NCBI GenBank assembly: GCA_964453155.1
Contig: CAYVQU010000007.1
Coordinates: forward strand, 3,036 to 67,035
Reading direction: 5' to 3'
DNA from: an uncultured Anaerolineales bacterium
GTDB taxonomy: Bacteria; Chloroflexota; Anaerolineae; Anaerolineales; UBA11858
Length of the DNA stretch: 64,000 bases
Of the stretch, positions 1-64,000 are shown piece by piece. The notes under the pieces were generated by a model. That model did not search any database. It saw only the letters and a list, made by a program, of their open reading frames with translations, and was not told the origin of the DNA. The position numbers were made by a program, and so were the translations under genes. Each line of letters starts with the position of its first letter. The first letter of the stretch is position 1.

Positions 1-1262
1 TTGAGTCCGTAATAAAAAACGGAGGTAAAGACGCTCAGGTATGCAATTAATCCCAATAACCCGGCAAACACCATCGAATCCCAGGTTTCGTTGTGGGAGC
101 GATCTGGAGAAGCATTACGTTTCTCAACATAGGCCAGTTCGGGGGGATAAAATGGGTTGTACGCCATGTGCATCGACTCGGGTCCATAACCGACTAGGGG
201 GCGGATGGTGTTAAATGTATCCACCGTGCCATCGGGGAATTCGATGGGATCATGGGGGGTAACCATTTCGAAAGATCCCCCCCAAATTAACGATCGTACT
301 CGGGCGGTACGACTTTGGGTGTTTAGCAATTGACCCAACCTTCGAAATGAATCTATGGAATGTAAATCTTCAAATGGGCCATTTGGAATATTTAATACCA
401 CCAAAAAACTAGCCGCGCTAATTGCGATGCCAATCAGTGTGAAGGTTAACCACCGTTTTTGCCAGAATAAAGAGAGAAGGACAAAGAGAAAAAATCCCCC
501 TACGAATATCCCGAGCCAGGGTCCCCGGCTTTGGGTAAAAAAGATAGCAATGATTTGTAAGGCGGCAATGAAAATATAGACTGTTGCCCGGGCAGTTTGA
601 TTACTTAAGTTTTCGTCTTCAGTAAGAATGCGTTTGAACGCATCGACGATCCGGCCAATGGTAAGTGGAAAAACCATAATCAAATACGCCGCTACAAAGA
701 TTGGGTTGCCCATATGAGAAGAAACACGGCGAGTCACATCGCCACCCCAAGGAATTGGGTCGATGCCATATTTTTGGAGGATGCCGTACAAACTTACGGG
801 CAAACTAATCAGCACGATGGTCGTCAACAACCGTTCAACCTGGGATTTCGTTCGCAAATTTCCTATGATAACTGCTAAGATAACCAGATAAGCTAACGTG
901 GTGTACATTCCCTGCAATCGTTGGTATGATCCCCACAAGCTGATACGTGGTGTTACCGAGAAGATGGTTGCGATAATATAGGTCACCGCTAACAGTATGA
1001 CCGGAACTATGAGGGGTATTTGACCAATATCCCGTAACGAGAATGCTTGCCGATTTTTGTGAGAATTTCCTTCGAATTGGGCAAGAACTTTCACACCCCA
1101 GGCCAACAGCATAATCAGCGCCAGAGTTCTGACTAAAGTAGCTTTATCGGGTTCGAATATCCGACTGGAGTATTTGTTGAAAAACAGCGGTGCCATCACC
1201 ACTGCAGCTAACCAGCAAGCCTCTATGACACCTTCGGCGTAACGACTCAGTTTTGTGGGCAT
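1..1262 (-). CDS. O-antigen ligase/polymerase-like (Wzy/WaaL family) polytopic membrane protein; C-terminus lies beyond the window edge
   Basis: Absent from the ORF track because it has no stop in the window. My translation of the minus strand from ATG 1262..1260 gives MPTKLSRYAEGVIEACWLAAVVMAPLFFNKYSSRIFEPDKATLVRTLALIMLLAWGVKVLAQFEG. The same frame at ~540 reads FTQSRGPWLGIFVGGFFLFV. It is a multi-span hydrophobic protein with an SRG loop motif typical of the O-antigen ligase family, and it is divergent from the glycan operon. Confidence 0.55.
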   Translation of the reverse strand, partial: MPTKLSRYAEGVIEACWLAAVVMAPLFFNKYSSRIFEPDKATLVRTLALIMLLAWGVKVLAQFEGNSHKNRQAFSLRDIGQIPLIVPVILLAVTYIIATIFSVTPRISLWGSYQRLQGMYTTLAYLVILAVIIGNLRTKSQVERLLTTIVLISLPVSLYGILQKYGIDPIPWGGDVTRRVSSHMGNPIFVAAYLIMVFPLTIGRIVDAFKRILTEDENLSNQTARATVYIFIAALQIIAIFFTQSRGPWLGIFVGGFFLFVLLSLFWQKRWLTFTLIGIAISAASFLVVLNIPNGPFEDLHSIDSFRRLGQLLNTQSRTARVRSLIWGGSFEMVTPHDPIEFPDGTVDTFNTIRPLVGYGPESMHMAYNPFYPPELAYVEKRNASPDRSHNETWDSMVFAGLLGLIAYLSVFTSVFYYGL

Positions 1263-1415
1263 TGTGATTGATACCTGATGGATTTGATTTTTCCTTTGAA
1301 GTTCATTTTTTGAAATATAAGGAAATGATTTTCGAAGGAGGTAATTTGTATTCTGGTTTGAAAATTAACTTATCTATGAATCGCAATATTACCATACATT
1401 CATTTTGGATTTTAT

Positions 1416-2738
1416 ATGGAGAAGCGTGATCTGAAAGCACTTTCGATCAAAGGATGGCAGTTCCTTTTTACTAGAATTAGAAGCCGTCGTTTAGTAAGAG
1501 ATAGTGGTTTATTGGTATTGGCTAACATCATCGTTGTGATACTCGGTTTGGTCCGAATTCCACTAGTGACACGGATTTTTACCAAAGATGAAGTGGGGAT
1601 GATTGCGGTAGTTGGGTCATTGTTGCCATTTATGCATCTGCTTTCCCTGTCTGGTTTGGATAGCGCTAACTATCATTATGTTGCGCGGGGTTTTTCATCT
1701 GCATTCAAAATAACAATATCAAAGCGATTAAAATTGTCAATATTGAGTGGATTGGGATTGTTAATTGGAGCTGGGTATTGGTATTGGAAAGGCGAGACTA
1801 CCCTGACATGGTTATTTATAGTTACCGCTGTAACATATCCATTCACTTATGGGTTGACATCTGCCTCGGGCACTTTAGGTGCAAAAGAGGACTTTATTCG
1901 TCTTTTTGGGTTTCGGGTTGGAACAGCTATCTCTAAATATGCTGGCTTTGTTATCATTTGGTTATTGCAGGGGATGATTATCAGTGTTGTAACTTTTTAT
2001 TCGGCAAATATTCTCGCGTTATTGTTACTTCAGGTTGGTTTTACGATTTTTTTGTTATCTAAGTTAGGCTCAAATCCATCTCAGAATTTTCACCTTAAAG
2101 ACCAACAAGAGATGGTGCAATATGGAGGCCATCTAACTGTGATAGCTGGCTTTACCATTTTGCAATCAAGGGTTGATGCACTGTTGATTGGGTGGTTGCT
2201 ACCATTGAGCGTAATGGCTGATTTTTCAATTGCTCAAATAGTATATACCCAAGTAAAGGGCTTATGGATGATTTATCGTGGAATTCGATATCCGAGGTTG
2301 GTTCGATTTCCGGTAGATCGACGGCGAAAAAGAATAGCATTTGAAATGGTTTTCGTTGTGGTTGTTTTTTTTCTTATAAGTTTAACTTTAGGAATGATTC
2401 TTTGGTTATTTATCCCAATAATATTGCCGAAAAGTTATATATCTAGTATTGTATTTATTTGCTGGTTGTTGCTGGCTTTTGTAGCGGGCATACCAGGGTT
2501 TTTTGTCGAACTCTATTTTCAGACTTGTCAGGATCAGCAGGGACAATATATATTGAGGGGAACATCGGCAATAGTTGGTGTGTTTCTACCATTGTTATCG
2601 TTTTTCATATGGCAGGTGAACGGGATTATGATTGGACGATTTCTTGCTAATCTATTGTTTTCTATTCTTGGAGTCGTCCTATTCATATCAAATAATCCAT
2701 CCCGCAAAATTCTAGCGGATGGTAATGGAAAACTCTAA
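1416..2738 (+). CDS. Polysaccharide/oligosaccharide flippase-like (Wzx / MOP-PST type) membrane protein
   Basis: 440-aa ORF with roughly 12 hydrophobic spans. N-terminal pattern LLVLANIIVVILGLVRIPLVTRIF is typical of polysaccharide biosynthesis (PST) proteins. First gene of a tightly packed glycan operon. Confidence 0.55.
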   Translation: MEKRDLKALSIKGWQFLFTRIRSRRLVRDSGLLVLANIIVVILGLVRIPLVTRIFTKDEVGMIAVVGSLLPFMHLLSLSGLDSANYHYVARGFSSAFKITISKRLKLSILSGLGLLIGAGYWYWKGETTLTWLFIVTAVTYPFTYGLTSASGTLGAKEDFIRLFGFRVGTAISKYAGFVIIWLLQGMIISVVTFYSANILALLLLQVGFTIFLLSKLGSNPSQNFHLKDQQEMVQYGGHLTVIAGFTILQSRVDALLIGWLLPLSVMADFSIAQIVYTQVKGLWMIYRGIRYPRLVRFPVDRRRKRIAFEMVFVVVVFFLISLTLGMILWLFIPIILPKSYISSIVFICWLLLAFVAGIPGFFVELYFQTCQDQQGQYILRGTSAIVGVFLPLLSFFIWQVNGIMIGRFLANLLFSILGVVLFISNNPSRKILADGNGKL

Positions 2739-2791
2739 TGGTAAAGGTACTTTATGTCTTTCGGAGATGATGCTCAGTGTGATCCCAACTT

Positions 2792-3529
2792 ATGATGCGA
2801 AATGAAGTGAAATACGATAAATATAAACACGGGCAGGCTTATCATTGGCAACAAATATCAAAATCTCTTCGATATCGTAATATTTTTGTAATTGCCCGAT
2901 ACAAACTGGTTTTAGAGAATCTAAAATCAAAACCAGAACAGATAGTTTTGGATGTTGGAGGAGGCGATGGCGCTTTGAGTTTCCAAATTGCCAAATCTGG
3001 TGCTCGTCCAATAATTGTTGATACCTCGGAAGATGCCTTGCGTTTTGCGGATCAGGAATTTTTGAAGCGCAAACTCAAAGCTAGTGTAGTAAATGGAAAT
3101 GTTTATGATTTACCTTTGCCCTCAAATTATATTGATGCTTCAGTTTGTTGCGATGTGATTGAGCATGTCAGATCACCAGAAAAATTATTGAGCGAGGTTT
3201 ACCGGGTATTAAAACCTGGCGGCATGTTCGTAATAACAACACCTTTGCGTATCACCGAAGTTCCGAACGATAAATTTCATGTCCGAGAATATTTTTCGAG
3301 CGAATTATTTGAGATTATTGCATCCATATTTGATGAAGTATCAGTAAGCTCCTTTGCCCCAATTGCCTTGAAAGATTTATATAATTTAAACATTCGGTTC
3401 GCAGGAAATAAACGTTTGTTTCGAACCCTGTTTAATGCGATCGAACTGATTTTCAAATATAATTTATTTTTGAGCAAACTGCCATTTGCTCACCAAAGTA
3501 TGCTAATCGCCACAGCCCAAAAAATCTGA
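2792..3529 (+). CDS. Class I SAM-dependent methyltransferase
   Basis: Motif I VLDVGGGDG, then DVIEHV and LKPGGMFVITTP. 245 aa. Confidence 0.75.
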   Translation: MMRNEVKYDKYKHGQAYHWQQISKSLRYRNIFVIARYKLVLENLKSKPEQIVLDVGGGDGALSFQIAKSGARPIIVDTSEDALRFADQEFLKRKLKASVVNGNVYDLPLPSNYIDASVCCDVIEHVRSPEKLLSEVYRVLKPGGMFVITTPLRITEVPNDKFHVREYFSSELFEIIASIFDEVSVSSFAPIALKDLYNLNIRFAGNKRLFRTLFNAIELIFKYNLFLSKLPFAHQSMLIATAQKI

Positions 3530-4335
3530 TGCTTTATTTTGATTCATCACAAAAGCGGTTGATATATGTTGATTCGTCAGCAGATTCCAAGTTTTGGGAT
3601 CGACAATGGCTTTCAAATAAAGAAGCCATATTTAATGTAATGCAAACGAAAAACACTTATGTTTCTAGAATTACGAAAAAATATATTAATCAGACTGATG
3701 GGCAGATACTTATCGGCGGATGTGGTCGTGGTCATCATGTTGCAGCTCTTTCAAATATCGGTTTCAAATGCATAGGAGTAGATTACGCTAAGGAGACAGT
3801 AAAAACTTTGAACCAGCATGCCCCAGAACTAAACATTCGATTTGGTGATGTGCGAGAATTGCAGTATGCAGATGGAACCTTCTATGGTTATTGGTCTTTA
3901 GGGCTGATCGAACATCTATGGGATGGATACCAGAACATTTTGGACGAAATGTCCCGGGTGGTTCGTGACGATGGATATCTCTTTGTTACCTTCCCCTATA
4001 TGTCGCCATTACGTTTATTGAAATCCAAATTAAAAATTTATCCTAAATGGTGTGATAATCAAAAGCCCCAAAATTTTTATCAGTTTGCATTAGATCACAA
4101 GGCAGTAATAAAAGATTTTTGTACGCATGGGTTTAACTTGGTATCTGTTCGCGGATTAGATGGAATAAAGGGGATGAAAAGTGAACTCCGCATATTCCGT
4201 AATGTTCTGCAAACCCTTTACGACTATCGAGGTCAATCATTTTTCCTTAGAGGTTTTCGCTTGGTATTATCAAATTTTCTGGCAAGTTTTGCTGCGCATT
4301 CGGTTTTGTTGGTTTTTCGACGTTCTTCTCGTTAG
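3529..4335 (+). CDS. SAM-dependent methyltransferase (class I-like)
   Basis: ILIGGCGRGHH glycine-rich motif, GLIEHL, VVRDDGYLFVTFP. The start overlaps the previous stop by 1 nt (TGATG). Confidence 0.65.
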   Translation: MLYFDSSQKRLIYVDSSADSKFWDRQWLSNKEAIFNVMQTKNTYVSRITKKYINQTDGQILIGGCGRGHHVAALSNIGFKCIGVDYAKETVKTLNQHAPELNIRFGDVRELQYADGTFYGYWSLGLIEHLWDGYQNILDEMSRVVRDDGYLFVTFPYMSPLRLLKSKLKIYPKWCDNQKPQNFYQFALDHKAVIKDFCTHGFNLVSVRGLDGIKGMKSELRIFRNVLQTLYDYRGQSFFLRGFRLVLSNFLASFAAHSVLLVFRRSSR

Positions 4336-4339
4336 TTAT

Positions 4340-5329
4340 ATGCAAATTTGTATTTGGTATGAAATTACAGAATCGGCTTGGGGGGGTAGCAACTCGTTCT
4401 TGCGTTCTTTATCAAAGCAGTTAATTCGGTTAGGATATCGTGTTACAAATACGCCTAATCCTACAGATGATATTGTCTTAATAAATAGCTGGTCGCGAGG
4501 GTTAGGAAAGCTATTAAAGCCGGTGCAGGTAAAATACATTCAATCCATGGGGCATAGATTTCGCCTTGAGATATTGTTGCATAAAATCAAAAGCAGCTCC
4601 AAAAGTCGTGGGGTTCCGGTTGTGCATCGTTTGGATGGTGTTGCCAGTTTGTATGGCAGAAAAGATTCGCGGGCCGATACTATTCAATGTCAGCTTGCAA
4701 GCATGGTTGATCAAGTGATTTTTCAAAGTCACTATTCACAAGCTAGCTTTGCTTCGTTTGGTGTTTTTCCAAAAAACGCGCGCATAATCCATAATGCTGT
4801 TGATGGTTCAATATTTTTCCCGTCAAATACTCATCGTAGCCCGCAAAGTAAATTGCGTTTGATGTCGGTATCGTGGTCTCAAAACCCAATGAAAGGTTTT
4901 GAATGGTTATCAAAAATTTCTGCAATACCAAATGTTGAATTGTGTTTTGTTGGTAATTGGTGTAAATCCATCGATCCAGGAAATGTTCATCTTTTAGGTG
5001 TTCGGAATGCTGAAGAAATTGCTGAGCTTTTGAGAAACTCAGATATTTTTGTTCATGCGGCCGAAAATGATCCTTGCTCAAATTCGATTGTTGAGGCATT
5101 GGCGAGTGGTTTACCCATTCTTTATCATGGCTCTGGGGGAAACCCTGAACTTGCAGGTGGTTTTGGTCTACCATTAGGTGATAATTTTAAGGATGTAATT
5201 GCGGAGCTGCACACCCGTTATGGTGAATTTCGAGAGAAAGTTATCGAGCATCGGCCCTTATTTTTAATCGAAACTGCTACTCAGAAATACCTTAATGTTT
5301 TTAGGGATGTTCTTGGGAAAAATGGATAA
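4340..5329 (+). CDS. Glycosyltransferase, GT-B fold (GT4/GT1-like)
   Basis: The track ORF 4181..5329 overlaps the previous gene. In-frame ATG at 4340 (MQICIWYEITESAWGGSNSF) sits just after the upstream stop. C-terminal pattern AENDPCSNSIVEALASGLPILYHGSGGNPEL resembles the EX7E region of Glycos_transf_1. Confidence 0.65.
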   Translation: MQICIWYEITESAWGGSNSFLRSLSKQLIRLGYRVTNTPNPTDDIVLINSWSRGLGKLLKPVQVKYIQSMGHRFRLEILLHKIKSSSKSRGVPVVHRLDGVASLYGRKDSRADTIQCQLASMVDQVIFQSHYSQASFASFGVFPKNARIIHNAVDGSIFFPSNTHRSPQSKLRLMSVSWSQNPMKGFEWLSKISAIPNVELCFVGNWCKSIDPGNVHLLGVRNAEEIAELLRNSDIFVHAAENDPCSNSIVEALASGLPILYHGSGGNPELAGGFGLPLGDNFKDVIAELHTRYGEFREKVIEHRPLFLIETATQKYLNVFRDVLGKNG

Positions 5330-6365
5330 ACGAACTCGCCCCAAAATTACTTGGTTTGTTCCAAAACCTCGTTATCGATATTTGTATCGTATGTTTGGTT
5401 ATTCGGACTGGAACCCTGAGATTTCTCTGGCAAGTGTTTGGATCCGCAGTTACCAACTTGTACCATACCTAAGCCAAAAATATGACATAAATTGTAATCT
5501 CCCTGATCAACAACCAGACGTCGCGATTTTTTTAAGACGGCTAACCGCCGCGGATATATTATTAGCAAAACAATTGAAGTCCAAAGGAACCAAGATAATT
5601 TTAGATGTTGTTGTAAATTATTTTGAAGCACGTGATGGCGGCTCCGGAGGGTATCGGCAATCATCGCAGCAACAAGTGGAAATTTTTTTTCAATTTATTG
5701 AATTGGCTGACCAAATTTGGACCGTATCCCCATTCCTGCAAGTTAAAGCAGCCCAATACCATAAAAATTCACATTTCGTTTCTGATTCTGTCGATATCAA
5801 TCATTTTCGACCGCCAACCAAATTCGTTCAGAATAGATTGAGTGCTGAATCAGTGATTTTGGGATGGGCTGGTGTGTCACCAAAAGCAAAATCATTGGAG
5901 GAAATTGCCCCCATAATCAAACCATTTATCGATAATGGTCAAATAAAAGTTGTAATAATTACAAGAAAAAGACCTAAACTTAGCTTCCCGTTTGATTTTT
6001 ATCCCTGGCGATATAAGACTTTCCCTTCCAAAATCGCACAATGCGATTTATGTATCGCCCCTCGAGTTGTTGATAATGATTATACCCGCGGCCATAGTAT
6101 TTTTAAAATTGGCGCGTTTATGGCATTAGGGGTACCCGCATTGGCTGGGCCAGTCCCATCGTATGATTTATTACTTGGAGATGGCAAAGGGGGGGTGATT
6201 TGTCAATCCTATGAGGATTGGGATTATTATATTAATGAATTTATAAATAATGATGTCTTGCGAAATGAAGAGAGTCAAAACGCTTATCAGAAGATACAAC
6301 CCTATATCACATCAAATATTTGCTCACAAGTTGATCGTTTGATTTCCGAAATGCTGAATATTTAA
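5322..6365 (+). CDS. Glycosyltransferase-like protein (GT-B-like C-terminal half)
   Basis: Start chosen at ATG 5322 (MDKRTRPK), overlapping the upstream stop as ATGGATAA; the alternative start is 5295. ILGWAGVSPKAKSL ... IFKIGAFMALGVPALAGPVPSY resembles the nucleotide-sugar-binding half of GT-B enzymes. Confidence 0.5.
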   Translation: MDKRTRPKITWFVPKPRYRYLYRMFGYSDWNPEISLASVWIRSYQLVPYLSQKYDINCNLPDQQPDVAIFLRRLTAADILLAKQLKSKGTKIILDVVVNYFEARDGGSGGYRQSSQQQVEIFFQFIELADQIWTVSPFLQVKAAQYHKNSHFVSDSVDINHFRPPTKFVQNRLSAESVILGWAGVSPKAKSLEEIAPIIKPFIDNGQIKVVIITRKRPKLSFPFDFYPWRYKTFPSKIAQCDLCIAPRVVDNDYTRGHSIFKIGAFMALGVPALAGPVPSYDLLLGDGKGGVICQSYEDWDYYINEFINNDVLRNEESQNAYQKIQPYITSNICSQVDRLISEMLNI

Positions 6366-6368
6366 ATT

Positions 6369-7070
6369 ATGATAAATATTAAACGCTTATCTAGAGTTGT
6401 TATATCAAAGGGGTTGAATCTTCTATCTGCCAGGAAATTACTTTGCGCTCTCTTTTTTATTGATAACTGGCTTTACTATTTTCAAACCCAAGCTGCAACT
6501 CGTTACAATAATGGTATCCATCCCAAACATCGATTGACACAATACCATAATTTTTTTGTTGATAGAATTCAAGATGACGAAAAGGTATTAGATATTGGTT
6601 GTGGCATTGGGGTGGTTGCATTCGATTTAGCGGGAAAAACCGGGGCGTATGTTGTGGGGATAGATATAAATCCAAAGAACATTTCTCTAGCAAGAGAAAA
6701 GCACCAGCATGAAAACGTTCGTTATATTTGCCAAGATATTTTCACCTGGGAACCTGACCAGTGTTATGACACTGTAATACTTTCCAATGTTTTAGAACAT
6801 CTGAAAGAACGTTCAAAATTGTTACAGAAATTAAGGTGGACTGTGAACCCCTCCCGGTTTCTTATCCGAGTACCTCTATTTGAAAGGGATTGGCGCATCC
6901 CATTGAAAAAAGAGTTGGGCCTGGAATGGCGTTTAGATCCAACCCATGTGCTTGAATACTCATTTGAAACATTTGAGAATGAAATACGTTTAGCGGGATT
7001 AACCATTAAAAGCCACGAAATTCGTTGGGGAGAGATTTGGGCGGAAATAATACCTCAAGAAGAGATTTAA
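6369..7070 (+). CDS. Class I SAM-dependent methyltransferase
   Basis: VLDIGCGIGVVAFDLA (motif I), GIDINPKNISLA, DTVILSNVLEHL. Confidence 0.75.
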   Translation: MINIKRLSRVVISKGLNLLSARKLLCALFFIDNWLYYFQTQAATRYNNGIHPKHRLTQYHNFFVDRIQDDEKVLDIGCGIGVVAFDLAGKTGAYVVGIDINPKNISLAREKHQHENVRYICQDIFTWEPDQCYDTVILSNVLEHLKERSKLLQKLRWTVNPSRFLIRVPLFERDWRIPLKKELGLEWRLDPTHVLEYSFETFENEIRLAGLTIKSHEIRWGEIWAEIIPQEEI

Positions 7071-7071
7071 T

Positions 7072-8205
7072 ATGGTTTCACCCAGTGAAATTCATCTAGT
7101 TCTTTTTCTCTCACGTTCAACTCCCTTGAGACGTTGGCATAAAAAAGGAATTTTTTCCAGGGAAATTGCCATCTATAAGGCCCTGGCTCAAGAAATTGGC
7201 AAAGTCAGTATTGTTACGAGTGGGGGGGCTGATGAATTAGATTTTCAGACCGACCTTGGAAAAATCGAGATAATATATAACCGCTGGCGGTTACCTGCTA
7301 ATGTTTTCAGTCTGCTCGCACCATTTCTGCATGGGAAAAGGCTATCTCAAGCCACAATCTTTAAAACTAATCAACTTGATGGCGCGTGGACGGCAATTAT
7401 TGCAGGTAAACTATATCGCAAACCAGTAATTTTGCGAGCCGGGTATCTTTGGTCAAAAAATTATCATCGCACAAATCCTGGATTGAGATCGGCCTTGATA
7501 AAAAGAATTGAGGCTATTTGTGTTAATAATTCGTCAGCGTTGATCGTAACGACAGATGCTATTAAAAGGTTTTTCAATCATGCAAATGCTATTAATAGAG
7601 ATAGGATTTTTGTTATTCCCAATTATGTGGATATTGAATTGTTTACCGTTCAAAAGGAAATCCCAAAAATCCCTGGTCGAATCTGTTTTATTGGTCGATT
7701 ATCACCAGAGAAGAATTTGTATTTATTGATACAGGCTATTGCGAGTATCAGGGGTATTTCCCTTGAAATAATTGGAGAAGGATCTCAGTATGATGAACTT
7801 TCTCGAATAGCTGAAAGCGAGAAAGCAGATGTAAGTTTTACTGGTTCAGTTTTCCATGCAGAGCTATATAAAAAAATCAACCAGGCAGAGATTTTTATCC
7901 TCCCGTCAAAATTTGAAGGCCATCCCAAAGCTTTAATTGAGGCTATGGCTTGTGGAGCAGCTGTTATTGGAACAGATGTAGAAGGTATTCAGGACATAAT
8001 TATTCATCGCCAAACCGGACTGCTCTGTAAGCCAACGGTTGAGAGTATCCGCACAGCCATCTTGGAGTTATATTCTACTCCCGAATTAAGGCAGCAACTC
8101 GGTAGAAACGCGCGCCAATTTGCAGTGGAAAATTTTGATTTACTACAAATTACCTCGAAAGAAATAGAGACCTATCGCGTGGTGATTTCTCGATATGAAC
8201 ACTAA
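7072..8205 (+). CDS. Glycosyltransferase family 4 (Glycos_transf_1)
   Basis: ICFIGRLSPEKN, ILPSKFEGHPKALIEAMACGAAVIGTDVEGIQDIIIHRQTGLL (EX7E signature). Confidence 0.8.
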   Translation: MVSPSEIHLVLFLSRSTPLRRWHKKGIFSREIAIYKALAQEIGKVSIVTSGGADELDFQTDLGKIEIIYNRWRLPANVFSLLAPFLHGKRLSQATIFKTNQLDGAWTAIIAGKLYRKPVILRAGYLWSKNYHRTNPGLRSALIKRIEAICVNNSSALIVTTDAIKRFFNHANAINRDRIFVIPNYVDIELFTVQKEIPKIPGRICFIGRLSPEKNLYLLIQAIASIRGISLEIIGEGSQYDELSRIAESEKADVSFTGSVFHAELYKKINQAEIFILPSKFEGHPKALIEAMACGAAVIGTDVEGIQDIIIHRQTGLLCKPTVESIRTAILELYSTPELRQQLGRNARQFAVENFDLLQITSKEIETYRVVISRYEH

Positions 8206-9361
8206 ACCTGATATTATTTGTTTTTCATCAACGGATTGGGATGACGTTTGGGGGAGTCGGCAGCAAATTATGTTGCGTTTTGCCCAAAGAGGCCATCGCG
8301 TATTTTTTTTTGAGCGCCCGGTTGGTCCCGAACATTTGATGAGATATCCAACAATGCGGGAGAATAAGCTCCATAGGTGGCGCGAAGGTCCTCGTCAAAT
8401 TGATGAGAGGCTTTGGATAATCAGCTTGCCGCTCTTGTTGCCCGGTCGGTATTTTTCACATCTGATTAATTCAATCAATCAATATGTTGTGTTGAGTTGG
8501 ACAAAAAGATTTCTAAAGCAAATGGCAATTGACGACCCGATTTTATGGCTCTACAAACCTGAATTTGGAAAACTCATTGGCCAATATAATGAAATTATTA
8601 GCGTTTATCACTGTATTGATGAGTTTACCGTCGGTACAAAAGGCCATAAAAAACGTGTAATTCAGTCTTTGGAAGAACAATTGCTTCAACGGGTTGATCT
8701 GGTTTTTGCAAATTCGACCAAAACATATCAAAACAAGCTTCAAAAAAAACCAAATACTTACCAAATTCCCAGCGCGGCGGATATCTCTCATTTTGCACAA
8801 TCTATGAATCCCGATCTGGTTCCTCACTCAAAAATTGAACATTTATCTCACCCCATCGCAGGATTTATTGGCAATATTACGAAACGAATTGATATTGATC
8901 TCTTGACAGAAACCGCGATTACTTTAAAACACTGGCAGTTTGTTCTTATTGGGCAGGTTTATACGCAACGAAAAAATATTCGTCATCTTCAAAAACTACC
9001 CAATGTTACTTTTCTGGGGCAGGTCCCGTTTATAGATTTACCATCATTGGCTAAGTGTGTTGATGTATTTTTGTTGCCTTATATCGATGGCGAGCATTCG
9101 TTATTTCGTAGCCCACTTAAGCTGTATGAGTATTTAGCTACGGGTCGTCCAATTGTCAGCACCCCACATCCAGAAGTGTATGAATTCAAAGAGTTGATAC
9201 TGATTGGAGCCAGTAAAAACGAATTCACTCAACAAATTTTGAATTCACAACAAGATACGGAAGCCCTGAAAGCCCAACGGCTTTCATTTGCTAAACAGAA
9301 TTCGTGGGATCATCGAGTTGATCAAATGGAAGCTATCATCACATCCCAAATTGCGAAGTAG
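8195..9361 (+). CDS. Glycosyltransferase (GT-B, TuaH-like)
   Basis: AGFIGNITKRIDIDLL, LPNVTFLGQVPF, LLPYIDGEHSLFRSPLKLYEYLATGRPIVSTP. 11-nt overlap with the upstream gene. Confidence 0.6.
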   Translation: MNTKPDIICFSSTDWDDVWGSRQQIMLRFAQRGHRVFFFERPVGPEHLMRYPTMRENKLHRWREGPRQIDERLWIISLPLLLPGRYFSHLINSINQYVVLSWTKRFLKQMAIDDPILWLYKPEFGKLIGQYNEIISVYHCIDEFTVGTKGHKKRVIQSLEEQLLQRVDLVFANSTKTYQNKLQKKPNTYQIPSAADISHFAQSMNPDLVPHSKIEHLSHPIAGFIGNITKRIDIDLLTETAITLKHWQFVLIGQVYTQRKNIRHLQKLPNVTFLGQVPFIDLPSLAKCVDVFLLPYIDGEHSLFRSPLKLYEYLATGRPIVSTPHPEVYEFKELILIGASKNEFTQQILNSQQDTEALKAQRLSFAKQNSWDHRVDQMEAIITSQIAK

Positions 9362-10246
9362 GTGGAGCTGAATATGCCATTAGGTCCTCGCATTCCAATT
9401 AAATATAATCGTAACTGTCTCCCAGCTTTTCTTCATGGATTGCTTCCAAGCATATCCGATCCTCGTCCAATTTTGCATCAACCTGATCTGTCTCAGACCG
9501 AGTTCTCAAAATGTGTCTCGTCCGTTCGGGTTGGGGGCACCTGGAAAACAACTCAAAAGTTCCGCCACAACACCAGTGATGATTTGATTATTAATTGGGC
9601 TAATTCAAAATCACAAATACTAGATGTTGGAGCCTCCGATGGGGTGACATCATTGGATCTTATTAAAAAATTGGGGATGAAGTTTGACCGATATATCGTA
9701 ACTGATGCCTACCTCACTGTATTTGTAATGAGTTGTTCAGATGGCACATATTTTTACGATGGTTTATCAAATGATGCGTTTATGAAAGTAACGGATACAT
9801 TTGTTGGGTATGCAGACGATAAAGATGCATTATTTCCTTTTGGATTAATTGCTAGAATTTTCCTATGTCAAGCTCCAACTTTTGAGGTAGGTAAAGCTAA
9901 AGAAATTTCACTTTGCCAGCCTGAGTTAATTGCTCAGTCGAAAGTTGATCCACGTTTGCGGGTGAAAGAGTGGAATATCCTAACTCCATGGGCTGGTGAA
10001 ATGGTAGATATGATTAAAGTTGCCAATGTTCTAAACAAACATTATTTTTCAAATGATAAGATAAAGATGGCGGCACGAAATTTGTATCGTGCATTACAGC
10101 CTAATGGGAAACTCGTAATCGTAGAAAATCGAGACAAAGAAAAAATTTCCGTCTTTCAAAAGGAAACCAATAAATTTAAGTTGATCCGTTCTGAAAATAG
10201 CGGCAGCGAGATTGAATATCTAATCCAAGACCTAGTCCTGGCGTGA
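9362..10246 (+). CDS. Hypothetical protein, possible divergent SAM-dependent methyltransferase
   Basis: GTG start directly after the upstream stop. ILDVGASDGVTSLDLIKKLG resembles motif I and LQPNGKLVIVEN resembles the post-II region. A weak call. Confidence 0.4.
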   Translation: MELNMPLGPRIPIKYNRNCLPAFLHGLLPSISDPRPILHQPDLSQTEFSKCVSSVRVGGTWKTTQKFRHNTSDDLIINWANSKSQILDVGASDGVTSLDLIKKLGMKFDRYIVTDAYLTVFVMSCSDGTYFYDGLSNDAFMKVTDTFVGYADDKDALFPFGLIARIFLCQAPTFEVGKAKEISLCQPELIAQSKVDPRLRVKEWNILTPWAGEMVDMIKVANVLNKHYFSNDKIKMAARNLYRALQPNGKLVIVENRDKEKISVFQKETNKFKLIRSENSGSEIEYLIQDLVLA

Positions 10247-10250
10247 TGTT

Positions 10251-11381
10251 GTGATGAGCCCTGAAAAGATCAAGGTCCTTTATCTCATTACCGAACTCTC
10301 AATCGGTGGTGCTCAAAAGGCACTATACCGGTTACTTAAATCCCTAGATCGTTCATCTTTCGATCCGGTGGTGGTGTGCCTCTACAACCGTACTGGCTTG
10401 GTGTCCAAACAAATTCAAGAGTTGGATATTGAAGTTATTGGACTAGAAATGAACGCCAAATGGCGCTGGGATGCCTTTTGGCGTCTTGGGAAAAATTTGT
10501 CCCAGTATAAACCAACTATTCTCCATACCTGGATGTTTCATGCCAACCTTCCTGGGCGGATTCTAGGCCAAATAGCCAGAATCCCTATCATAATTTCCTC
10601 AGAGCGAACGATGGGGCAAGAGGGATATCTGCGTCGTTTTCTAAATCGCTTGACCAGTGGCTTATCTGATGCAATCATTTGTGTGTCTGATAATGTCGCG
10701 ATTTATGCTGCCCAAAAAATTGGAATTTATGAAAAAAAAATATTCACAATTCCAAATGGAATAGATATTAGCGCATTTGAAGCATCTCCCACTCAGCAAA
10801 TAGCTCGAAAAAATAATAAACTTCCAGGAGAAAAAATAATCATAGGTGCAATCGGGCGGCCGCGGTGGGTCAAGGGTTTCGATGTGTTGATTTCTGCGGT
10901 GGCAAAAATAACTGAACTAAATATCCTACTTTTGTTCGTTGGAGATGGGCCAGATCAGTATAAACTCCGACAATTGGTAAAAAACATTGGTCAGTCTGAT
11001 CGAATTTTTTTCTGGGGAGATCAATCTGAGATTCAAGAGATACTACCAATTTTGGATATTTTGGTAAATTCTTCTTTTCACGAAGGTATGTCAAACATTA
11101 TTCTCGAAGCCATGGCTGCAGGACTTCCCGTAGTAGCCACCGCAGTTGGCGGCACGCCCGAAGTGGTTGTAGATGGCGAAACTGGATTGCTAGTGCCCCC
11201 TGGCGACCCTGATTCGTTGGCCGCAGCTTTGTTGAGATTAATTCAAGACAAAGATCTGCGCACCAAAATGGGGCTGGCTGGCCGGAAGCGTGTCCGAAAA
11301 TATTTCACAATTGAAGAAACTGTTCGGAAAACTGAAACGCTGTATTTCGAGTTGCTTCGGGAAAAAGGATTGATATCTTAA
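10251..11381 (+). CDS. Glycosyltransferase family 4
   Basis: YLITELSIGGAQK N-terminus. GAIGRPRWVKGFD, SSFHEGMSNIILEAMAAGLPVVATAVGGTPEVVVDGETGLLVPPGD. Confidence 0.8.
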   Translation: MMSPEKIKVLYLITELSIGGAQKALYRLLKSLDRSSFDPVVVCLYNRTGLVSKQIQELDIEVIGLEMNAKWRWDAFWRLGKNLSQYKPTILHTWMFHANLPGRILGQIARIPIIISSERTMGQEGYLRRFLNRLTSGLSDAIICVSDNVAIYAAQKIGIYEKKIFTIPNGIDISAFEASPTQQIARKNNKLPGEKIIIGAIGRPRWVKGFDVLISAVAKITELNILLLFVGDGPDQYKLRQLVKNIGQSDRIFFWGDQSEIQEILPILDILVNSSFHEGMSNIILEAMAAGLPVVATAVGGTPEVVVDGETGLLVPPGDPDSLAAALLRLIQDKDLRTKMGLAGRKRVRKYFTIEETVRKTETLYFELLREKGLIS

Positions 11382-11401
11382 TCCAGATTATGTGCTTGTA
11401 A

Positions 11402-12625
11402 ATGGCTGAGTTAGGAAGCTCGAATTCTTTTATTTTCGTTTCTGATCAACAGTGGTCGGTAGCAATTTTTGGTTTGAGTCTAACGCTAAGCTTATGTTTT
11501 TGTTTTATTATTTACCCGCGTTTTCTCGGTGACAATATTCGCCTTGACCCTGACGGCTATGGTGCTGCCGGACGGGTTATTTATGAAGAACAGCGCTTTA
11601 CCTCGACTTCTCAAGCCCCCTTCTATCCGGCCTTTATTGCCTCGGTATCGTTTTTAATCGGCGGTTATCGGGTTGATAGCATCCAAGTTGCCCAATGTAT
11701 TTTGTTGGCCATCACAGTTGTAATTATGGATCGGATATTTTTGAAAACGATAAAGAAAAGAGAAGCGCGTTGGGCCAGTCTAATCTGTGCTGTTTTTCCG
11801 CTCCTGATCTGGTATTCACCCCGTCTTTGGACGGAAGTATTTCTAATTTTTATGGTGGCGTGCTATTCATATGTGCTGATACGTTTTTTTCAGGGACCAA
11901 AATCTAGACTAGCGTTTTTTCTAGGAATTGTAGTCGCCTCAACGGCCTTGAGCAAAGGTATCGCTTTAACCTTCGTCATTGTCACACCGCTGGCAATGTT
12001 TCTGAAATATCGAAAATCGGGTTTGCGATGGATCATATTATTTCTCACTACGGCAATATTATGCTACACACCATGGATCCTCCGTAATTGGCAGCTTACA
12101 GGAGATATTTTGATGGCTCAATCTAATGCAGGCGCCAATATGCTCTTGGGGAACGGGTTTACCAGGAATTGGTTGCAATCTCCGTTTTCTTATGTTGCCC
12201 TAAAGTCAAAAACGATCGAGGACCATAAAATGATACTGGATAAGTATGCGCGGCCAGAAAACCCTGTAGTTTATGATAACTTTTTGATGAAAACTGCGCT
12301 GCATGAGTTTCAAGTTCAACCGACTCTGATCTTGCAAAAACTTGTTGTTCAGTCCCTCACGTATTGGTATCTGGCCGCTGATTCCTCTAAAAGCATCCTG
12401 ACAGGCAGCCTCCAGATTCCCTTTGTCATTTTGGCGATTTTTGGCGCGCTGGCAGCTTGGCGTCAAAAATCGGAGGCACTTTTGTTGCTCATTCCTATTG
12501 TAGGAATTATGGGAGGTAGTGTCCTGGTCTTTGCCTTCGCCCGGTTGGCTGTGCCGGTGATACCTTACATTATTGGATTAGCTGTTTTTGGAGTGGCATC
12601 ACTCAGGAGAAAAATGTTAGCATGA
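11402..12625 (+). CDS. Polytopic membrane glycosyltransferase-like protein (GT39/ArnT-PMT-like)
   Basis: 407 aa with about 10 hydrophobic spans. The N-terminal third (FYPAFIASVSFLIGGYRVDSIQVAQCILLAITVVIMDRIF ... PRLWTEVFLIF) resembles GT-C family 39/83 proteins. Confidence 0.5.
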   Translation: MAELGSSNSFIFVSDQQWSVAIFGLSLTLSLCFCFIIYPRFLGDNIRLDPDGYGAAGRVIYEEQRFTSTSQAPFYPAFIASVSFLIGGYRVDSIQVAQCILLAITVVIMDRIFLKTIKKREARWASLICAVFPLLIWYSPRLWTEVFLIFMVACYSYVLIRFFQGPKSRLAFFLGIVVASTALSKGIALTFVIVTPLAMFLKYRKSGLRWIILFLTTAILCYTPWILRNWQLTGDILMAQSNAGANMLLGNGFTRNWLQSPFSYVALKSKTIEDHKMILDKYARPENPVVYDNFLMKTALHEFQVQPTLILQKLVVQSLTYWYLAADSSKSILTGSLQIPFVILAIFGALAAWRQKSEALLLLIPIVGIMGGSVLVFAFARLAVPVIPYIIGLAVFGVASLRRKMLA

Positions 12626-13791
12626 ATCCAATTCGCGTCCTCCACCCCATCACCCGCCTCATCGTCGGTGGTGCTCAGGAAAACACCATGTATACTGCGG
12701 CGCGCCTGAACAAAACGCGATTTAAGGCCGAGATTATCTCTGGCCCCCAAACGGGCAGTGAGGGCAGTTTGATCGAAGCGGTCCATGATTTGGATGTTCC
12801 GCTTGAGATACTGCCTGAGTTGGTCCGGGAGATCAGCCCAATCAATGAAATCGTCGCCCTATGGAAATTGGTTGTTCGAATGAGGCGCGGAAATTATGCC
12901 ATTGTGCACACCCACAGTTCCAAGGCCGGAATTTTGGGGCGAATCGCGGCCAAGATAGCTCGTGTGCCCATCATCGTGCATACGGTTCACGGCTGGAGTT
13001 TTCACAACCGGATGAATCCGATTTTGCGGCGGTTCTATATTTTTCTGGAAAAATTGTGTGTCAGATTTACTGCAGCGATGATTGTGGTCTCCGATCAAGA
13101 TCTGGATAAGGGTTTGCAGGCTGGGATTGGGCAAGCCAAACAGTATCATCTGATTCGTAGTGCAATTCCATTGGATGAATTCGATCTGATCCGCACCAAT
13201 AAAGCCAAGATCAAATCTGAGTTAGGATTACCTCCCAACGCTCCGATTTTGGGGAATGTGGGGCGGTTCTCGCCTCAGAAAAACCCTCTCGATTGGTTGC
13301 GTGTAGTCAGAATCGTAGCGGATCAAATTCCAGCTTGCCGGTTTTTACTGGTAGGAGATGGCCCCATGCGCTCGGAGGTCGAAGGGTTAATCTCTGAGTT
13401 CGGGCTAACGGATCGCTGTGTGCTGACTGGTTTACGGCGCGATGTTCCGCAACTGATGGCTGCCATGGATGTGTTTTTACTCACATCCCTCTGGGAGGGG
13501 CTGCCGCGGGTGATCCCCCAAGCAATGTCGCTGGGCCTCCCGGTCATTGCCAATCGTGCGGATGGAACCGTTGAAGCCATCGAATCGGGGGTTACCGGTT
13601 ACCTTTGCGACCCTGGTAGTTATGGAGAAATGGCATCATATTGTGTTGATTTATTATGCTACCCTGAAAAACGCCAGCAAATGGGTGCCCGCGGCATGGC
13701 GTTTGCTAAACAGGAATTCGACCTTGATGTTATGATTGCGCAGATTGAAACACTTTATGATGATTTACTAGACCAAAAAGGGATCAAATGA
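12622..13791 (+). CDS. Glycosyltransferase family 4
   Basis: ATGA overlap with the upstream gene. LGNVGRFSPQKNP, LLTSLWEGLPRVIPQAMSLGLPVIANRADGTVEAIESGVTGYL. Confidence 0.8.
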   Translation: MNPIRVLHPITRLIVGGAQENTMYTAARLNKTRFKAEIISGPQTGSEGSLIEAVHDLDVPLEILPELVREISPINEIVALWKLVVRMRRGNYAIVHTHSSKAGILGRIAAKIARVPIIVHTVHGWSFHNRMNPILRRFYIFLEKLCVRFTAAMIVVSDQDLDKGLQAGIGQAKQYHLIRSAIPLDEFDLIRTNKAKIKSELGLPPNAPILGNVGRFSPQKNPLDWLRVVRIVADQIPACRFLLVGDGPMRSEVEGLISEFGLTDRCVLTGLRRDVPQLMAAMDVFLLTSLWEGLPRVIPQAMSLGLPVIANRADGTVEAIESGVTGYLCDPGSYGEMASYCVDLLCYPEKRQQMGARGMAFAKQEFDLDVMIAQIETLYDDLLDQKGIK

Positions 13792-14804
13792 CAACGAAAT
13801 TTTCAGCGAACAACGACAGACAGCATTATCTCATCACGGGTGGGGCCGGTTTCATCGGCAGTCATTTAGCTGAAACACTGCTGCAAGCGGGTCATTTTGT
13901 GACCATTATCGACGATCTTTCGACGGGAAGATCCGAGAATATCACTCATTTAACCACCCACCCAAATTTCCGGTTTGCAATCGATACGATTACGAATGAA
14001 GTTGTCATGGATCGCCTGGTCAGCGAGTGTGATATTTTGGTCCATTTGGCTGCCGCCGTGGGAGTGCGGTTGATTGTTGAAAAACCCGTACATACAATTG
14101 AAACCAACGTTATGGGTACTGAAGCGGTCTTGCAGGCTGCTCGGCGGTATCAAGTTAAAGTTCTGATGGCTTCAACCTCGGAAGTATACGGCAAAGGGAA
14201 TGCGGTGCCATTCAAGGAAGGCGATGATGTTGTTTTGGGGCCAACGACCCGCAGCCGCTGGTCGTATGCCGCCACCAAAATGGTCGATGAGTTCTTAAGC
14301 CTGGCCTATTTTGCCGAACACCAGCTTCCCGTGGTCATTTTTCGGCTGTTTAATACTGTGGGTCCCCGGCAAATTGGCCGCTATGGGATGGTAATACCCC
14401 GCTTTATTCAACAAGCCCTGGCTGGCGAACCAATCTCCGTTTATTCGGATGGGCGTCAAACGCGCTGCTTCATGCATGTGCAAGACACCGTTGCCGCGTT
14501 GGTCTCCTTGGCAAATTCAGATGCTGCAGTTGGACGGGTTTTTAATGTTGGGGCGACGACTGAGATCACAATCTTGGATTTGGCGCGAACGGTATTGGCC
14601 GTTTTAGATGACACCTCCGAGCTGCCCCCTCATGATGATCCTCGCATTGAATTTATCCCTTACGAAGCCGCCTACGCCGCTGGATTTGAGGACATGCGTC
14701 GGCGGGTACCCGATACAACCAAAATTCGGGAACTCACCGGCTGGCAGCCCCAACACAATTTACGTTCAATCCTCCAAGACGTAATCGCCGATATCCAAGC
14801 CTAA
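13788..14804 (+). CDS. NAD-dependent nucleotide-sugar epimerase/dehydratase (extended SDR)
   Basis: ITGGAGFIGSHL Rossmann motif, STSEVYG, YAATK catalytic YxxxK. ATGA overlap with the upstream gene. Last gene of the glycan operon. Confidence 0.8.
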   Translation: MTTKFSANNDRQHYLITGGAGFIGSHLAETLLQAGHFVTIIDDLSTGRSENITHLTTHPNFRFAIDTITNEVVMDRLVSECDILVHLAAAVGVRLIVEKPVHTIETNVMGTEAVLQAARRYQVKVLMASTSEVYGKGNAVPFKEGDDVVLGPTTRSRWSYAATKMVDEFLSLAYFAEHQLPVVIFRLFNTVGPRQIGRYGMVIPRFIQQALAGEPISVYSDGRQTRCFMHVQDTVAALVSLANSDAAVGRVFNVGATTEITILDLARTVLAVLDDTSELPPHDDPRIEFIPYEAAYAAGFEDMRRRVPDTTKIRELTGWQPQHNLRSILQDVIADIQA

Positions 14805-14817
14805 GATAAATTTCAAT

Positions 14818-14848
14818 ACAGAATGGCCCCCATCGGAGGCTATTCTGT
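14818..14848. terminator. Hairpin between convergent genes (possible bidirectional terminator)
   Basis: ACAGAATGGCC / GGCTATTCTGT arms (one G-U position) with a 9-nt loop, 14 nt after the epimerase stop. A second palindrome GTGAACGGC-gcc-GCCGTTCAC at 14853..14873 overlaps the stop of the minus-strand gene. No clear U-tract. Confidence 0.4.
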
Positions 14849-14869
14849 TAAAGTGAACGGCGCCGCCGT

Positions 14870-15778
14870 TCACTCATAGTGCCGCGCAATCTCAGATGCG
14901 TATTGCACTCCAATAATCTCCCGATTTTCTTGCAGCCATTCTGAGAGTTTTTTATCGCCCCGCGGGGGATGTGCTGAAATCAGTAAATCAGTCTTCAAAC
15001 CTTTGACTTCATCGCTCGTTAGAATCACATCGTTGACGAAAAACCCAATGATTCGGGATAAGAATAGGGCCAACCCGGGGGGGAGATTCACCAGGATTGA
15101 CCGGCTGCCCACCGTAAATCGCAGCAGTTTCACCAACTCTTGGAAAGAAAAGGTTTCGGGACCAACCGCGTCCCAGAAGAAATTTTCATCCATCTGGCTG
15201 GCTTGGATGGCTAAATCAGCCATTTCTTCGACAAAAATTGGCTGCAAGCGATATTTCCCATCACCAGGAATGGCAAAAAATGGGAATTTTCGCAGCAAAT
15301 AGGCAATATTGTTGATTAAAATGTCTTCTTTCCCAAAAATTACCGTTGGCCGCAGAATGGCATATGATAATCCTGAGTCTTGGAGATATTGCTCCAGGGT
15401 TGCTTTTCCACTGAAATAGGGCAGCGGTGAATCCACTGCTGGGTTGCTGATGCTGACATGGATAAAGCGCCGCACCCCGGCCTTTTTGGCAGCATTGATC
15501 AGCTTTTTCGTGTTCTGGACGGCCTTAGTGAAGGTTTTGTCCCCGTGATCAAAGCGAACCCAATACGTGTTGATGAATACTTCAACACCCGTTAATGATG
15601 CTGCTAGAGCATTCAGATCGTCAAAATTAAATGGCTGAACTTGAATTTGGTCGCCAAATGGGTTGGCGCGGTTTGGATTTCCAGTGAGTGTTATTACAGT
15701 GTGTCCTTGGGTTAATAGTTTTTTTGCGATGTATTTGCCGGTATAGCCAAAGGCCCCGGTTATTGCGTAGGTGGTCAT
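14870..15778 (-). CDS. NAD(P)H-binding SDR / NmrA-like oxidoreductase
   Basis: Start moved to internal ATG 15778 (MTTYAITGAFGYTGKYIAKKLL, Rossmann GxxGxxG), which is preceded by GGAG. The longer track ORF adds 20 non-conserved residues. Confidence 0.7.
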   Translation of the reverse strand: MTTYAITGAFGYTGKYIAKKLLTQGHTVITLTGNPNRANPFGDQIQVQPFNFDDLNALAASLTGVEVFINTYWVRFDHGDKTFTKAVQNTKKLINAAKKAGVRRFIHVSISNPAVDSPLPYFSGKATLEQYLQDSGLSYAILRPTVIFGKEDILINNIAYLLRKFPFFAIPGDGKYRLQPIFVEEMADLAIQASQMDENFFWDAVGPETFSFQELVKLLRFTVGSRSILVNLPPGLALFLSRIIGFFVNDVILTSDEVKGLKTDLLISAHPPRGDKKLSEWLQENREIIGVQYASEIARHYE

Positions 15779-15857
15779 AATTTTCTCCTGTACCGATAAT
15801 TTGAGTTCAACTTTCTGTTGGTGATTACAACTAATCAAGAATACTTTTGGTTTTTCT

Positions 15858-16400
15858 TCATTCTTGACTGGAGTTTGAAAACAACTTTCCCAGTGAAGTG
15901 ATGCGTAATTCTTCTAAAGCCAGTAGGGTAGCGACGATATTATCGATGGTGTTGAAAAAGTTACTCATCGCTTGCAATCGTTCTTGATATACGGTCGCGA
16001 TTTCAGTATCTTCGGCTGACATTTCTAGGGAAGAAACCATCTCCAGGCTGGCGTTGACGGTTTTTAAGGCCGCGTCAAATTCAGATTTTTCTCGTTCTTG
16101 CAAAATCCCTTTGATTATTTTCCAAAAGTCCGTTTCGGGGCGGTAATAATCTTTGCGGTCCCCGATTACCAGATGCTTGTGAATCATCCCCAGACGTTCA
16201 AGCTGGCGGACATTGGTACTGACAGCCCCTTTTGTCACGCCCACCTGTTCAACCAGATCCGCTAGAGAGAGCGGAGTGGGTGAAAGATATATCGCGCCAT
16301 ATATTGCGCCCATGGCCTTGGGAAAACCCCAAAAATGGGCAATTTGACTGGTGCCTTGAATGAAAGTTTCGCGAGCTGAAATTAAATTTTGATTGGTCAT
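15858..16400 (-). CDS. GbsR/MarR-family winged-helix transcriptional regulator
   Basis: FWGFPKAMGAIYGAIYLSPTPLSLADLVEQVGVTKGAVSTNVRQLERLGMIHK matches my memory of the GbsR-type HTH. Lies 79 bp upstream of the SDR gene on the same strand. Confidence 0.65.
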   Translation of the reverse strand: MTNQNLISARETFIQGTSQIAHFWGFPKAMGAIYGAIYLSPTPLSLADLVEQVGVTKGAVSTNVRQLERLGMIHKHLVIGDRKDYYRPETDFWKIIKGILQEREKSEFDAALKTVNASLEMVSSLEMSAEDTEIATVYQERLQAMSNFFNTIDNIVATLLALEELRITSLGKLFSNSSQE

Positions 16401-16425
16401 TATTGTGCTCTTCTTGTGGTTATTT

Positions 16426-16449
16426 CTAAACGTTTAGTAGTTACTAAAC
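16426..16449. promoter_or_regulatory. Candidate operator: overlapping palindromes built from CTAAAC/GTTTAG half-sites
   Basis: CTAAACGTTTAG is a perfect 12-bp palindrome (16426..16437). It overlaps GTTTAGTA-gt-TACTAAAC (16432..16449). The site lies 26 bp upstream of the GbsR-like gene start, in the divergent region shared with the EamA gene. Confidence 0.4.
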
Positions 16450-16542
16450 AAAGTATACAGTAATTCTTGAGTTTGTCAAGCCCAGCTATTTTCAAACAAA
16501 TCTCAAGTCCCCATTCGCTAACTCCGAGCTATAATTCTCAGC

Positions 16543-17403
16543 ATGGATTGGATTGGACTGATTGCCGGAATTGTCGCGGCCGCCTTATGGGGCGGGATGT
16601 ATGTCGTTAGCAAGGTTGTATTAGACGTTATCCCACCATTTGCACTGTTGACTTCTCGCTTAGTTTTGGGGACCTTAACTTTATTGCCATTTACCTGGCG
16701 GGTCGGATTACAAATGACCCGCAAACAACTCGGACAAGTGTTAGGTGTGGGGTTAATCGGGTATGGAATTTCTTTGGGTTTTCAGTTTGTCGGAACAAAG
16801 CTATCGACTGCGGCCAATGGTGCGCTGGTGACGTCTGCGACCCCCGCGTTTGTACTCATCTTTGCCGCCTGGATCTTGGGTGAACGAATTTCTACCGGGC
16901 GCTTGAGTGCGTTAGGGCTGGCAACTTTGGGCGTTATTATTGTGCTAGATCCCCGTAATGCCAGGCTGTCCCCCGATTTGTTTTGGGGAAATCTGAGTTT
17001 GATCGCGGCGGCCCTTACCTGGGCGCTGTATTCGGTTTTGGTCCGGAAGGTGACGCGGGGGTTGGCAGTTTTACCCGTCAGCCTGGTTGTTTTTCTTGGC
17101 GGGTTACCCCTCACGATCCCCGCTGGCATCTTTGAGATTCAGGCGAATGGTGTCGGAACGATCGATGGTGGTGTGATCTTAGGCGTTCTCTATCTGGGGA
17201 TAATATCAACCGGCTTAGCCATGTATCTCTGGAATCTAGCTTTTGCCCGTCTAGAAGCGGGCGTTGCCTCCCTGACATTTTTCGCCCAACCGGTGGTTGG
17301 GGCCGGATTAGGCGCACTCTTGCTTAGTGAAAAACTAACCCCGCTGTTTTTTATCGGCGGGGTTTTAATTGGTTTGGGCGTGTTGGTAGCGGCCAGGGAG
17401 TAG
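16543..17403 (+). CDS. DMT-superfamily (EamA-like) transporter
   Basis: 286 aa with 10 hydrophobic spans in two repeated halves. VVSKVVLDVIPPFALLTSRLVLG and AMYLWNLAFARLEAGVASLTFFAQPVVGA are typical EamA patterns. Confidence 0.75.
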   Translation: MDWIGLIAGIVAAALWGGMYVVSKVVLDVIPPFALLTSRLVLGTLTLLPFTWRVGLQMTRKQLGQVLGVGLIGYGISLGFQFVGTKLSTAANGALVTSATPAFVLIFAAWILGERISTGRLSALGLATLGVIIVLDPRNARLSPDLFWGNLSLIAAALTWALYSVLVRKVTRGLAVLPVSLVVFLGGLPLTIPAGIFEIQANGVGTIDGGVILGVLYLGIISTGLAMYLWNLAFARLEAGVASLTFFAQPVVGAGLGALLLSEKLTPLFFIGGVLIGLGVLVAARE

Positions 17404-17424
17404 GTGACTGTCACCTATTGTCGT

Positions 17425-18861
17425 TCATCTCTGCCCAATCGTATGTAATAGCGCAAAATTCGCCGATCGCATGGCCCCAATGGGGAAGCCGGCGATCAGG
17501 ACAACCTCCTGCCCGGGTTGGAGCGAGGTTGAAGAGATTATCGCCGCCTCAACGTGGGTCAGCATCACTTCAACCGTCTCGGCATGGGGCACCAGGACAG
17601 GGATTACACCCCACAGCAGGCCCATTCGGTGGTAGGTCCGTTTTTCAGGCGTAAAAGCCAATATGGGGACCTCTGGACGGCCCTTGGACATCATCCGGGC
17701 AGTCCGGCCACTGGAGGTGAACACCGCGATCGCCTCCACATCCCGGTCGTGGGCCAGTTCGCTGGCAGCCCGCGTAATGAAGAGGGCATCATCGTGGGGG
17801 ACATCATCACTAAGTTTGGTTTCGCCCGGACCCCATTCTGAAATGTGTTCCTCCGCCTGGCAGACGATGGCATCCATCATTTTTACAGTTTGGACTGGAT
17901 ATTTACCGACCGCGGTTTCGCCGGAGAGCATCACAGCATCACTGCCGTCAAAGATGGCGTTCGCCACATCGGAGGCTTCGGCGCGGGTTGGGCGGGGGTT
18001 GTTAATCATCGAATCCAGCATTTGGGTCGCGGTGATGACGATTTTTGTGTGCCGATTGGCAATATGGATGATCTCTTTTTGGGCGATCGGCACCGCCTCA
18101 GGGGACATTTCCACTCCGAGATCGCCGCGGGCCACCATAACGCCATCGGCGGCATGAATCAACTCGTGCAGATTTTCTAACGCTTCGGGTAGTTCTATTT
18201 TAGCAATGATCGGTGTGGCCGCTTTGTCAGGGGCTATGCAGGCGATTTCTTGTCGCAAACGGGCCACATCTTTAGCAGAGCGGACGAAAGACAGGGCAAT
18301 TACATCCACATCTTGTTCCAGTCCAAAGGCTAAGTCAGCCCGATCTTTTTCTGTGAAGGCTAGGATGTTGAGATTGGAACCAGGCAAATTAACGCCTTTG
18401 CGAGACTTTAGAATTCCTCCCACGATTACCTTGGTGTCCACAAAATCGGGTCCGACGAAGGTTACCTTCATTTCGAGATTGCCATCGTCCATCAGGATAC
18501 GGCCGCCCGGTTGAACACATGAGGGTAGATCAACATAATCTACGGCCACACATTCTGCATTTCCAGGCGTACTTCTGGTTGTTATTCTGAGATCTTGACC
18601 AGCGACAATTTCAACCCCGCCATCTTCGATTTGTCCCGTTCGAATTTTAGGCCCTTGTAAATCTTGCAAAATTGCAACGGGTTGATCAAGTTGATCTGCA
18701 ATCCGGCGGATGCTTTCGATTGCAGTAGCATGATCCGCATGGGCACCATGCGAAAAGTTGATCCGGGCCACATTCATCCCAGCCAAAATTAACTGCCGGA
18801 TGGTTTGCTCATCCTGGCTGGCTGGTCCAATGGTGGCGACAATTTTAGCCCGACGGTTCAT
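17425..18861 (-). CDS. pyk: Pyruvate kinase
   Basis: MNRRAKIVATIGPAS, MNVARINFSHG, GPKIRTG, IIAKIE, MVARGDLGVE and MLSGETAVGKYP are all canonical pyruvate kinase motifs. 478 aa. Confidence 0.92.
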   Translation of the reverse strand: MNRRAKIVATIGPASQDEQTIRQLILAGMNVARINFSHGAHADHATAIESIRRIADQLDQPVAILQDLQGPKIRTGQIEDGGVEIVAGQDLRITTRSTPGNAECVAVDYVDLPSCVQPGGRILMDDGNLEMKVTFVGPDFVDTKVIVGGILKSRKGVNLPGSNLNILAFTEKDRADLAFGLEQDVDVIALSFVRSAKDVARLRQEIACIAPDKAATPIIAKIELPEALENLHELIHAADGVMVARGDLGVEMSPEAVPIAQKEIIHIANRHTKIVITATQMLDSMINNPRPTRAEASDVANAIFDGSDAVMLSGETAVGKYPVQTVKMMDAIVCQAEEHISEWGPGETKLSDDVPHDDALFITRAASELAHDRDVEAIAVFTSSGRTARMMSKGRPEVPILAFTPEKRTYHRMGLLWGVIPVLVPHAETVEVMLTHVEAAIISSTSLQPGQEVVLIAGFPIGAMRSANFALLHTIGQR

Positions 18862-18882
18862 ACGCTTGCCCTCCGCAATACC

Positions 18883-18913
18883 GTTGGAACGTTAAAAGTG
18901 TTAACGTTCCAAC
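18883..18913 (-). promoter_or_regulatory. Perfect intercistronic hairpin between the CoA-transferase and pyk genes
   Basis: GTTGGAACGTTAA / TTAACGTTCCAAC form a 13-bp perfect stem with a 5-nt loop. On the minus strand it is followed by GGTATTGCGGAGGGCAAGCGT-ATG(pyk), with no U-tract. It could be a processing or stability element or a weak terminator. Confidence 0.5.
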
Positions 18914-18920
18914 CTTTATC

Positions 18921-20213
18921 TCATATGTAATTCAATTCTTTGGCCTGGTGGCGCAGCTCATCCCGGAATTCGGGGTGGGCCACATTGATCAGGTTCGTGG
19001 CCCGTTCTCGGATTGTTTTCCCATATAATTCCGCGATGCCGTATTCGGTCACCACATAATGGACGTGGTTGCGCGTAGTCACTACTCCCGCGCCGTGCTT
19101 GAGCAGGGTCACAATCCGACTGAAATTTTTCGTCTTACTGGGGAGTGCTATGATCGGAACTCCGCCTTTGGAGCGGGAAGCGCCATAGATGAAGTCCAAC
19201 TGCCCGCCGACGCCGCTGTAGAGTTTTGGCCCGATGCTATCAGCACACACCTGACCGGTAAGATCGACCTCGATCGCCGAATTGATGGCAACCATTCTGT
19301 CATTTTGGGAAATTACAAAGGGGTCGTTGACATACTCAGTCCGATGAAATTCGATCAGGGGATTATTGTGGCACCAATTATAGAGCCGTTTGTTTCCTAA
19401 GATGAACCCCGCAATAATTTTGCCCGGATGGAGGGTTTTACGAGCATTGGTCAGCACGCCTGCTTCGACCAGATCGATAACTCCATCGGAAAACAACTCG
19501 GTGTGGACGCCCAAATCTTTCTTGTCGTACAAAAATCCCAAAACCGCGTCAGGGATGGCACCGATCCCCATTTGCATCGTGGCTTCATCGGGGATTAATT
19601 CGGCGATATATTGGGCAATTTTTGTGACGACTTCATCGCCTTCACCGCCCATGGGAACTTCGGGGAGGGCATAATCGACTGGGATGATATGATCGATCCG
19701 GTTGACATGGATGAAGGAATCTCCCAAAGTCCGCGGCATTTGTTCATTTACTTCGGCGAGGATGATCGTTGATGATTCGGCAATGGTTTTACTTAACCCA
19801 ACTTCCACCCCAAAACTACAAAAGCCATGTTCATCCGGTGGTGAAAGATGGACCATCGCCACATCTACCGGTAAGACTTTATTTTTGAAAAGCAAGGGGA
19901 ATTCTGAGAGTAATACCGGTGTGAAGTCGGCCCGACCAGCCTGCACGGCTTTACGGACATTGTGCCCAATGAAGAGGGCGTTAACCCGTAGATGACCTTC
20001 CATTTCGGGGGCGACATAATCAGCGGAGCCGACTGTGAGGGCGTGGCATATCTCTACGTTTTCAAGTTCAGGGGCCCGATCCACCAGGGCTGCGAGGGAT
20101 TTGGTGGGCACCGAACAGTTTCCGGTCAAGAAAATCCGATCATTGGATTTGATGGATTGAACCGCCTCAGCGGCTGTGCAAACTTTGTTTTTATATTGTT
20201 CTACCCAGTTCAT
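18921..20213 (-). CDS. Acetyl-CoA hydrolase/transferase family protein (4-hydroxybutyrate CoA-transferase-like)
   Basis: 430 aa. The N-terminus MNWVEQYKNKVCTAAEAVQSIKSNDRIFL and the segments GIGAIPDAV and EVDLTGQVCADSIG...SGVGGQLDF are typical of this family. Confidence 0.8.
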   Translation of the reverse strand: MNWVEQYKNKVCTAAEAVQSIKSNDRIFLTGNCSVPTKSLAALVDRAPELENVEICHALTVGSADYVAPEMEGHLRVNALFIGHNVRKAVQAGRADFTPVLLSEFPLLFKNKVLPVDVAMVHLSPPDEHGFCSFGVEVGLSKTIAESSTIILAEVNEQMPRTLGDSFIHVNRIDHIIPVDYALPEVPMGGEGDEVVTKIAQYIAELIPDEATMQMGIGAIPDAVLGFLYDKKDLGVHTELFSDGVIDLVEAGVLTNARKTLHPGKIIAGFILGNKRLYNWCHNNPLIEFHRTEYVNDPFVISQNDRMVAINSAIEVDLTGQVCADSIGPKLYSGVGGQLDFIYGASRSKGGVPIIALPSKTKNFSRIVTLLKHGAGVVTTRNHVHYVVTEYGIAELYGKTIRERATNLINVAHPEFRDELRHQAKELNYI

Positions 20214-20215
20214 CG

Positions 20216-21310
20216 CTACCTCCTGCCCTCGAGTGAATCACGTAGATAGGCGTGGACGATTTCACCATGGTGCGTATAAAGGCCGCGTTTCAGGGCGATA
20301 TTCTGCTCCAGGGCATGATCAAGTCCAATTTCGGCAATTAATTGGATGAACGGCCAGGAAGCATTGTTGAGCGAATGGGTTCCGGTACGTCCCAAAACCC
20401 CGGTCATGTTGGGGACACAGTAATGGATCACCCCTTCATCCTCATAAGTGGGCATGCTGTGCGTTGTCGGCCGACTGGTTTCGATACAGCCACCCTGATC
20501 GATAGCCAGATCGATGACCACCGAGCGGGGTCGCATGGATTGCACCATTTCCCGATTAATGACGATGGGGGTTCGGGCGCCAGGAACTTGAATGGCCCCG
20601 ACCAATACATCGGCAAACTTACAAACTTTTTCCAGGTTGAATTCGTGCGATACCATCGTGATCACTCGGTCTCGATGCCGGTGATCTAAAACCCGTAAAT
20701 TGGCTAAATCGCGATCAAAAACATACACAGAAGCACCCATGCCGATAAAGTTCCGGGCTGCGGCGCGGCCTGCGGTGCCCCCACCCAGGATGACAACTTC
20801 GGCCGGTGGCACCCCGGGTACCCCGCCTAACAGGATACCTTTGCCGCCGTAATTATTCTGGGCCAGGGTCGCAGCCACCTGGGGGACCATCCGCCCTCCG
20901 AGTTGGCTGATGGGGATTTGAACGGGGAGTTTTCCATCATCTTCCTGGATGATTTCCAAACCAATTGCGGTGACCTTCTTCTCAGCCAATTGAGCCGCTT
21001 TATCCGCCCGTCCGGCTGCCAGATGCAAAAATCCGAGAATGACGGATTCTTCCCGCAGCCATTCAAATTCCTGGACAGTGGGACGCGCGACTTTCAGGAG
21101 CAGGTCGGCCCGGCCATAGACCTCTTCACCGCTGTAAACGATTTGCCCACCTGCTTGTTGGTAATGGTAATCGCTAAATCCACTGCCGATTCCGGCCTCA
21201 TGTTCCACGAAACAGGTGTGTCCAGCCTGGGTTAACAGCCGGACCCCGGCGGGGGTCAGCCCCACCCGAAATTCGGAATCGCGGCGTTCTTTTGGGATAC
21301 AAATATTCAT
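20216..21310 (-). CDS. ald: Alanine dehydrogenase
   Basis: Start set at ATG 21310 (MNICIPKERRDSEFRVGLTPAGV), preceded by GGAGG. VVILGGGTAGRAAARNFIGMGASVYVFD is the NAD fold and AIDQGGC is conserved. 2-nt gap to the downstream gene. Confidence 0.85.
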   Translation of the reverse strand: MNICIPKERRDSEFRVGLTPAGVRLLTQAGHTCFVEHEAGIGSGFSDYHYQQAGGQIVYSGEEVYGRADLLLKVARPTVQEFEWLREESVILGFLHLAAGRADKAAQLAEKKVTAIGLEIIQEDDGKLPVQIPISQLGGRMVPQVAATLAQNNYGGKGILLGGVPGVPPAEVVILGGGTAGRAAARNFIGMGASVYVFDRDLANLRVLDHRHRDRVITMVSHEFNLEKVCKFADVLVGAIQVPGARTPIVINREMVQSMRPRSVVIDLAIDQGGCIETSRPTTHSMPTYEDEGVIHYCVPNMTGVLGRTGTHSLNNASWPFIQLIAEIGLDHALEQNIALKRGLYTHHGEIVHAYLRDSLEGRR

Positions 21311-21328
21311 TCGTGTACCTCCGGAACT

Positions 21329-21416
21329 CAAAAACAAAAAACAGGATGGACAGGAAAATTAGGATGTTTCAATCTTGGTTGGTGGATCCATCCTGCTCAT
21401 CTTGTCTATCCTGTTT
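21329..21416 (-). terminator. Intrinsic-terminator-like long hairpin plus U-tract immediately upstream of the ald RBS (possible attenuator)
   Basis: Minus-strand RNA: AAACAGGAUAGACAAG ... CCUGUCCAUCCUGUUU pairs at 14 of 16 positions. There is an inner AGGAUG/CAUCCU stem, and the structure is followed by UUUUGUUUUUGAG. Then come GGAGG and the ATG only ~20 nt later. Confidence 0.5.
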
Positions 21417-21454
21417 ACGAATTATGGCTCTTTGCGATGTGTTGTGGCCGAGTC

Positions 21455-21521
21455 AGTTCCCCGGAAACTTTGAAATACATTGACCCAGCAAGAAAAACGG
21501 ATCGGAAGTTTCCGGGGAACT
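21455..21521 (-). repeat. Perfect 16-bp inverted repeat with a 35-nt spacer in the argF-ald intergenic leader
   Basis: AGTTCCCCGGAAACTT (21455..21470) is the exact reverse complement of AAGTTTCCGGGGAACT (21506..21521). Confidence 0.7.
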
Positions 21522-21566
21522 TTCACCACATCAAAGCTAAGAGCACCTGAAATAATCAAGGAAAGG

Positions 21567-22490
21567 TTAGCCAGCACCTAATAATCGGACTAAAATGGCC
21601 TTTTGGGCATGCAGCCGGTTATGGGCCTGCGGGAACAGACGCGAGTGGGGGCCATCGGCCACTTCATCGGTGATCTCTTCCCCGCGGTGGGCTGGGAGAC
21701 AGTGGAGCACAATGACGTTGGGTTTGGCCGCTGCAACGAGTTGGGCATTGACCTGAAAGGGAGGGAACACGGCCTGACGTTTTTTGGTTTCCTCCTCCTG
21801 TCCCATGCTGGTCCAGGTGTCGGTATAAATGACATCGGCATCTTTGACTGCTGCTTGGGGATCGTTCAACAAAGTGATCGAACTACCACTGACCGCGGCG
21901 TATTTCCGACCCTGGTCGATGGCGTTTGCGGGCATATCGTAGCCCTCTGGATTGCCAATTGTAAAGTTAGCGCCCAATTTGGCACAAATATGCATGAGTG
22001 AAACCGCCACATTATTGCCATCCCCTACATAAGTGACATTTAGACCTTTCAGGTTGCCAAATTCTTCCTGGATCGTGAGGGCGTCGGCCATGGCCTGGCA
22101 GGGATGGTTAAAATCACTCAGTCCGTTGATAATGGGAATATCAGACCATTCGGCCAATTCCTCGACATGGGCGTGATCAAAAACGCGGGCCATGACAATA
22201 TCTACATATCCAGCCAGCACGCGGGCTACATCGGCGATTGATTCGCGTTTCCCCAAGCCAATTTCGGCGGGGGAGAGATAGAGGGCATCGCCACCTAACT
22301 GCCGCATTCCCATATCAAATGAAACCCTGGTTCGCAAGCTGGGCTTCTGAAAGACCATCGCCAGGACTTTATCCTTTAAAATGGGTTGGTTGCCGCCATT
22401 TTTTAATTCCGATTTGATGCTTACGGCCAGATCGAGTAACTCTTGCAAGGTTTCCCCAGAGAACTCTCCAACGGTGAGAAAATCTTTCAT
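21567..22490 (-). CDS. argF: Ornithine carbamoyltransferase
   Basis: Start set at ATG 22490 ([11 protein letters not shown]), preceded by [13 protein letters not shown] (carbamoyl-phosphate site), HPCQAMAD and [10 protein letters not shown] are canonical OTCase motifs. Confidence 0.9.
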
Positions 22491-22777
22491 GAATATGCTC
22501 CTAAAGGTGAGTTTCCCCAAGGGTCTTGATGGCAGTGGCTATTTTGGTTCGATGCCAGACACCTCGCTAATCAGTGACTGTCACCTTTGATTTTATTGGG
22601 AAAACTCAAGGATTAAAGTTGATTTGCGGAGGTAGTATAACATGGAAGATTTTCGGAAATAAATGCCATTGTGCTGGAAATCCCTAAACCAATGTCATGC
22701 CAATTCCTTGTGAATCGCTCGTTTTTTGGTCTATAATTGCCCAGAAGAAAAGCTGGACCAACGAGGATTTTTAACCA

Positions 22778-25700
22778 ATGACAACTGATCTTATCAGAAC
22801 CCAACTTCAAGAAGGTTGTAAGATCACAACAGCAAATTGGGCCGCACGACTAGAATTGGGGCCAACCGGGTGGCGTTTGAATCAAGCTTTTGGGTTATCG
22901 CAGTCGGGACGAAATTTTGTGGCGGCGATGATTACCGGCGCCTCATTTGCTGCCTGGTTGGCGGGGGGACTAAAAACTGGACGAATTCGGTCGCGAAAAT
23001 TGGTCGATGCCCACGCCTCCCTCCTCAGTTCGCGGGTTTTCATTGTCCCAAATCCGGCCTCCCAAACGGCAGTGTTGATCGGCTGCGATCAATTGAACTC
23101 AACTGCTCGCAGCGTCTTTCGGATAATTGCTAACGGTTTCGTCTCTGCGCCCCCGATATCTCCTGACTGGGAACAAATTATCGCAAAAACGTTGAATGAA
23201 ATCACGGCGGAGATTACGTATGATTTACCGAGTGTGCTGCGGCGAATTTTAGGAGCGCTCGACCATATCCTCCCAACAGATGCGGCCGTAATCGGTCTCC
23301 GTTATGGGAGCCAGTTACAGTTACAGGCAGGGCATGGAATCCTAATTGAAGCTGGTTTGCATCAAATAGAATTAGCAGATATTCCCGCGCTTAATAATTT
23401 GCTGGCGGGGAAAAAAGAACGAATTATCCAGCCACTAACCGCCCAAGAACAATGTCCCTTATTCCCAGAATTTGAGGTTGGGTTCTGGGTGGGGTTGCCC
23501 TTGATTATTGGCACGCGGAGCATTGGCGCAATTTGCTTTTTCGCCGCGGACAAAGCCATTTTTACACCAGAGCGCCTCAAATCAGCTGAACTTATCATTG
23601 CCCATTTGGCCCCGAGTATTGAAAAAGCAGTCGCCTTTGACGAAATGTCGCACTATTTGGAGAAGTTAGCAATTCTCAACGAAATGGCCGCAACCGTAGC
23701 CATTAGCAATGATCCCCGTGAAGTTGCTGAACGAATTATGCGCCGCTTGCGGAAAATATTTAAAACCGAATTGGTCTCCTTGCTCATGGTACATCCGAAT
23801 GGGGAGACATTGTATGAATTTGGCAATCATCAATCCACGAATCAGCAGCTTGAAATTCCGATTGACCAGAGTTTGACGGGTTTTGTGGTCGATACTGGCC
23901 AACCCGCTCGTCTGGCTGATGTTCAAACTGCACCGCGTTATTACGCTCAAAATCCGGGGGTTGTCTCCGAACTGGCGGTTCCCTTGAAATATAGAGAGCG
24001 GGTGATTGGCGTGATGAATCTAGAGTCGCCTCAACCAGATGCTTTTTCGGAACGCGATGAGCAGCTATTGGTGGTCATCGCCAGTCATCTCGCCGGATTT
24101 GTTGAAAATGTACGCCTGAATGATGAAACGCGACGCCGAGTGAAAAACTTGGCCCGCTTGCACCATATAACCGAACAAATTGTGGGGTTAGAAGATATTG
24201 CTATAATTGCTCAGGTTGCCGCTGATACCATTGCTGATCAGTTTGAATATGAGATTGTTACTGTAAATTTGGCTGATGCTGATGGCAAAAATTTGGCGGT
24301 TACTGGTGTTGGAGGAATAGGGGCTACTAAAATCCGCCTGGGTTTTCAGAATGCCGCCAACTTAGGGATTACCGGTAAAGTTTATCAAACGGGGCAAAGT
24401 CGACTCGCCAAAGACACCACGCAAGACCCCGATTATATTGATTTTGCAGGCTGGCAAGCCGGATCTGAGTTATGTGTCCCGTTGCGATCAGGAGAGCAAG
24501 TCATTGGCGTTATCGATGTTGAACGAGTTACTAAAAATGCAATTTCAAAAAATGATCAATTGTTGTTAGAAGCAGTGGCCGGGTTGGTGTCTAGTGTTAT
24601 GACTAGTGCCATGCGGTTCCAGGAATTGCAAGTAAATTATCGCCATTTACAGGCCGCCCGAGAAACTGCCATCGATATCAGTACCGAGTTGGATTTAAAC
24701 ACCGTTCTCCACCGCGCCGCCCACCGGGCCAGGGAGTTAGTCGGAGCCAAAGGGGTTGAGTTAGGTTTTGTAAATCCGGATAAAGAAGTCGTCGAAGTTA
24801 AAGTTTCCGAGAATCCCTGGGGGGATCTCATTCGGGGAGCTCAAATTCCCTTTGGGGCCGGGGTGGCTGGGGTAATGGCTGTTGAAGGAAAATCTATTCG
24901 AGTGGGAAATTACAGTTCTTGGGAACATCAACTGACATTTTCGGGATCACCACCATTTTCGAGTGTAGCCGGTGTGCCCTTGATTTATCAGGGGGCAATC
25001 ATCGGGACGCTCACGGTGAGTAACGATGAGATCGGAATCCATTTTTCATCAGAAGATTTGCTGTTGCTAGAATTATTGGCTCCCCAAATTGCCGCCTCGG
25101 TGAACAATGCGAAACTTTACCAGGAATTACAAGAATCTGTGAAAGCCGAACGCCTAGCAAGTGAACGGTTAATCCAATCGGCCCGTTTAGCCGCAGTGGG
25201 TGAAATGGCTGCCGGGGTTGCTCATGAGCTTAACAATCCACTCACTACCATAACCGGGTTTGTCGAGCTGGCTATGGAAGAAATTCCAGCCGATAGCCTA
25301 TTAAAGGCTGATTTAGCCTTGGTTTTACGCGAATCTAACCGAGCAAAAGAAGTTGTCCGGCGGTTACTTGATTTTTCTCGGCCGGGTGAAGGCTTTCGGG
25401 TCCGGTCGGATATCAATGACATGGTGAGTGAAGTTATTGCCATTATTCAGCATTTAGCGCGCACCACCGGCGTTGATTTACGGATGGAATTATGGAATGA
25501 TTTGCCGTGGTTGCAAGTTGACCGGCATCAAATCAAACAGGTTATCCTAAATTTATTTCAGAATGCTTTGCAGGCCATGCCGAATGGGGGTGTTCTAAAA
25601 ATTCAAACGGCCATGCAATCCCGTGAACAGCGCGATTGGGTTACCGTTAAAGTTGAAGATACCGGGGAAGGAATTTTGCCAGATATTCTGCCGCGGATCT

Positions 25701-25873
25701 TCGAGCCATTTTTTACAACGCGGCCCCCCGGAAAAGGCGCCGGTTTAGGTTTAGCAGTCAGCTATGGCATAATACAGGATCATGGTGGTATGATCGCAGT
25801 CGAGAGTACCCCAAATCATGGGAGCGAATTCACAATTTGGCTGCCGGTGAAATCCAATCGGATGATGATTTAA
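22778..25873 (+). CDS. Sensor histidine kinase with about four GAF domains (GAFx4-HisKA-HATPase)
   Basis: The recurrent GAF C-terminal pattern occurs four times (...[39 protein letters not shown]; ...[34 protein letters not shown]). Then the H-box [13 protein letters not shown], and N/G boxes [11 protein letters not shown] and DTGEGI...FEPFFTT...GAGLGLAVS. Confidence 0.85.
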
Positions 25874-27447
25874 TGACAGAAATAATTGATGCCAAAGTAT
25901 TGATCGTGGATGATGAAATTGGGATCACCCGATTAACGCAGCGCTTGTTAAACCGGGCGGGTTATCATGTTGTGGCCGTTAACCGGCCGCAAAAAGCCCT
26001 CGAGTATTTAGATCAAGAACAAGTTGACTTGATGTTGGTAGATATCCGCATGCCGGAAATGGATGGATTTCAGTTAATGGAAATCGCCCGGGAAACCCAA
26101 CCCGAACTGGCTGTCGTGATTATGACTGGTTATGGCACGGTAGAAACTGCGGTTGAATCACTCCGTAAGGGGGCCGATGGGATGGTGCTCAAGCCATTTA
26201 CGGGGGTCGAGTTAGTACAGAGTATCGAACAAGCCTTACGGGAGAAACGCAGTCAACGCGAAATTCAGCGTTTACGGGTATTGCGCCCGTTATTTGACAT
26301 CACCGAAACCCTTTTCTCTGAAAAAGATCCCCACCGATTGAAGGAATTGATTCTTGAAATTGCCACGAATCACCTGAATTGTTCCAATATTCATTTGTAT
26401 CAACGCATTTCTGGCGAATATGAATTGTTGGTCGGTCCTGTGGAAACCGCCCCGACCAAATTTTCCTCCATTTTCGATCAAGCTTACAAATCAAACGATC
26501 CCATCATTGTTACCGGTGATTCACAAGAAAACGCAAATTATCACGCCTTGTTGAAAGAAATGGAATTAGGGGCTTTTGTTTGTGTCCCCAACACCTCGGA
26601 TCGTGGTTACAGCGTTTTAGCCGTCAGTCGGCATGCATCAGAAGGCAGTTTTAGTGCTGCAGATCAGGAGTTGATATTATTGTTCTCTCGCCAGGTGGCA
26701 GTCGCGATCGAGAATGCCCATTTATATCAAGAACTCCAAGATCATGTTATCCAGGTGGAAAAATCTCAACAAGCATTAATTCAGGCCGAAAAAATGGCCG
26801 CGGTGGGGCGCTTGACAGCCTCGATTGCCCATGAGATTAACAATCCTCTGCAGTCAGTACAAAATTGTTTACACATCATCCAAAATGGAAATCTCTCCGA
26901 GGATGAGTTGGGCACCTATTTGCGGCTAGTTTCCGAAGAACTTGATCGCCTGAAGAGTGCCGCGAAACGGATGTTGGAGTATTATCGACCTGGAGCTTTA
27001 CATCGTTATCCAACCCCAGTATCAGACTTGATCGAAAAAGCGCTATCACTCTTAGAAAAACAGCTTGTACGGCAAAATATAACAATTACCAAAGATTATG
27101 AAGAACGGATTCCCGATGTGATGGTGGTGGCCAATCAATTGCAGCAGGTCATCTTTAATTTGGTGTTAAATGCGATGGAGGCGATGCCATCGGGGGGCGA
27201 TCTGAACATCCAAACCAGGCAAATTGACAATCAAGTTATAATAGGAATTAAGGATTCTGGCCCCGGTATCCCGGAAAGCAATCATAAAAGTATATTTGAA
27301 CCTTTTGTTAGCACAAAAGAAGATGGCTTAGGCTTGGGGCTCACGGTTAGTTATGGAATCATAACTGCTCATGGTGGCACGTTAGAATTGTTACCCCATC
27401 TAGAAGTCGGATCAAAATTTCAAATCACCTTACCGGTAGGAGGGTAA
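25873..27447 (+). CDS. Hybrid response regulator-histidine kinase (REC-GAF-HisKA-HATPase)
   Basis: Start set at ATG 25873, overlapping the upstream stop as TAATG ([15 protein letters not shown]). Receiver motifs LMLVDIRMPEMDG and VIMTGYG..KP. GAF end-helix SRQVAVAIENAHLYQELQ. H-box ASIAHEINNPLQSV. G-box DSGPGI..GLGLGLTVS. Confidence 0.8.
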   Translation: MTEIIDAKVLIVDDEIGITRLTQRLLNRAGYHVVAVNRPQKALEYLDQEQVDLMLVDIRMPEMDGFQLMEIARETQPELAVVIMTGYGTVETAVESLRKGADGMVLKPFTGVELVQSIEQALREKRSQREIQRLRVLRPLFDITETLFSEKDPHRLKELILEIATNHLNCSNIHLYQRISGEYELLVGPVETAPTKFSSIFDQAYKSNDPIIVTGDSQENANYHALLKEMELGAFVCVPNTSDRGYSVLAVSRHASEGSFSAADQELILLFSRQVAVAIENAHLYQELQDHVIQVEKSQQALIQAEKMAAVGRLTASIAHEINNPLQSVQNCLHIIQNGNLSEDELGTYLRLVSEELDRLKSAAKRMLEYYRPGALHRYPTPVSDLIEKALSLLEKQLVRQNITITKDYEERIPDVMVVANQLQQVIFNLVLNAMEAMPSGGDLNIQTRQIDNQVIIGIKDSGPGIPESNHKSIFEPFVSTKEDGLGLGLTVSYGIITAHGGTLELLPHLEVGSKFQITLPVGG

Positions 27448-27449
27448 AA

Positions 27450-28235
27450 ATGACAGCAAAGATTCTCGTTGTTGATGATGAAAAAATTGCCCGAGTGACA
27501 TTGGCTGAGATTTTGCGGATGGAGGGCTATTCGGTTTCAGAAGCCGGTGATGGGCCGGAAGCGTTAGCCGCGGTTAAAGATAATAGCTTTGATTTAGTTT
27601 TACTCGATCTCAAAATGCCTGGTATGGATGGTATTGAGGTCATGCAAAAATTAGCTGAGATCACCCCAGATACGCTGGTTATCATGTTAACCGCCCACGG
27701 TTCAATGGAGTCGGCTATTGAAGCGCTCCGGCAGGGAGCCCATGATTATCTTATCAAACCGTCTTCGCCGCAAGAGATCTTGAGTAGCGTCGCGGCCGGC
27801 CTGGGCCGCCGGGCAGAGAACCAGCATCGCCGAATTCTTTTAGACCAATTAGATACCTCTTTGCAGCAACTACGGGATGTCGAAGGAATTTCCCAATCGG
27901 CCGCAACTGGGCGGCGGATTTTGACTTTTCCTGGTGGCATAATGGTGGACTTAGCTCGACGGGAAATTTGGCGAGGGAATGAAAAAATTAACCTGACCCC
28001 CACGGAGGGGAAACTGTTTCAAGTCCTGATTGAAAATCAGGGGCGGGTGATGACGCACCGCGAGCTGGTTTTTTTGGTGCAGGGCTATGAAATCACCGAT
28101 TGGGAAGCTCCTGAAGTTTTGCGTCCCCTGGTAAGCCGTCTACGTCGAAAATTGGCCACATTCCCTGGTGGGGATACCTGGATAGCCAATGTGCGCGGCA
28201 CTGGTTACGTTTTCGAAGTCCCCAAAGAAGAATGA
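27450..28235 (+). CDS. OmpR-family response regulator (REC + winged-helix DNA-binding domain)
   Basis: KILVVDDE, LVLLDLKMPGMDG, LTAHGS..A..GAHDYLIKP. The C-terminus LTPTEGKLFQVL...VSRLRRKL...IANVRGTGYVF is typical Trans_reg_C. Confidence 0.85.
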   Translation: MTAKILVVDDEKIARVTLAEILRMEGYSVSEAGDGPEALAAVKDNSFDLVLLDLKMPGMDGIEVMQKLAEITPDTLVIMLTAHGSMESAIEALRQGAHDYLIKPSSPQEILSSVAAGLGRRAENQHRRILLDQLDTSLQQLRDVEGISQSAATGRRILTFPGGIMVDLARREIWRGNEKINLTPTEGKLFQVLIENQGRVMTHRELVFLVQGYEITDWEAPEVLRPLVSRLRRKLATFPGGDTWIANVRGTGYVFEVPKEE

Positions 28236-28270
28236 AAAAATGGCCCGGAGAGCATCCGGGCCATTTTTTA
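28236..28270. terminator. Bidirectional rho-independent terminator
   Basis: AAAAAATGGCCCGGA-gagca-TCCGGGCCATTTTTT: a 10-bp GC-rich stem flanked by an A-run and a T-run. It sits between convergent genes, directly after the response-regulator stop. Confidence 0.85.
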
Positions 28271-28271
28271 T

Positions 28272-29219
28272 TTAATCTCTTGGCTGCCAGGGGAGGTCGC
28301 TGGGAATTGTGGGGTGACTGAGCCAACTTAACCAGCCGCCGGGGTTGCTTTTTACCGGGCGAGTTTTTTCCATCCCCACCAGGATCATCGTGATACTCAA
28401 TAGGCCGGCCCCAATCCATTGGGTCAAGGTCAGGCGTTCTCCTAACCATATTTGGGACATTGCCATGGCAACCAACAATTCACTCAATCCTAAAAATGCA
28501 GTTTGCATTCCCCCGATATTTTTGACACCCATAAATAATGTCAGCCGAGATAAGAAGGTAACTATGGTTAAACCCAACAACGGCCACCACCCTTCTATCG
28601 AAGTAAACAACCCGGTGGTATCTCCAAAAAACAGGACTGGAACCGTAATGGCACTCATGGCCAATAAGGTATAAAGTGTCACTGTGGGCGGGGGCATATC
28701 GAATAATACCCGTTGGTTGATCGGCAGATGTAAGGCATACAGCGCCGACCCAATCAGCATCTGAATCACCCCCACAATATCGATGGATTGATCACTCGTT
28801 TGAACCAATAAAACCACCGCCGGAAGAGCTAATCCAATTCGCAGAATTGTTAACCGACTAGGGGGTTGGCCATCTAAAAATAACCACAAAACCAAAAACA
28901 AGGGATACAACGAATACAGTAATTGGCCGACTCCGGCTCCAATGCGGCCTAATGCGCTGTAATAAAACAAAGACCCGAGTCCATTGATCCAACCTGCCAA
29001 AAGGCAGCCTAATAGTCCTGCCGGGTAGATAAATAAAAATTGCCGCTTAAATATACTGATGATGATCAAAAGCAAGGTGGCGGCCAATAATGTCCGAATG
29101 GCGACGACTGCCAGGGGAGGCATCCCAAACATCATAGCTCGTTTCCCAAAAACAGGTGCCATCCCTAAAAATAACGCGGATGACAGTGCGGCGGAGATCC
29201 CTCGGAGGCGTGAATTCAT
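28272..29219 (-). CDS. DMT-superfamily (EamA-like) transporter
   Basis: 315 aa with 10 hydrophobic spans in a two-repeat organisation (ALSSALFLGMAPVFGKRAM ... FLSRLTLFMGVKNIGGMQTAFLGLSELLV). Confidence 0.7.
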   Translation of the reverse strand: MNSRLRGISAALSSALFLGMAPVFGKRAMMFGMPPLAVVAIRTLLAATLLLIIISIFKRQFLFIYPAGLLGCLLAGWINGLGSLFYYSALGRIGAGVGQLLYSLYPLFLVLWLFLDGQPPSRLTILRIGLALPAVVLLVQTSDQSIDIVGVIQMLIGSALYALHLPINQRVLFDMPPPTVTLYTLLAMSAITVPVLFFGDTTGLFTSIEGWWPLLGLTIVTFLSRLTLFMGVKNIGGMQTAFLGLSELLVAMAMSQIWLGERLTLTQWIGAGLLSITMILVGMEKTRPVKSNPGGWLSWLSHPTIPSDLPWQPRD

Positions 29220-29303
29220 ATGATTACGAGCCTTTATACTTTATTGGCACAAGTTTTGTTTGATTTGTTCCTACGCAATTTAAGGAACAATTTCTGGATA
29301 TTA

Positions 29304-29358
29304 AGCAGTTTTCGGGAAGCAACTTGAAACAGAATACCCGATCAAACCGAAAACTGCT
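29304..29358 (-). repeat. Perfect 12-bp inverted repeat with a 31-nt spacer
   Basis: AGCAGTTTTCGG (29304..29315) pairs with CCGAAAACTGCT (29347..29358). Located downstream of the threonine-synthase-like gene. Confidence 0.65.
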
Positions 29359-29361
29359 CAG

Positions 29362-29411
29362 GTGTGACGGTAAATCTTGCTGATTTTATTTTCAGCGCCA
29401 AACCGTCACAC
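29362..29411 (-). repeat. Perfect 9-bp inverted repeat with a 32-nt spacer
   Basis: GTGTGACGG (29362..29370) pairs with CCGTCACAC (29403..29411). It begins 3 nt after the stop at 29414. Confidence 0.6.
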
Positions 29412-29413
29412 AC

Positions 29414-31108
29414 TTACTTCAACAGCGTATCCACTTCTTCTAGCAATTCATCATTTAAGAACTCCCCTTTTTGCATCAAAGCGTGAATCCGGCCTTTCAG
29501 ACGACCTTTTTCATCCTCGGTAAGCTCTTGGGCCGTAACCACAATCACGGATATTGATGCGGTCTGTTCATCAGCCTTTAATGCTTCGATAACGCCGAAG
29601 CCATCCATTTCGGGCATCATGAGGTCGAGAATCATCACATCGGGGAAGGCAGTTTGAGCTAATTCAACTGCTTCAATCCCATTTTCGGCTTCATACAAAG
29701 TGTACTCGCCCTGTGATTGCAGGATTCGGCGGATCAAACGACGCGCATCAGGGTTATCATCTACGATGGCTACGCTGGAATAGCGGTCGGGCGTGATCCG
29801 ACTTAAGGCCGATAGCAGCCCCTCTTCGGGTTTTTCTTCCATCGTTTTGGATGAAATGATCATATTCTTGGCCCAACCCTCCCCTAAGATCATTTTCTCA
29901 ACTGGTAGGGTATGCCCCGTTAAATTTACCACAATTACATCATCGGGTTTGACCTGCCCATTACGAACCAGCTTGATTAGACCAGCAAAAGCAACCGCCG
30001 AAGCGGGTTCCATGGAAAGACCTTCCATTTTGGCTAGAACATGGATCGCCCGAAATGCAGCTTCATCCGATACGCTCTCAAAAGTGCCTCCCCCGCCTTT
30101 TAGCATCCGGTCTCGCAAAACAGTGTACGTCCGACCTGGATCGCCGGTTGCGAGAGTAGCAATATTGGTACGCGGAGATTGGACCGGAACTGCCTCTGCA
30201 AGATCATTCTTCCAGGCATGAACCATTGGCTCACAGCCCTCTGATTGAATGGCTGCCACGGCCGGAATTCGGTCAGAGATACCCATCGCTTGGAGTTCTT
30301 CAAACCCCTTGAGTACGCCTACGGGGCCCATCCCGCCGCTGACGGCCTGGATGTAGAGGTCAGGTACTCGCCAGGGGGGGGCATTTTCTCCCTCGGGCGG
30401 TCCGAGGGCTTGGGTGATTTGTTCACTGATTTCAAACGCAATGGTTTTCATGGCTTCTAAGGCCGGAATTGAGCGGACGCCCCGATCTAGATAAGAACCT
30501 TTTTGGCGTTGATTGGCGTATTCCACCGCGACTTTTTTGGCATGATCATACGAGGCGGTAACTTTGATTACCTGGGTCCCATAAATTGCGACTTCGCGCA
30601 TTTTTTCTGCGGGTACTAGGCTGGTCAGAAATGCCCATAATTTGATTCCAGCTCGAGATGTATACGCCGAATATGAAATCGCAACATTCCCCGTCGAGGC
30701 TAATACGGTCTCTGTGACTCCAGCCTCTTTCAAAGATGTGACAGTAATTGCTGCTTGCCGATCTTTGAATGAGCCAGTTGGATTTTGACGTTCATCTTTG
30801 ATATACAGGTTTTTCAACCCCAGCATCATCCCTAGATTGGTTGCTTTTATGAGAGGTGTACCGCCCTCAAACATACTAATTGGGGGGTGGGGACCGGTGA
30901 CGGGCAGTAATTCAAAAAAACGCCAGATATCAAATGGGCGGGAGGGAATACGTTCTAGAATCGATTTACCAATTTCTTCGTAATTGTAACGAGCTTCGCG
31001 CCACCCACTGCCACACTGGGTACAGGTGGTTACTTTGGGCGTATATGGATCTTGATTGCCACAATCTAAACATTCGGCAACTAAATGTGAATACAAAATG
31101 GCCTCCAA
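29414..31108 (-). CDS. Threonine-synthase-like PLP-dependent enzyme with N-terminal Cys4 zinc ribbon and C-terminal receiver (REC) domain
   Basis: CLDCG...CTQCG ribbon. PLP-lysine motif NPTGSFKDRQAAI. ASTGNVAISYSAY and AVSGGMGPVG (phosphate-binding loop). The last 120 aa, SVAIVDDNPDARRL..VMILDLMMPEMDG..VIVVTAQ..., form a canonical receiver. TTG start at 31108; a TTG 12 nt downstream preceded by GGAGG is equally possible. Confidence 0.8.
   Translation of the reverse strand: MEAILYSHLVAECLDCGNQDPYTPKVTTCTQCGSGWREARYNYEEIGKSILERIPSRPFDIWRFFELLPVTGPHPPISMFEGGTPLIKATNLGMMLGLKNLYIKDERQNPTGSFKDRQAAITVTSLKEAGVTETVLASTGNVAISYSAYTSRAGIKLWAFLTSLVPAEKMREVAIYGTQVIKVTASYDHAKKVAVEYANQRQKGSYLDRGVRSIPALEAMKTIAFEISEQITQALGPPEGENAPPWRVPDLYIQAVSGGMGPVGVLKGFEELQAMGISDRIPAVAAIQSEGCEPMVHAWKNDLAEAVPVQSPRTNIATLATGDPGRTYTVLRDRMLKGGGGTFESVSDEAAFRAIHVLAKMEGLSMEPASAVAFAGLIKLVRNGQVKPDDVIVVNLTGHTLPVEKMILGEGWAKNMIISSKTMEEKPEEGLLSALSRITPDRYSSVAIVDDNPDARRLIRRILQSQGEYTLYEAENGIEAVELAQTAFPDVMILDLMMPEMDGFGVIEALKADEQTASISVIVVTAQELTEDEKGRLKGRIHALMQKGEFLNDELLEEVDTLLK
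29417..29776 (-). other. Receiver (REC) domain portion of the threonine-synthase-like fusion
   Basis: DD pair (IVDDNPD), phospho-acceptor context ILDLMMPEMDG, T (VVTAQ) and K (LMQKG) positions are all present. Confidence 0.8.
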
Positions 31109-31155
31109 TAAGAAGTGTTATACCGATAAACTTGGCTAATTTTACACCAACTACA

Positions 31156-31199
31156 GAGAACGCAGGGTTGTAGGAATTCGATTATTACCCTGCGTTCTC
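31156..31199 (-). repeat. Perfect 13-bp hairpin (18-nt loop) between the giant kinase gene and the threonine-synthase-like gene
   Basis: GAGAACGCAGGGT pairs with ACCCTGCGTTCTC. No U-tract follows on the minus strand, so terminator function is uncertain. Confidence 0.6.
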
Positions 31200-31240
31200 G
31201 ATGTTCTAAAAACTGACCGTTTTGTTGCGATCACCTCACC

Positions 31241-34200
31241 TTATTGGTATTCCTTGATCCGATTCAAAGATGCAACGAAATCATCGCCCAAAATTGGTTT
31301 CACCAAATAATCGGTGGCTCCGAGATCAAAACCCTTATCGATGTCCTCTAGAATGCTGCAGATGATCACCGGGATATTTCGGGTTTGCGGGTCAGCTTGA
31401 AGCTCTTCCAGTAGTTGCCAACCATCATGATCTGGGAGCATAATGTCGAGGGTGATTGCAAAGGGCTGAATTTGACGAGCGAACTCCATCGTTTTGCTTG
31501 GATCGGTAAGGGGTACGATATCGTACTCAGAACCACTCAAATACCGTTCGTAGAGATGAATGACCTGCATATCGTCGTCGATAGCCAGCACAGTGTTGCC
31601 GCCATCGACATCGGGAGGCAGAAGGGCTCGATCATCCAAGGGGAGCGTGAAGAAGAAATCACTCCCTTTGCCTTCTTCACTCACTAAACCAATTTCACCG
31701 CCATGTAATTCAACCAATAGGCTCGTAATAGAGAGACCCAACCCAGTCCCACCAGTTGCCCGGGTGGGTGAACCATCAACCTGAACGAATGGTTCGAAGA
31801 GTTTATCTTGATCTGCCGCCCCGATACCCAGCCCGGTATCTTTCACACTTATGTAAAGTTCGGGCAGACCACTTTCATTGGTTTGCTGCCGGGCTGTCAT
31901 TGTGATGCTGCCTTCGTCCGTAAATTTGGCGGCATTTGAAATCAGGTTGAGTAATATCTGACGAACTCTGGTTGAGTCAGCATTGACTATGGGTAGGTCC
32001 TCCTCGATAGCCGCTATGAGTTCGACGGGTTTATCCTTGATCAAGCCGCGCGCCGTAGACATTACGCTATTGATAATATCGGTAACGATTACATCTTCGA
32101 AGGCCAATTCCATCTTCCCGGCATCGATCTTGGAGATATCCAAAATGTCGTTAATCATTTTGAGCAGGTGCTGGCCAGCGTTATAAATCGCTCCCAGGTC
32201 TTGCTGCTGGAGGTCCGTCACTGGGCCGTCGATGCCTTTCATGATCACGCGCGAGAACCCAATGATGGAGTTCAGCGGAGTCCGCAGCTCATGGGACATG
32301 TTCGCCAGGAACTGGGATTTGAGTTGATCGAGCTCACGCAACTGCTCTGCGGTTTCAAATTGTTCCTCGTAAAGTCGGGCATTTTCGAGTGAGATGGCGG
32401 CTTGATTAGCCAGGGTCATCAACAGATTGATTTCATCGTCTGAAAATGAATATTCATTGTGCCTGGTTTCGATTTCGATAACACCGATGGTTTGACCTTT
32501 GACTGCTAACGGCAAAACCACCATCGTACCCACCTTATTCTCTGTCATGTAGGCAATTTCGGCCGGGTCTGCATCCTCGTCACCGATGTTCACCACCAAA
32601 ACTTCCTGTGTTTCTAATACTTTAGCTGTTGCTGGATATTCTGATAACGCAAAGTTCCAAATGCTAGGGTCATCATCCAGTCCTTGATGACCTTCAGTAA
32701 GGCCTAAACTGGAAATTGTAATCATCGAGTTTGGATCGATGGAATCTAGTAAGGCGATTGAACAACTCGCTTCATCCGGAATTAGATTAGCAATTTGCAG
32801 AGAGATAACATTCGCTACCTCCCGGGTTTCCAAAGGTGCCCTGGAGAGGTTCTGACTGGCATCGGATAGAGTGGTTAAGTCCTGAACGCGTCGTTCGGTT
32901 TCCGCAATCGCCTCCTGAACGGCTTGATAGGCCCGGGCATTGGCGATTGCGACCGAAATCTGATCAGCCAGGGTTTGGAGCACGGTAATATCATCATCTT
33001 GGAAAGTATCGATTTCAGTAGCTTGAACATCCAAAGCCCCAATAACGCGATTACCAATTTTTAGCGGGATCGCTAATTCGGCCGCAGTATCTGGTAAGAG
33101 TGGATGAGGTTGGTGGGTTTTATCCTGACTGACATCGTTAATGACCAGGTATTCGCCACTGGCTGTCACTGCCCCGATTATTGATTTAGACCCCACAGCT
33201 AGGCCATGGCCGGTTTCCATCATTTGTACCCCGGCTTCTCCGGTAGCTGCTTGGATCACTGCATTTTGACCAGTCTCATCCAGTAAGAAAATTGATGAGT
33301 GGTAAAAATCAAACCGGTCTCTGACGGAATTTACACTACGGATAAGGAGTTCTTCCTGTGAAAGGGTGGCAGATGTATCCCGGGCAATTTCGGCTGCAGT
33401 TTCCAATTGACCGGCTTTGCGGATACTGTCTTCCAATGACCGGATGTTTTGGATTGCCACTGCTGCCTGTCCGACCAGACTCATCATTTGGCGAATGTCG
33501 TTTTCGGCGAAATCTTGTTTTATCTCGTAAATTGCGATGATATGACCAAACCATTGCCCACCGGCAACCAGAGGGGCAAAGACCAGGCTATCGGCCTGGT
33601 AATGGTCCACATAGACCTGACGTCCAACCTCGTCTAATCTTGGATCATTGGCAATATCGGTGATAATGACTGCCTCGCCGGGGTTGAGTAAGTCTTCGGC
33701 CGTTGACCAAGCACTGAGCGGGTATCTTTGGTTTTTTTCCCGAGGACCTTCGGTTAATTTATTCCAGCGCGCAATCGGTATTAGCCATTCCGGTTGGGTA
33801 TCTGTATCCCAGACTTGATCAAATAGACTGACTGAAACACTTACCACCCCTTCTCCTAATATGGAATGATTCCGTAAAACGGAAAGGATTTCAGCATAAG
33901 ACTGCACCGTATTCAACTCAGAACTAGCCTGATAAAGGGCTGCCATTTCGTTTAGGGCCGTTTCAACTTGATCAAATAGCCGAGAGTTCTGAATTGCGAT
34001 GGCGGCCTGATTGGCAAGAGTCGTAGCCATGCGGATGTCTTCGTTAGCAAATGTTCCCTTAGGGGTTTGGCGATTCAAAGAGATAACCCCAATTACTCCC
34101 TCTGGCCCTACCATGGGGACGGTTGCGTTAGCTGCGATGCCGGCGGCCTTAAAATTCTCGCGGGCGTGTTCTTGCAACCGGGGATCATCGGCGAAGATGT

Positions 34201-37200
34201 TCGACGGTTGACGGGTACGAATAACTTGCTGTGTCAGAGGATAGCTTTCAAGCGGGATGCTCTCACCGATCGTTGACTCACCGGCAGTAAGTTCGGGGTA
34301 TGAACCCGACCGGATCATGTTTTCGCCTTGGAGCATGAACAAACTGACCGAGTCAGCTTCAGCAGCTTGGGCCACACTATTGATGAGGGTTTTGCTGACA
34401 TCTTCAAAACTCAGCGATTCACTCAATTCAGAGGTTGTCGATTGAATGATTTGCAGGTCTTCGAGTTGTTGCTGGGTTTGGGAGAATAAGCGGGAGTTCT
34501 CGATGGCGGAAGCTGCTTGACCGATAATTGTTTCAGCCAATCGTATCTCTTCTTCAGTGAATCGGCGACCAGCCTCGAGAATATCGAGGCCCACGGTGCC
34601 GATCACGCGACCAGCACTGATCAATGGCATTATTGCCAGGGACACAACTCCATGAGATTTCATCACTTCATGGATCGGTGCCGTGATGGGATCATTTTGG
34701 GCGTCATCGACAACCAGGGATTGCCCAGTTTCAATTACTTTTTGCGAAGATAGATTGCCTTCCACGGGTAGCTCAACGCCTACCGCTGAGGGGCGTTCTG
34801 GATTGGGTGAATATGCCGCGATAATTGTGAAAGTGGTCCGGGCGTTATTAAGCAAGGCAATGCCCGTTTGAATATTCAAGGCCCGGCCTAATTCCGAAGC
34901 CACAATATCCAAACTTACTGACAGGTCCAAAGAACTGGCCACTTGTGAAACGATGTTGTTAATCAAGGCTAATTCTTCACTGCGTTGTTGGGTCTGGTCG
35001 AAGAACTCGACGTTCTGCAGCGAGATCGCAGTTTGACTGGCGATAGAGGCCAGAAGATCCCTTTGACGGGTGTCATAAAGGCGGGGCGTAGTAACACTTT
35101 GAACCGTAATAACGCCAACAACCTTTTCACCAACCAACATAGGAACCCCCAACCAACAGAGTGGCGGTCCACTGTCGCCCAGCGGTACAAATTCAGCCCC
35201 CAAATTTTCCATGTGGGTAAGGACATCATCTTCGAGCAATAAGGCTTCACCATTCTTGAGAATATATCCGGTTAAGCCCTTTCCTGCTGGTTGGGTAAAA
35301 GTTTCGGCGGGTTCACCGTTAAAAACGTTGAACTCGACAGAAATTTCGGTCTGTTCATCATCAAAAGTTGCAATGAAAAAATTAGTTGTATCGAGTAATT
35401 GGGAGGTGTACCGATAGACAGTTTCAAAAACTTGTTCCCGTTCCAAAATTGTGGTCAATTCCCGTCCCATATCATTGAGAATTGAAAGATCATCGGTTTG
35501 TTTTTGAGTCGCCTGGAATAAACGGGCGGTCTGGATCGCGATCGCCGATTGGCGGGCAATTGAGATTAATAAATCTTGATGATGTTCGTTGAAAACATGG
35601 GGCGTATCCGCATTTTGAGTGGCGATGACACCCAAAACATCATCACCAATAATCAAAGGTACCCCCAACCAAGATTGAGCTGGGGCACCGATAATAATTT
35701 TTTCAAGACCTAATTCTTTGATAACCTCTTCAATATTTTCTGAGATGAGCAGTGGTTTTTTCGTATCGATTACGTGTTGGGTTAATCCCCGCCGTTTTTT
35801 CATGGTGGGGATATTGGATAATTCACCTTGTTCATAAACTAAGGGGAAGGAGACAGTATCATTTCGTTGGTTATAAAGCGAAATAAAGAAATAAGTCGTA
35901 TCCATCAACCGAGATGAGTACTCGTGGATGGTGCCCATGATTTCATCCAAATCGAACAGTGTGCTGAGCACGCGACTCATCTCATTGAGAACGGCCAATT
36001 CTGCAGCCTGATCTTGGGTTTGCTCAAAGAGGTTGGCATTTTCAATTGCGACCCCAATTTGCTGACCAACTGCCGAAAGCAGCGAGATATCGTTGCTTTC
36101 GGGCGACAATTTCTGGGTTGAAAATGTACACAACGTCCCTAGAATCTCCCCTTTGGCTTCGAGCGGTACCCCCTGATAGGATTGATACCCTAAGTTTATG
36201 GGGCCAGAGACTTCTATATCTGTAATTTTTGACAGATCATCGAAGTAAATCGGTTCTTTCCCCAGGTAAACCATTTCACATAAAGAACCTTCAAGTCCGT
36301 TTTCTTGAATACTCAATAACATCGCTTCCGGTAATTCATGTGCCAGGAGATCAAGTTTTCCGGTATATGCATTTGCGATTGTAATGAGCCCGATTTCTGA
36401 ATCGATCGTATTGAGTACCAGGTCCAATACTTCCTTTAGGGTCGTTTGTAATTCGAGAGAACTACTCGCCACATTAGTGATGCTCAATAGTGATTCGGTT
36501 TCTGATAAAGCCTCTTGAACTTGGTCAAGAAGCCGGCGGTTTTCTAGGTTGGAACCTATAACGGCAACCAATTGTTGTAGTAGATTTTCATCGCGGGATC
36601 CATACGCATTGGGTTTCAGACTACCAATATTCAGAGTCCCCACAATTTGGGTACCAAAGGCGACCGGCGCGACCATGAACGATCTCACCGCGCCTAAGGC
36701 TTCTTGGTTCGTATCAGGAACAACAATTGTTCTGTTTTGTTGGACCACGCTTTCCAGGGTTGAATCGGCCAGTGGAACGATATCACCAATGACGGTTGTG
36801 CCGGTTTCCCCCCGGATTGCAACCACTTCAATGGCATCTTGAGTGGGCACCAACATCGCCAAGGTTATCCGATCGGCAGTGAAAATTTGCTCAGATTTTG
36901 TGGTAATAAAGTTGTACGCCTCAGGAAAACTTTCAGCCCGGCTAAGTTCTTCACTGAGGTCGTTCAAGAGGGCCAGCCGGCGCACCAATTCTTCTGTTTC
37001 AGAAAGTGCGGCCTGGGTTTGTGAAAACAGATTCGAGTTTTGAATGGCGATCGCACTTTGGCTGGCGATGGCCACTAATAATTCCAGGTCCTGATCTGAA
37101 AAATGATGTGAGGCTTTGTTTTGGACACAAATAATACCTAAAGCCCGGTCTCCAATTGCCAGGGGAACGCCCAACCAACTTTGGGACATTTCACCGACTA

Positions 37201-39859
37201 ACTTTACTTCAATACCATGCGCCTCCATCCAGTCCAGCAGGTTTTCTGTGATCAGGGTGGGTTGCCGCGAGCGCAGCACATATTCCGTCAGACCATCCCC
37301 CATTGGGCGAGTAGGTATTTGAATTTCTTGACTGTCTTCAACCGAAAATGGGAAAGAAAGTTCGTCGGTTTCCGCGTTGTATAGGGCGATAAATAAGGTT
37401 GAAGTATCAATCAGCCGAGACCCATACATATAAATATTTTGGATAATGGAATTGATATCCAAGTTTTGTGATAGGGTTCGGCTCATCTCATTGAGGACTT
37501 GTAACTCACTGGCGCGGGCCTGGGTTTGATCGAACAGGTTCGCGTTTTGCAGCGCATTTGCCACCTGATCTGCCATGGTTTGTAGGATGGCCACATCCTC
37601 GCCACTAAAAGCCTCTACTAATGAGCTTTGAATAGTCATTGCCCCAATCACCTGGCCACGGCTAATCAAGGGCAAGGCAATTTCTGTTTGAGTTTCCGGT
37701 AAAAGCGGGTTTACAAACCGGGTGGTTGAAGTCGTAATTTGCTCGGGAGTTTGCGGTTCGGCGCTGCGAATACATTCCCCAATCATTGAACCCCCACCAA
37801 TCTCTAATTGGTGACCGCGTTCAATTTGAATCCGCCCAGCCTCCCCAGTACCCGCGCGCAATACGGCCCAGCGACCGGGTTCCTGGGTTAGTTCGCCACT
37901 ATGATCAACAAGAAATAAACCAACATAATACAAGTCAAAGCGGTCTTGAATCAGGTTTACAGTTTGCTGAATGAGCGGGTTAGGTTCCAGGATTGAACTT
38001 GCAGCGCGGGATACTTCTGCGGCGGTTTGCAACTGAACACTGCGGCGTTTAATTTGTTCGAACAAACGGGCATTTCGGATTGCAACCGAAGCCTGGGCTG
38101 CAATCGCACTAACCAGATCAACAGTTTCTTCGTTATAGGCATTGGGCACCGAATGATCTAAAAAGAGCAAACCGATCGTATCTTCACCGGCCAATAATGG
38201 GGCTCCAATCCAGGAACGAACATGTTCGATCCCTTCAACCTTCTCCCACAAAGGATGTTCATGGGTGTCTGGGATGATGAGCGGGGTTTTGGTATCAACA
38301 ATGGACTTGACCAAGGGATCTTCTGTTAGCGGTCGTAACAGCCGGGGCGAGGCGTCTAATTTTTCGTCCCCTATTTTGCTGAAGGCCGTCAGGAGACGAC
38401 GCTGGTCGCCTTCAACACTTTGCAGTGAAGCGGTTGAGAATTCAACCACATCTGTTAACTGAGCCAATAATCGGTTACCCACATCTTCCAGTTCGAGGGT
38501 GGCGCCAACCACCCGGGCAGTCTCACTCAACGTGTCCGCGATTTGCCGGCGGCGCTGCTCCTCCTGGAAAAGCTGTGAGTTGGCCAGGGCTGTAGCAACC
38601 TGGTTGGCCATCGCGTTCAATAACTCAACATCACCTTGAGTGAAATTGTTTTGATCCGGCCGATTAATCGTTGTTATTGTCCCGAAAACTTCATCGCGGT
38701 AGATTAGAGGAACGACGATCAAAGACCCCGCTTCGGTTTGCTCCCGGACTTTTCGAGCTTCGGCAGACTCCCGCAGATCAATTTTCTCTTTAAGAGAAAG
38801 TGCGGGTTCGCGTTCTCGCATACACCACCCCGTCAAACCGTCCATTAAATCGGAATATGTGTTTTCGTTGATTTCAATAGGGGGGGCATTACTCTCAAAG
38901 AAGTGGGTTAATATTTCTTTTTGGGTGTCAAAAACAGCAATTAAGGTGCGATTAGCCGGTAGAACCTTCGTAATTGAATCAATAACCGCCTGAAGTAATT
39001 CTTCGAGATTTTCGAATGCAATTGCAGCCTGGCCCACGTTGTATAGGGCCTCGGTTCGCGACAGGGATACTTGGGTTTCCTGAAACAATCGGGCATTCTC
39101 GAGGGCAAGAGCCAACTGGTCAGCCACTTGCTCTACCAGCCGTAGTTCATCCTGGTTCCATTTTCGATTGGGGTCTGGGTCGATGATCTCCATCAATCCT
39201 AATGATTGATCTTGGAGATCAACCGGTACGGCTAAGGTTGCGGGAGCTTCGGCCGTGGCCTCAATGGCGATACTCTCTCGTTTCAAAGCACTGGCCCGGC
39301 CGACATCTGTTAGGGGTTGGGTTACCGATAAAACTTGGTCGGCCTCGATGGCCACTCCTAATGCCTGGAAATCGGATGATAATGTTTGGGTGGATCGCTG
39401 ACCGGGGTGTTCACCTTCACCCTGACCGACCGGTGGTTGAAACTTGTTGTCGGTTGGCTCAGCTATTACCTGATTTAAACCTTGCCAGCCAATAACCTGA
39501 TTTTCGTCATCAAAGATCGGTTTAATATTGACTCGAACCAATAAATCGATCCCCGAAGGAACCTCGAAATTTATTTCAAGTTCATGAAACTGCGGGTCTT
39601 CCGCAATAACCATTTCCAGGGTCTTAGCCGATTCTGCTGTCACCAGATATGAGCAGATCGATTTTCCAATAAAAGTCTCTGGGGCATACCCTAAGATGCT
39701 TTCAACTTCAGGGCTGCACGCGACATATCGACCTGCCGGGTCACATTCCCAAATCCAACCCGAGATGTTCTCATCTTCGGAGGTGGTTTTGGAAGCCTTG
39801 TCCTCTAAATCTGAAAACAGATCGTTAAGCCGGTTGTGTAATTCTTTCTGTTTTGACAT
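31241..39859 (-). CDS. Giant hybrid sensor histidine kinase: PAS + ~13-14 GAF-type repeats + HisKA + HATPase + REC (2872 aa)
   Basis: N-terminal PAS-like segment ISGWIWECDPAGRYVACSPEVESILGYAPETFIGKS. I count 14 occurrences of the GAF terminal-helix pattern (ADQLALALENARLFQETQ, ANQVATALANSQLFQEEQ, AAQASVAIRNARLFEQIK, ... ANQAAISLENARLYEEQF). H-box FLANMSHELRTPLNSIIGF. N-box LLNLISNAAKFT. G-boxes DTGLGI and GGTGLGLSIT. Receiver VLAIDDD...TLDIMLPDHDG...DYLVKP. Confidence 0.9.
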   Translation of the reverse strand: MSKQKELHNRLNDLFSDLEDKASKTTSEDENISGWIWECDPAGRYVACSPEVESILGYAPETFIGKSICSYLVTAESAKTLEMVIAEDPQFHELEINFEVPSGIDLLVRVNIKPIFDDENQVIGWQGLNQVIAEPTDNKFQPPVGQGEGEHPGQRSTQTLSSDFQALGVAIEADQVLSVTQPLTDVGRASALKRESIAIEATAEAPATLAVPVDLQDQSLGLMEIIDPDPNRKWNQDELRLVEQVADQLALALENARLFQETQVSLSRTEALYNVGQAAIAFENLEELLQAVIDSITKVLPANRTLIAVFDTQKEILTHFFESNAPPIEINENTYSDLMDGLTGWCMREREPALSLKEKIDLRESAEARKVREQTEAGSLIVVPLIYRDEVFGTITTINRPDQNNFTQGDVELLNAMANQVATALANSQLFQEEQRRRQIADTLSETARVVGATLELEDVGNRLLAQLTDVVEFSTASLQSVEGDQRRLLTAFSKIGDEKLDASPRLLRPLTEDPLVKSIVDTKTPLIIPDTHEHPLWEKVEGIEHVRSWIGAPLLAGEDTIGLLFLDHSVPNAYNEETVDLVSAIAAQASVAIRNARLFEQIKRRSVQLQTAAEVSRAASSILEPNPLIQQTVNLIQDRFDLYYVGLFLVDHSGELTQEPGRWAVLRAGTGEAGRIQIERGHQLEIGGGSMIGECIRSAEPQTPEQITTSTTRFVNPLLPETQTEIALPLISRGQVIGAMTIQSSLVEAFSGEDVAILQTMADQVANALQNANLFDQTQARASELQVLNEMSRTLSQNLDINSIIQNIYMYGSRLIDTSTLFIALYNAETDELSFPFSVEDSQEIQIPTRPMGDGLTEYVLRSRQPTLITENLLDWMEAHGIEVKLVGEMSQSWLGVPLAIGDRALGIICVQNKASHHFSDQDLELLVAIASQSAIAIQNSNLFSQTQAALSETEELVRRLALLNDLSEELSRAESFPEAYNFITTKSEQIFTADRITLAMLVPTQDAIEVVAIRGETGTTVIGDIVPLADSTLESVVQQNRTIVVPDTNQEALGAVRSFMVAPVAFGTQIVGTLNIGSLKPNAYGSRDENLLQQLVAVIGSNLENRRLLDQVQEALSETESLLSITNVASSSLELQTTLKEVLDLVLNTIDSEIGLITIANAYTGKLDLLAHELPEAMLLSIQENGLEGSLCEMVYLGKEPIYFDDLSKITDIEVSGPINLGYQSYQGVPLEAKGEILGTLCTFSTQKLSPESNDISLLSAVGQQIGVAIENANLFEQTQDQAAELAVLNEMSRVLSTLFDLDEIMGTIHEYSSRLMDTTYFFISLYNQRNDTVSFPLVYEQGELSNIPTMKKRRGLTQHVIDTKKPLLISENIEEVIKELGLEKIIIGAPAQSWLGVPLIIGDDVLGVIATQNADTPHVFNEHHQDLLISIARQSAIAIQTARLFQATQKQTDDLSILNDMGRELTTILEREQVFETVYRYTSQLLDTTNFFIATFDDEQTEISVEFNVFNGEPAETFTQPAGKGLTGYILKNGEALLLEDDVLTHMENLGAEFVPLGDSGPPLCWLGVPMLVGEKVVGVITVQSVTTPRLYDTRQRDLLASIASQTAISLQNVEFFDQTQQRSEELALINNIVSQVASSLDLSVSLDIVASELGRALNIQTGIALLNNARTTFTIIAAYSPNPERPSAVGVELPVEGNLSSQKVIETGQSLVVDDAQNDPITAPIHEVMKSHGVVSLAIMPLISAGRVIGTVGLDILEAGRRFTEEEIRLAETIIGQAASAIENSRLFSQTQQQLEDLQIIQSTTSELSESLSFEDVSKTLINSVAQAAEADSVSLFMLQGENMIRSGSYPELTAGESTIGESIPLESYPLTQQVIRTRQPSNIFADDPRLQEHARENFKAAGIAANATVPMVGPEGVIGVISLNRQTPKGTFANEDIRMATTLANQAAIAIQNSRLFDQVETALNEMAALYQASSELNTVQSYAEILSVLRNHSILGEGVVSVSVSLFDQVWDTDTQPEWLIPIARWNKLTEGPREKNQRYPLSAWSTAEDLLNPGEAVIITDIANDPRLDEVGRQVYVDHYQADSLVFAPLVAGGQWFGHIIAIYEIKQDFAENDIRQMMSLVGQAAVAIQNIRSLEDSIRKAGQLETAAEIARDTSATLSQEELLIRSVNSVRDRFDFYHSSIFLLDETGQNAVIQAATGEAGVQMMETGHGLAVGSKSIIGAVTASGEYLVINDVSQDKTHQPHPLLPDTAAELAIPLKIGNRVIGALDVQATEIDTFQDDDITVLQTLADQISVAIANARAYQAVQEAIAETERRVQDLTTLSDASQNLSRAPLETREVANVISLQIANLIPDEASCSIALLDSIDPNSMITISSLGLTEGHQGLDDDPSIWNFALSEYPATAKVLETQEVLVVNIGDEDADPAEIAYMTENKVGTMVVLPLAVKGQTIGVIEIETRHNEYSFSDDEINLLMTLANQAAISLENARLYEEQFETAEQLRELDQLKSQFLANMSHELRTPLNSIIGFSRVIMKGIDGPVTDLQQQDLGAIYNAGQHLLKMINDILDISKIDAGKMELAFEDVIVTDIINSVMSTARGLIKDKPVELIAAIEEDLPIVNADSTRVRQILLNLISNAAKFTDEGSITMTARQQTNESGLPELYISVKDTGLGIGAADQDKLFEPFVQVDGSPTRATGGTGLGLSITSLLVELHGGEIGLVSEEGKGSDFFFTLPLDDRALLPPDVDGGNTVLAIDDDMQVIHLYERYLSGSEYDIVPLTDPSKTMEFARQIQPFAITLDIMLPDHDGWQLLEELQADPQTRNIPVIICSILEDIDKGFDLGATDYLVKPILGDDFVASLNRIKEYQ
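31244..32362 (-). other. Kinase core (HisKA-HATPase, ~31595..32362) and receiver domain (~31244..31594) of the giant kinase
   Basis: Residue counting back from the C-terminus: the last 373 aa begin at QFETAEQLRELDQLKSQFLANMSHELRTPL, and the last ~117 aa form the REC domain. Confidence 0.75.
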
Positions 39860-40607
39860 ATTGTGTCAACTCCTGCGCTAGAGTGGTATATTGCTGCGCA
39901 CTCCGGCTGCTGGGGAGATAGTGGGTAATAGGTTGGCCAGCGATGGCACATTCACGCAATTTGCTGTCGGTTTGGATCATCGTATCGAAAACGGCCGCAT
40001 CGAAAGTTGTTTTGAGTTGTTGACTCAGTGTATTATGCGAACCAATGCGGATATCAAGCATTGTTATGAGAATCCGATATTTCAAACCTGGATTTTCAGA
40101 TTTTCGAATGGATTGGATCATGCTCATCATATTGCGCAGTGCATAGGCTGAGAAATATTCTGCCTGGGTTGGGATAATTAACAAATCTGCCGCGGTGATG
40201 GCATTCAGCGTAACAACCCCTAGGGATGGCGGGCAATCCAAGATGATCAAGTCATAATGGGAAATGGTTTCGAGCGCAGTTTTTAAGATTGATTTGTAAT
40301 CTTGTCGGATCGGTAAAAAGCGCTCGGTTAATCCCATTTCAGAATTTGAGGGGATCAAATCTAAACCAGGGATGGCGGTCTCACGAGAAACGCTGACCGG
40401 TTTTGCCGAGTAAAGCATCACATCCGCGATTGACCGCCGGACTTTATGGGGGGCAATCCCCATTGCCAAAGATAAATTGGCTTGCGGGTCTAAATCAACC
40501 AGCAAAACTTCGTATCCTTTCTCAACGAAAGCCCCGCCAATGGAAACCGCGGTAGTGGTTTTTGCCACTCCACCTTTTTCATTTGAAACTGCAATAACGT
40601 TCGTCAT
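39825..40607 (-). CDS. ParA/Soj/MinD-family P-loop ATPase (orphan; no ParB nearby)
   Basis: Deviant Walker A VSNEKGGVAKTTT, LLVDLDPQANLS, Walker B LIILDCPPSLG. 260 aa. Its 3' end overlaps the giant kinase start by 35 nt, and there is an 8-nt gap to the upstream gene. Confidence 0.85.
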   Translation of the reverse strand: MTNVIAVSNEKGGVAKTTTAVSIGGAFVEKGYEVLLVDLDPQANLSLAMGIAPHKVRRSIADVMLYSAKPVSVSRETAIPGLDLIPSNSEMGLTERFLPIRQDYKSILKTALETISHYDLIILDCPPSLGVVTLNAITAADLLIIPTQAEYFSAYALRNMMSMIQSIRKSENPGLKYRILITMLDIRIGSHNTLSQQLKTTFDAAVFDTMIQTDSKLRECAIAGQPITHYLPSSRSAQQYTTLAQELTQYVKTERITQPA

Positions 40608-40615
40608 AACATCAT

Positions 40616-43600
40616 TTAAGAATTTGATTCTTTCGATTGGACCACGACTTGGGCGCGCTGGGCTTGTAAGGCCTCCCGGAGTTCGCTAGCTGCAGTGTGC
40701 AGCATCGCCTGAGGATCAGTGGTTGCTCGAATTTTGGTTGTAATTTCAGTTACCAGGCGCTCGCGGGCGGCCCGCCGTTGGGTGGTATCGAGCAAGCGCA
40801 AGGTTTCGGCTGCCAGACCAAACTGCTCGCTGACAGCCTCAGCAATCGCAATATCATCGGGTGACCAAGAGTCTTTGTCGGGAGGTAAATTGAAGCCCAA
40901 AGCCCCAATGGGTTCATCGCGAAGTAGCACGGGGACGGCCAAGATTGTATTGGTGCCATTCTCGTCTGCTAAAACGATGGAACGCTTTTCTTGCATGGCG
41001 ACTTGTACTTCAGGTAGTAACTCATTTCCTAATGGAATGATATCGGCATCCGTACTTTGATATCCGGTTTTTGTCTGATTTTGTGTGAATTCAGACCAGG
41101 CCTGGGTCAAGTAACGCCGTTGCGTGCGTTCTAACTCAACCAGCGCAGTTTGGGTTTGTTCGAACAGACGAGTATTTTGAATCGCGCTGGCAATCTGGTT
41201 GGCCATCGTAGTCAGACTGGCAGCATCTTCGGGGGTGAATGCATGAGCTGCCGTGCTCTGAATAGTGAGGGCCCCAAATGTAGATCCTCGGCTGGTCAGC
41301 GGTAAGGCCATCTCTGAGCGGGTGTCTGGTAAGTGGGGGTTGCGTAAGTGTATCGGTGCTTGCTCCACTTCAAGCTGAACATCAGCTTGACCGCTCTCAA
41401 TACACCGACCGATCATGGATCCGCCACCGACCTCTAATTTCCAGTTTTGAGCCAACATTTGCTGCCCCGCCTCGCCGGTACCGGCCTGGAGGTCGGCCCA
41501 TTGCTGGCTCTCATCTACCAGGAATAAACCCACATAGTAGAGATTGAACCGATCGCGGATGACGTCCACAACACGAGGGAGCAAAACATCAACATCCAAG
41601 ATGGATGAGATTGCACCCGCAACTTCTGCCGCGGCACTTAATTGGGCCGACCGTCGTTCATTCAAAGCTAGGCTGGCTTGCATTTCATCAAACAATCGGG
41701 TATTCATCAATGCCGCGGAAATCTGGTTGGCAACTGAAGTTGCTAGACCCAGATCCATATTTGTAAAGTCAGGACTTTCGAGGCGTTTGATGAGCGTCAT
41801 TGTGCCGAAGGTTTCGCGCTGAGAATGTAGCGGCGCGATGATAATTGAACCAGCTCCGAAATCTTCCCGCCTTTTTTGTGCCTCCGGGCTTTCACGGGGA
41901 TCGGGGATCATTGTTTTTGGAGAGAAAATGGGTTCCAGATCGCGCAATGCCAACCCACTTAACCCCTCCCATAACTCTCCATAACTGGCTCGATCAAATT
42001 CTTCTGGGGCGTGGGGGCCAGCCATGCTCACCAACTCAACGGTTTCAGTAGCGGTATCGATGATGTTGATTACTACGATATCGGCCTGAGTCCCATCAGC
42101 AGTCCCTTCTACGGCTGCCTGGACCGCCTCAGCCACGCTGGTAACATCTCTTAGCCGACGGCTGGTAATATTGAGGATATTAGCGCGATTGAGGGCCGCA
42201 CTGGTGGTGACCGAGAGTTTTAGCCCATGAAGACTACTGCTGATATATTCGGCCAGATTGAGATATTGGCTGCTAATTTGGGGGCTATATTCAAAGATCA
42301 CATATCCGTGACTGGTTGTTTGGTGGTAAATAGGGCGGATGACCAATGAAACGGACTGCGTTTCTGGGAGAAGTTGATCAGGAATGATCTGACTTTTGGG
42401 GAGCAGCGTGTCGGTTAAAACCCCGGTGGAAGTAAAAAGGATGGGGATTTGATACTGGTTCGCGGCAATTTCGTTATCGGGTTGTAAAATCAACCCAAAA
42501 CCAGGGACGCCTAAAAATTGCAGCCCGTTGGCCATGATTTCGTAAAATGTAGGAAAATCCGCGGCAGTATTGAGGGCTTGTCCCCATTCACGAATATTGG
42601 TTGTGAATTGTTCGGTTGAATTTTGGCGCTGCTTCTGACCTCGAAGGGCGATATCACTTAACAGGGTTTGGGATTGAAATAGCCAGGTTTCGATTTGGGC
42701 ACTTAACGTCAACTCCTTGAAATCAGGCGGTAATAGGAATTGCCGCAGAAATCTCAGCATGTTTTGCCAGTGTTGAAGTTGGTCGGTTTGAGTTTGAAGT
42801 TGTGTGAATATCCGATTAACTGACCGGATAAATTTGGTTTCATCCTGGGTTTTGATGACGGCCGCAAAAGCAGCGATCAGGTCTGCCGTCGCCCAGGTTT
42901 CATTTGTTGGAATCTCTGCTTTCTCGTTGAGCATGGCGGAAAGCTTTTCTTTTTGTGGGGCTAAGGCGGTTACATCCAACCGGATTTCGGGTGGCGCGCC
43001 CTCGGTAGTTTGTGGCTGGATGGGCAAACATCCACAAGACTCCCTGGTCACCAGAGCGGTAGCCAGCCGGACGATTGGTTCAACTTCAATCCCGTTAATT
43101 TGTTTGAGCAGCAGTTCAACGGCCATCTGACCTTGTCGATGAATGGGTTGGTGGACAGTTGTGAGGGGCGGGGCTGAAAAATTCCCGTCTTCAATGTTAT
43201 CGAAGCCGACGACTGCGATGTCTTGGGGAACATGCAGATCAAAAGATGGCAATGCGGCCATGATCCCAATTGCCATCGTGTCATCGACACATACAATGGC
43301 ATCAACTTTGGCCTGACGATCTGTAAGCAAAGTTGTCACCGCCCCAGTAGGATCAGTATCAAAATCAGGGGGAACCACTAAGTTGGGATCGAATTCGATC
43401 TCATGATCGTTCAGGGCGGCAAGATAAGCCTGGTATCGTTCTTCGGCCTCCGAATTCCCGGCATATTGCTGAATGAAAGCAATATTTCGATAGCCATGAT
43501 CGTCAATTAAGTGAGATACAGCCTGATACATCCCCGAATGGTTATCAATTAATAAACTGGGAATATTTTCCAGCCCTAAAGCAATACTTACAGTGGGTAG

Positions 43601-43924
43601 GGAGGGAAATGTGGCCTGAATTGTTTGGCGAGCCTGTTCAGCAGTATCTGAAAATAACGTGCCGGAGGCAATAATTAACCCGGCAACTGTTTCGGCGGCT
43701 ATCAGTTCGTAAATTGCGTTTTCTTGGGCTGCAAACGGTTCATTTCCCTGAAATCCTCCCCCAATAAAAGTGACCAGGTTAACTTGAAGATTTTCAGCCG
43801 CCGCGACAACACCCTGCCATAAAGTTTGTTGATATCCCAGGGAAATATCATCAATGATGAACCCAATTGTAGGGTATGAATTCCGTTGGCTTTGAGCGGC
43901 GTTCTGTTGGGCTGCAGTGGCCAT
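40616..43924 (-). CDS. Cytoplasmic sensor protein: LacI-type periplasmic-binding-protein-fold ligand domain (no HTH) + GAF + GAF(A-type) + half-GAF + conserved tail; no output domain
   Basis: aa 17-296 (IGFIIDDISLGY...VAGLIIASG...GYRNIAFIQ...VDAIVCVDDTMAIGIMAAL...DIAVVGFDNIE...PPLTTVHQP) match the LacI/PurR sugar-binding core without the N-terminal HTH. A-type GAF RDRFNLYYVGLFLVD...LPDTRSEMALPL...ALTIQS. Tail TTQRRAARERLVTEITTKIRATTDPQAMLHTAASELREAL. Confidence 0.8.
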   Translation of the reverse strand: MATAAQQNAAQSQRNSYPTIGFIIDDISLGYQQTLWQGVVAAAENLQVNLVTFIGGGFQGNEPFAAQENAIYELIAAETVAGLIIASGTLFSDTAEQARQTIQATFPSLPTVSIALGLENIPSLLIDNHSGMYQAVSHLIDDHGYRNIAFIQQYAGNSEAEERYQAYLAALNDHEIEFDPNLVVPPDFDTDPTGAVTTLLTDRQAKVDAIVCVDDTMAIGIMAALPSFDLHVPQDIAVVGFDNIEDGNFSAPPLTTVHQPIHRQGQMAVELLLKQINGIEVEPIVRLATALVTRESCGCLPIQPQTTEGAPPEIRLDVTALAPQKEKLSAMLNEKAEIPTNETWATADLIAAFAAVIKTQDETKFIRSVNRIFTQLQTQTDQLQHWQNMLRFLRQFLLPPDFKELTLSAQIETWLFQSQTLLSDIALRGQKQRQNSTEQFTTNIREWGQALNTAADFPTFYEIMANGLQFLGVPGFGLILQPDNEIAANQYQIPILFTSTGVLTDTLLPKSQIIPDQLLPETQSVSLVIRPIYHQTTSHGYVIFEYSPQISSQYLNLAEYISSSLHGLKLSVTTSAALNRANILNITSRRLRDVTSVAEAVQAAVEGTADGTQADIVVINIIDTATETVELVSMAGPHAPEEFDRASYGELWEGLSGLALRDLEPIFSPKTMIPDPRESPEAQKRREDFGAGSIIIAPLHSQRETFGTMTLIKRLESPDFTNMDLGLATSVANQISAALMNTRLFDEMQASLALNERRSAQLSAAAEVAGAISSILDVDVLLPRVVDVIRDRFNLYYVGLFLVDESQQWADLQAGTGEAGQQMLAQNWKLEVGGGSMIGRCIESGQADVQLEVEQAPIHLRNPHLPDTRSEMALPLTSRGSTFGALTIQSTAAHAFTPEDAASLTTMANQIASAIQNTRLFEQTQTALVELERTQRRYLTQAWSEFTQNQTKTGYQSTDADIIPLGNELLPEVQVAMQEKRSIVLADENGTNTILAVPVLLRDEPIGALGFNLPPDKDSWSPDDIAIAEAVSEQFGLAAETLRLLDTTQRRAARERLVTEITTKIRATTDPQAMLHTAASELREALQAQRAQVVVQSKESNS
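43037..43876 (-). other. LacI-family-type ligand-binding (Peripla_BP) domain of the 1102-aa protein
   Basis: Coordinates from residue counting (aa 17-296). No helix-turn-helix precedes it; only 16 residues lie upstream. Confidence 0.65.
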
Positions 43925-45654
43925 TAGCGGGTCTCCTCACGGGCTGAATTGTTGGCATTTGATCCGTTTTCAGGAGCAGACGCGGAATCCTGTTCGGGGA
44001 TAGAACCAAACTGGACAAAAGAGCTGGAGGCTCCCAAGGTTTGGGCGACTTCTTGAATAATCGTGTTCATTAAGTTTTCAATATCACCGGCGCGATGTAG
44101 TTTATCGGTGAGGCTGGCCGTAGTCTGTTCGCGCTCGGCCCGACGTTGGGTTTCCTCATACAACCGGGCGGTATCTAAGGTGGATTCAAGTCGGTCAGTT
44201 AAAGTACTTAAGAAATTTATCTCGGTCGTCGTCCAGGCCCCGGAATCATTTTTTTTCTGAACATCGAGTTGACCGACGACCTGCCCGCGGATCTGAATGG
44301 GTATCGATCGAATTTGCTCATTTTCTGGTTCAGGTACGACCTCTGGAGAGCGGATTTCATTTATTCCGGTTTGATTACGCCGATACCCGACCTGACCATA
44401 ACGGCTGAGAAATTCCTGCCAGTCTGTTTGAGTTTGTTGACGGTAAGCTTTTCTTTCGGCTTCTAACGCGGCTTCTTTTTCGCTCAATAATTCGACATTC
44501 GATAACAACACTGCAATCTGGTCAGCCAAAATTTGGAATGAATTGGTCGTAGCCGGGCCAAATGGTTGCCTGAGGCGACTTTGCAAGGAAATCATCCCCA
44601 GAATTTCTTGCCGGGATCGTAAGGGTAAGATGGCAATTGCTTCGGTGTTGGATAACAAATATGGGAAATCGTCGCTAGTAATTTCGGGATCGATTACGCG
44701 TGATTGGGCTTGCGAGGTGGTCAATACTTCACCAAAAATACCCTCTTTTGCCGGAAACTCATCGTAAAGGTTGGGTAAATTTTGCCCAAATCCACCACTG
44801 CTGGCCTGGATCGATAAAGTGTCCCGATTGGCATTTAATGTCAGAATTCCGACATGAATTAAATCAAACCGATCTTCGATCAAGGTAGCTGCTTGAAACA
44901 TCAATAACTCGGGTTCTAAAATTAAAGAAATTTGACGGCTAATTTCCGTGACTGTTCCTAATATCGATGACCGGGCCTGTAGTGTTTTCGTTTGTTCCTG
45001 GAGAGCGCTTTGTTGTTCCTCTAATTCGGTAGTTAAAACTCGACTTTGGCTAAGCGTAGTGAAAAGGTTGTTTAAGATGGCCGACACCGATGAAACAACC
45101 ACAATACCAATGACCAAAAAGGTCGTACCAGTACTAAACCAAGCTGACCAATTATCTGGTTGGGTGAGTATCTCGATAGCGGCATATCCATAGGGGAGGA
45201 TCGCCTGCTGGAATAAATACCCAAACAGCAACCAGGTGAAATAACTAACGAAAGATAAGATTAAACCCACTCGGCCGCGAATGAAGATGGCAGCAAAGAT
45301 TGGCGCACTAACCAACCATAAACGCCCATCTCCGACCAGGCCTGTTTCGAAAGTCGATAACAACCCTAGCAGGTACAGCAGAAGGATAAAGCTGCCGGCT
45401 CTTAAATTGTAGGCAATTCTACGGATATAAGTAATACTGATCAGCCAGAAATACACCCCAATATAAATTCCCAAGAATACCCAACTACCCCGTTGGGCCA
45501 ACGTATAAATGCTGATGAGAACGATAAAAAAGCCAGCAAAAGTACCTAAGGTTAAGATCGCTGAAAAAACGCGCTCTCGCCAAACCTGAAGCGTGACATC
45601 CTCGTCACCCTCAGATTGAGTAAATAGCGGTTCCAGAAAAGGAACAAAATTCAT
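43924..45654 (-). CDS. Membrane sensor paralogue: polytopic N-terminal module + coiled-coil + degenerate A-type GAF + half-GAF + conserved tail
   Basis: About 6 hydrophobic spans (WRERVFSAILTLGTFAGFF...). EDRFDLIHVGILTLN... GAF. KAYRQQTQTDWQEFL linker. IPIQIRGQVVGQLDV. Tail ETQRRAEREQTTASLTDKLHRAGDIENLMNTIIQEVAQTLG. TAATG overlap with the downstream gene. Confidence 0.8.
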   Translation of the reverse strand: MNFVPFLEPLFTQSEGDEDVTLQVWRERVFSAILTLGTFAGFFIVLISIYTLAQRGSWVFLGIYIGVYFWLISITYIRRIAYNLRAGSFILLLYLLGLLSTFETGLVGDGRLWLVSAPIFAAIFIRGRVGLILSFVSYFTWLLFGYLFQQAILPYGYAAIEILTQPDNWSAWFSTGTTFLVIGIVVVSSVSAILNNLFTTLSQSRVLTTELEEQQSALQEQTKTLQARSSILGTVTEISRQISLILEPELLMFQAATLIEDRFDLIHVGILTLNANRDTLSIQASSGGFGQNLPNLYDEFPAKEGIFGEVLTTSQAQSRVIDPEITSDDFPYLLSNTEAIAILPLRSRQEILGMISLQSRLRQPFGPATTNSFQILADQIAVLLSNVELLSEKEAALEAERKAYRQQTQTDWQEFLSRYGQVGYRRNQTGINEIRSPEVVPEPENEQIRSIPIQIRGQVVGQLDVQKKNDSGAWTTTEINFLSTLTDRLESTLDTARLYEETQRRAEREQTTASLTDKLHRAGDIENLMNTIIQEVAQTLGASSSFVQFGSIPEQDSASAPENGSNANNSAREETR

Positions 45655-45656
45655 GG

Positions 45657-48527
45657 TTATAGCTCCTCCTGGAGATTTTTAAGATCGTCGGTAAGACGGA
45701 TCGATACTTCTTCAAGGGGCAAAGAATCATAGATTTCATTCACCGCAGTTTGCAAAATCGTTTCAATATTCAGGCTAGATCGTAACCGAGTCGTGATTTC
45801 TCCGATGATTTGCTCTCGGACGGCTCTTTGTTGGGAATCCCGATAAAGTCTGGCCCCTTCCAAGGCAACTCCCAATTGCTCAATGATCGTTTGCACTACT
45901 TGTAGTTCTTCGGGGGCCCAGTTGCCGGCTTCGATCGGTTTATGCGTATTCAATACCCCAATCGTCGTATCGCGCACCTTAATTGGAATAGCCAGGTTAT
46001 GACTCCCTTTTTCAGTGGATTGGGTAATATCTCCGGCCCGTAAAGCTGTCTTTTCGATATTTGTGGATTGATCTTCAACCGCAATGAGACCTTGTTCACT
46101 GCTCTTGTAACCCAGGGTGCTCTGGGTAGCTAAAGTCTCTGTCCAGGCTTGGTCACTGATCTCGCCATAAGCCCGGCGAGAAGCTACCAGGGCATCTTGT
46201 GTTTGGGTATACAAGTTGGCATTATCGATGGCGACACTCACTAGATCTGCCATTGTTTGGAGAATGGCAATGCTGGCGTCATCGAAGGAATCAGGTTCAG
46301 AATCCTGAATAGTGAGGGCCCCGATAATTTGCCCGCGAACTCTTAGCGGCAGCGCGGCCTCCGAACGAGTTTCGGGTAGTTCTTCAGTTGCCAGGCGCAC
46401 AGCATCCGCACCTGCCTCCAGCGCAATTCGGGCTTCGGCATTAGCAATACTCCAACCGATCATCCCTTGGCCAACTTGAATGCGGTGTTGACGAGCTAAC
46501 ATTTTCTGCCCAGCTTCCCCTGAACCAGCCCGGAGATACGCCCATTCCCGCGACTGATCTACTAAGAACAAACCCACATAATAAAGGTTGAAACGTTCTC
46601 GAATGACCTCCACAACCTCCTGGAGCAATTGAGTGGGATCGAGCATCGCAGAAGCAGCCCGGCCTACATCCGCGGCGGCCTGGAGGTGGGTGGATCGTTT
46701 TTCCAGGTCGCGGGTGCGATCGCTGACACGTTGTTCCAAGGACCCGATCGATTCCAATAATTGTTCCGTCATTTGGTTGAAGGATTGAGCCAAAATTCCA
46801 ATTTCATCCTGGCTGACTACCGGTGCGATTCTGGTCAGATCACCCTGGGAAATCGCAGTTGCAGTTTCGGTCAGACTAGCAATCGGGCGGATGGCCTGAC
46901 GGATCGCCAGCGTAGTCAGCCCTCCCAACAAAATTATGCCTACGACCATGGTCAACCCCACTGCAGACTGGAAAGCATTCAAAGGTCTGAGTAGTTCAGC
47001 CTCTTTTTGTTGGACAACTACCCCCCAGCCATTTTCCAGCCGTGCTGCGATCGCAATCCAATTCTCGCCATTTTCATCGGTAAATTCGACCAATTCGACC
47101 AGTTTGTCACTTTCTGAGCGCCGTAGGGCCGTGATGGCGGGGTCGGTGGAAAAATCTGCAAGAGAATATTGTTGATCGGGGTGAATCAACACCTGGTTAT
47201 TATGGTCAACAATATAACTAAATCCGGTTTCACCGATCTGATAAATATCAAGCGAAGTGCGGAAATCCTCCAGAGTAGAGGCCAGCATACCGATACCGAC
47301 CAATTCGTTCTGGGATGAATAAATTGGTTTAGCGATTACCAACGCGGGTTCGCCACTCGTTTTGCCAATTAGACTTTGATATGCGATTGGTTCACCGGCC
47401 AATATTTTTTGAACATATTGCCGATCACTATTATCTTTATTGGGGGCACCATCGCTGCGGGAGACATTTACGCCATCTAACCCAATTGTGCTAATCAAAT
47501 AAATATGTTCAAACGCTTGATCAACGCTTTCCAAAATGGGTCTTTGCGAGTTTGCGTTCATTGAACGCACAGAACCCAATTCAATTACGGCATCTAAGGC
47601 ATTGATGCTATAGGTTAGCGAGGTTTCAACTGACTTTGAAATGGTCTGGTTGCTTGTGGCTAGATCTTGAATGGCGTTTGATTTAATAAATACACCTGCC
47701 CGGGAAATAACGAAGGTAGAAATGGCCAACATCAACGGCAATGCGATCGCCAGGACTAATATCGTTAAGCGCGGTTGCAAGTTCCCCCGTTGCAAATGGC
47801 GCTCAGAGAGCATTTGCGCAAAGGCGGCGTACCCATATCCAACCACGAAGACAGTACTGGTGATGAGCAGGGCCAAAGATACTTCGATCGTGAAGATTAG
47901 CGAGATATTTACAATTTGGGCGGCGACTTGGGTTCCTAACAGAATAAAAGCCAGGCGCCGGGTGGTACTCGGGAGGGTGCGATCAAAGAACGCAAAATAG
48001 AACTGAGGAATGATGACAAAAATGGATAGACCATAAATCATCAATCCCCGGAACCAAGCTGAAATCTCACCTTGGGTGTAGGTAGAAATTGGCAGATACC
48101 CCCCCAGGTAAGTATCGGGGTTGAACCCCGAATACCATAGATTGGTGGCGGTCGTGAGATCCAGAATTGTCAACACCAGTGGTGCAAAAAATAGAGCGTA
48201 CAACCCCCACCATAAATATTTCAGACGGCTTTGCAGCCATCGTTCTTTAAGCAAAATGATTGTGACGATCAGCAATCCCGGTTGGGCCATTGGAGTAGTG
48301 ACCGCGATCAGAATACTCGGGAGACGGGCTTGATCGAACAACTCGGCAATGGTGAAAGCCCCAATCGCATAGGAGTTGATGGCAAAAATAATCATCAATA
48401 TCCCAACCCGACGGTTTGCATTTGCCCAGGGGTTTAATAAGATGATGTAGAGACCCAAGATAAATTCGATCAGGGCCACTGACCAGGCAAACATCTGGAT
48501 GATTTCTAATGTTTCAAGTTGGAACAT
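45657..48527 (-). CDS. Membrane sensor paralogue: 7TM-type N-terminal domain + Cache-like extracytoplasmic domain + HAMP + A-type GAF + half-GAF + conserved tail
   Basis: Start placed at ATG 48527 (AGGAG 8 nt upstream); the alternative ATG 48545 overlaps the upstream gene. HAMP: RPIASLTETATAISQGDLTRIAPVVSQDEIGILAQSFNQMTEQL. GAF: RERFNLYYVGLFLVD...LPETRSEAALPLRVRGQIIGALTIQD. Tail DSQQRAVREQIIGEITTRLRSSLNIETILQTAVNEIYDSL. Confidence 0.8.
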   Translation of the reverse strand: MFQLETLEIIQMFAWSVALIEFILGLYIILLNPWANANRRVGILMIIFAINSYAIGAFTIAELFDQARLPSILIAVTTPMAQPGLLIVTIILLKERWLQSRLKYLWWGLYALFFAPLVLTILDLTTATNLWYSGFNPDTYLGGYLPISTYTQGEISAWFRGLMIYGLSIFVIIPQFYFAFFDRTLPSTTRRLAFILLGTQVAAQIVNISLIFTIEVSLALLITSTVFVVGYGYAAFAQMLSERHLQRGNLQPRLTILVLAIALPLMLAISTFVISRAGVFIKSNAIQDLATSNQTISKSVETSLTYSINALDAVIELGSVRSMNANSQRPILESVDQAFEHIYLISTIGLDGVNVSRSDGAPNKDNSDRQYVQKILAGEPIAYQSLIGKTSGEPALVIAKPIYSSQNELVGIGMLASTLEDFRTSLDIYQIGETGFSYIVDHNNQVLIHPDQQYSLADFSTDPAITALRRSESDKLVELVEFTDENGENWIAIAARLENGWGVVVQQKEAELLRPLNAFQSAVGLTMVVGIILLGGLTTLAIRQAIRPIASLTETATAISQGDLTRIAPVVSQDEIGILAQSFNQMTEQLLESIGSLEQRVSDRTRDLEKRSTHLQAAADVGRAASAMLDPTQLLQEVVEVIRERFNLYYVGLFLVDQSREWAYLRAGSGEAGQKMLARQHRIQVGQGMIGWSIANAEARIALEAGADAVRLATEELPETRSEAALPLRVRGQIIGALTIQDSEPDSFDDASIAILQTMADLVSVAIDNANLYTQTQDALVASRRAYGEISDQAWTETLATQSTLGYKSSEQGLIAVEDQSTNIEKTALRAGDITQSTEKGSHNLAIPIKVRDTTIGVLNTHKPIEAGNWAPEELQVVQTIIEQLGVALEGARLYRDSQQRAVREQIIGEITTRLRSSLNIETILQTAVNEIYDSLPLEEVSIRLTDDLKNLQEEL

Positions 48528-48531
48528 GAAG

Positions 48532-50244
48532 CTAGCTCCTGGCATCCGTGCCGGCGGAAGTATCTTGCCTGAGGCGAATCGTTACCTCGGGCAAATTTAG
48601 AGCCTGCCGAATTTCTTCGGTCGCGGTTTTGATGATGGTTTCAATATCTAATGTTTCTCGCACTTTGGCAGTGGCCTCACTGGTGAGTTGTTCGCGAACA
48701 GCTGCTAATTGCGAATCTTGGAATGAACGGGCACTTTCTAACGCGACCCCCAATTGTTCAGAGATGACCTCCATGAGGGAGATTTCTTCTGGTGTCCAAG
48801 CTCCGGCTTCTGGTGATTTGTACGCATTGAGAACTCCGATGGTCCTACCGCGCTCAGAAACTGGCAAAGCCAAAGATGAGTATTCGGCCTGATGGCCTAA
48901 AATTGGTTCACCCTGGGTGGCCGCGGCGGTCATTTCGGAGGACCATTCTGTGGTTGGGGGCAAAATTCCTTCGGGATCAAAGCGTTCGTGTAAGCGTCCT
49001 TGCGCACCAAGGTATTTTTGCCAGGCCTGCTGACTAATTTCTCCAAAGGCGCGTTGGGTGGCTTCCAAATTGGATTGTAATTCTTGTAGTAACCGGGTGT
49101 TTTGAATGGTTTGGGCTACCTGATCGGCCAGGGTTTGTAGCAGGGTGACGTCTTCATTGGTAAACGCCGACGGCTCAGAGCTTTGTACATCTAAAGCGCC
49201 GATTACTTGACCACGCACCCGCAAAGGTAACGCCATTTCTGAACGGGTTTCTGGGAGGTTGGGGTTTTGGAAATATACCGCATCGGCGCCAACATCCAAT
49301 GAAATTCTGGGGATGCCGCGGTCGATGACAAAGCCAACAATCCCCACTTCACCAATCCGCAGTTGATGCCCGCGTTCCAGCATCCTTTTGCCCCCTTCCG
49401 AAGATGCCGCCCGGAGGACCGCAAACCGGTTGGTTTCATCGATTAAGAAAATGGCGGTATGGTAAAACTCAAAGTTCTGAGAAATTGAATTGACCGCTTC
49501 AACCAGGAGTTGATCGAGATCTTGAATCGTAGCTATTTCCCGGGTTACTTGGGCTGTCAGCGATAATTGTTGGTTGCGTTTTTCAAGAGCAGCAGTTCGG
49601 TCTTGAACGATTTTTTCAAGTGACCTTTGGTTTTCCCGTAATTCGGAAGTTAGGTTTTGACTGTGTTGGAGTACGGCCGACAGACGCGGGACGAGAAAAG
49701 TAAGCGAGTTGTTTATCAAGATACTCATCATCAAAACCACCCCAGTACCCGCCAGCCAATCCCCAACCAGACTGGAACGAATATCGTTGGGGTCTACCAG
49801 AATCCCCTGCGTGTATAGCAAGGCAAACACCATCATGGTCGATATGACCAGGGTTGTGACAATTTCTCCAGCCCGGCGACTTATCAGCATTCCCGCTAAC
49901 GCAGCTGTACCAGCCAGGATAACTTGAGAACTCCCATTCAGACCCTCATCTATAAAATCTGTGGTACCAATGATGAACAATAACCCCAAGAAAAACCAGA
50001 CTTTTAAGGCATAAGGCACCTTTTTCCAGAAATTGAGGATCACAATTAACAGGTACCCACCCCAATATAAAAAGATTGGCCAAGGTGTATCTGTACCTGC
50101 CTGGAGGGAATCAACAGTGCCAAGGACGGCAGCTAATAATCCAATAACAATTGCAACCCGATACAAATTCTTGACGAGTTCTTCTTGTAATTGCGGTACA
50201 GAAACTGATATTTCAGGGTCTAATTGAGGATTCTTGGTTTCCAT
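48532..50244 (-). CDS. Membrane sensor paralogue: polytopic N-terminal module + coiled-coil + A-type GAF + half-GAF + conserved tail
   Basis: About 6 spans. DRTAALEKRNQQLSLTAQVTREI connector. NFEFYHTAIFLIDE...NPNLPETRSEMALPLRVRGQVIGALDVQS. RAFGEISQQAWQKYL. Tail DSQLAAVREQLTSEATAKVRETLDIETIIKTATEEIRQAL. Confidence 0.8.
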   Translation of the reverse strand: METKNPQLDPEISVSVPQLQEELVKNLYRVAIVIGLLAAVLGTVDSLQAGTDTPWPIFLYWGGYLLIVILNFWKKVPYALKVWFFLGLLFIIGTTDFIDEGLNGSSQVILAGTAALAGMLISRRAGEIVTTLVISTMMVFALLYTQGILVDPNDIRSSLVGDWLAGTGVVLMMSILINNSLTFLVPRLSAVLQHSQNLTSELRENQRSLEKIVQDRTAALEKRNQQLSLTAQVTREIATIQDLDQLLVEAVNSISQNFEFYHTAIFLIDETNRFAVLRAASSEGGKRMLERGHQLRIGEVGIVGFVIDRGIPRISLDVGADAVYFQNPNLPETRSEMALPLRVRGQVIGALDVQSSEPSAFTNEDVTLLQTLADQVAQTIQNTRLLQELQSNLEATQRAFGEISQQAWQKYLGAQGRLHERFDPEGILPPTTEWSSEMTAAATQGEPILGHQAEYSSLALPVSERGRTIGVLNAYKSPEAGAWTPEEISLMEVISEQLGVALESARSFQDSQLAAVREQLTSEATAKVRETLDIETIIKTATEEIRQALNLPEVTIRLRQDTSAGTDARS

Positions 50245-50320
50245 AAATATTCAAATCACCTGGATAGGGTTGACTTTACGATCTGCTGATCGCGCGAACA
50301 AACTCATTGGAAGCAGTGAA

Positions 50321-50348
50321 TTTCTAGAGAAGAAAGGCTAAATGTCAA
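50321..50348 (-). promoter_or_regulatory. Weak candidate sigma-70-type promoter for the six-gene unit starting at 50244
   Basis: The minus strand reads TTGACA (50348..50343), a 16-nt spacer, then TAGAAA (50326..50321), inside the 110-bp gap upstream of the 48532..50244 gene. By-eye match only. Confidence 0.25.
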
Positions 50349-50354
50349 CACGGC

Positions 50355-51842
50355 CTAGTCCGACTCGCTACCGGTGAGTTCCGGTGGTTGGTTTGGGTCA
50401 ACCCATAACTGGATATCGAGAGCAGCCAGACCTAATGAGCGCAAAATTTCGGTGGATGCGGTTTTTAGGACCGTTTCAATATCCAATGTTTCCCGAATTT
50501 TTGCGGTAATTTCACGGATAACTTGCTCACGTGAAGCACTGCGCTGGGTTTCTTCGATAAGGCGGAGATTCTCGAGGGCTAGACCCATCTGCTGGGTAAC
50601 TGTATCGATCAATGCTTGCTGTTCGGGTGAAAGTTGATCTCCTCCTGCAGGGATCTCAATTTCGAGTTGGCCGATAGATTGCCCGCGAATGGCAATTGGG
50701 ATATCTAAGGCAGTTTCCAGTGGGGCTGTATCTTCTGCCTCAACCTCTGGTTTTTGAATAGCAGCTTCATCTGGCGATATCCTTGAAAAAACTTGTGGTT
50801 CAAACTTCAGTTGACTTTCTCGGCGTTCGGTATATTCTTCCCACCGTTTACGGAGATAGAGCTGATGGGTTTCTTCCGCTTCTGCCAGGGCAGCTTGCGC
50901 CTGATCATATAAACCGATCCCGTGCAAAACAATGGCAGCCTGATCTACTAAACTGCTGATTTGACGCTGGTCGTTTTCATCTAGATGAATTGTGCGATGA
51001 GATTGTCCAGATACCAACCCCAGCCATTGATCACCCGTTGTTAAGGGCCAAATTCCGAAACTACGAACACCGCGTTCAGCCATCAAATCGGAGCGTTGTT
51101 CTGCCTCCAGGCTTGGATCAGTGCTAACATCCGAAATGATAATGGGGTCTGCGCGCGAAATGCGGGCCTGAACCGGTAGGTTCTCGAAATTAACTCGGGC
51201 ACCCAAGAGATCACCGGTTGTTTCATTGCTTTGAGTCAAAACCGCCGCAACCGTGATCACAAGCGGCGCTTCTCCCATCGAGAGGGGAGTGTCGAACAGA
51301 TAAATCCCATTCCAATCAAAGTATTGGAGGGCACTGGAGCGAATGAGCGCATTTAAAACATCATCAATGGTTTGAGAACGCAAAACCCGATCGCTCCCGA
51401 CGTAAAGAGTTTCAGTCTGTTCGAGCGCTTTCTCGATGATTTGACGGGCATTTTCCTGTTCGGCTAACATTTGGCGGAGGTCACCAATCATCATTTCGAC
51501 CCCAACTGCTAATTCTGAAAGGACCTCGATCCCTTCGGGGATGGGGACTTCAACATCCATATCCCCAAGGGCGACCGACTGAACCACATCCAGCAAGGCC
51601 CGGCTTTGGGCCTCGATGAGAAGGTTTTTCTCCTGTTCGGCATTATATTGCTGCTGAACCAGTCTATTCCGCTCGAACAATTCTTCCGAAGTCAGGTCCA
51701 GGGAGCGTTCGAGGAGGGTCCGGTCGGCATCAGACTGCGCATAGGCGTTATCTACGGCCGTAATGAACTGTTCCCATTCGGCTGGAATTTTTTCTGTAGA
51801 ACCAAAAAAGCGGCGTAACTGCCTTTGTAATAAACGGTGCAT
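50355..51842 (-). CDS. Soluble sensor paralogue: N-terminal LLxRQLRR...DRxLLERS helix motif + GAF-like domain + half-GAF + conserved tail
   Basis: No hydrophobic spans. MHRLLQRQLRRFFGSTEKIPAEWEQFITAVDNAYAQSDADRTLLERSLDLTSEEL. GAF-like segment ETLYVGSDRVL...WLGLVSGQS...SSLVDQAAIVLHGIGLYDQAQ. IPIAIRGQSIGQLEIE. Tail ETQRSASREQVIREITAKIRETLDIETVLKTASTEILRSL. Confidence 0.75.
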   Translation of the reverse strand: MHRLLQRQLRRFFGSTEKIPAEWEQFITAVDNAYAQSDADRTLLERSLDLTSEELFERNRLVQQQYNAEQEKNLLIEAQSRALLDVVQSVALGDMDVEVPIPEGIEVLSELAVGVEMMIGDLRQMLAEQENARQIIEKALEQTETLYVGSDRVLRSQTIDDVLNALIRSSALQYFDWNGIYLFDTPLSMGEAPLVITVAAVLTQSNETTGDLLGARVNFENLPVQARISRADPIIISDVSTDPSLEAEQRSDLMAERGVRSFGIWPLTTGDQWLGLVSGQSHRTIHLDENDQRQISSLVDQAAIVLHGIGLYDQAQAALAEAEETHQLYLRKRWEEYTERRESQLKFEPQVFSRISPDEAAIQKPEVEAEDTAPLETALDIPIAIRGQSIGQLEIEIPAGGDQLSPEQQALIDTVTQQMGLALENLRLIEETQRSASREQVIREITAKIRETLDIETVLKTASTEILRSLGLAALDIQLWVDPNQPPELTGSESD

Positions 51843-51871
51843 TTACAACTCCAGGATTAACACCATTCGAT

Positions 51872-53014
51872 TTATTCTTCGGTAAAGGTCGTGATGGTCA
51901 TGGTCTGGTTATGCAGTTCGCACAACCCGGTGGGGATGAAGGGGGCAATTTCACCATAGGAGTAAAATCCAGTTAGCGTTGCAGATTCTCCAAAGATGTC
52001 TAAAACACCTTCAACCTCTTCTTCAATGCGTTGCTGCATTACCAATTTACGCCCAACACAACTGATGAGGACGGCCAATTGCGGTTGCGATTGGAGCATT
52101 TCATGGGCGTTTTGGGCTGCTTCCATGGCGCCATCAATCAGCCGTTCAACATTGGCTTTCATGAACCGGGCCACATAACCTTCGGGCACATCCCCCGCGA
52201 AGGTCATACTATTGGTCTCCTCATCAACACCCAAAATCGTACGGACCAAGCCGCGCTCTCCGGTTTTTGACGTTAGGCTGAGCGGAAACAACAGTCCGCT
52301 AGAAGGGAGATCAGCGGCATAATCGCCCAAATAGCGCTTGTAAAGCTCTAAGGCGGATTGGCCATCTAATTCGTATAAAACATTATTTTCAGATCGGGTA
52401 ATAATCCGTTCGGGACCAAATGGATCCCAGCCACCCCAAGATCCATTCCCAATTTTTAATCGCTGACCATAAAAACCGATCGCCCCAACCCGCCGTTGAG
52501 TTGACTGACCATCGATGATGACCCGGGTTTTCTCAAACCGGGAGCCATCGCCAGCCAAGCCCCCGGTTACCAGTATCCCTTCAGGAAGTTTTTCTTCCAG
52601 GCCTCTAACCAGATGGCTGCCATTTACATAGATTCCATCCGATAGTACGAAAACATGGGTTAATTCGTCTTCATCACTGAGAATCTCGGCCAGTTGCTGT
52701 CCGGCGAGATAACTGTCATTTTCAGCGTTTAATTCCACGTTGGCGCTTTTAATTTTGGTATGTTCGAATTCAACCGCGGTTACAGCTAGTGTGTCGTCCC
52801 AGACTTCGGTCCCCAAAATTTCACCAGCTGTCGAACAGCCCAGAATATGAGCAGCGGGATATGCGGATTGGATATTATCAACTAATTCAGTATTACGCAT
52901 TAGCGCGGTGGCACCAAAAACAAACACCAATTGAGCAGAATCTTTTAGCCCGTTTTCTGTTTTGGTTACCCAGCCAGTATTTTGGGTCCACTGCTTTTGT
53001 TCTGTCCTGATCAT
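51872..53014 (-). CDS. FIST-domain signal-transduction protein (FIST_N + FIST_C)
   Basis: 380 aa. The overall pattern (LVFVFG...ILGCSTAGEI...AVTAVEF; later GFYGQ...YVARFMKAN...GFYSYGEIAP) matches my memory of FIST N and C domains. 29-bp gap to the downstream gene. Confidence 0.7.
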   Translation of the reverse strand: MIRTEQKQWTQNTGWVTKTENGLKDSAQLVFVFGATALMRNTELVDNIQSAYPAAHILGCSTAGEILGTEVWDDTLAVTAVEFEHTKIKSANVELNAENDSYLAGQQLAEILSDEDELTHVFVLSDGIYVNGSHLVRGLEEKLPEGILVTGGLAGDGSRFEKTRVIIDGQSTQRRVGAIGFYGQRLKIGNGSWGGWDPFGPERIITRSENNVLYELDGQSALELYKRYLGDYAADLPSSGLLFPLSLTSKTGERGLVRTILGVDEETNSMTFAGDVPEGYVARFMKANVERLIDGAMEAAQNAHEMLQSQPQLAVLISCVGRKLVMQQRIEEEVEGVLDIFGESATLTGFYSYGEIAPFIPTGLCELHNQTMTITTFTEE

Positions 53015-53043
53015 GCTGGTCTCCTTTTTATTGAATCGGTCGA

Positions 53044-53409
53044 TTATTCACTTTGAAACCATTTTATCGCTTCAGTTTCATCTTGAAATAAGCGTAAATC
53101 TTTTGTGCCGGTGGCCTTTATTACAAATCCAGCTAATACTCGAATATAACGACTGGCTCCGATAATCGCAGATTTACCAGATCGTGGGTCTACATCTTGG
53201 AATAGGGTTCCAAAAACTCTTCTTACGGAGGCTGAGGCTTTACCAACTTCACTGGCTTCTATGATGGTATGGAGGGGAGATTCTGCGGAGGCCTTTTCTA
53301 AATAAGTCCGGTATGCTTCGATATACGCCAGGACTTCGGCCTCATCAATATCACCCCGGAATACGATCCGGAGGATGCCGTCTTCACCAAGATCAAATGC
53401 AAAACTCAT
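53044..53409 (-). CDS. Small STAS/SpoIIAA-like protein (121 aa), tentative
   Basis: GILRIVFRGDIDEAEVLAYIEAY...KSAIIGASRYIRVLAGFVIKATGTKDLRLFQDETEAIKWF resembles the SpoIIAA-like/STAS (DUF-type) small-domain layout. No enzymatic motifs. Confidence 0.4.
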   Translation of the reverse strand: MSFAFDLGEDGILRIVFRGDIDEAEVLAYIEAYRTYLEKASAESPLHTIIEASEVGKASASVRRVFGTLFQDVDPRSGKSAIIGASRYIRVLAGFVIKATGTKDLRLFQDETEAIKWFQSE

Positions 53410-53561
53410 TCGGTTTCTTCCTTGTGGCGATCAAATCTCTGAACCCTTCTGGAGATAAGGACCAAAAAATGATTAAGTAAATGTTGGTCGCCCAGTTTGG
53501 GTTTCATGATTACTTTTTTCACCACATCATGTTCAGCTTGAGTATGCTAGCCTAATCCTAG

Positions 53562-55334
53562 CTAATCTTTGTCAGGGAGAATGCCTTCATCAGATTGAAC
53601 CGCTAACTGCGCGGTAACTTTTTGAGAAGCGCCCAATGCCAGGTATAGTTCATTAATTGCAGTTTGAACGATATCCTCAACACTGGTTGCCCGCCGCATT
53701 TTGTCCGTAATTTCACGCGCGAGTTGCTGGCGAGTTGCACTTTTTTGAGTGTCCTGATACAACTGCGCACTTTCCAGGGCCAAGCTCATTTGATCGGTGA
53801 TCGTTTGCAACATGTTTATTTCATCGGGCGACCATTCGTCATCTGGGTTGGACTTGCGGACCTTGATCGTTCCCAAAACCTGCCCACCACGCATCACCAC
53901 TGGAAAATCTAAGGCGGGTAGATCATTTCTTTGGGCCGTTTCGGGAATGTTATCCAGGTCTGAAACGCCACTTTCGTTGCAATAATAGCCCAGTGTTAGT
54001 TGTCCACGAAGAAGCTCACTCCAAGATTCGCGACTGAGTTCACCATAAGCCCGGTTGAGAATATTAAAGTTTTCTTGTGCTTGTTGGAAGAGGCTGGCAT
54101 TACTGATGGCCATTGCAATTTGATCGGCCAGCGTTTGGAGCACACTGACATCTTCAGGACTGAAGGCATTAGTAGCCGTACTCATAACATCTAAAGCCCC
54201 AATAATTTCTCCGCGGGCAATCAATGGTAAAGACATTTTGGATTGGGCTTGGGTGTAGACTTCATTACCGACATAAATTGGATCGGTGCTGATATCGTTG
54301 GCTACATATGCTTGCCCGGTGGCAGTCACATGCCCAATAATGCCCTGGACACCAACCTCGAGTTGGAATCCTTGTTCTAGTACGGTTTCCTGATCTTCTC
54401 CAATATCCGCGTGTAAAACTGCCCATTTACCGGTCCGGTCAAGTAGAAAAATACTCTGCCGGTAAAACCCAAAATGCTCATGGATCAAATTGACTGCTCG
54501 GTTAAGAAGTTCATCCTGTTCTAATACCGAAGTTGCCTCTCGAGCGATTGCAGCAGTAGCCTCCAGATAACGGGCTCGTTGTTCAACCTCATGAATTTGT
54601 TGCTCAAAATCAGTATAGAGTTGCTGCAAGTCTGTTTTCATTTGCCCCAATGCATGTCCGACCACCGCGGTTTCTTCCAGACCCAATGAAGGAATTACAA
54701 CCTCCAAATTTCCTTGTCCAATTTCATCAGCGGCATTAACCAAAGACCGTAATGATCTGGTTGCGTATCTGGAGAAAAGGACACTGCTAATGACGACGAT
54801 TGAGATAATGACTATCCCGGTCAGAGTCATGTTGCGAGTAAGCGTGGTGATCGAGGTCTGCAAAGAAGATAAATCGAATACAATTTCTAACGAACCAATT
54901 ACCTCCGATCCCGAGGCGATTGGACCGGCCATAATAACGGTGCTTTCGTGCTCTCGTTCTAAGATGGTTTGTTGCGCAAAAGCCTGGCGAGCCAAATCCC
55001 TGTTCGTTTGCCCCTGAGGTAACCACCCTTCTATTCGGGCGTCAGCGATGGTTTGCCCGGTAGTGTCCCGAACGCCAGCATATAAGATTCTCGGGTCGCT
55101 GATGAAATCTTGCAACATGCGGTCTATCGTCCAGGCATCGAGTTCATAGAGGGGGTTAAACATCAGGTTTGCAGAAACCGATACCAGGGTTTGGTTGCTG
55201 GAAGTTACCAAATCTTGCGATATGCGATTCGCAGTTTGAACACTGGTAGCCACGAAAATAATCAGGGCCAAACCAATGACGATCCCGAAAAATGCTGGAA
55301 CAAGGACTGTAACTCTTGGGCGTCTACTTTGCAT
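53562..55334 (-). CDS. Membrane sensor paralogue: TM + extracytoplasmic domain + TM + HAMP + A-type GAF + half-GAF + conserved tail
   Basis: HAMP: LRSLVNAADEIGQGNLEVVIPSLGLEETAVVGHALGQMKTDL. GAF: HEHFGFYRQSIFLLDRTGKWAVL...IIGALDVMS...LADQIAMAISNASLFQQAQ. RAYGELSRESWSELL. Tail DTQKSATRQQLAREITDKMRRATSVEDIVQTAINELYLAL. Confidence 0.8.
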   Translation of the reverse strand: MQSRRPRVTVLVPAFFGIVIGLALIIFVATSVQTANRISQDLVTSSNQTLVSVSANLMFNPLYELDAWTIDRMLQDFISDPRILYAGVRDTTGQTIADARIEGWLPQGQTNRDLARQAFAQQTILEREHESTVIMAGPIASGSEVIGSLEIVFDLSSLQTSITTLTRNMTLTGIVIISIVVISSVLFSRYATRSLRSLVNAADEIGQGNLEVVIPSLGLEETAVVGHALGQMKTDLQQLYTDFEQQIHEVEQRARYLEATAAIAREATSVLEQDELLNRAVNLIHEHFGFYRQSIFLLDRTGKWAVLHADIGEDQETVLEQGFQLEVGVQGIIGHVTATGQAYVANDISTDPIYVGNEVYTQAQSKMSLPLIARGEIIGALDVMSTATNAFSPEDVSVLQTLADQIAMAISNASLFQQAQENFNILNRAYGELSRESWSELLRGQLTLGYYCNESGVSDLDNIPETAQRNDLPALDFPVVMRGGQVLGTIKVRKSNPDDEWSPDEINMLQTITDQMSLALESAQLYQDTQKSATRQQLAREITDKMRRATSVEDIVQTAINELYLALGASQKVTAQLAVQSDEGILPDKD

Positions 55335-55361
55335 GAAAATCTCTCAAAAAAACCAAAAAAC

Positions 55362-55799
55362 TTATTCTCTAACCGCGGCGAATAACTCTTGTAAATCTTC
55401 CATGGTTCCTACCGGGCCATGGGTAGGGCGTCGAATTGGGTTGTGCCCTCAAAAGCTTCGAATACTGCCCGGCCTTCAGCACTGCGATGAAGGTTGAGCA
55501 ATAGGTCGAAAATCTGTCGGGATAATTCATCATCCATGTCGGGGCGGGCCAAAACAATGTGGCGCGGTACCGCTGGCGTTTCGGCAATGATCCGCCAGGG
55601 GTTGAAAATGCTCTATGGACCAGGCGGGGTCTCCGGCCACATCTCCTAGTACTAAAACTTGGCTAGGCGTTAAATCCGTAGGGGCCTCAATTTCAGTCGA
55701 AGGCGGGGTTGCCCCGCGGTCCTGACAAGCTGCCAGGACCAAAATTAAGCCAATACTTAGGATAAAAACCAGGAAATGAACCCAAAATTTGTTGCTCAA
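55362..55799 (-). pseudogene. Decayed PhnD-like (phosphonate/phosphite ABC-type) substrate-binding lipoprotein gene: internal deletion plus two frameshifts
   Basis: Frame 1 from TTG 55799: SNKFWVHFLVFILSIGLILVLAACQD (lipobox), then VLVLGDVAGDPAWSIEHFQPLAD. Frame 2: IIAETPAVPRHIVLARPDMDDELSRQIFDLLLNLHRSAEGRAVFEAFEGTTQFDALPMAR-stop (55409..55411). Frame 3: GTMEDLQELFAAVRE-stop (55362). Together these amount to only ~145 codons, against ~300 for intact PhnD-type proteins. Confidence 0.6.
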
Positions 55800-55833
55800 A
55801 TCAAAATCCAATAAAAAATTAAAGTTTATCTGT

Positions 55834-58593
55834 TCACTCGGTTTCAGTTGGGGCTTCCAACCGGATGGTGACATCGTAAAGCCCTAATGCATCGCGCATT
55901 TCTTGAATGGTTGATCTCAGAACTGTATTGACATCCAGGGTCTCACGAACCTTCGATGTGATTTCGGCTGTTCGCTGTTCTTGGGCTGCCCGGAACTGGG
56001 TTACCTCTAACAGGCGAGCGTTATCTAACGCCAGGGCTAAACGCTCAGCAATATCATTGACTAGCTCCACCATTTCGGGGGTTATTTCTTCGTTATCTAC
56101 AGATAGATCGATGCTACCCAGGACTGTGTCCCGTAAGATAATTGGGATATCAAGTCGATTTGAACCATTTTCTTCTTGTGATGCGGTCTCAAATATGGGC
56201 TGAATTTGGGCCTCGTGATACCGATAACCACTGCTGGCCAGTGATCTTTGAGTCCATTCTTGCCACGATCGCCGGGTATATTCACCGTAGGCACTCTGCA
56301 ATTCTTCGACCGTAAATTGGAGCTCGGATAATAACTGGTTATTACGGATTGCGATGGCTAATTGATCGGCCATAACTTGCAAAACAACGATATCCTCATC
56401 GTCGAACGCGCCTTGTTCCGTGCTTTGGACATCCAAAGCGCCAATAATGGTTTCACCGACTTTTAGCGGTAAGGCCATTTCTGATCGGGTTTCGGGGAGG
56501 AGCGGATGGGCAAAGTGAGTAACATCTAACCCCACATCCAGGGCAATATGAGGTCGCCCGGTGGCGGTGGTATCACCTACAATCCCAACTTCGCCTACCT
56601 TAAGTTTGTGGTTTTGGGCTAACATTTGCTGGCCGCCTTCACTGCTGGCCGCCTGAAGAACGGCAAACTCCCCCGGTGCATCCAGCAGGAATATCGCAGC
56701 ATGGTAAAACCCAAATCGATCCTCAACCAAATCTACGGCGTTACTCAATAAGGTGTCCAAATCAGAGGCCGCGCTGGCATCGCGGGCAATTTCAGCCGCA
56801 GTTTGAAGTTGTAATGCCCGGCGTTCCAATTCAAGGGTACGATCCGTTACTTGCGATTCCAGCCCAGAGAGTAGATTACGCATCTGGGCCGTCATACTAT
56901 TAAATGTTCCAGCCAGCCGGCCAATCTCATCTTCGGCCACGATGGGCACTTGAATTGTCAGGTCACCAGCTGATATCCGTTCAACCAACTCAGTCAGATT
57001 ACTGATCGGCGCACCAATTAAGCGCGCCGCCCAAATCGCGGCAATAGTCACAATCCCGGTAATCACGATCCCCATCACCAAATTGAACCGGGTTTGGGTA
57101 CCCGCGGCAACCAAAAAAGTTTCTTGGGGCTGGAAGAAGGCGACTTTCCAGGGGCGATTTTCAAGCCGATAAACGGCCACCTGGCTGGTTTCTGCTAACC
57201 AATCGTTGGCTTCTAGAGCAAAAACGGGCGTTGTCTTGGCGTTGTTTAGTCTGTCTTCAAGAGCTGGCTGGTTGATGGTTAGGTTATCGACTGTATCGTT
57301 GGGTAACCGCTGGGAGTCAACAAGATTTTCAAGTCTGGCTGAATTAAATGGAACAACCGATTTGAATTGGTTCTCCGGGTTGCTACCATGGGCCAATTGA
57401 ATATTCAAATCATCAAAAAGGACGCCAAACGAGTTTTCACCACCAGCTTCATTTCGTTCTGCAATCAGGTCTTGTAGGATCGCGGCATCGTAACGCACAA
57501 TCAATAAGCCCAAAGGTTTGTCGCCAATTGATTTAGTTCCTGCTGCGAAATATAAGCTGGAACTCTGTTCGCCTTCATCCAGCATAACCGGCGAGATGAA
57601 GGGGAGATCGGCCACCAAAGCAATTTGCAGGTTTTGTACTACGGTTGGGTTTAAACCCAAGTATTCGGGGATTTGAGTTGTTGACTGAGGGTAACTGGCG
57701 ATCGTATTCCCATCGCGATCTAGTAAATGGTATGACTTGATATAGTCTGGATTCTTGCTGGTTAAAAGCTGCAAGGTATTGATGACCCCGCTCCTGAGAA
57801 TATTGAGACCTTCGGGAGGCAGTTCAAGCGTGCTGCGGAAAATGTCGATTTGGGCGTCTGATTGAATAATATCCAGGTTATCCTGAATGAATTGGTCAAT
57901 TTCACCCCCGGTATGACTGGCAACCAGAGCCAGATTTTGGCTAGCAACATCGGTCAGTGCATTACGGGAGGCAACATTATTGATATAGATCAGAAAACTG
58001 AGGGGAATAATTGCCACCCCAATAAACATAACCAATAATTTTGCCAGCATTGTGAAACTAGAAAACCGTCGAATTAAGACCGTCGCCCCTAATGCCAAGA
58101 TAGAAATAACTGCAATCGGAATAATTATCTCTGAGTTGGGCATCGCGGGGCGCCCAGTATTCCCGTACAAATCCAAAATGATCCCGGCAATCCCACCAAC
58201 AGCGCCTAAGAATATAGCCCGGGGGAGGTTGTGCCGCGGTAGGGTAAACCCGCCAACTGCCCCAACCACCAGGGGAATGCTGAACAGCATAATCCACCCA
58301 TAACCAGCCACCAAAAAAGAAATTAATGGAATGAAAAGGCTGATACCAAATAGTAAAAACCATATTCCTTGAATAGCTTTCCCTCGCCGGCATAGGATCG
58401 TTGCCCAAATACTAATAATCGCAACGCTCAGGGTAATGGCTGCGATCCCCTGCATGGGGATAATACTCCGGTTGAACCCCACCGTAGCCAATGTGGCTGT
58501 AAAAATTACGTGCAAGCCAGCCAATAGTGCTGAAATACGCAGCGCTAGACGGGGGTTGGGCGATTGATTAGGGATGAGAGATTGTGTAGTCAT
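55834..58593 (-). CDS. Membrane sensor paralogue: ~7 TM + double-Cache-like extracytoplasmic domain + TM + HAMP + A-type GAF + half-GAF + conserved tail
   Basis: HAMP: APISNLTELVERISAGDLTIQVPIVAEDEIGRLAGTFNSMTAQM. DRTLELERRALQLQTAAEIARD connector. GAF: EDRFGFYHAAIFLLD...LPETRSEMALPLKVGETIIGALDVQS. SAYGEYTRRSWQEW. Tail VTQFRAAQEQRTAEITSKVRETLDVNTVLRSTIQEMRDAL. Confidence 0.8.
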   Translation of the reverse strand: MTTQSLIPNQSPNPRLALRISALLAGLHVIFTATLATVGFNRSIIPMQGIAAITLSVAIISIWATILCRRGKAIQGIWFLLFGISLFIPLISFLVAGYGWIMLFSIPLVVGAVGGFTLPRHNLPRAIFLGAVGGIAGIILDLYGNTGRPAMPNSEIIIPIAVISILALGATVLIRRFSSFTMLAKLLVMFIGVAIIPLSFLIYINNVASRNALTDVASQNLALVASHTGGEIDQFIQDNLDIIQSDAQIDIFRSTLELPPEGLNILRSGVINTLQLLTSKNPDYIKSYHLLDRDGNTIASYPQSTTQIPEYLGLNPTVVQNLQIALVADLPFISPVMLDEGEQSSSLYFAAGTKSIGDKPLGLLIVRYDAAILQDLIAERNEAGGENSFGVLFDDLNIQLAHGSNPENQFKSVVPFNSARLENLVDSQRLPNDTVDNLTINQPALEDRLNNAKTTPVFALEANDWLAETSQVAVYRLENRPWKVAFFQPQETFLVAAGTQTRFNLVMGIVITGIVTIAAIWAARLIGAPISNLTELVERISAGDLTIQVPIVAEDEIGRLAGTFNSMTAQMRNLLSGLESQVTDRTLELERRALQLQTAAEIARDASAASDLDTLLSNAVDLVEDRFGFYHAAIFLLDAPGEFAVLQAASSEGGQQMLAQNHKLKVGEVGIVGDTTATGRPHIALDVGLDVTHFAHPLLPETRSEMALPLKVGETIIGALDVQSTEQGAFDDEDIVVLQVMADQLAIAIRNNQLLSELQFTVEELQSAYGEYTRRSWQEWTQRSLASSGYRYHEAQIQPIFETASQEENGSNRLDIPIILRDTVLGSIDLSVDNEEITPEMVELVNDIAERLALALDNARLLEVTQFRAAQEQRTAEITSKVRETLDVNTVLRSTIQEMRDALGLYDVTIRLEAPTETE

Positions 58594-58603
58594 ACGGTTT
58601 TTA

Positions 58604-60856
58604 TTACTTGCGAGTCGGATCGATGACGATTGAGGCGTCGGCCACGTTGGGTAATTGGCCTAGTTCGCGCACTGCGGTGCGAATAATGCTGTCGATATCA
58701 ATCGCCCGTGAAAGTCGATTTGAAATCTCACTAACGGTTTGTTCATGCTCGGCCCGTTTTTGGGTTTCATCGAGCAACCGGGCATTATCAAGGGCAATCG
58801 CTACTTGACTGATGGAATCTTGAACTAAATTTAAGTCTTCAGGTGCCCACGGGAGATCGGTTGCTTCTCGGCGAAGCATAATGGTGCCCAGATGTTGATC
58901 GCGCAGTGTAATCGGTACGGAGAGAATATGGCCATTTTCAGCGCTCAAGATTTGGGGTTGATGACGGTTTTGGTGATCCAAGATGCTAATTTGCTCAGTG
59001 CTTGCTGGGGTAACTCGCACTCGATCAAAATAGTAAGCCCGAGGTTGCCCGGTTAATCGGCGGCTCCAGCCTAATCGCATTTCTCTCCCTTGGGTTTGGA
59101 GCAACTCGTCCACCGCACTCTGACTTTGTTCAAGCAATCGGGCATTCTCGATTGCCAAAGAAATTTGGTCGGCTAATACTTGCAATACTTCAACATCGGG
59201 ACCAGAGAATGCCGCGGGTTCGGTAGACTGCACATCTAAAACGCCAATTACCCGTGACCGGATCTTGAGTGGCAAAGCCATCTCAGAACGAGTATTTGGC
59301 AAGTCGGGGTTATCAAAGAAATAGGCATCCGAACCAACATCCAGGGCAATCCTGGGTAATCCAGTTGAAGCTACATATCCCACAACCCCACTTTGCCCGA
59401 CTTCAAGTTTGTGCCCTCGGGACAGCATTTTCTGCCCCCCAATACTGTTGGCCGCTTGTAATACAGCAAATTGGCGGACATTGTCGAGCAAAAAGATACC
59501 GGTATGATAAAAATCAAAGTGATCTGAAATCAGTTCGGCGGTGTATATCAACATTTCATCCAAGTTACGGATGGCGGCAGTTTCTCGGGCAACCAAGGCG
59601 GTGGCTTCCAATTGGCGGCTACGACGTTCAAGCGAACTAGTCCGATCCAAAACCTGGGTTTCTAGCGAGCGATAAAGTTGAGACAAATCATCCGCCATCT
59701 GGTTGAATGTAAAAGATAATTGTCCAATTTCGTCATTACGGTCAACTTGGGCGCGGTGGTCCCATTTTCCTTGGGCAAACTGGGCGGTTATTTCGGTCAG
59801 GTTGATCAGGGGCTTAACCAATCGTTGGGTTCCGATTAGGGTTGCGATGATCACAAATAAACCCAAGGTTACTGCGATCCCTACGATAAAAACACCTAAC
59901 GAATTTAAGCGCCCAAAAGCCACCGAAGTGGGTATTTCAATGACCAATCCAGCCCCTAATGATGGTAACCAGGTGTAATCAGTAATTACCGTTTCTCCAG
60001 AGAAGGATGATATGGTACTAATTTTGTGTTGACTACCTGGCGTTCGAAAAGTGTAAACATCTCGGAATGGCAGGAGGACTTCGGTTTGGCTGTTCGTCGG
60101 TTGCCGGACGGTTAAGGTTTCTTGGTAGGGGTCGATCCCAATAAATTCATTTTGAGCCGTAATAATGTAACTGCTTGCTTGGGGATAATTTCGAGAAACC
60201 TCGTTTAAGAAATTTTGAATACTCAATGAACCAGAGTACCCAAATATTGTCGCAACCAACACATCATCTTGATAAATAGGTACACTAGTGACAACGACCA
60301 GTTCATCTGATGTTAAAGGTCCAGGGCCAAATTCGGCGATCGAACCAGCTTTGGATGACAATGTCTCATAAAAATTGGTATTGGCAACAGACTGCTTGTG
60401 CCACTCTGGGCGGGTGGCAATAAAAATCTCTCCAGAGGGGATGGTGATGAAAAATTCATTGAAGAGTAGTTGGTCTCCAGATTTGGTGGTAGCCTGCAAC
60501 TTTTCTAGAATTGCATCTTTTGCCGCAATGAACTCATAGTTTGATGCAATTCGAATACGGGTGGCTGTCATTAGCTCTTCCTGAAAATCTTCATTGCGGG
60601 CGGCGAGATCCAGGCGGATAATTTTGGTGGTCAACCAAGAATCGATGTCCAGGGCAAAGCGGTTCAAGTTAGTAAATAACTGCGTATTATTTTGATCCTG
60701 TAAAGCTGTTCGAGCAAGAACATAAGTAACGCCCCCCATAATCATCACGGCAATAAGCGTGATCGGCAGCACAATGAATAGAAATGTATTACGAGCTCGA
60801 CCGCTAAATCGGGGAACCGGTTCTAGGGGAGAATTAAAGTTTGGAGTGGATGCCAT
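58604..60856 (-). CDS. Membrane sensor paralogue: TM + Cache-like domain + TM + HAMP + A-type GAF + half-GAF + conserved tail
   Basis: HAMP: KPLINLTEITAQFAQGKWDHRAQVDRNDEIGQLSFTFNQMADDL. GAF: SDHFDFYHTGIFLLD...LPNTRSEMALPLKIRSRVIGVLDVQS. Tail ETQKRAEHEQTVSEISNRLSRAIDIDSIIRTAVRELGQL. Confidence 0.8.
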   Translation of the reverse strand: MASTPNFNSPLEPVPRFSGRARNTFLFIVLPITLIAVMIMGGVTYVLARTALQDQNNTQLFTNLNRFALDIDSWLTTKIIRLDLAARNEDFQEELMTATRIRIASNYEFIAAKDAILEKLQATTKSGDQLLFNEFFITIPSGEIFIATRPEWHKQSVANTNFYETLSSKAGSIAEFGPGPLTSDELVVVTSVPIYQDDVLVATIFGYSGSLSIQNFLNEVSRNYPQASSYIITAQNEFIGIDPYQETLTVRQPTNSQTEVLLPFRDVYTFRTPGSQHKISTISSFSGETVITDYTWLPSLGAGLVIEIPTSVAFGRLNSLGVFIVGIAVTLGLFVIIATLIGTQRLVKPLINLTEITAQFAQGKWDHRAQVDRNDEIGQLSFTFNQMADDLSQLYRSLETQVLDRTSSLERRSRQLEATALVARETAAIRNLDEMLIYTAELISDHFDFYHTGIFLLDNVRQFAVLQAANSIGGQKMLSRGHKLEVGQSGVVGYVASTGLPRIALDVGSDAYFFDNPDLPNTRSEMALPLKIRSRVIGVLDVQSTEPAAFSGPDVEVLQVLADQISLAIENARLLEQSQSAVDELLQTQGREMRLGWSRRLTGQPRAYYFDRVRVTPASTEQISILDHQNRHQPQILSAENGHILSVPITLRDQHLGTIMLRREATDLPWAPEDLNLVQDSISQVAIALDNARLLDETQKRAEHEQTVSEISNRLSRAIDIDSIIRTAVRELGQLPNVADASIVIDPTRK

Positions 60857-60907
60857 AATTGCCTTCTGCGAGTTGGGAGGCTGGTATGTGATAATTCTTC
60901 GCTCAAA

Positions 60908-60935
60908 ATCGAGCAGGATGACAATCCTGCTCGAT
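60908..60935 (-). terminator. Rho-independent terminator after the 60943..62577 gene
   Basis: ATCGAGCAGGAT-gaca-ATCCTGCTCGAT: a 12-bp perfect stem with a 4-nt loop, starting 8 nt after the stop. It is followed on the minus strand by TTTTGAG. Confidence 0.75.
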
Positions 60936-60942
60936 CCATTAC

Positions 60943-62577
60943 TTACTCTGGATCGGTAGTTTCGAGTTGTATCAAACCATCGGTGGCTTGCAAAGTTTGT
61001 CCTAATTCACTCAATGTCGTTTGAAGAATGGTATCGATATTGGTTGATGTCCAAGCTTTACCGGTGAGTTCTGAAACGATCCGGTCGTGTTGCGCGGTGC
61101 GTTGCGTTTCTTCCACCAGCCTTACATTTTCAAGTGCTAAGGCAGCTTGGGTTGAAACGGCTTCGACAAAAGCTTGATCTTCGGGGGTCCAAGGCCCTTG
61201 ATTGCTTTCAAGTTGGATATTGCCAATGACTTGATCGCGCAACACCAGGGGGTGACTGATCCGTGAAACCTGGGCTGAATCGTCAGCTGTGGCCGCCGCC
61301 TGACTTTCGAAAGAAAATATCAGATCTTGTTCCTTGGCGATTACTTGGGTCCAAGCTTCACCGAGGTATTGTTGGTGTAAACGCTGGATCTCTGCCAGGT
61401 TTGTCTGTGACTGCTGGAATAAACGGGCGTTTTCCAGGGCAGTTGCCAAACCATCGGCAACCCCTTGCAACACAATAATATCGTCCTGGTCAAAGGCTTC
61501 CGCTTCAGCCGACTGGATGGTCAACGCACCTAATACTTGCGGACCACTAATCATCGGCAAGGCTAATTCTGAACGGGTTTCTGGTAAATGCGGATTCTCA
61601 AACCGTACTGCGTCTTGACCGACATCTAACGCAATCCTGGCCTGACGTCTAGAGATGGACCAACCGATCATCGAGGTCCCCCCAATGGGCAGGCTGTGGC
61701 GGCTGGCTATCATCGCCTCGCCAGCTATGCCAGTTCCGGCCCGCAATACAGCGTATAAGCCCGAAGTATCAATCAGGAACACCCCAACATAATAAAGGTT
61801 GAAACGCTCTTGCACTAAATCCACAACCTGCTGGAACAACCGTTCTGGATCAAGTTCAGCACTGATTGTGCGGGAAATTTCAGCGGCTGTTCGTACCTGC
61901 ACTTCACGTCGTTCGAGTTCCTGGGTGCGACGTTCGAGCCGCTGACGGTCAGCTTCCAGATCCGTGGCCAGCTGGCGACCGCGCTGGAGACTGCGGTTCA
62001 GCCCGTTGACGATTGCACCCAAGCATAAGATGATCAGCACGCTTACGGCTAGTACCGGAATACTGGTGCTAATCCAAGATGAAAAAACAACCGGTTCGAA
62101 AACGCCGGTAATATCAGGGGGCGCAACAATCCCGCGGTTCATCGCCCATCCCATACTAATCAGGGTTGCCAGGCTAAAGATTGCCGCAGCAAACCCTTGC
62201 CAGGCTCCAAGAAATAAAGCTGTCAAAATGATAAACCCGAGCAGCCAGACGCGGGTATCACCCGCAGTGCCGTATTGCAACCCCGAAATAATGCCAAAGG
62301 CATACAGCATGAAAAGCATCACACTTGCCCGTAGCGTGTAGGGGAGGTTGGGCGAGAAGGCGATGATGGCAATACTGACGAATGCCGCGGTGTAAACAAT
62401 GGCCCACCCCCAAGTGCCATTTTGAAAGGCCAGGACCATATTGATAGCATAGGCCGCGGAACCTACCAGTACCGCACCAAAAAGGGTGAGTGCTACGATG
62501 CGTTCGCGCCAATATTGAACTTCATTTTCAGAGGTTGCCGTGCGGGGGGTTAGTAAGTTGCTGAAGTATCTTCTCAT
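60943..62577 (-). CDS. Membrane sensor paralogue: polytopic N-terminal module + coiled-coil + A-type GAF + half-GAF + conserved tail
   Basis: YWRERIVALTLFGAVLVG..., about 6 spans. RRTQELERREVQVRTAAEISRTI. QERFNLYYVGVFLID...NPHLPETRSELALPMISGPQVLGALTIQS. Tail ETQRTAQHDRIVSELTGKAWTSTNIDTILQTTLSELGQTL. 4-nt overlap with the upstream gene. Confidence 0.8.
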   Translation of the reverse strand: MRRYFSNLLTPRTATSENEVQYWRERIVALTLFGAVLVGSAAYAINMVLAFQNGTWGWAIVYTAAFVSIAIIAFSPNLPYTLRASVMLFMLYAFGIISGLQYGTAGDTRVWLLGFIILTALFLGAWQGFAAAIFSLATLISMGWAMNRGIVAPPDITGVFEPVVFSSWISTSIPVLAVSVLIILCLGAIVNGLNRSLQRGRQLATDLEADRQRLERRTQELERREVQVRTAAEISRTISAELDPERLFQQVVDLVQERFNLYYVGVFLIDTSGLYAVLRAGTGIAGEAMIASRHSLPIGGTSMIGWSISRRQARIALDVGQDAVRFENPHLPETRSELALPMISGPQVLGALTIQSAEAEAFDQDDIIVLQGVADGLATALENARLFQQSQTNLAEIQRLHQQYLGEAWTQVIAKEQDLIFSFESQAAATADDSAQVSRISHPLVLRDQVIGNIQLESNQGPWTPEDQAFVEAVSTQAALALENVRLVEETQRTAQHDRIVSELTGKAWTSTNIDTILQTTLSELGQTLQATDGLIQLETTDPE

Positions 62578-64000
62578 TGGGAAGAATCCTCCCGGTTGGT
62601 TCCATTGTCGTGAGGACTGTCAATATCTAATGGGTCGAGGGTGATGTTGATTTGAGCGCGTTGGGCCCCTAATGCTTTACTCAGTTCTTCAGCCGTGGTT
62701 GCTAATACGCTCGGCATATCGATTGCATGACGAATCTTACTGGTGACTTCATATAACTGCCGGTCACGATTTGCTCGATCTTGGGCGGTTTCGATGAGTT
62801 TAGCATTCCGGATTGCAATGCCAACCTGGGCCGCCAGCGTGGTAAGGAGTTGTAAATCATCTTCATCAAACCGGTGTTCTTTTTCAGTATCCTGGACGAC
62901 AATGGCACCTAAAACGTCACCACCCACAATGAGGGGTACCCCTAACCAGGATTGGGCCCAGGTATCGCCGGTGACAATGGCGCCTAAAGCTCGGCTGCGG
63001 TTAACGGTATCTTCTACGATCATGAGGGGCTGTTGGCTGCGGATAATGATTGAAGTTAAACCCTGGCCCAAAGGGAACGGAGGGACAGTAATAATTTCAC
63101 CATCTTCGTCCATATATGGAATTTCAATCATGTCCACCACCGGATCGTAAGATGCAATCAAGAAACTGACATCTCCCATCACCTGGACAATTTGGTGATG
63201 AATAATTTCGTAGAGGTTCGCTAAACTGGTTTCGGCTGAAATGGATTGGCTGATTGTATTGATGGTTTGTAATTCGGCCAAACGTTGGGTGATCATTTCG
63301 AGTGCATTCACCTTTTCGAGGGCCGTAATGGTCATTTCAGTGAGACTGTTGAATGTCTCGAGAATAGCAGCGGTAAACGGCTCGGATTCAGCAGTACCCA
63401 AAATTAATAAAGCAGCTAACTTCTCGTCGACTCTAACTGGGAAAACAGCCGTAATCGGAAAATCTAAATGCGCTACGATGGCTTTCAAAGGATCAGGGAA
63501 ATTGGTGTTTGGACTGCTCTTTTGAATTAGTATCGGAACGACTGCCGGAATTTGGGTAACCCAAGTGTGATCTGGGGTCGGGATGATGAAACCATCTCCA
63601 TCGGTAGCTGAGCCTTCACGATCTAATACCAAAACACTTTTTAATTCTTTGGCTTCAGATAAAAAGATCGCGGCCGAATAGGGAACCAGCCGCATGGTTT
63701 CAGATAGAGCCTGAAAAACACTCTCAAAAGTTTCCGCTTCGGCAATCGTATGGCTGGCCCGATAAAGCAGGGAGGTCGCTTGAAGATCGGTTTGGGTTGT
63801 TTCGAGTATTTGAATGTTTTTGATGGCCGATGCAATTTGGTTCGCCAGGGTTTGCAAGGTGAAAATATCGTCCTCGCCGAAAGCATCCAGGTGTGAATTT
63901 TGAACGTCTAAGGCTCCTAAAATCTCGCCACCCAAACTTAATGGAATACCAACTTCAGATTTGGTTGCTGGCAAACTTTCGATCGGTAAGTAATAGGGGT
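62574..64000 (-). CDS. Multi-GAF paralogue (A-type, C-type and B-type GAF + conserved tail); N-terminus lies beyond the window edge
   Basis: The track starts this ORF at a TTG in the middle of a GAF domain (LPATKSEVGIPLSLGGEILGALDVQN). The frame stays open to position 64000 (..PYYLPIESLPATKSE), so the gene continues upstream. B-type GAF ...AQSWLGVPLIVGGDVLGAIVVQD.... Tail TAQDRANRDRQLYEVTSKIRHAIDMPSVLATTAEELSKAL. Confidence 0.8.
   Translation of the reverse strand, partial: PYYLPIESLPATKSEVGIPLSLGGEILGALDVQNSHLDAFGEDDIFTLQTLANQIASAIKNIQILETTQTDLQATSLLYRASHTIAEAETFESVFQALSETMRLVPYSAAIFLSEAKELKSVLVLDREGSATDGDGFIIPTPDHTWVTQIPAVVPILIQKSSPNTNFPDPLKAIVAHLDFPITAVFPVRVDEKLAALLILGTAESEPFTAAILETFNSLTEMTITALEKVNALEMITQRLAELQTINTISQSISAETSLANLYEIIHHQIVQVMGDVSFLIASYDPVVDMIEIPYMDEDGEIITVPPFPLGQGLTSIIIRSQQPLMIVEDTVNRSRALGAIVTGDTWAQSWLGVPLIVGGDVLGAIVVQDTEKEHRFDEDDLQLLTTLAAQVGIAIRNAKLIETAQDRANRDRQLYEVTSKIRHAIDMPSVLATTAEELSKALGAQRAQINITLDPLDIDSPHDNGTNREDSSQ

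Follow-up and report, generated by a model that had tools for sequence, protein, structure and literature searches.

What do sensor proteins act on when their chains end without an output domain? The question is raised by the window analysed here, a stretch of DNA of 64,000 nucleotides in which ten co-directional sensor genes with a common C-terminal cassette lie at 40616-64000; these genes, and all other features of the window located below, are on the minus strand. A preliminary description had reported at least ten sensor paralogues with one shared four-part cassette and no recognisable output domain, and had suggested that the cassette would be the interaction or signalling surface of a ‘multi-receptor assembly’. 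The observation itself is confirmed and the interpretation is, overall, partly supported. The genes belong to a large, uncharacterised Anaerolineae sensor family of transmembrane and cytoplasmic receptors without a kinase, in which a variable input is joined to a constant cassette.

Ten receptors and one cassette

All ten gene ends named previously are minus-strand ORF ends. The frame of g10 has no upstream stop; it stays open up to base 63998 and is cut by the window edge at 64000, which makes ‘at least ten’ correct. Gene g1 (40616..43924; 1102 aa; stub DNA 40646-40801, tail HMM 64 bits) encodes a LacI-type ligand-binding domain, an extra GAF, GAF-A, GAF-B and a C-terminal stub (Pfam Peripla_BP_1/3/4 and GAF); as NCBIfam repressor profiles align only from about position 50 onward, the HTH is absent. 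Three genes join a MASE11 membrane domain to GAF-A, GAF-B and the stub, namely g2 (43924..45654; 576 aa; Pfam MASE11 E = 9e-27; stub DNA 44011-44169, 69 bits), g4 (48532..50244; 570 aa; Pfam MASE11 and GAF; stub DNA 48571-48732) and g9 (60943..62577; 544 aa; Pfam MASE11 E = 5e-25; stub DNA 60964-61125, 59 bits). Their membrane region, formerly taken for a novel polytopic module, is in fact Pfam PF20969, described in bioRxiv 10.1101/2021.11.05.467447.

Four further genes place a HAMP domain before GAF-A, GAF-B and the stub, and differ in what precedes it: a multi-TM region and dCache_1 in g3 (45657..48545; 962 aa; Pfam dCache_1, HAMP and GAF; stub DNA 45693-45854, 74 bits); TM, loop and TM in g6 (53562..55334; 590 aa; Pfam HAMP and GAF; stub DNA 53622-53768, 61 bits); a multi-TM region and an extracytoplasmic region without Pfam assignment in g7 (55834..58593; 919 aa; Pfam HAMP and GAF; stub DNA 55858-56019, 70 bits); and TM with a weak dCache-like region in g8 (58604..60856; 750 aa; Pfam HAMP and GAF, with dCache_1 at E = 1e-4, under the Pfam cut-off; stub DNA 58628-58783, 68 bits). 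The soluble protein of g5 (50355..51842; 495 aa; stub DNA 50406-50567, 69 bits) has an N-terminal stretch of about 135 aa to which Pfam assigned nothing, then a divergent GAF-A, GAF-B and the stub, GAF being its sole Pfam match. The product of g10 (62574..64000; stub DNA 62646-62804, 58 bits) is a multi-GAF protein (Pfam GAF x2), cut by the window edge, with the same stub at its end.

The FIST gene and the small STAS-like gene reported to interrupt the array both have Pfam matches. The FIST_N and FIST_C protein (51872-53014; FIST E = 2e-50, FIST_C E = 2e-40), a stand-alone sensor, is distantly NosP-like, with 77 bits against NCBIfam NosP, far under the cut-off of 450, and FIST genes were found again in five related loci. 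The SpoIIAA-like/STAS protein (53044-53409; 121 aa; Pfam 27 bits) has paired counterparts in arrays L036, L037, L039 and L051. STAS and FIST genes within arrays could indicate a partner other than kinases. Upstream of g6 lies a lipoprotein solute-binding gene remnant broken into two frames (55409-55874). The breakage is as first described, and the label ‘dead PhnD-like’ is plausible though only weakly supported: a 114-aa frame carries a lipobox-like signal, and a 42-aa frame aligns to positions 201-236 of Pfam Phosphonate-bd (PhnD) at E = 0.0025, under the Pfam threshold. Related arrays have intact orphan solute-binding genes scattered among the sensor genes.

In alignments the cassette is colinear over about 340-360 aa in nine of the ten genes, in the order signalling helix, GAF-A, Trp-containing helix, small alpha/beta domain and tail; g10 has different GAFs and the same tail, which scores 57-74 bits across all ten proteins. 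Pfam and NCBIfam identified only GAF, HAMP, dCache_1, MASE11 and LacI-type periplasmic-binding domains in the ten proteins, without HisKA/HATPase, GGDEF/EAL, cyclase, PP2C, MCPsignal or HTH, in agreement with the lack of an output domain first noted. A profile search assigned no catalytic or output domain to the C-terminal region, and none occurs in a sample of 117 family N-terminal regions or in the 120 best database homologues.

Two parts of the cassette have to be redrawn. What had been read as a linker and a half-GAF is predicted to be one compact, complete GAF-like domain, GAF-B, unusually small at about 120 aa. The AF2 models of g4 residues 213-570 (pLDDT 89.7) and of the g1 cassette (pLDDT 92.5) both place a long helix between a first GAF and a compact second one, which is followed by two helices of 45 and 15 residues. 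In these monomers the final ~17 residues, VRL strand included, are unstructured. Foldseek matched the g4 model to tandem-GAF structures, e.g. PDE2A and CyaB2 (E = 1e-10 to 1e-9), and GAF-A, which is of the PtsP/NifA-like type, to PtsP GAFs (TM about 0.8 to 3ci6 and 3trc).

The C-terminal stub across the family

The second revision concerns the tail. The family is defined by a stub of about 54 residues, ARLxxETQRRAARE...LD...L.TA..EL..ALG.....VRL, which consists of the connecting helix followed by the opening helix and strand of another GAF that is left incomplete, and is no new fold. In a PDB profile search it aligns to the first ~45 residues of cyanobacteriochrome-type GAFs (6oap, 8w26, 6bhn), its sole Pfam trace is to GAF positions 1-26, and hhalign pairs it with the signalling helix and N-terminus of GAF-A at a probability of 86.6% (E = 4e-6). 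The stub is the C-terminal end of 414 ORFs, terminating even members with other GAF numbers; its median score there is 70 bits, versus ~22 bits at internal GAF junctions. Mean pairwise identity is 52% for TQRRAARE, versus 40% for GAF-A and 15-40% for GAF-B, where the variable b1-b3 region has only 15% across the family; the stub is the family's defining and most constrained element. Its best-conserved segment is basic, with surface arginines near-invariant across 71 genomes, and in the AF2 models the TQRRAARE motif lies inside a long helix, not at a flexible end. Residue-coupling analysis gave no signal for a stub docking site.

Searching other genomes recovered 375 stub-bearing genes in 71 loci, all from Chloroflexota (mostly Anaerolineae) in this survey, the median being 8 genes in a 20-kb locus; the loci surveyed were at most 20 kb and arrays often continue past the fetched DNA. 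In all 304 consecutive stub-bearing pairs both genes share a strand, and neighbouring array genes are separated by a median of 3 bp. Chance falls far short of explaining the pattern, as each of the 71 loci, all from other genomes, repeats the same architecture. Whether the family is already catalogued had been left open: it has no dedicated model in Pfam or NCBIfam, and its members are named in databases only as ‘GAF domain-containing protein’. Most are polytopic membrane proteins, and the inputs include dCache, MASE11, 4HB/TarH, PAS, the LacI-type binding domain and TM-HAMP regions, the last of which may act together with an orphan solute-binding protein encoded nearby.

A ParA-like ATPase, a giant kinase and their neighbours

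Pfam bears out the report that a ParA ATPase and a giant multi-GAF kinase adjoin the array. The former is a ParA/Soj-type P-loop ATPase of 260 aa (39825-40607; Pfam AAA_31, CbiA and ParA) with a deviant Walker A, EKGGVAKTT, and ParA and Soj as its nearest solved structures; its gene starts 8 bp after the end of g1 and overlaps the kinase gene start by 35 bp. Orthologues (44-71% identity) hold the same position inside or beside arrays, where their genes are translationally coupled, in 16 of 71 independent loci. Kinase genes likewise occur in only 16 of the 71, and many arrays have neither nearby. In four of four ParA-first loci, sampled by starting from ParA homologues, the sensor array is followed in turn by ParA, a giant multi-GAF kinase, ThrC-like-REC and EamA. 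The association of arrays with a ParA ATPase and a multi-GAF kinase is therefore no peculiarity of this window. Among the closest relatives (ParA 62-83% identical), synteny may partly reflect shared ancestry and not functional coupling.

In 18 of 18 cases (14/14 downstream of ParA and 4/4 in the ParA-first loci) the gene directly downstream of ParA encodes a protein that starts with a conserved peptide, (R/Q/H)(L/I/V)xx(L/I)F(S/A), and is either a multi-GAF hybrid kinase of giant size or a family member with the stub. This peptide is on no other N-terminus among 640 genes. In the giant kinase of the window it reads MSKQKELHNRLNDLFSDLE (DNA about 39803-39859). The earlier idea of a ParA connection is sharpened by this new element, which on present sequences appears to carry the ParA link; the ATPase is probably a dedicated partner and a candidate binder of the peptide.

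The giant hybrid histidine kinase (31241-39859; 2872 aa; Pfam PAS, about 14 GAF, HisKA, HATPase and REC) runs from the peptide through PAS, a GAF-B-like domain, ~13 further GAFs, HisKA and HATPase to REC. As the preliminary description had it, the kinase shares GAF subtypes with the array proteins: residues 165-312, a GAF of the GAF-B type, are hit by the C-module profile at E = 1.5e-18. The gene after it (29414-31108) encodes a threonine-synthase-like PLP enzyme with a C-terminal receiver (Pfam PALP and Response_reg), which scores 230 bits against NCBIfam threonine synthase, under the cut-off of 303, and has orthologues (63-80% identity) in the same position in L076-L079. It is a candidate terminal response regulator; no Hpt protein is in view for a phosphate relay to it from the hybrid kinase. 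Elsewhere, at least six arrays have a REC-REC-kinase set on their upstream side, and one ‘Rosetta-stone’ protein (L033:10619-14701), the only cassette-kinase fusion among about 400 family members, reads dCache-HAMP-GAF-A-GAF-B-GAF-HisKA-HATPase-REC-REC.

How the receptors may signal, and comparison with known systems

The reading that we favour, at a probability of roughly 45%, is that the kinase-less receptors signal through putative protein contacts of their tandem GAFs and stub to multi-GAF kinases, with assembly handled by the dedicated ParA. The proteins would be parallel dimers, as are other HAMP/GAF sensors, and an input signal would pass down continuous helices through both GAFs to alter the conformation of a helical hairpin at the chain end, formed by the TQRRAARE... 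helix, a turn, a short helix and the VRL strand. This hairpin, the family's most conserved piece, would be the output, read by protein-protein contact and not by catalysis. Multi-GAF histidine kinases from the same loci as the arrays would be its likeliest readers. In the window this would be the 2872-aa hybrid kinase, which probably acts on the adjoining receiver-fused threonine-synthase-like enzyme; if shared kinases read the stub, many receptors would converge on few kinases. ParA probably binds the N-terminal peptide of the giant kinase, or of a membrane-anchored member with a long acidic linker. The assembly of receptors and kinases would be positioned or partitioned by it, much as chemoreceptor arrays are by ParC/ParP and PpfA/TlpT.

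Other readings have to be set against this. The receptors might be autonomous, with no common partner, and serve as nucleotide- or metabolite-binding ligand sinks or self-associating scaffolds, in which case the stub would be a mere dimer-stabilising cap and the ParA and kinase links incidental synteny. GAF-A does resemble ligand-binding PtsP GAFs, cyclic-nucleotide-binding modules share the tandem-GAF fold, and most loci have neither ParA nor kinase within the fetched 20 kb. Such autonomy is nevertheless unlikely, as conservation peaks in the stub and not in the ligand pocket, the GAF-B b1-b3 region is too variable across the family, near-invariant surface arginines would be needless for a mere cap, and the ParA-peptide rule is without exception. 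Somewhat less likely again is that ParA is itself the output, the arginine-rich TQRRAARER helix of the stub binding or stimulating the ATPase, with kinases as a parallel branch; environmental signals would then control ParA-dependent positioning, e.g. nucleoid, division site or filament fragmentation. ParA genes are indeed embedded in the arrays and coupled to them, the best-conserved stub segment is basic, and partners of ParA/MinD ATPases commonly work via short charged peptides (PMC11407121). Yet it is the N-terminal motif, and not the stub, that tracks ParA one-to-one and is more likely to be what ParA contacts, the stub motif lies within a long predicted helix, and dozens of stub-bearing proteins per ParA would vie for one ATPase.

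Lower in probability still is an output to STAS/SpoIIAA-like, FIST or single-domain receiver proteins in the style of partner switching, or to RNA or DNA via the arginine-rich helix. STAS pairs, FIST genes and stand-alone REC pairs do recur beside arrays, and RRAARER resembles arginine-rich RNA-binding peptides; each such neighbour, however, is found in only 5-8 of the 71 loci, Pfam and NCBIfam found no HTH or known nucleic-acid-binding domain, and a mostly polytopic membership fits such an output poorly. That the genes are functionless, decaying remnants of multi-GAF histidine kinases truncated inside a GAF is already very unlikely: the stub is literally the start of a further GAF and a fused kinase version exists, but about 400 genes, drawn from 71 genomes, share one truncation point, the truncated end is the best-conserved region, and the frames are intact in tightly packed, operon-like arrays.

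Contact with shared kinases, the favoured reading, suggests an undescribed mode of wiring many receptors into one signalling assembly. The tandem GAF-A/GAF-B modules of PDE2A, PDE5, PDE6 and CyaB2 have the same fold, two GAFs joined by a long helix, with a GAF-B larger than the present one; they regulate a C-terminally fused catalytic domain, whereas the present chain has the opening helices and strand of a third GAF and then stops. The stub and the GAF junctions have homologous counterparts in multi-GAF histidine kinases (cyanobacteria, Chloroflexota; phytochrome/cyanobacteriochrome relatives), of which the giant kinase is one. The present family lacks HisKA/HATPase and its chains stop within a GAF; nothing here implies a bilin-binding GAF. 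Sensors without phosphotransfer output that modulate a kinase by contact are exemplified by NreA (GAF) with NreB, NosP (FIST) with its kinase, and RetS/LadS with GacS, where several inputs converge on one kinase, much as envisaged here. These are single proteins or small sets, none of them known to be linked to a ParA ATPase. The present family, by contrast, has tens of paralogues in a genome, and these share a conserved C-terminal element of their own. In the stressosome (RsbR paralogues, RsbS, RsbT), too, varied N-terminal sensors share one C-terminal module in a common complex controlling one kinase, and small STAS genes occur in some present arrays; its shared module is STAS, where ours is GAF, and Pfam/NCBIfam detected no RsbT-like kinase or PP2C phosphatase in the window.

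The candidate for the closest known system is the MCP array with its ParA-like ATPase (ParC/ParP in Vibrio, PpfA/TlpT in Rhodobacter sphaeroides). There too, many paralogous receptors with dCache, 4HB/TarH, PAS and HAMP inputs share one conserved C-terminal signalling module, and the system comes with the gene of its own ParA-like ATPase; MCP receptors converge on a shared kinase, as is proposed for the present ones. Unlike MCP arrays, the present system, a putative assembly, has a tandem GAF with a GAF stub as its shared module, HisKA-type multi-GAF hybrid kinases and very long tandem gene arrays, and neither the window nor the recurrent neighbour families of the related loci yielded MCPsignal, CheA, CheW, CheB or CheR. 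In MCP systems the ParA linker acts via its N-terminal region and otherwise carries the receptors' module (TlpT; ParP, with its array-integrating domain) (PMC11407121). The putative ParA linker of the present family is built likewise, with an N-terminal peptide followed by the receptors' own module.

Window sensors, their shared cassette and its ending

The minus strand between 40616 and 64000 carries ten co-directional ORFs (g1 to g10), and their ends agree exactly with those in the preliminary description; the frame of g10 stays open to base 63998, the gene being cut by the edge of the window. The colinear C-terminal cassette ascribed to all ten is common to g1–g9 (330–360 residues, 26–35% identity), but g10 shares only the last ~55 residues. 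Pfam and NCBIfam searches found GAF in all ten proteins, with Pfam E-values for the first GAF (GAF-A) of 1e-10 to 1e-31, and further domains in some: four have HAMP, two have dCache_1 (below threshold in one of these) and one has a LacI-type periplasmic-binding fold that lacks the HTH. The polytopic module of three genes, previously taken to be novel, is MASE11 (PF20969), a membrane sensor domain described in bioRxiv 10.1101/2021.11.05.467447; the N-terminal matches of g2, g4 and g9 score 94, 52 and 89 bits, respectively, above the Pfam gathering cut-off of 27.3.

The same searches bore out the lack of a recognisable output, as kinase, cyclase, phosphodiesterase, phosphatase, MCP and DNA-binding domains are absent from all ten. 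Neither HisKA nor HATPase, the marks of a histidine kinase, was found in the ten proteins, and GGDEF, EAL, HD-GYP and class III cyclase profiles gave just sub-threshold partial matches lying over GAF and HAMP parts. MCPsignal had no match in the ten proteins, and none in the N-terminal regions sampled or the 120 top-scoring database homologues. The sensors also do not end in STAS, as stressosome RsbR proteins do, their C-termini consisting of GAF and the ~54-residue ending that we call the stub; the sole STAS domain of the set belongs to a separate 121-aa protein. The genes for this small SpoIIAA-like/STAS protein and for a FIST protein (51872-53409, minus strand) do interrupt the array as reported. 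The ‘dead PhnD-like gene’ (55409-55874), upstream of g6 (53562..55334), is indeed a broken lipoprotein gene, but its likeness to PhnD is weak, with one frame matching the end of the PhnD family at E = 0.0025.

AlphaFold2 models were made for g4 (48532..50244; 56 sequences, pLDDT 89.7) and g1 (40616..43924; 148 sequences, pLDDT 92.5). In both, a signalling helix leads into a canonical GAF-A and a ~50-residue helix with an invariant Trp, followed by a compact five-stranded alpha/beta GAF-B, a 45-residue helix, a turn, a 15-residue helix (pLDDT ~90 in the deeper, 148-sequence model) and an unstructured end. The Foldseek matches of the model as a whole were tandem GAF-A/GAF-B regulatory modules (PDE2A, PDE5, PDE6 and CyaB2), and GAF-A alone matched the GAF of PtsP (TM ~0.8). 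Given this order of elements and these matches, the supposed linker and half-GAF are one small complete GAF. Profile matches, the two GAF folds of the models and the Foldseek matches to tandem and single GAFs all place the proteins in the GAF superfamily of Pfam GAF, GAF_2 and GAF_3, and the cassette, as modelled, is a tandem-GAF regulatory module without the enzyme that such modules normally regulate.

The stub had been described as a tail. A PDB profile search aligned it with the first ~45 residues of cyanobacteriochrome-type GAFs (e.g. 6oap, ERERVVSQITQKIHQTLDLEEILQTTVTEVRQFLQADRVFV); in isolation it matched no Pfam family and left a single weak trace, to GAF positions 1-26; and hhalign paired it with the start of GAF-A from the family itself, that being the signalling helix and the first helix and strand (probability 86.6%, E = 4e-6). 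These three results show that the proteins end in the beginning of a further GAF, so that the ‘tail’, on sequence comparison, is the start of a known domain and not a new fold. Only the ~45 first residues of that domain are present before the chain ends, in place of the complete GAF with bilin pocket and Cys of a cyanobacteriochrome or phytochrome photosensory domain. The consensus of 374 distinct stubs reads ARL[YL]xETQRRAARE[RQ]LxxE[IV]TxR[MI]RxxLDxExxLxTAVxELxxALGxxxxx[VI]RL, and no other segment of the protein is as well conserved as its TQRRAARE (mean pairwise identity 52%, versus 40% for GAF-A and 15-40% for parts of GAF-B).

Two further ideas about the stub were discarded. A degenerate DHp, as expected of a pseudo-kinase, received a probability of 0.5% in a clean hhalign comparison with the DHp regions of neighbouring kinases, a 98% hit being an artefact of the GAF terminal helix present in both alignments. 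Completion of GAF-B by a stub strand from the same chain is unsupported, as this strand is coil in the two monomer models. Mean-field DCA on 320 C-modules, aimed at a docking site for the stub, returned only local and gap artefacts.

The stub-bearing family and its array neighbours

One genome per species was scanned with the motif [ETD]TQRRAARE and an alignment containing TQRRAARE, which gave more than 599 pattern matches, 193 of them confirmed; the best 71 loci all come from Chloroflexota, mostly from MAGs of Anaerolineae, Anaerolineales and Thermoflexales. ORFs were called in these 71 loci and searched with profiles built from the window; 414 end in the stub, whose median score at C-termini is 70 bits, against ~22 bits at internal GAF junctions. 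Of 364 ORFs with the full C-module, 349 have a median of 12 residues beyond it, and members with at least three GAFs keep the same terminal stub, with an extension after it that is acidic or proline-rich and varies in length. Stub-bearing genes are arrayed: 375 of them in 1.06 Mb make up 60% of all genes called in the loci, with a median of eight per 20-kb locus, each of the 304 consecutive pairs has both genes on one strand, the median gap between adjacent members is 3 bp, and single contigs hold at least 15 copies. Family and architecture, the nature of the stub, the arrays and the absence of a known output domain are established.

The cassette has at least 2,410 matches among database proteins at E <= 1e-20, and the 120 best homologues, named ‘GAF domain-containing protein’ or ‘hypothetical’, contain no output domain. 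Inputs are diverse, and a crude hydropathy count makes membrane proteins the majority of members. A census of 117 N-termini found HAMP (55), dCache_1 (29), MASE11 (13), PAS (12), extra GAFs (12) and LacI-type binding domains (9), along with sCache, dCache_3 and CHASE4; further inputs among database homologues are 4HB_MCP and TarH. Neither Pfam nor NCBIfam was found to have a model dedicated to the family, and a literature search on Anaerolineae GAF families and output-less GAF sensors yielded no relevant paper. An exhaustive search of representative sequences returned 71,542 hits, mainly giant multi-GAF proteins, because the profile also matches every GAF–GAF junction; this count is therefore unusable for sizing the family, while remaining informative on the homology of the stub. 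A word-index protein search with the C-module gave mostly short fragments and told little about architecture. On one long contig with a homologue (L004, ENA ERZ25039513 contig_10988), many genes, among them transketolase, polyprenyl synthase and GAF sensors, are split into short ORFs of the same Pfam family, a typical sign of long-read frameshifts left uncorrected; this shows that assembly artefacts are found among the short database proteins named ‘GAF domain-containing’, and the homologue from this frameshift-riddled assembly was left out.

Several kinds of gene recur among the arrays. Orphan periplasmic solute-binding protein genes (NMT1, Peripla_BP_6, ABC_sub_bind and SBP_bac_1/3/11) occur at L006:659-1666, L011:17916-19145, L049:18007-19020, L060:11933-12730 and L068:6865-7623, among others (L numbers denote the loci examined), and no ABC permease or ATPase is among the annotated recurrent neighbour families. 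The PhnD remnant of the window fits this pattern, which suggests binding-protein-dependent sensing by adjoining TM-HAMP members. FIST and STAS genes are each present in five loci, the STAS genes often as pairs; stand-alone, distantly NosP-like FIST genes lie inside the arrays of L029, L045, L047 and L061, and pairs of small SpoIIAA-like/STAS genes inside those of L036, L037, L039 and L051. Directly upstream of at least six arrays, on the same strand and within about the first 7 kb (L017, L019, L049, L059, L065 and L075), two stand-alone receiver genes precede a dCache-HAMP-GAF-HisKA-HATPase kinase; this set represents a second type of kinase partner, one accompanied by single-domain regulators of the CheY kind. 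A cassette–kinase fusion is found at L033:10619-14701 (dCache-HAMP-GAF-A-GAF-B-GAF-HisKA-HATPase-REC-REC), in which the stub region runs on into a complete third GAF.

ParA ATPase, N-terminal peptide and downstream genes

Downstream of the window array, and on its strand, a ParA-type ATPase gene (39825-40607) and a gene for a 2872-aa hybrid kinase (31241..39859; PAS, ~14 GAFs, HisKA, HATPase and REC) were confirmed, followed by a gene for a threonine-synthase-like enzyme fused to a receiver domain. The ATPase belongs to the ParA/MinD family, with a deviant Walker A of NEKGGVAKTT (pattern KGGxxK[ST]), profile matches to AAA_31 (Pfam, E = 8e-49), CbiA, MipZ and ParA, and ParA and Soj as its nearest solved structures (E = 1e-35 to 1e-40). 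No parB adjoins ParA and no ParB-like family appeared in the clustering of neighbours, as a chromosomal Soj–Spo0J (ParAB) system would have.

The proposed linkage of the cassette to ParA and multi-GAF kinases recurs beyond the window. ParA-like genes, 44-71% identical to that of the window, lie inside or beside arrays in 16 of the 71 loci, and histidine kinase genes are likewise present in 16. ParA is always on the array strand and usually overlaps the next gene by 4-35 bp; the gene upstream, assigned in 12 of the 16 loci, is stub-bearing except in L055, where it is a kinase gene. Downstream lies a giant kinase or a GAF protein in 18/18 loci, among them a giant PAS-multi-GAF hybrid kinase in the window, L005, L023, L034 and L050, and a family member in L006, L007, L009, L013, L019, L059, L073 and L075. 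The latter are ordered as an N-terminal peptide, an acidic or proline-rich linker of 100-300 residues, MASE11 or TM helices, GAF-A, GAF-B and stub.

All 14 proteins encoded directly downstream of ParA in this set begin with a conserved peptide, for example MSKQKELHNRLNDLFSDLE (at the start of the giant kinase), MAKKRKDLSGQLDGLFSDF and MSDNDLRDHLSGLFSDL, whose core (R/Q/H)(L/I/V)xx(L/I)F(S/A) is followed by an acidic stretch. In the window it is encoded at 39803-39859 (minus strand), and elsewhere it was found in L005-L007, L009, L013, L017, L019, L023, L034, L050, L059, L073, L075 and L076-L079, the last four being long contigs fetched, as an independent test, from database ParA homologues of 62-71% identity. 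In 4/4 of these contigs the gene order is that of the window, i.e. stub sensors, ParA, giant multi-GAF kinase, threonine-synthase-like receiver protein, EamA transporter and, on the opposite strand, an OmpR-type regulator, and 4/4 of their kinases begin with the core motif. The strict pattern occurred at no other N-terminus among 640 genes, and ORF translations totalling 828,000 residues contained it at only one internal site. A conserved genomic coupling is established between the arrays and a ParA ATPase, by way of a downstream protein that carries the peptide (18/18), as is the recurrence of multi-GAF kinases. Such a pattern fits the cognate partners of ParA/MinD positioning systems, which bind and stimulate the ATPase with a terminal peptide and connect it to a cargo, and the conserved sequence is probably a ParA-recognition peptide; we regard the pairing of ParA and peptide as more likely than not.

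The ThrC-like PLP enzyme with a C-terminal receiver lies at 29414-31108 (minus strand) in the window and at L076:15874-17592, L077:14707-16401, L078:14379-16088 and L079:15732-17423. Its copies, each with a Cys-rich N-terminal segment, are 63-80% identical across the five contigs, and the gene always stands directly after the giant kinase and before the EamA gene. An enzyme of amino-acid metabolism under receiver control is unusual among response-regulator outputs, and the pathway may end with it.

A second signalling set occupies the opposite strand of the window at 22778-28235 (+), with a 3-GAF histidine kinase (22778-25873), a REC-GAF-HisKA-HATPase protein (25837-27447) and the OmpR-type regulator (27450-28235), whose gene is conserved beside EamA in L076-L079. 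At 1-14804 (+), a polysaccharide biosynthesis cluster encodes a flippase, two methyltransferases, several group-1 glycosyltransferases, a PMT_2-type transferase and an NDP-sugar dehydratase. The stretch has a lower G+C (0.38-0.42 over the first 12 kb, against ~0.48 elsewhere in the window), and it may have been acquired horizontally.

Proposed function and comparison with known systems

We propose that the hairpin of the stub would be the output surface of the sensors, that the multi-GAF kinases would read it, and that ParA would bind the N-terminal peptide and handle an assembly, a chain to which we assign a probability of roughly 0.45. The role of the kinase as reader is a tentative proposal, held with slightly less confidence than the chain. 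A wider reading, which we consider unlikely, is that of a GAF-based receptor array, a second and non-MCP solution to the chemoreceptor-array problem: receptors numbering in the tens, and differing in their ligand domains, would join multi-GAF hybrid kinases in one assembly by means of the tandem GAF and stub, a dedicated ParA that recognises the peptide on one member would position or partition this assembly, and the final output in this lineage would be the receiver-controlled threonine-synthase-like enzyme with the EamA exporter, i.e. a metabolic or secreted-signal response rather than motility.

Competing explanations place the function of the stub elsewhere. ParA itself might be its direct target, in line with ParA genes lying inside or beside arrays; against this, the peptide points to a contact with ParA outside the stub. 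The stub might instead address other small partners, such as the STAS, FIST and REC proteins that recur within or upstream of arrays, each in a handful of loci, or nucleic acid, in a family where DNA-binding domains are absent from the window sensors. The proteins might also be autonomous ligand-binding GAF proteins on which the stub is merely a structural cap; against this stands TQRRAARE as the best-conserved segment. Decay from kinases, which the incomplete further GAF of the stub and the fusion in L033 might bring to mind, is practically excluded by conservation.

Anaerolineae rank with the most abundant bacteria of sediments, wastewater sludge, sponges and the subsurface; to our knowledge, little about their signalling has been established by experiment. 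The proteins described here are a large, real and uncharacterised sensor family of Chloroflexota, mostly Anaerolineae, built of known domains with a distinctive conserved ending and genomic surroundings, and we file it under GAF-based sensors working with two-component kinases. A whole bacterial class appears to spend much coding capacity on receptors without an assigned output, which touches the long-standing question of how sensors without output domains signal. New here are a searchable family definition (the 54-residue stub), a candidate partner set (ParA ATPase, recognition peptide, multi-GAF kinases and the ThrC-like receiver protein) and a testable direct analogy with chemoreceptor arrays; if the assembly model were true, it would represent a new architecture for many-signal integration and extend the cargoes of the ParA/MinD family by a new type.

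Among known systems, the cassette is closest in fold to tandem-GAF regulatory modules, minus the regulated enzyme, and its mode of action may, by analogy, resemble that of the accessory sensors NreA, NosP and RetS or of the RsbR paralogues of the stressosome. The closest in logic is the chemoreceptor array with ParC/ParP or PpfA/TlpT, in which ParC and PpfA position the arrays (PMC11407121). By membership the stub family is not an MCP system, as no MCPsignal or Che proteins were found in the window or among recurrent neighbour families. It shares with chemoreceptor arrays the combination of many receptors with MCP-like inputs, one common signalling module, a probable common kinase and a dedicated ParA, the putative adaptor of which contains the same module as the receptors.
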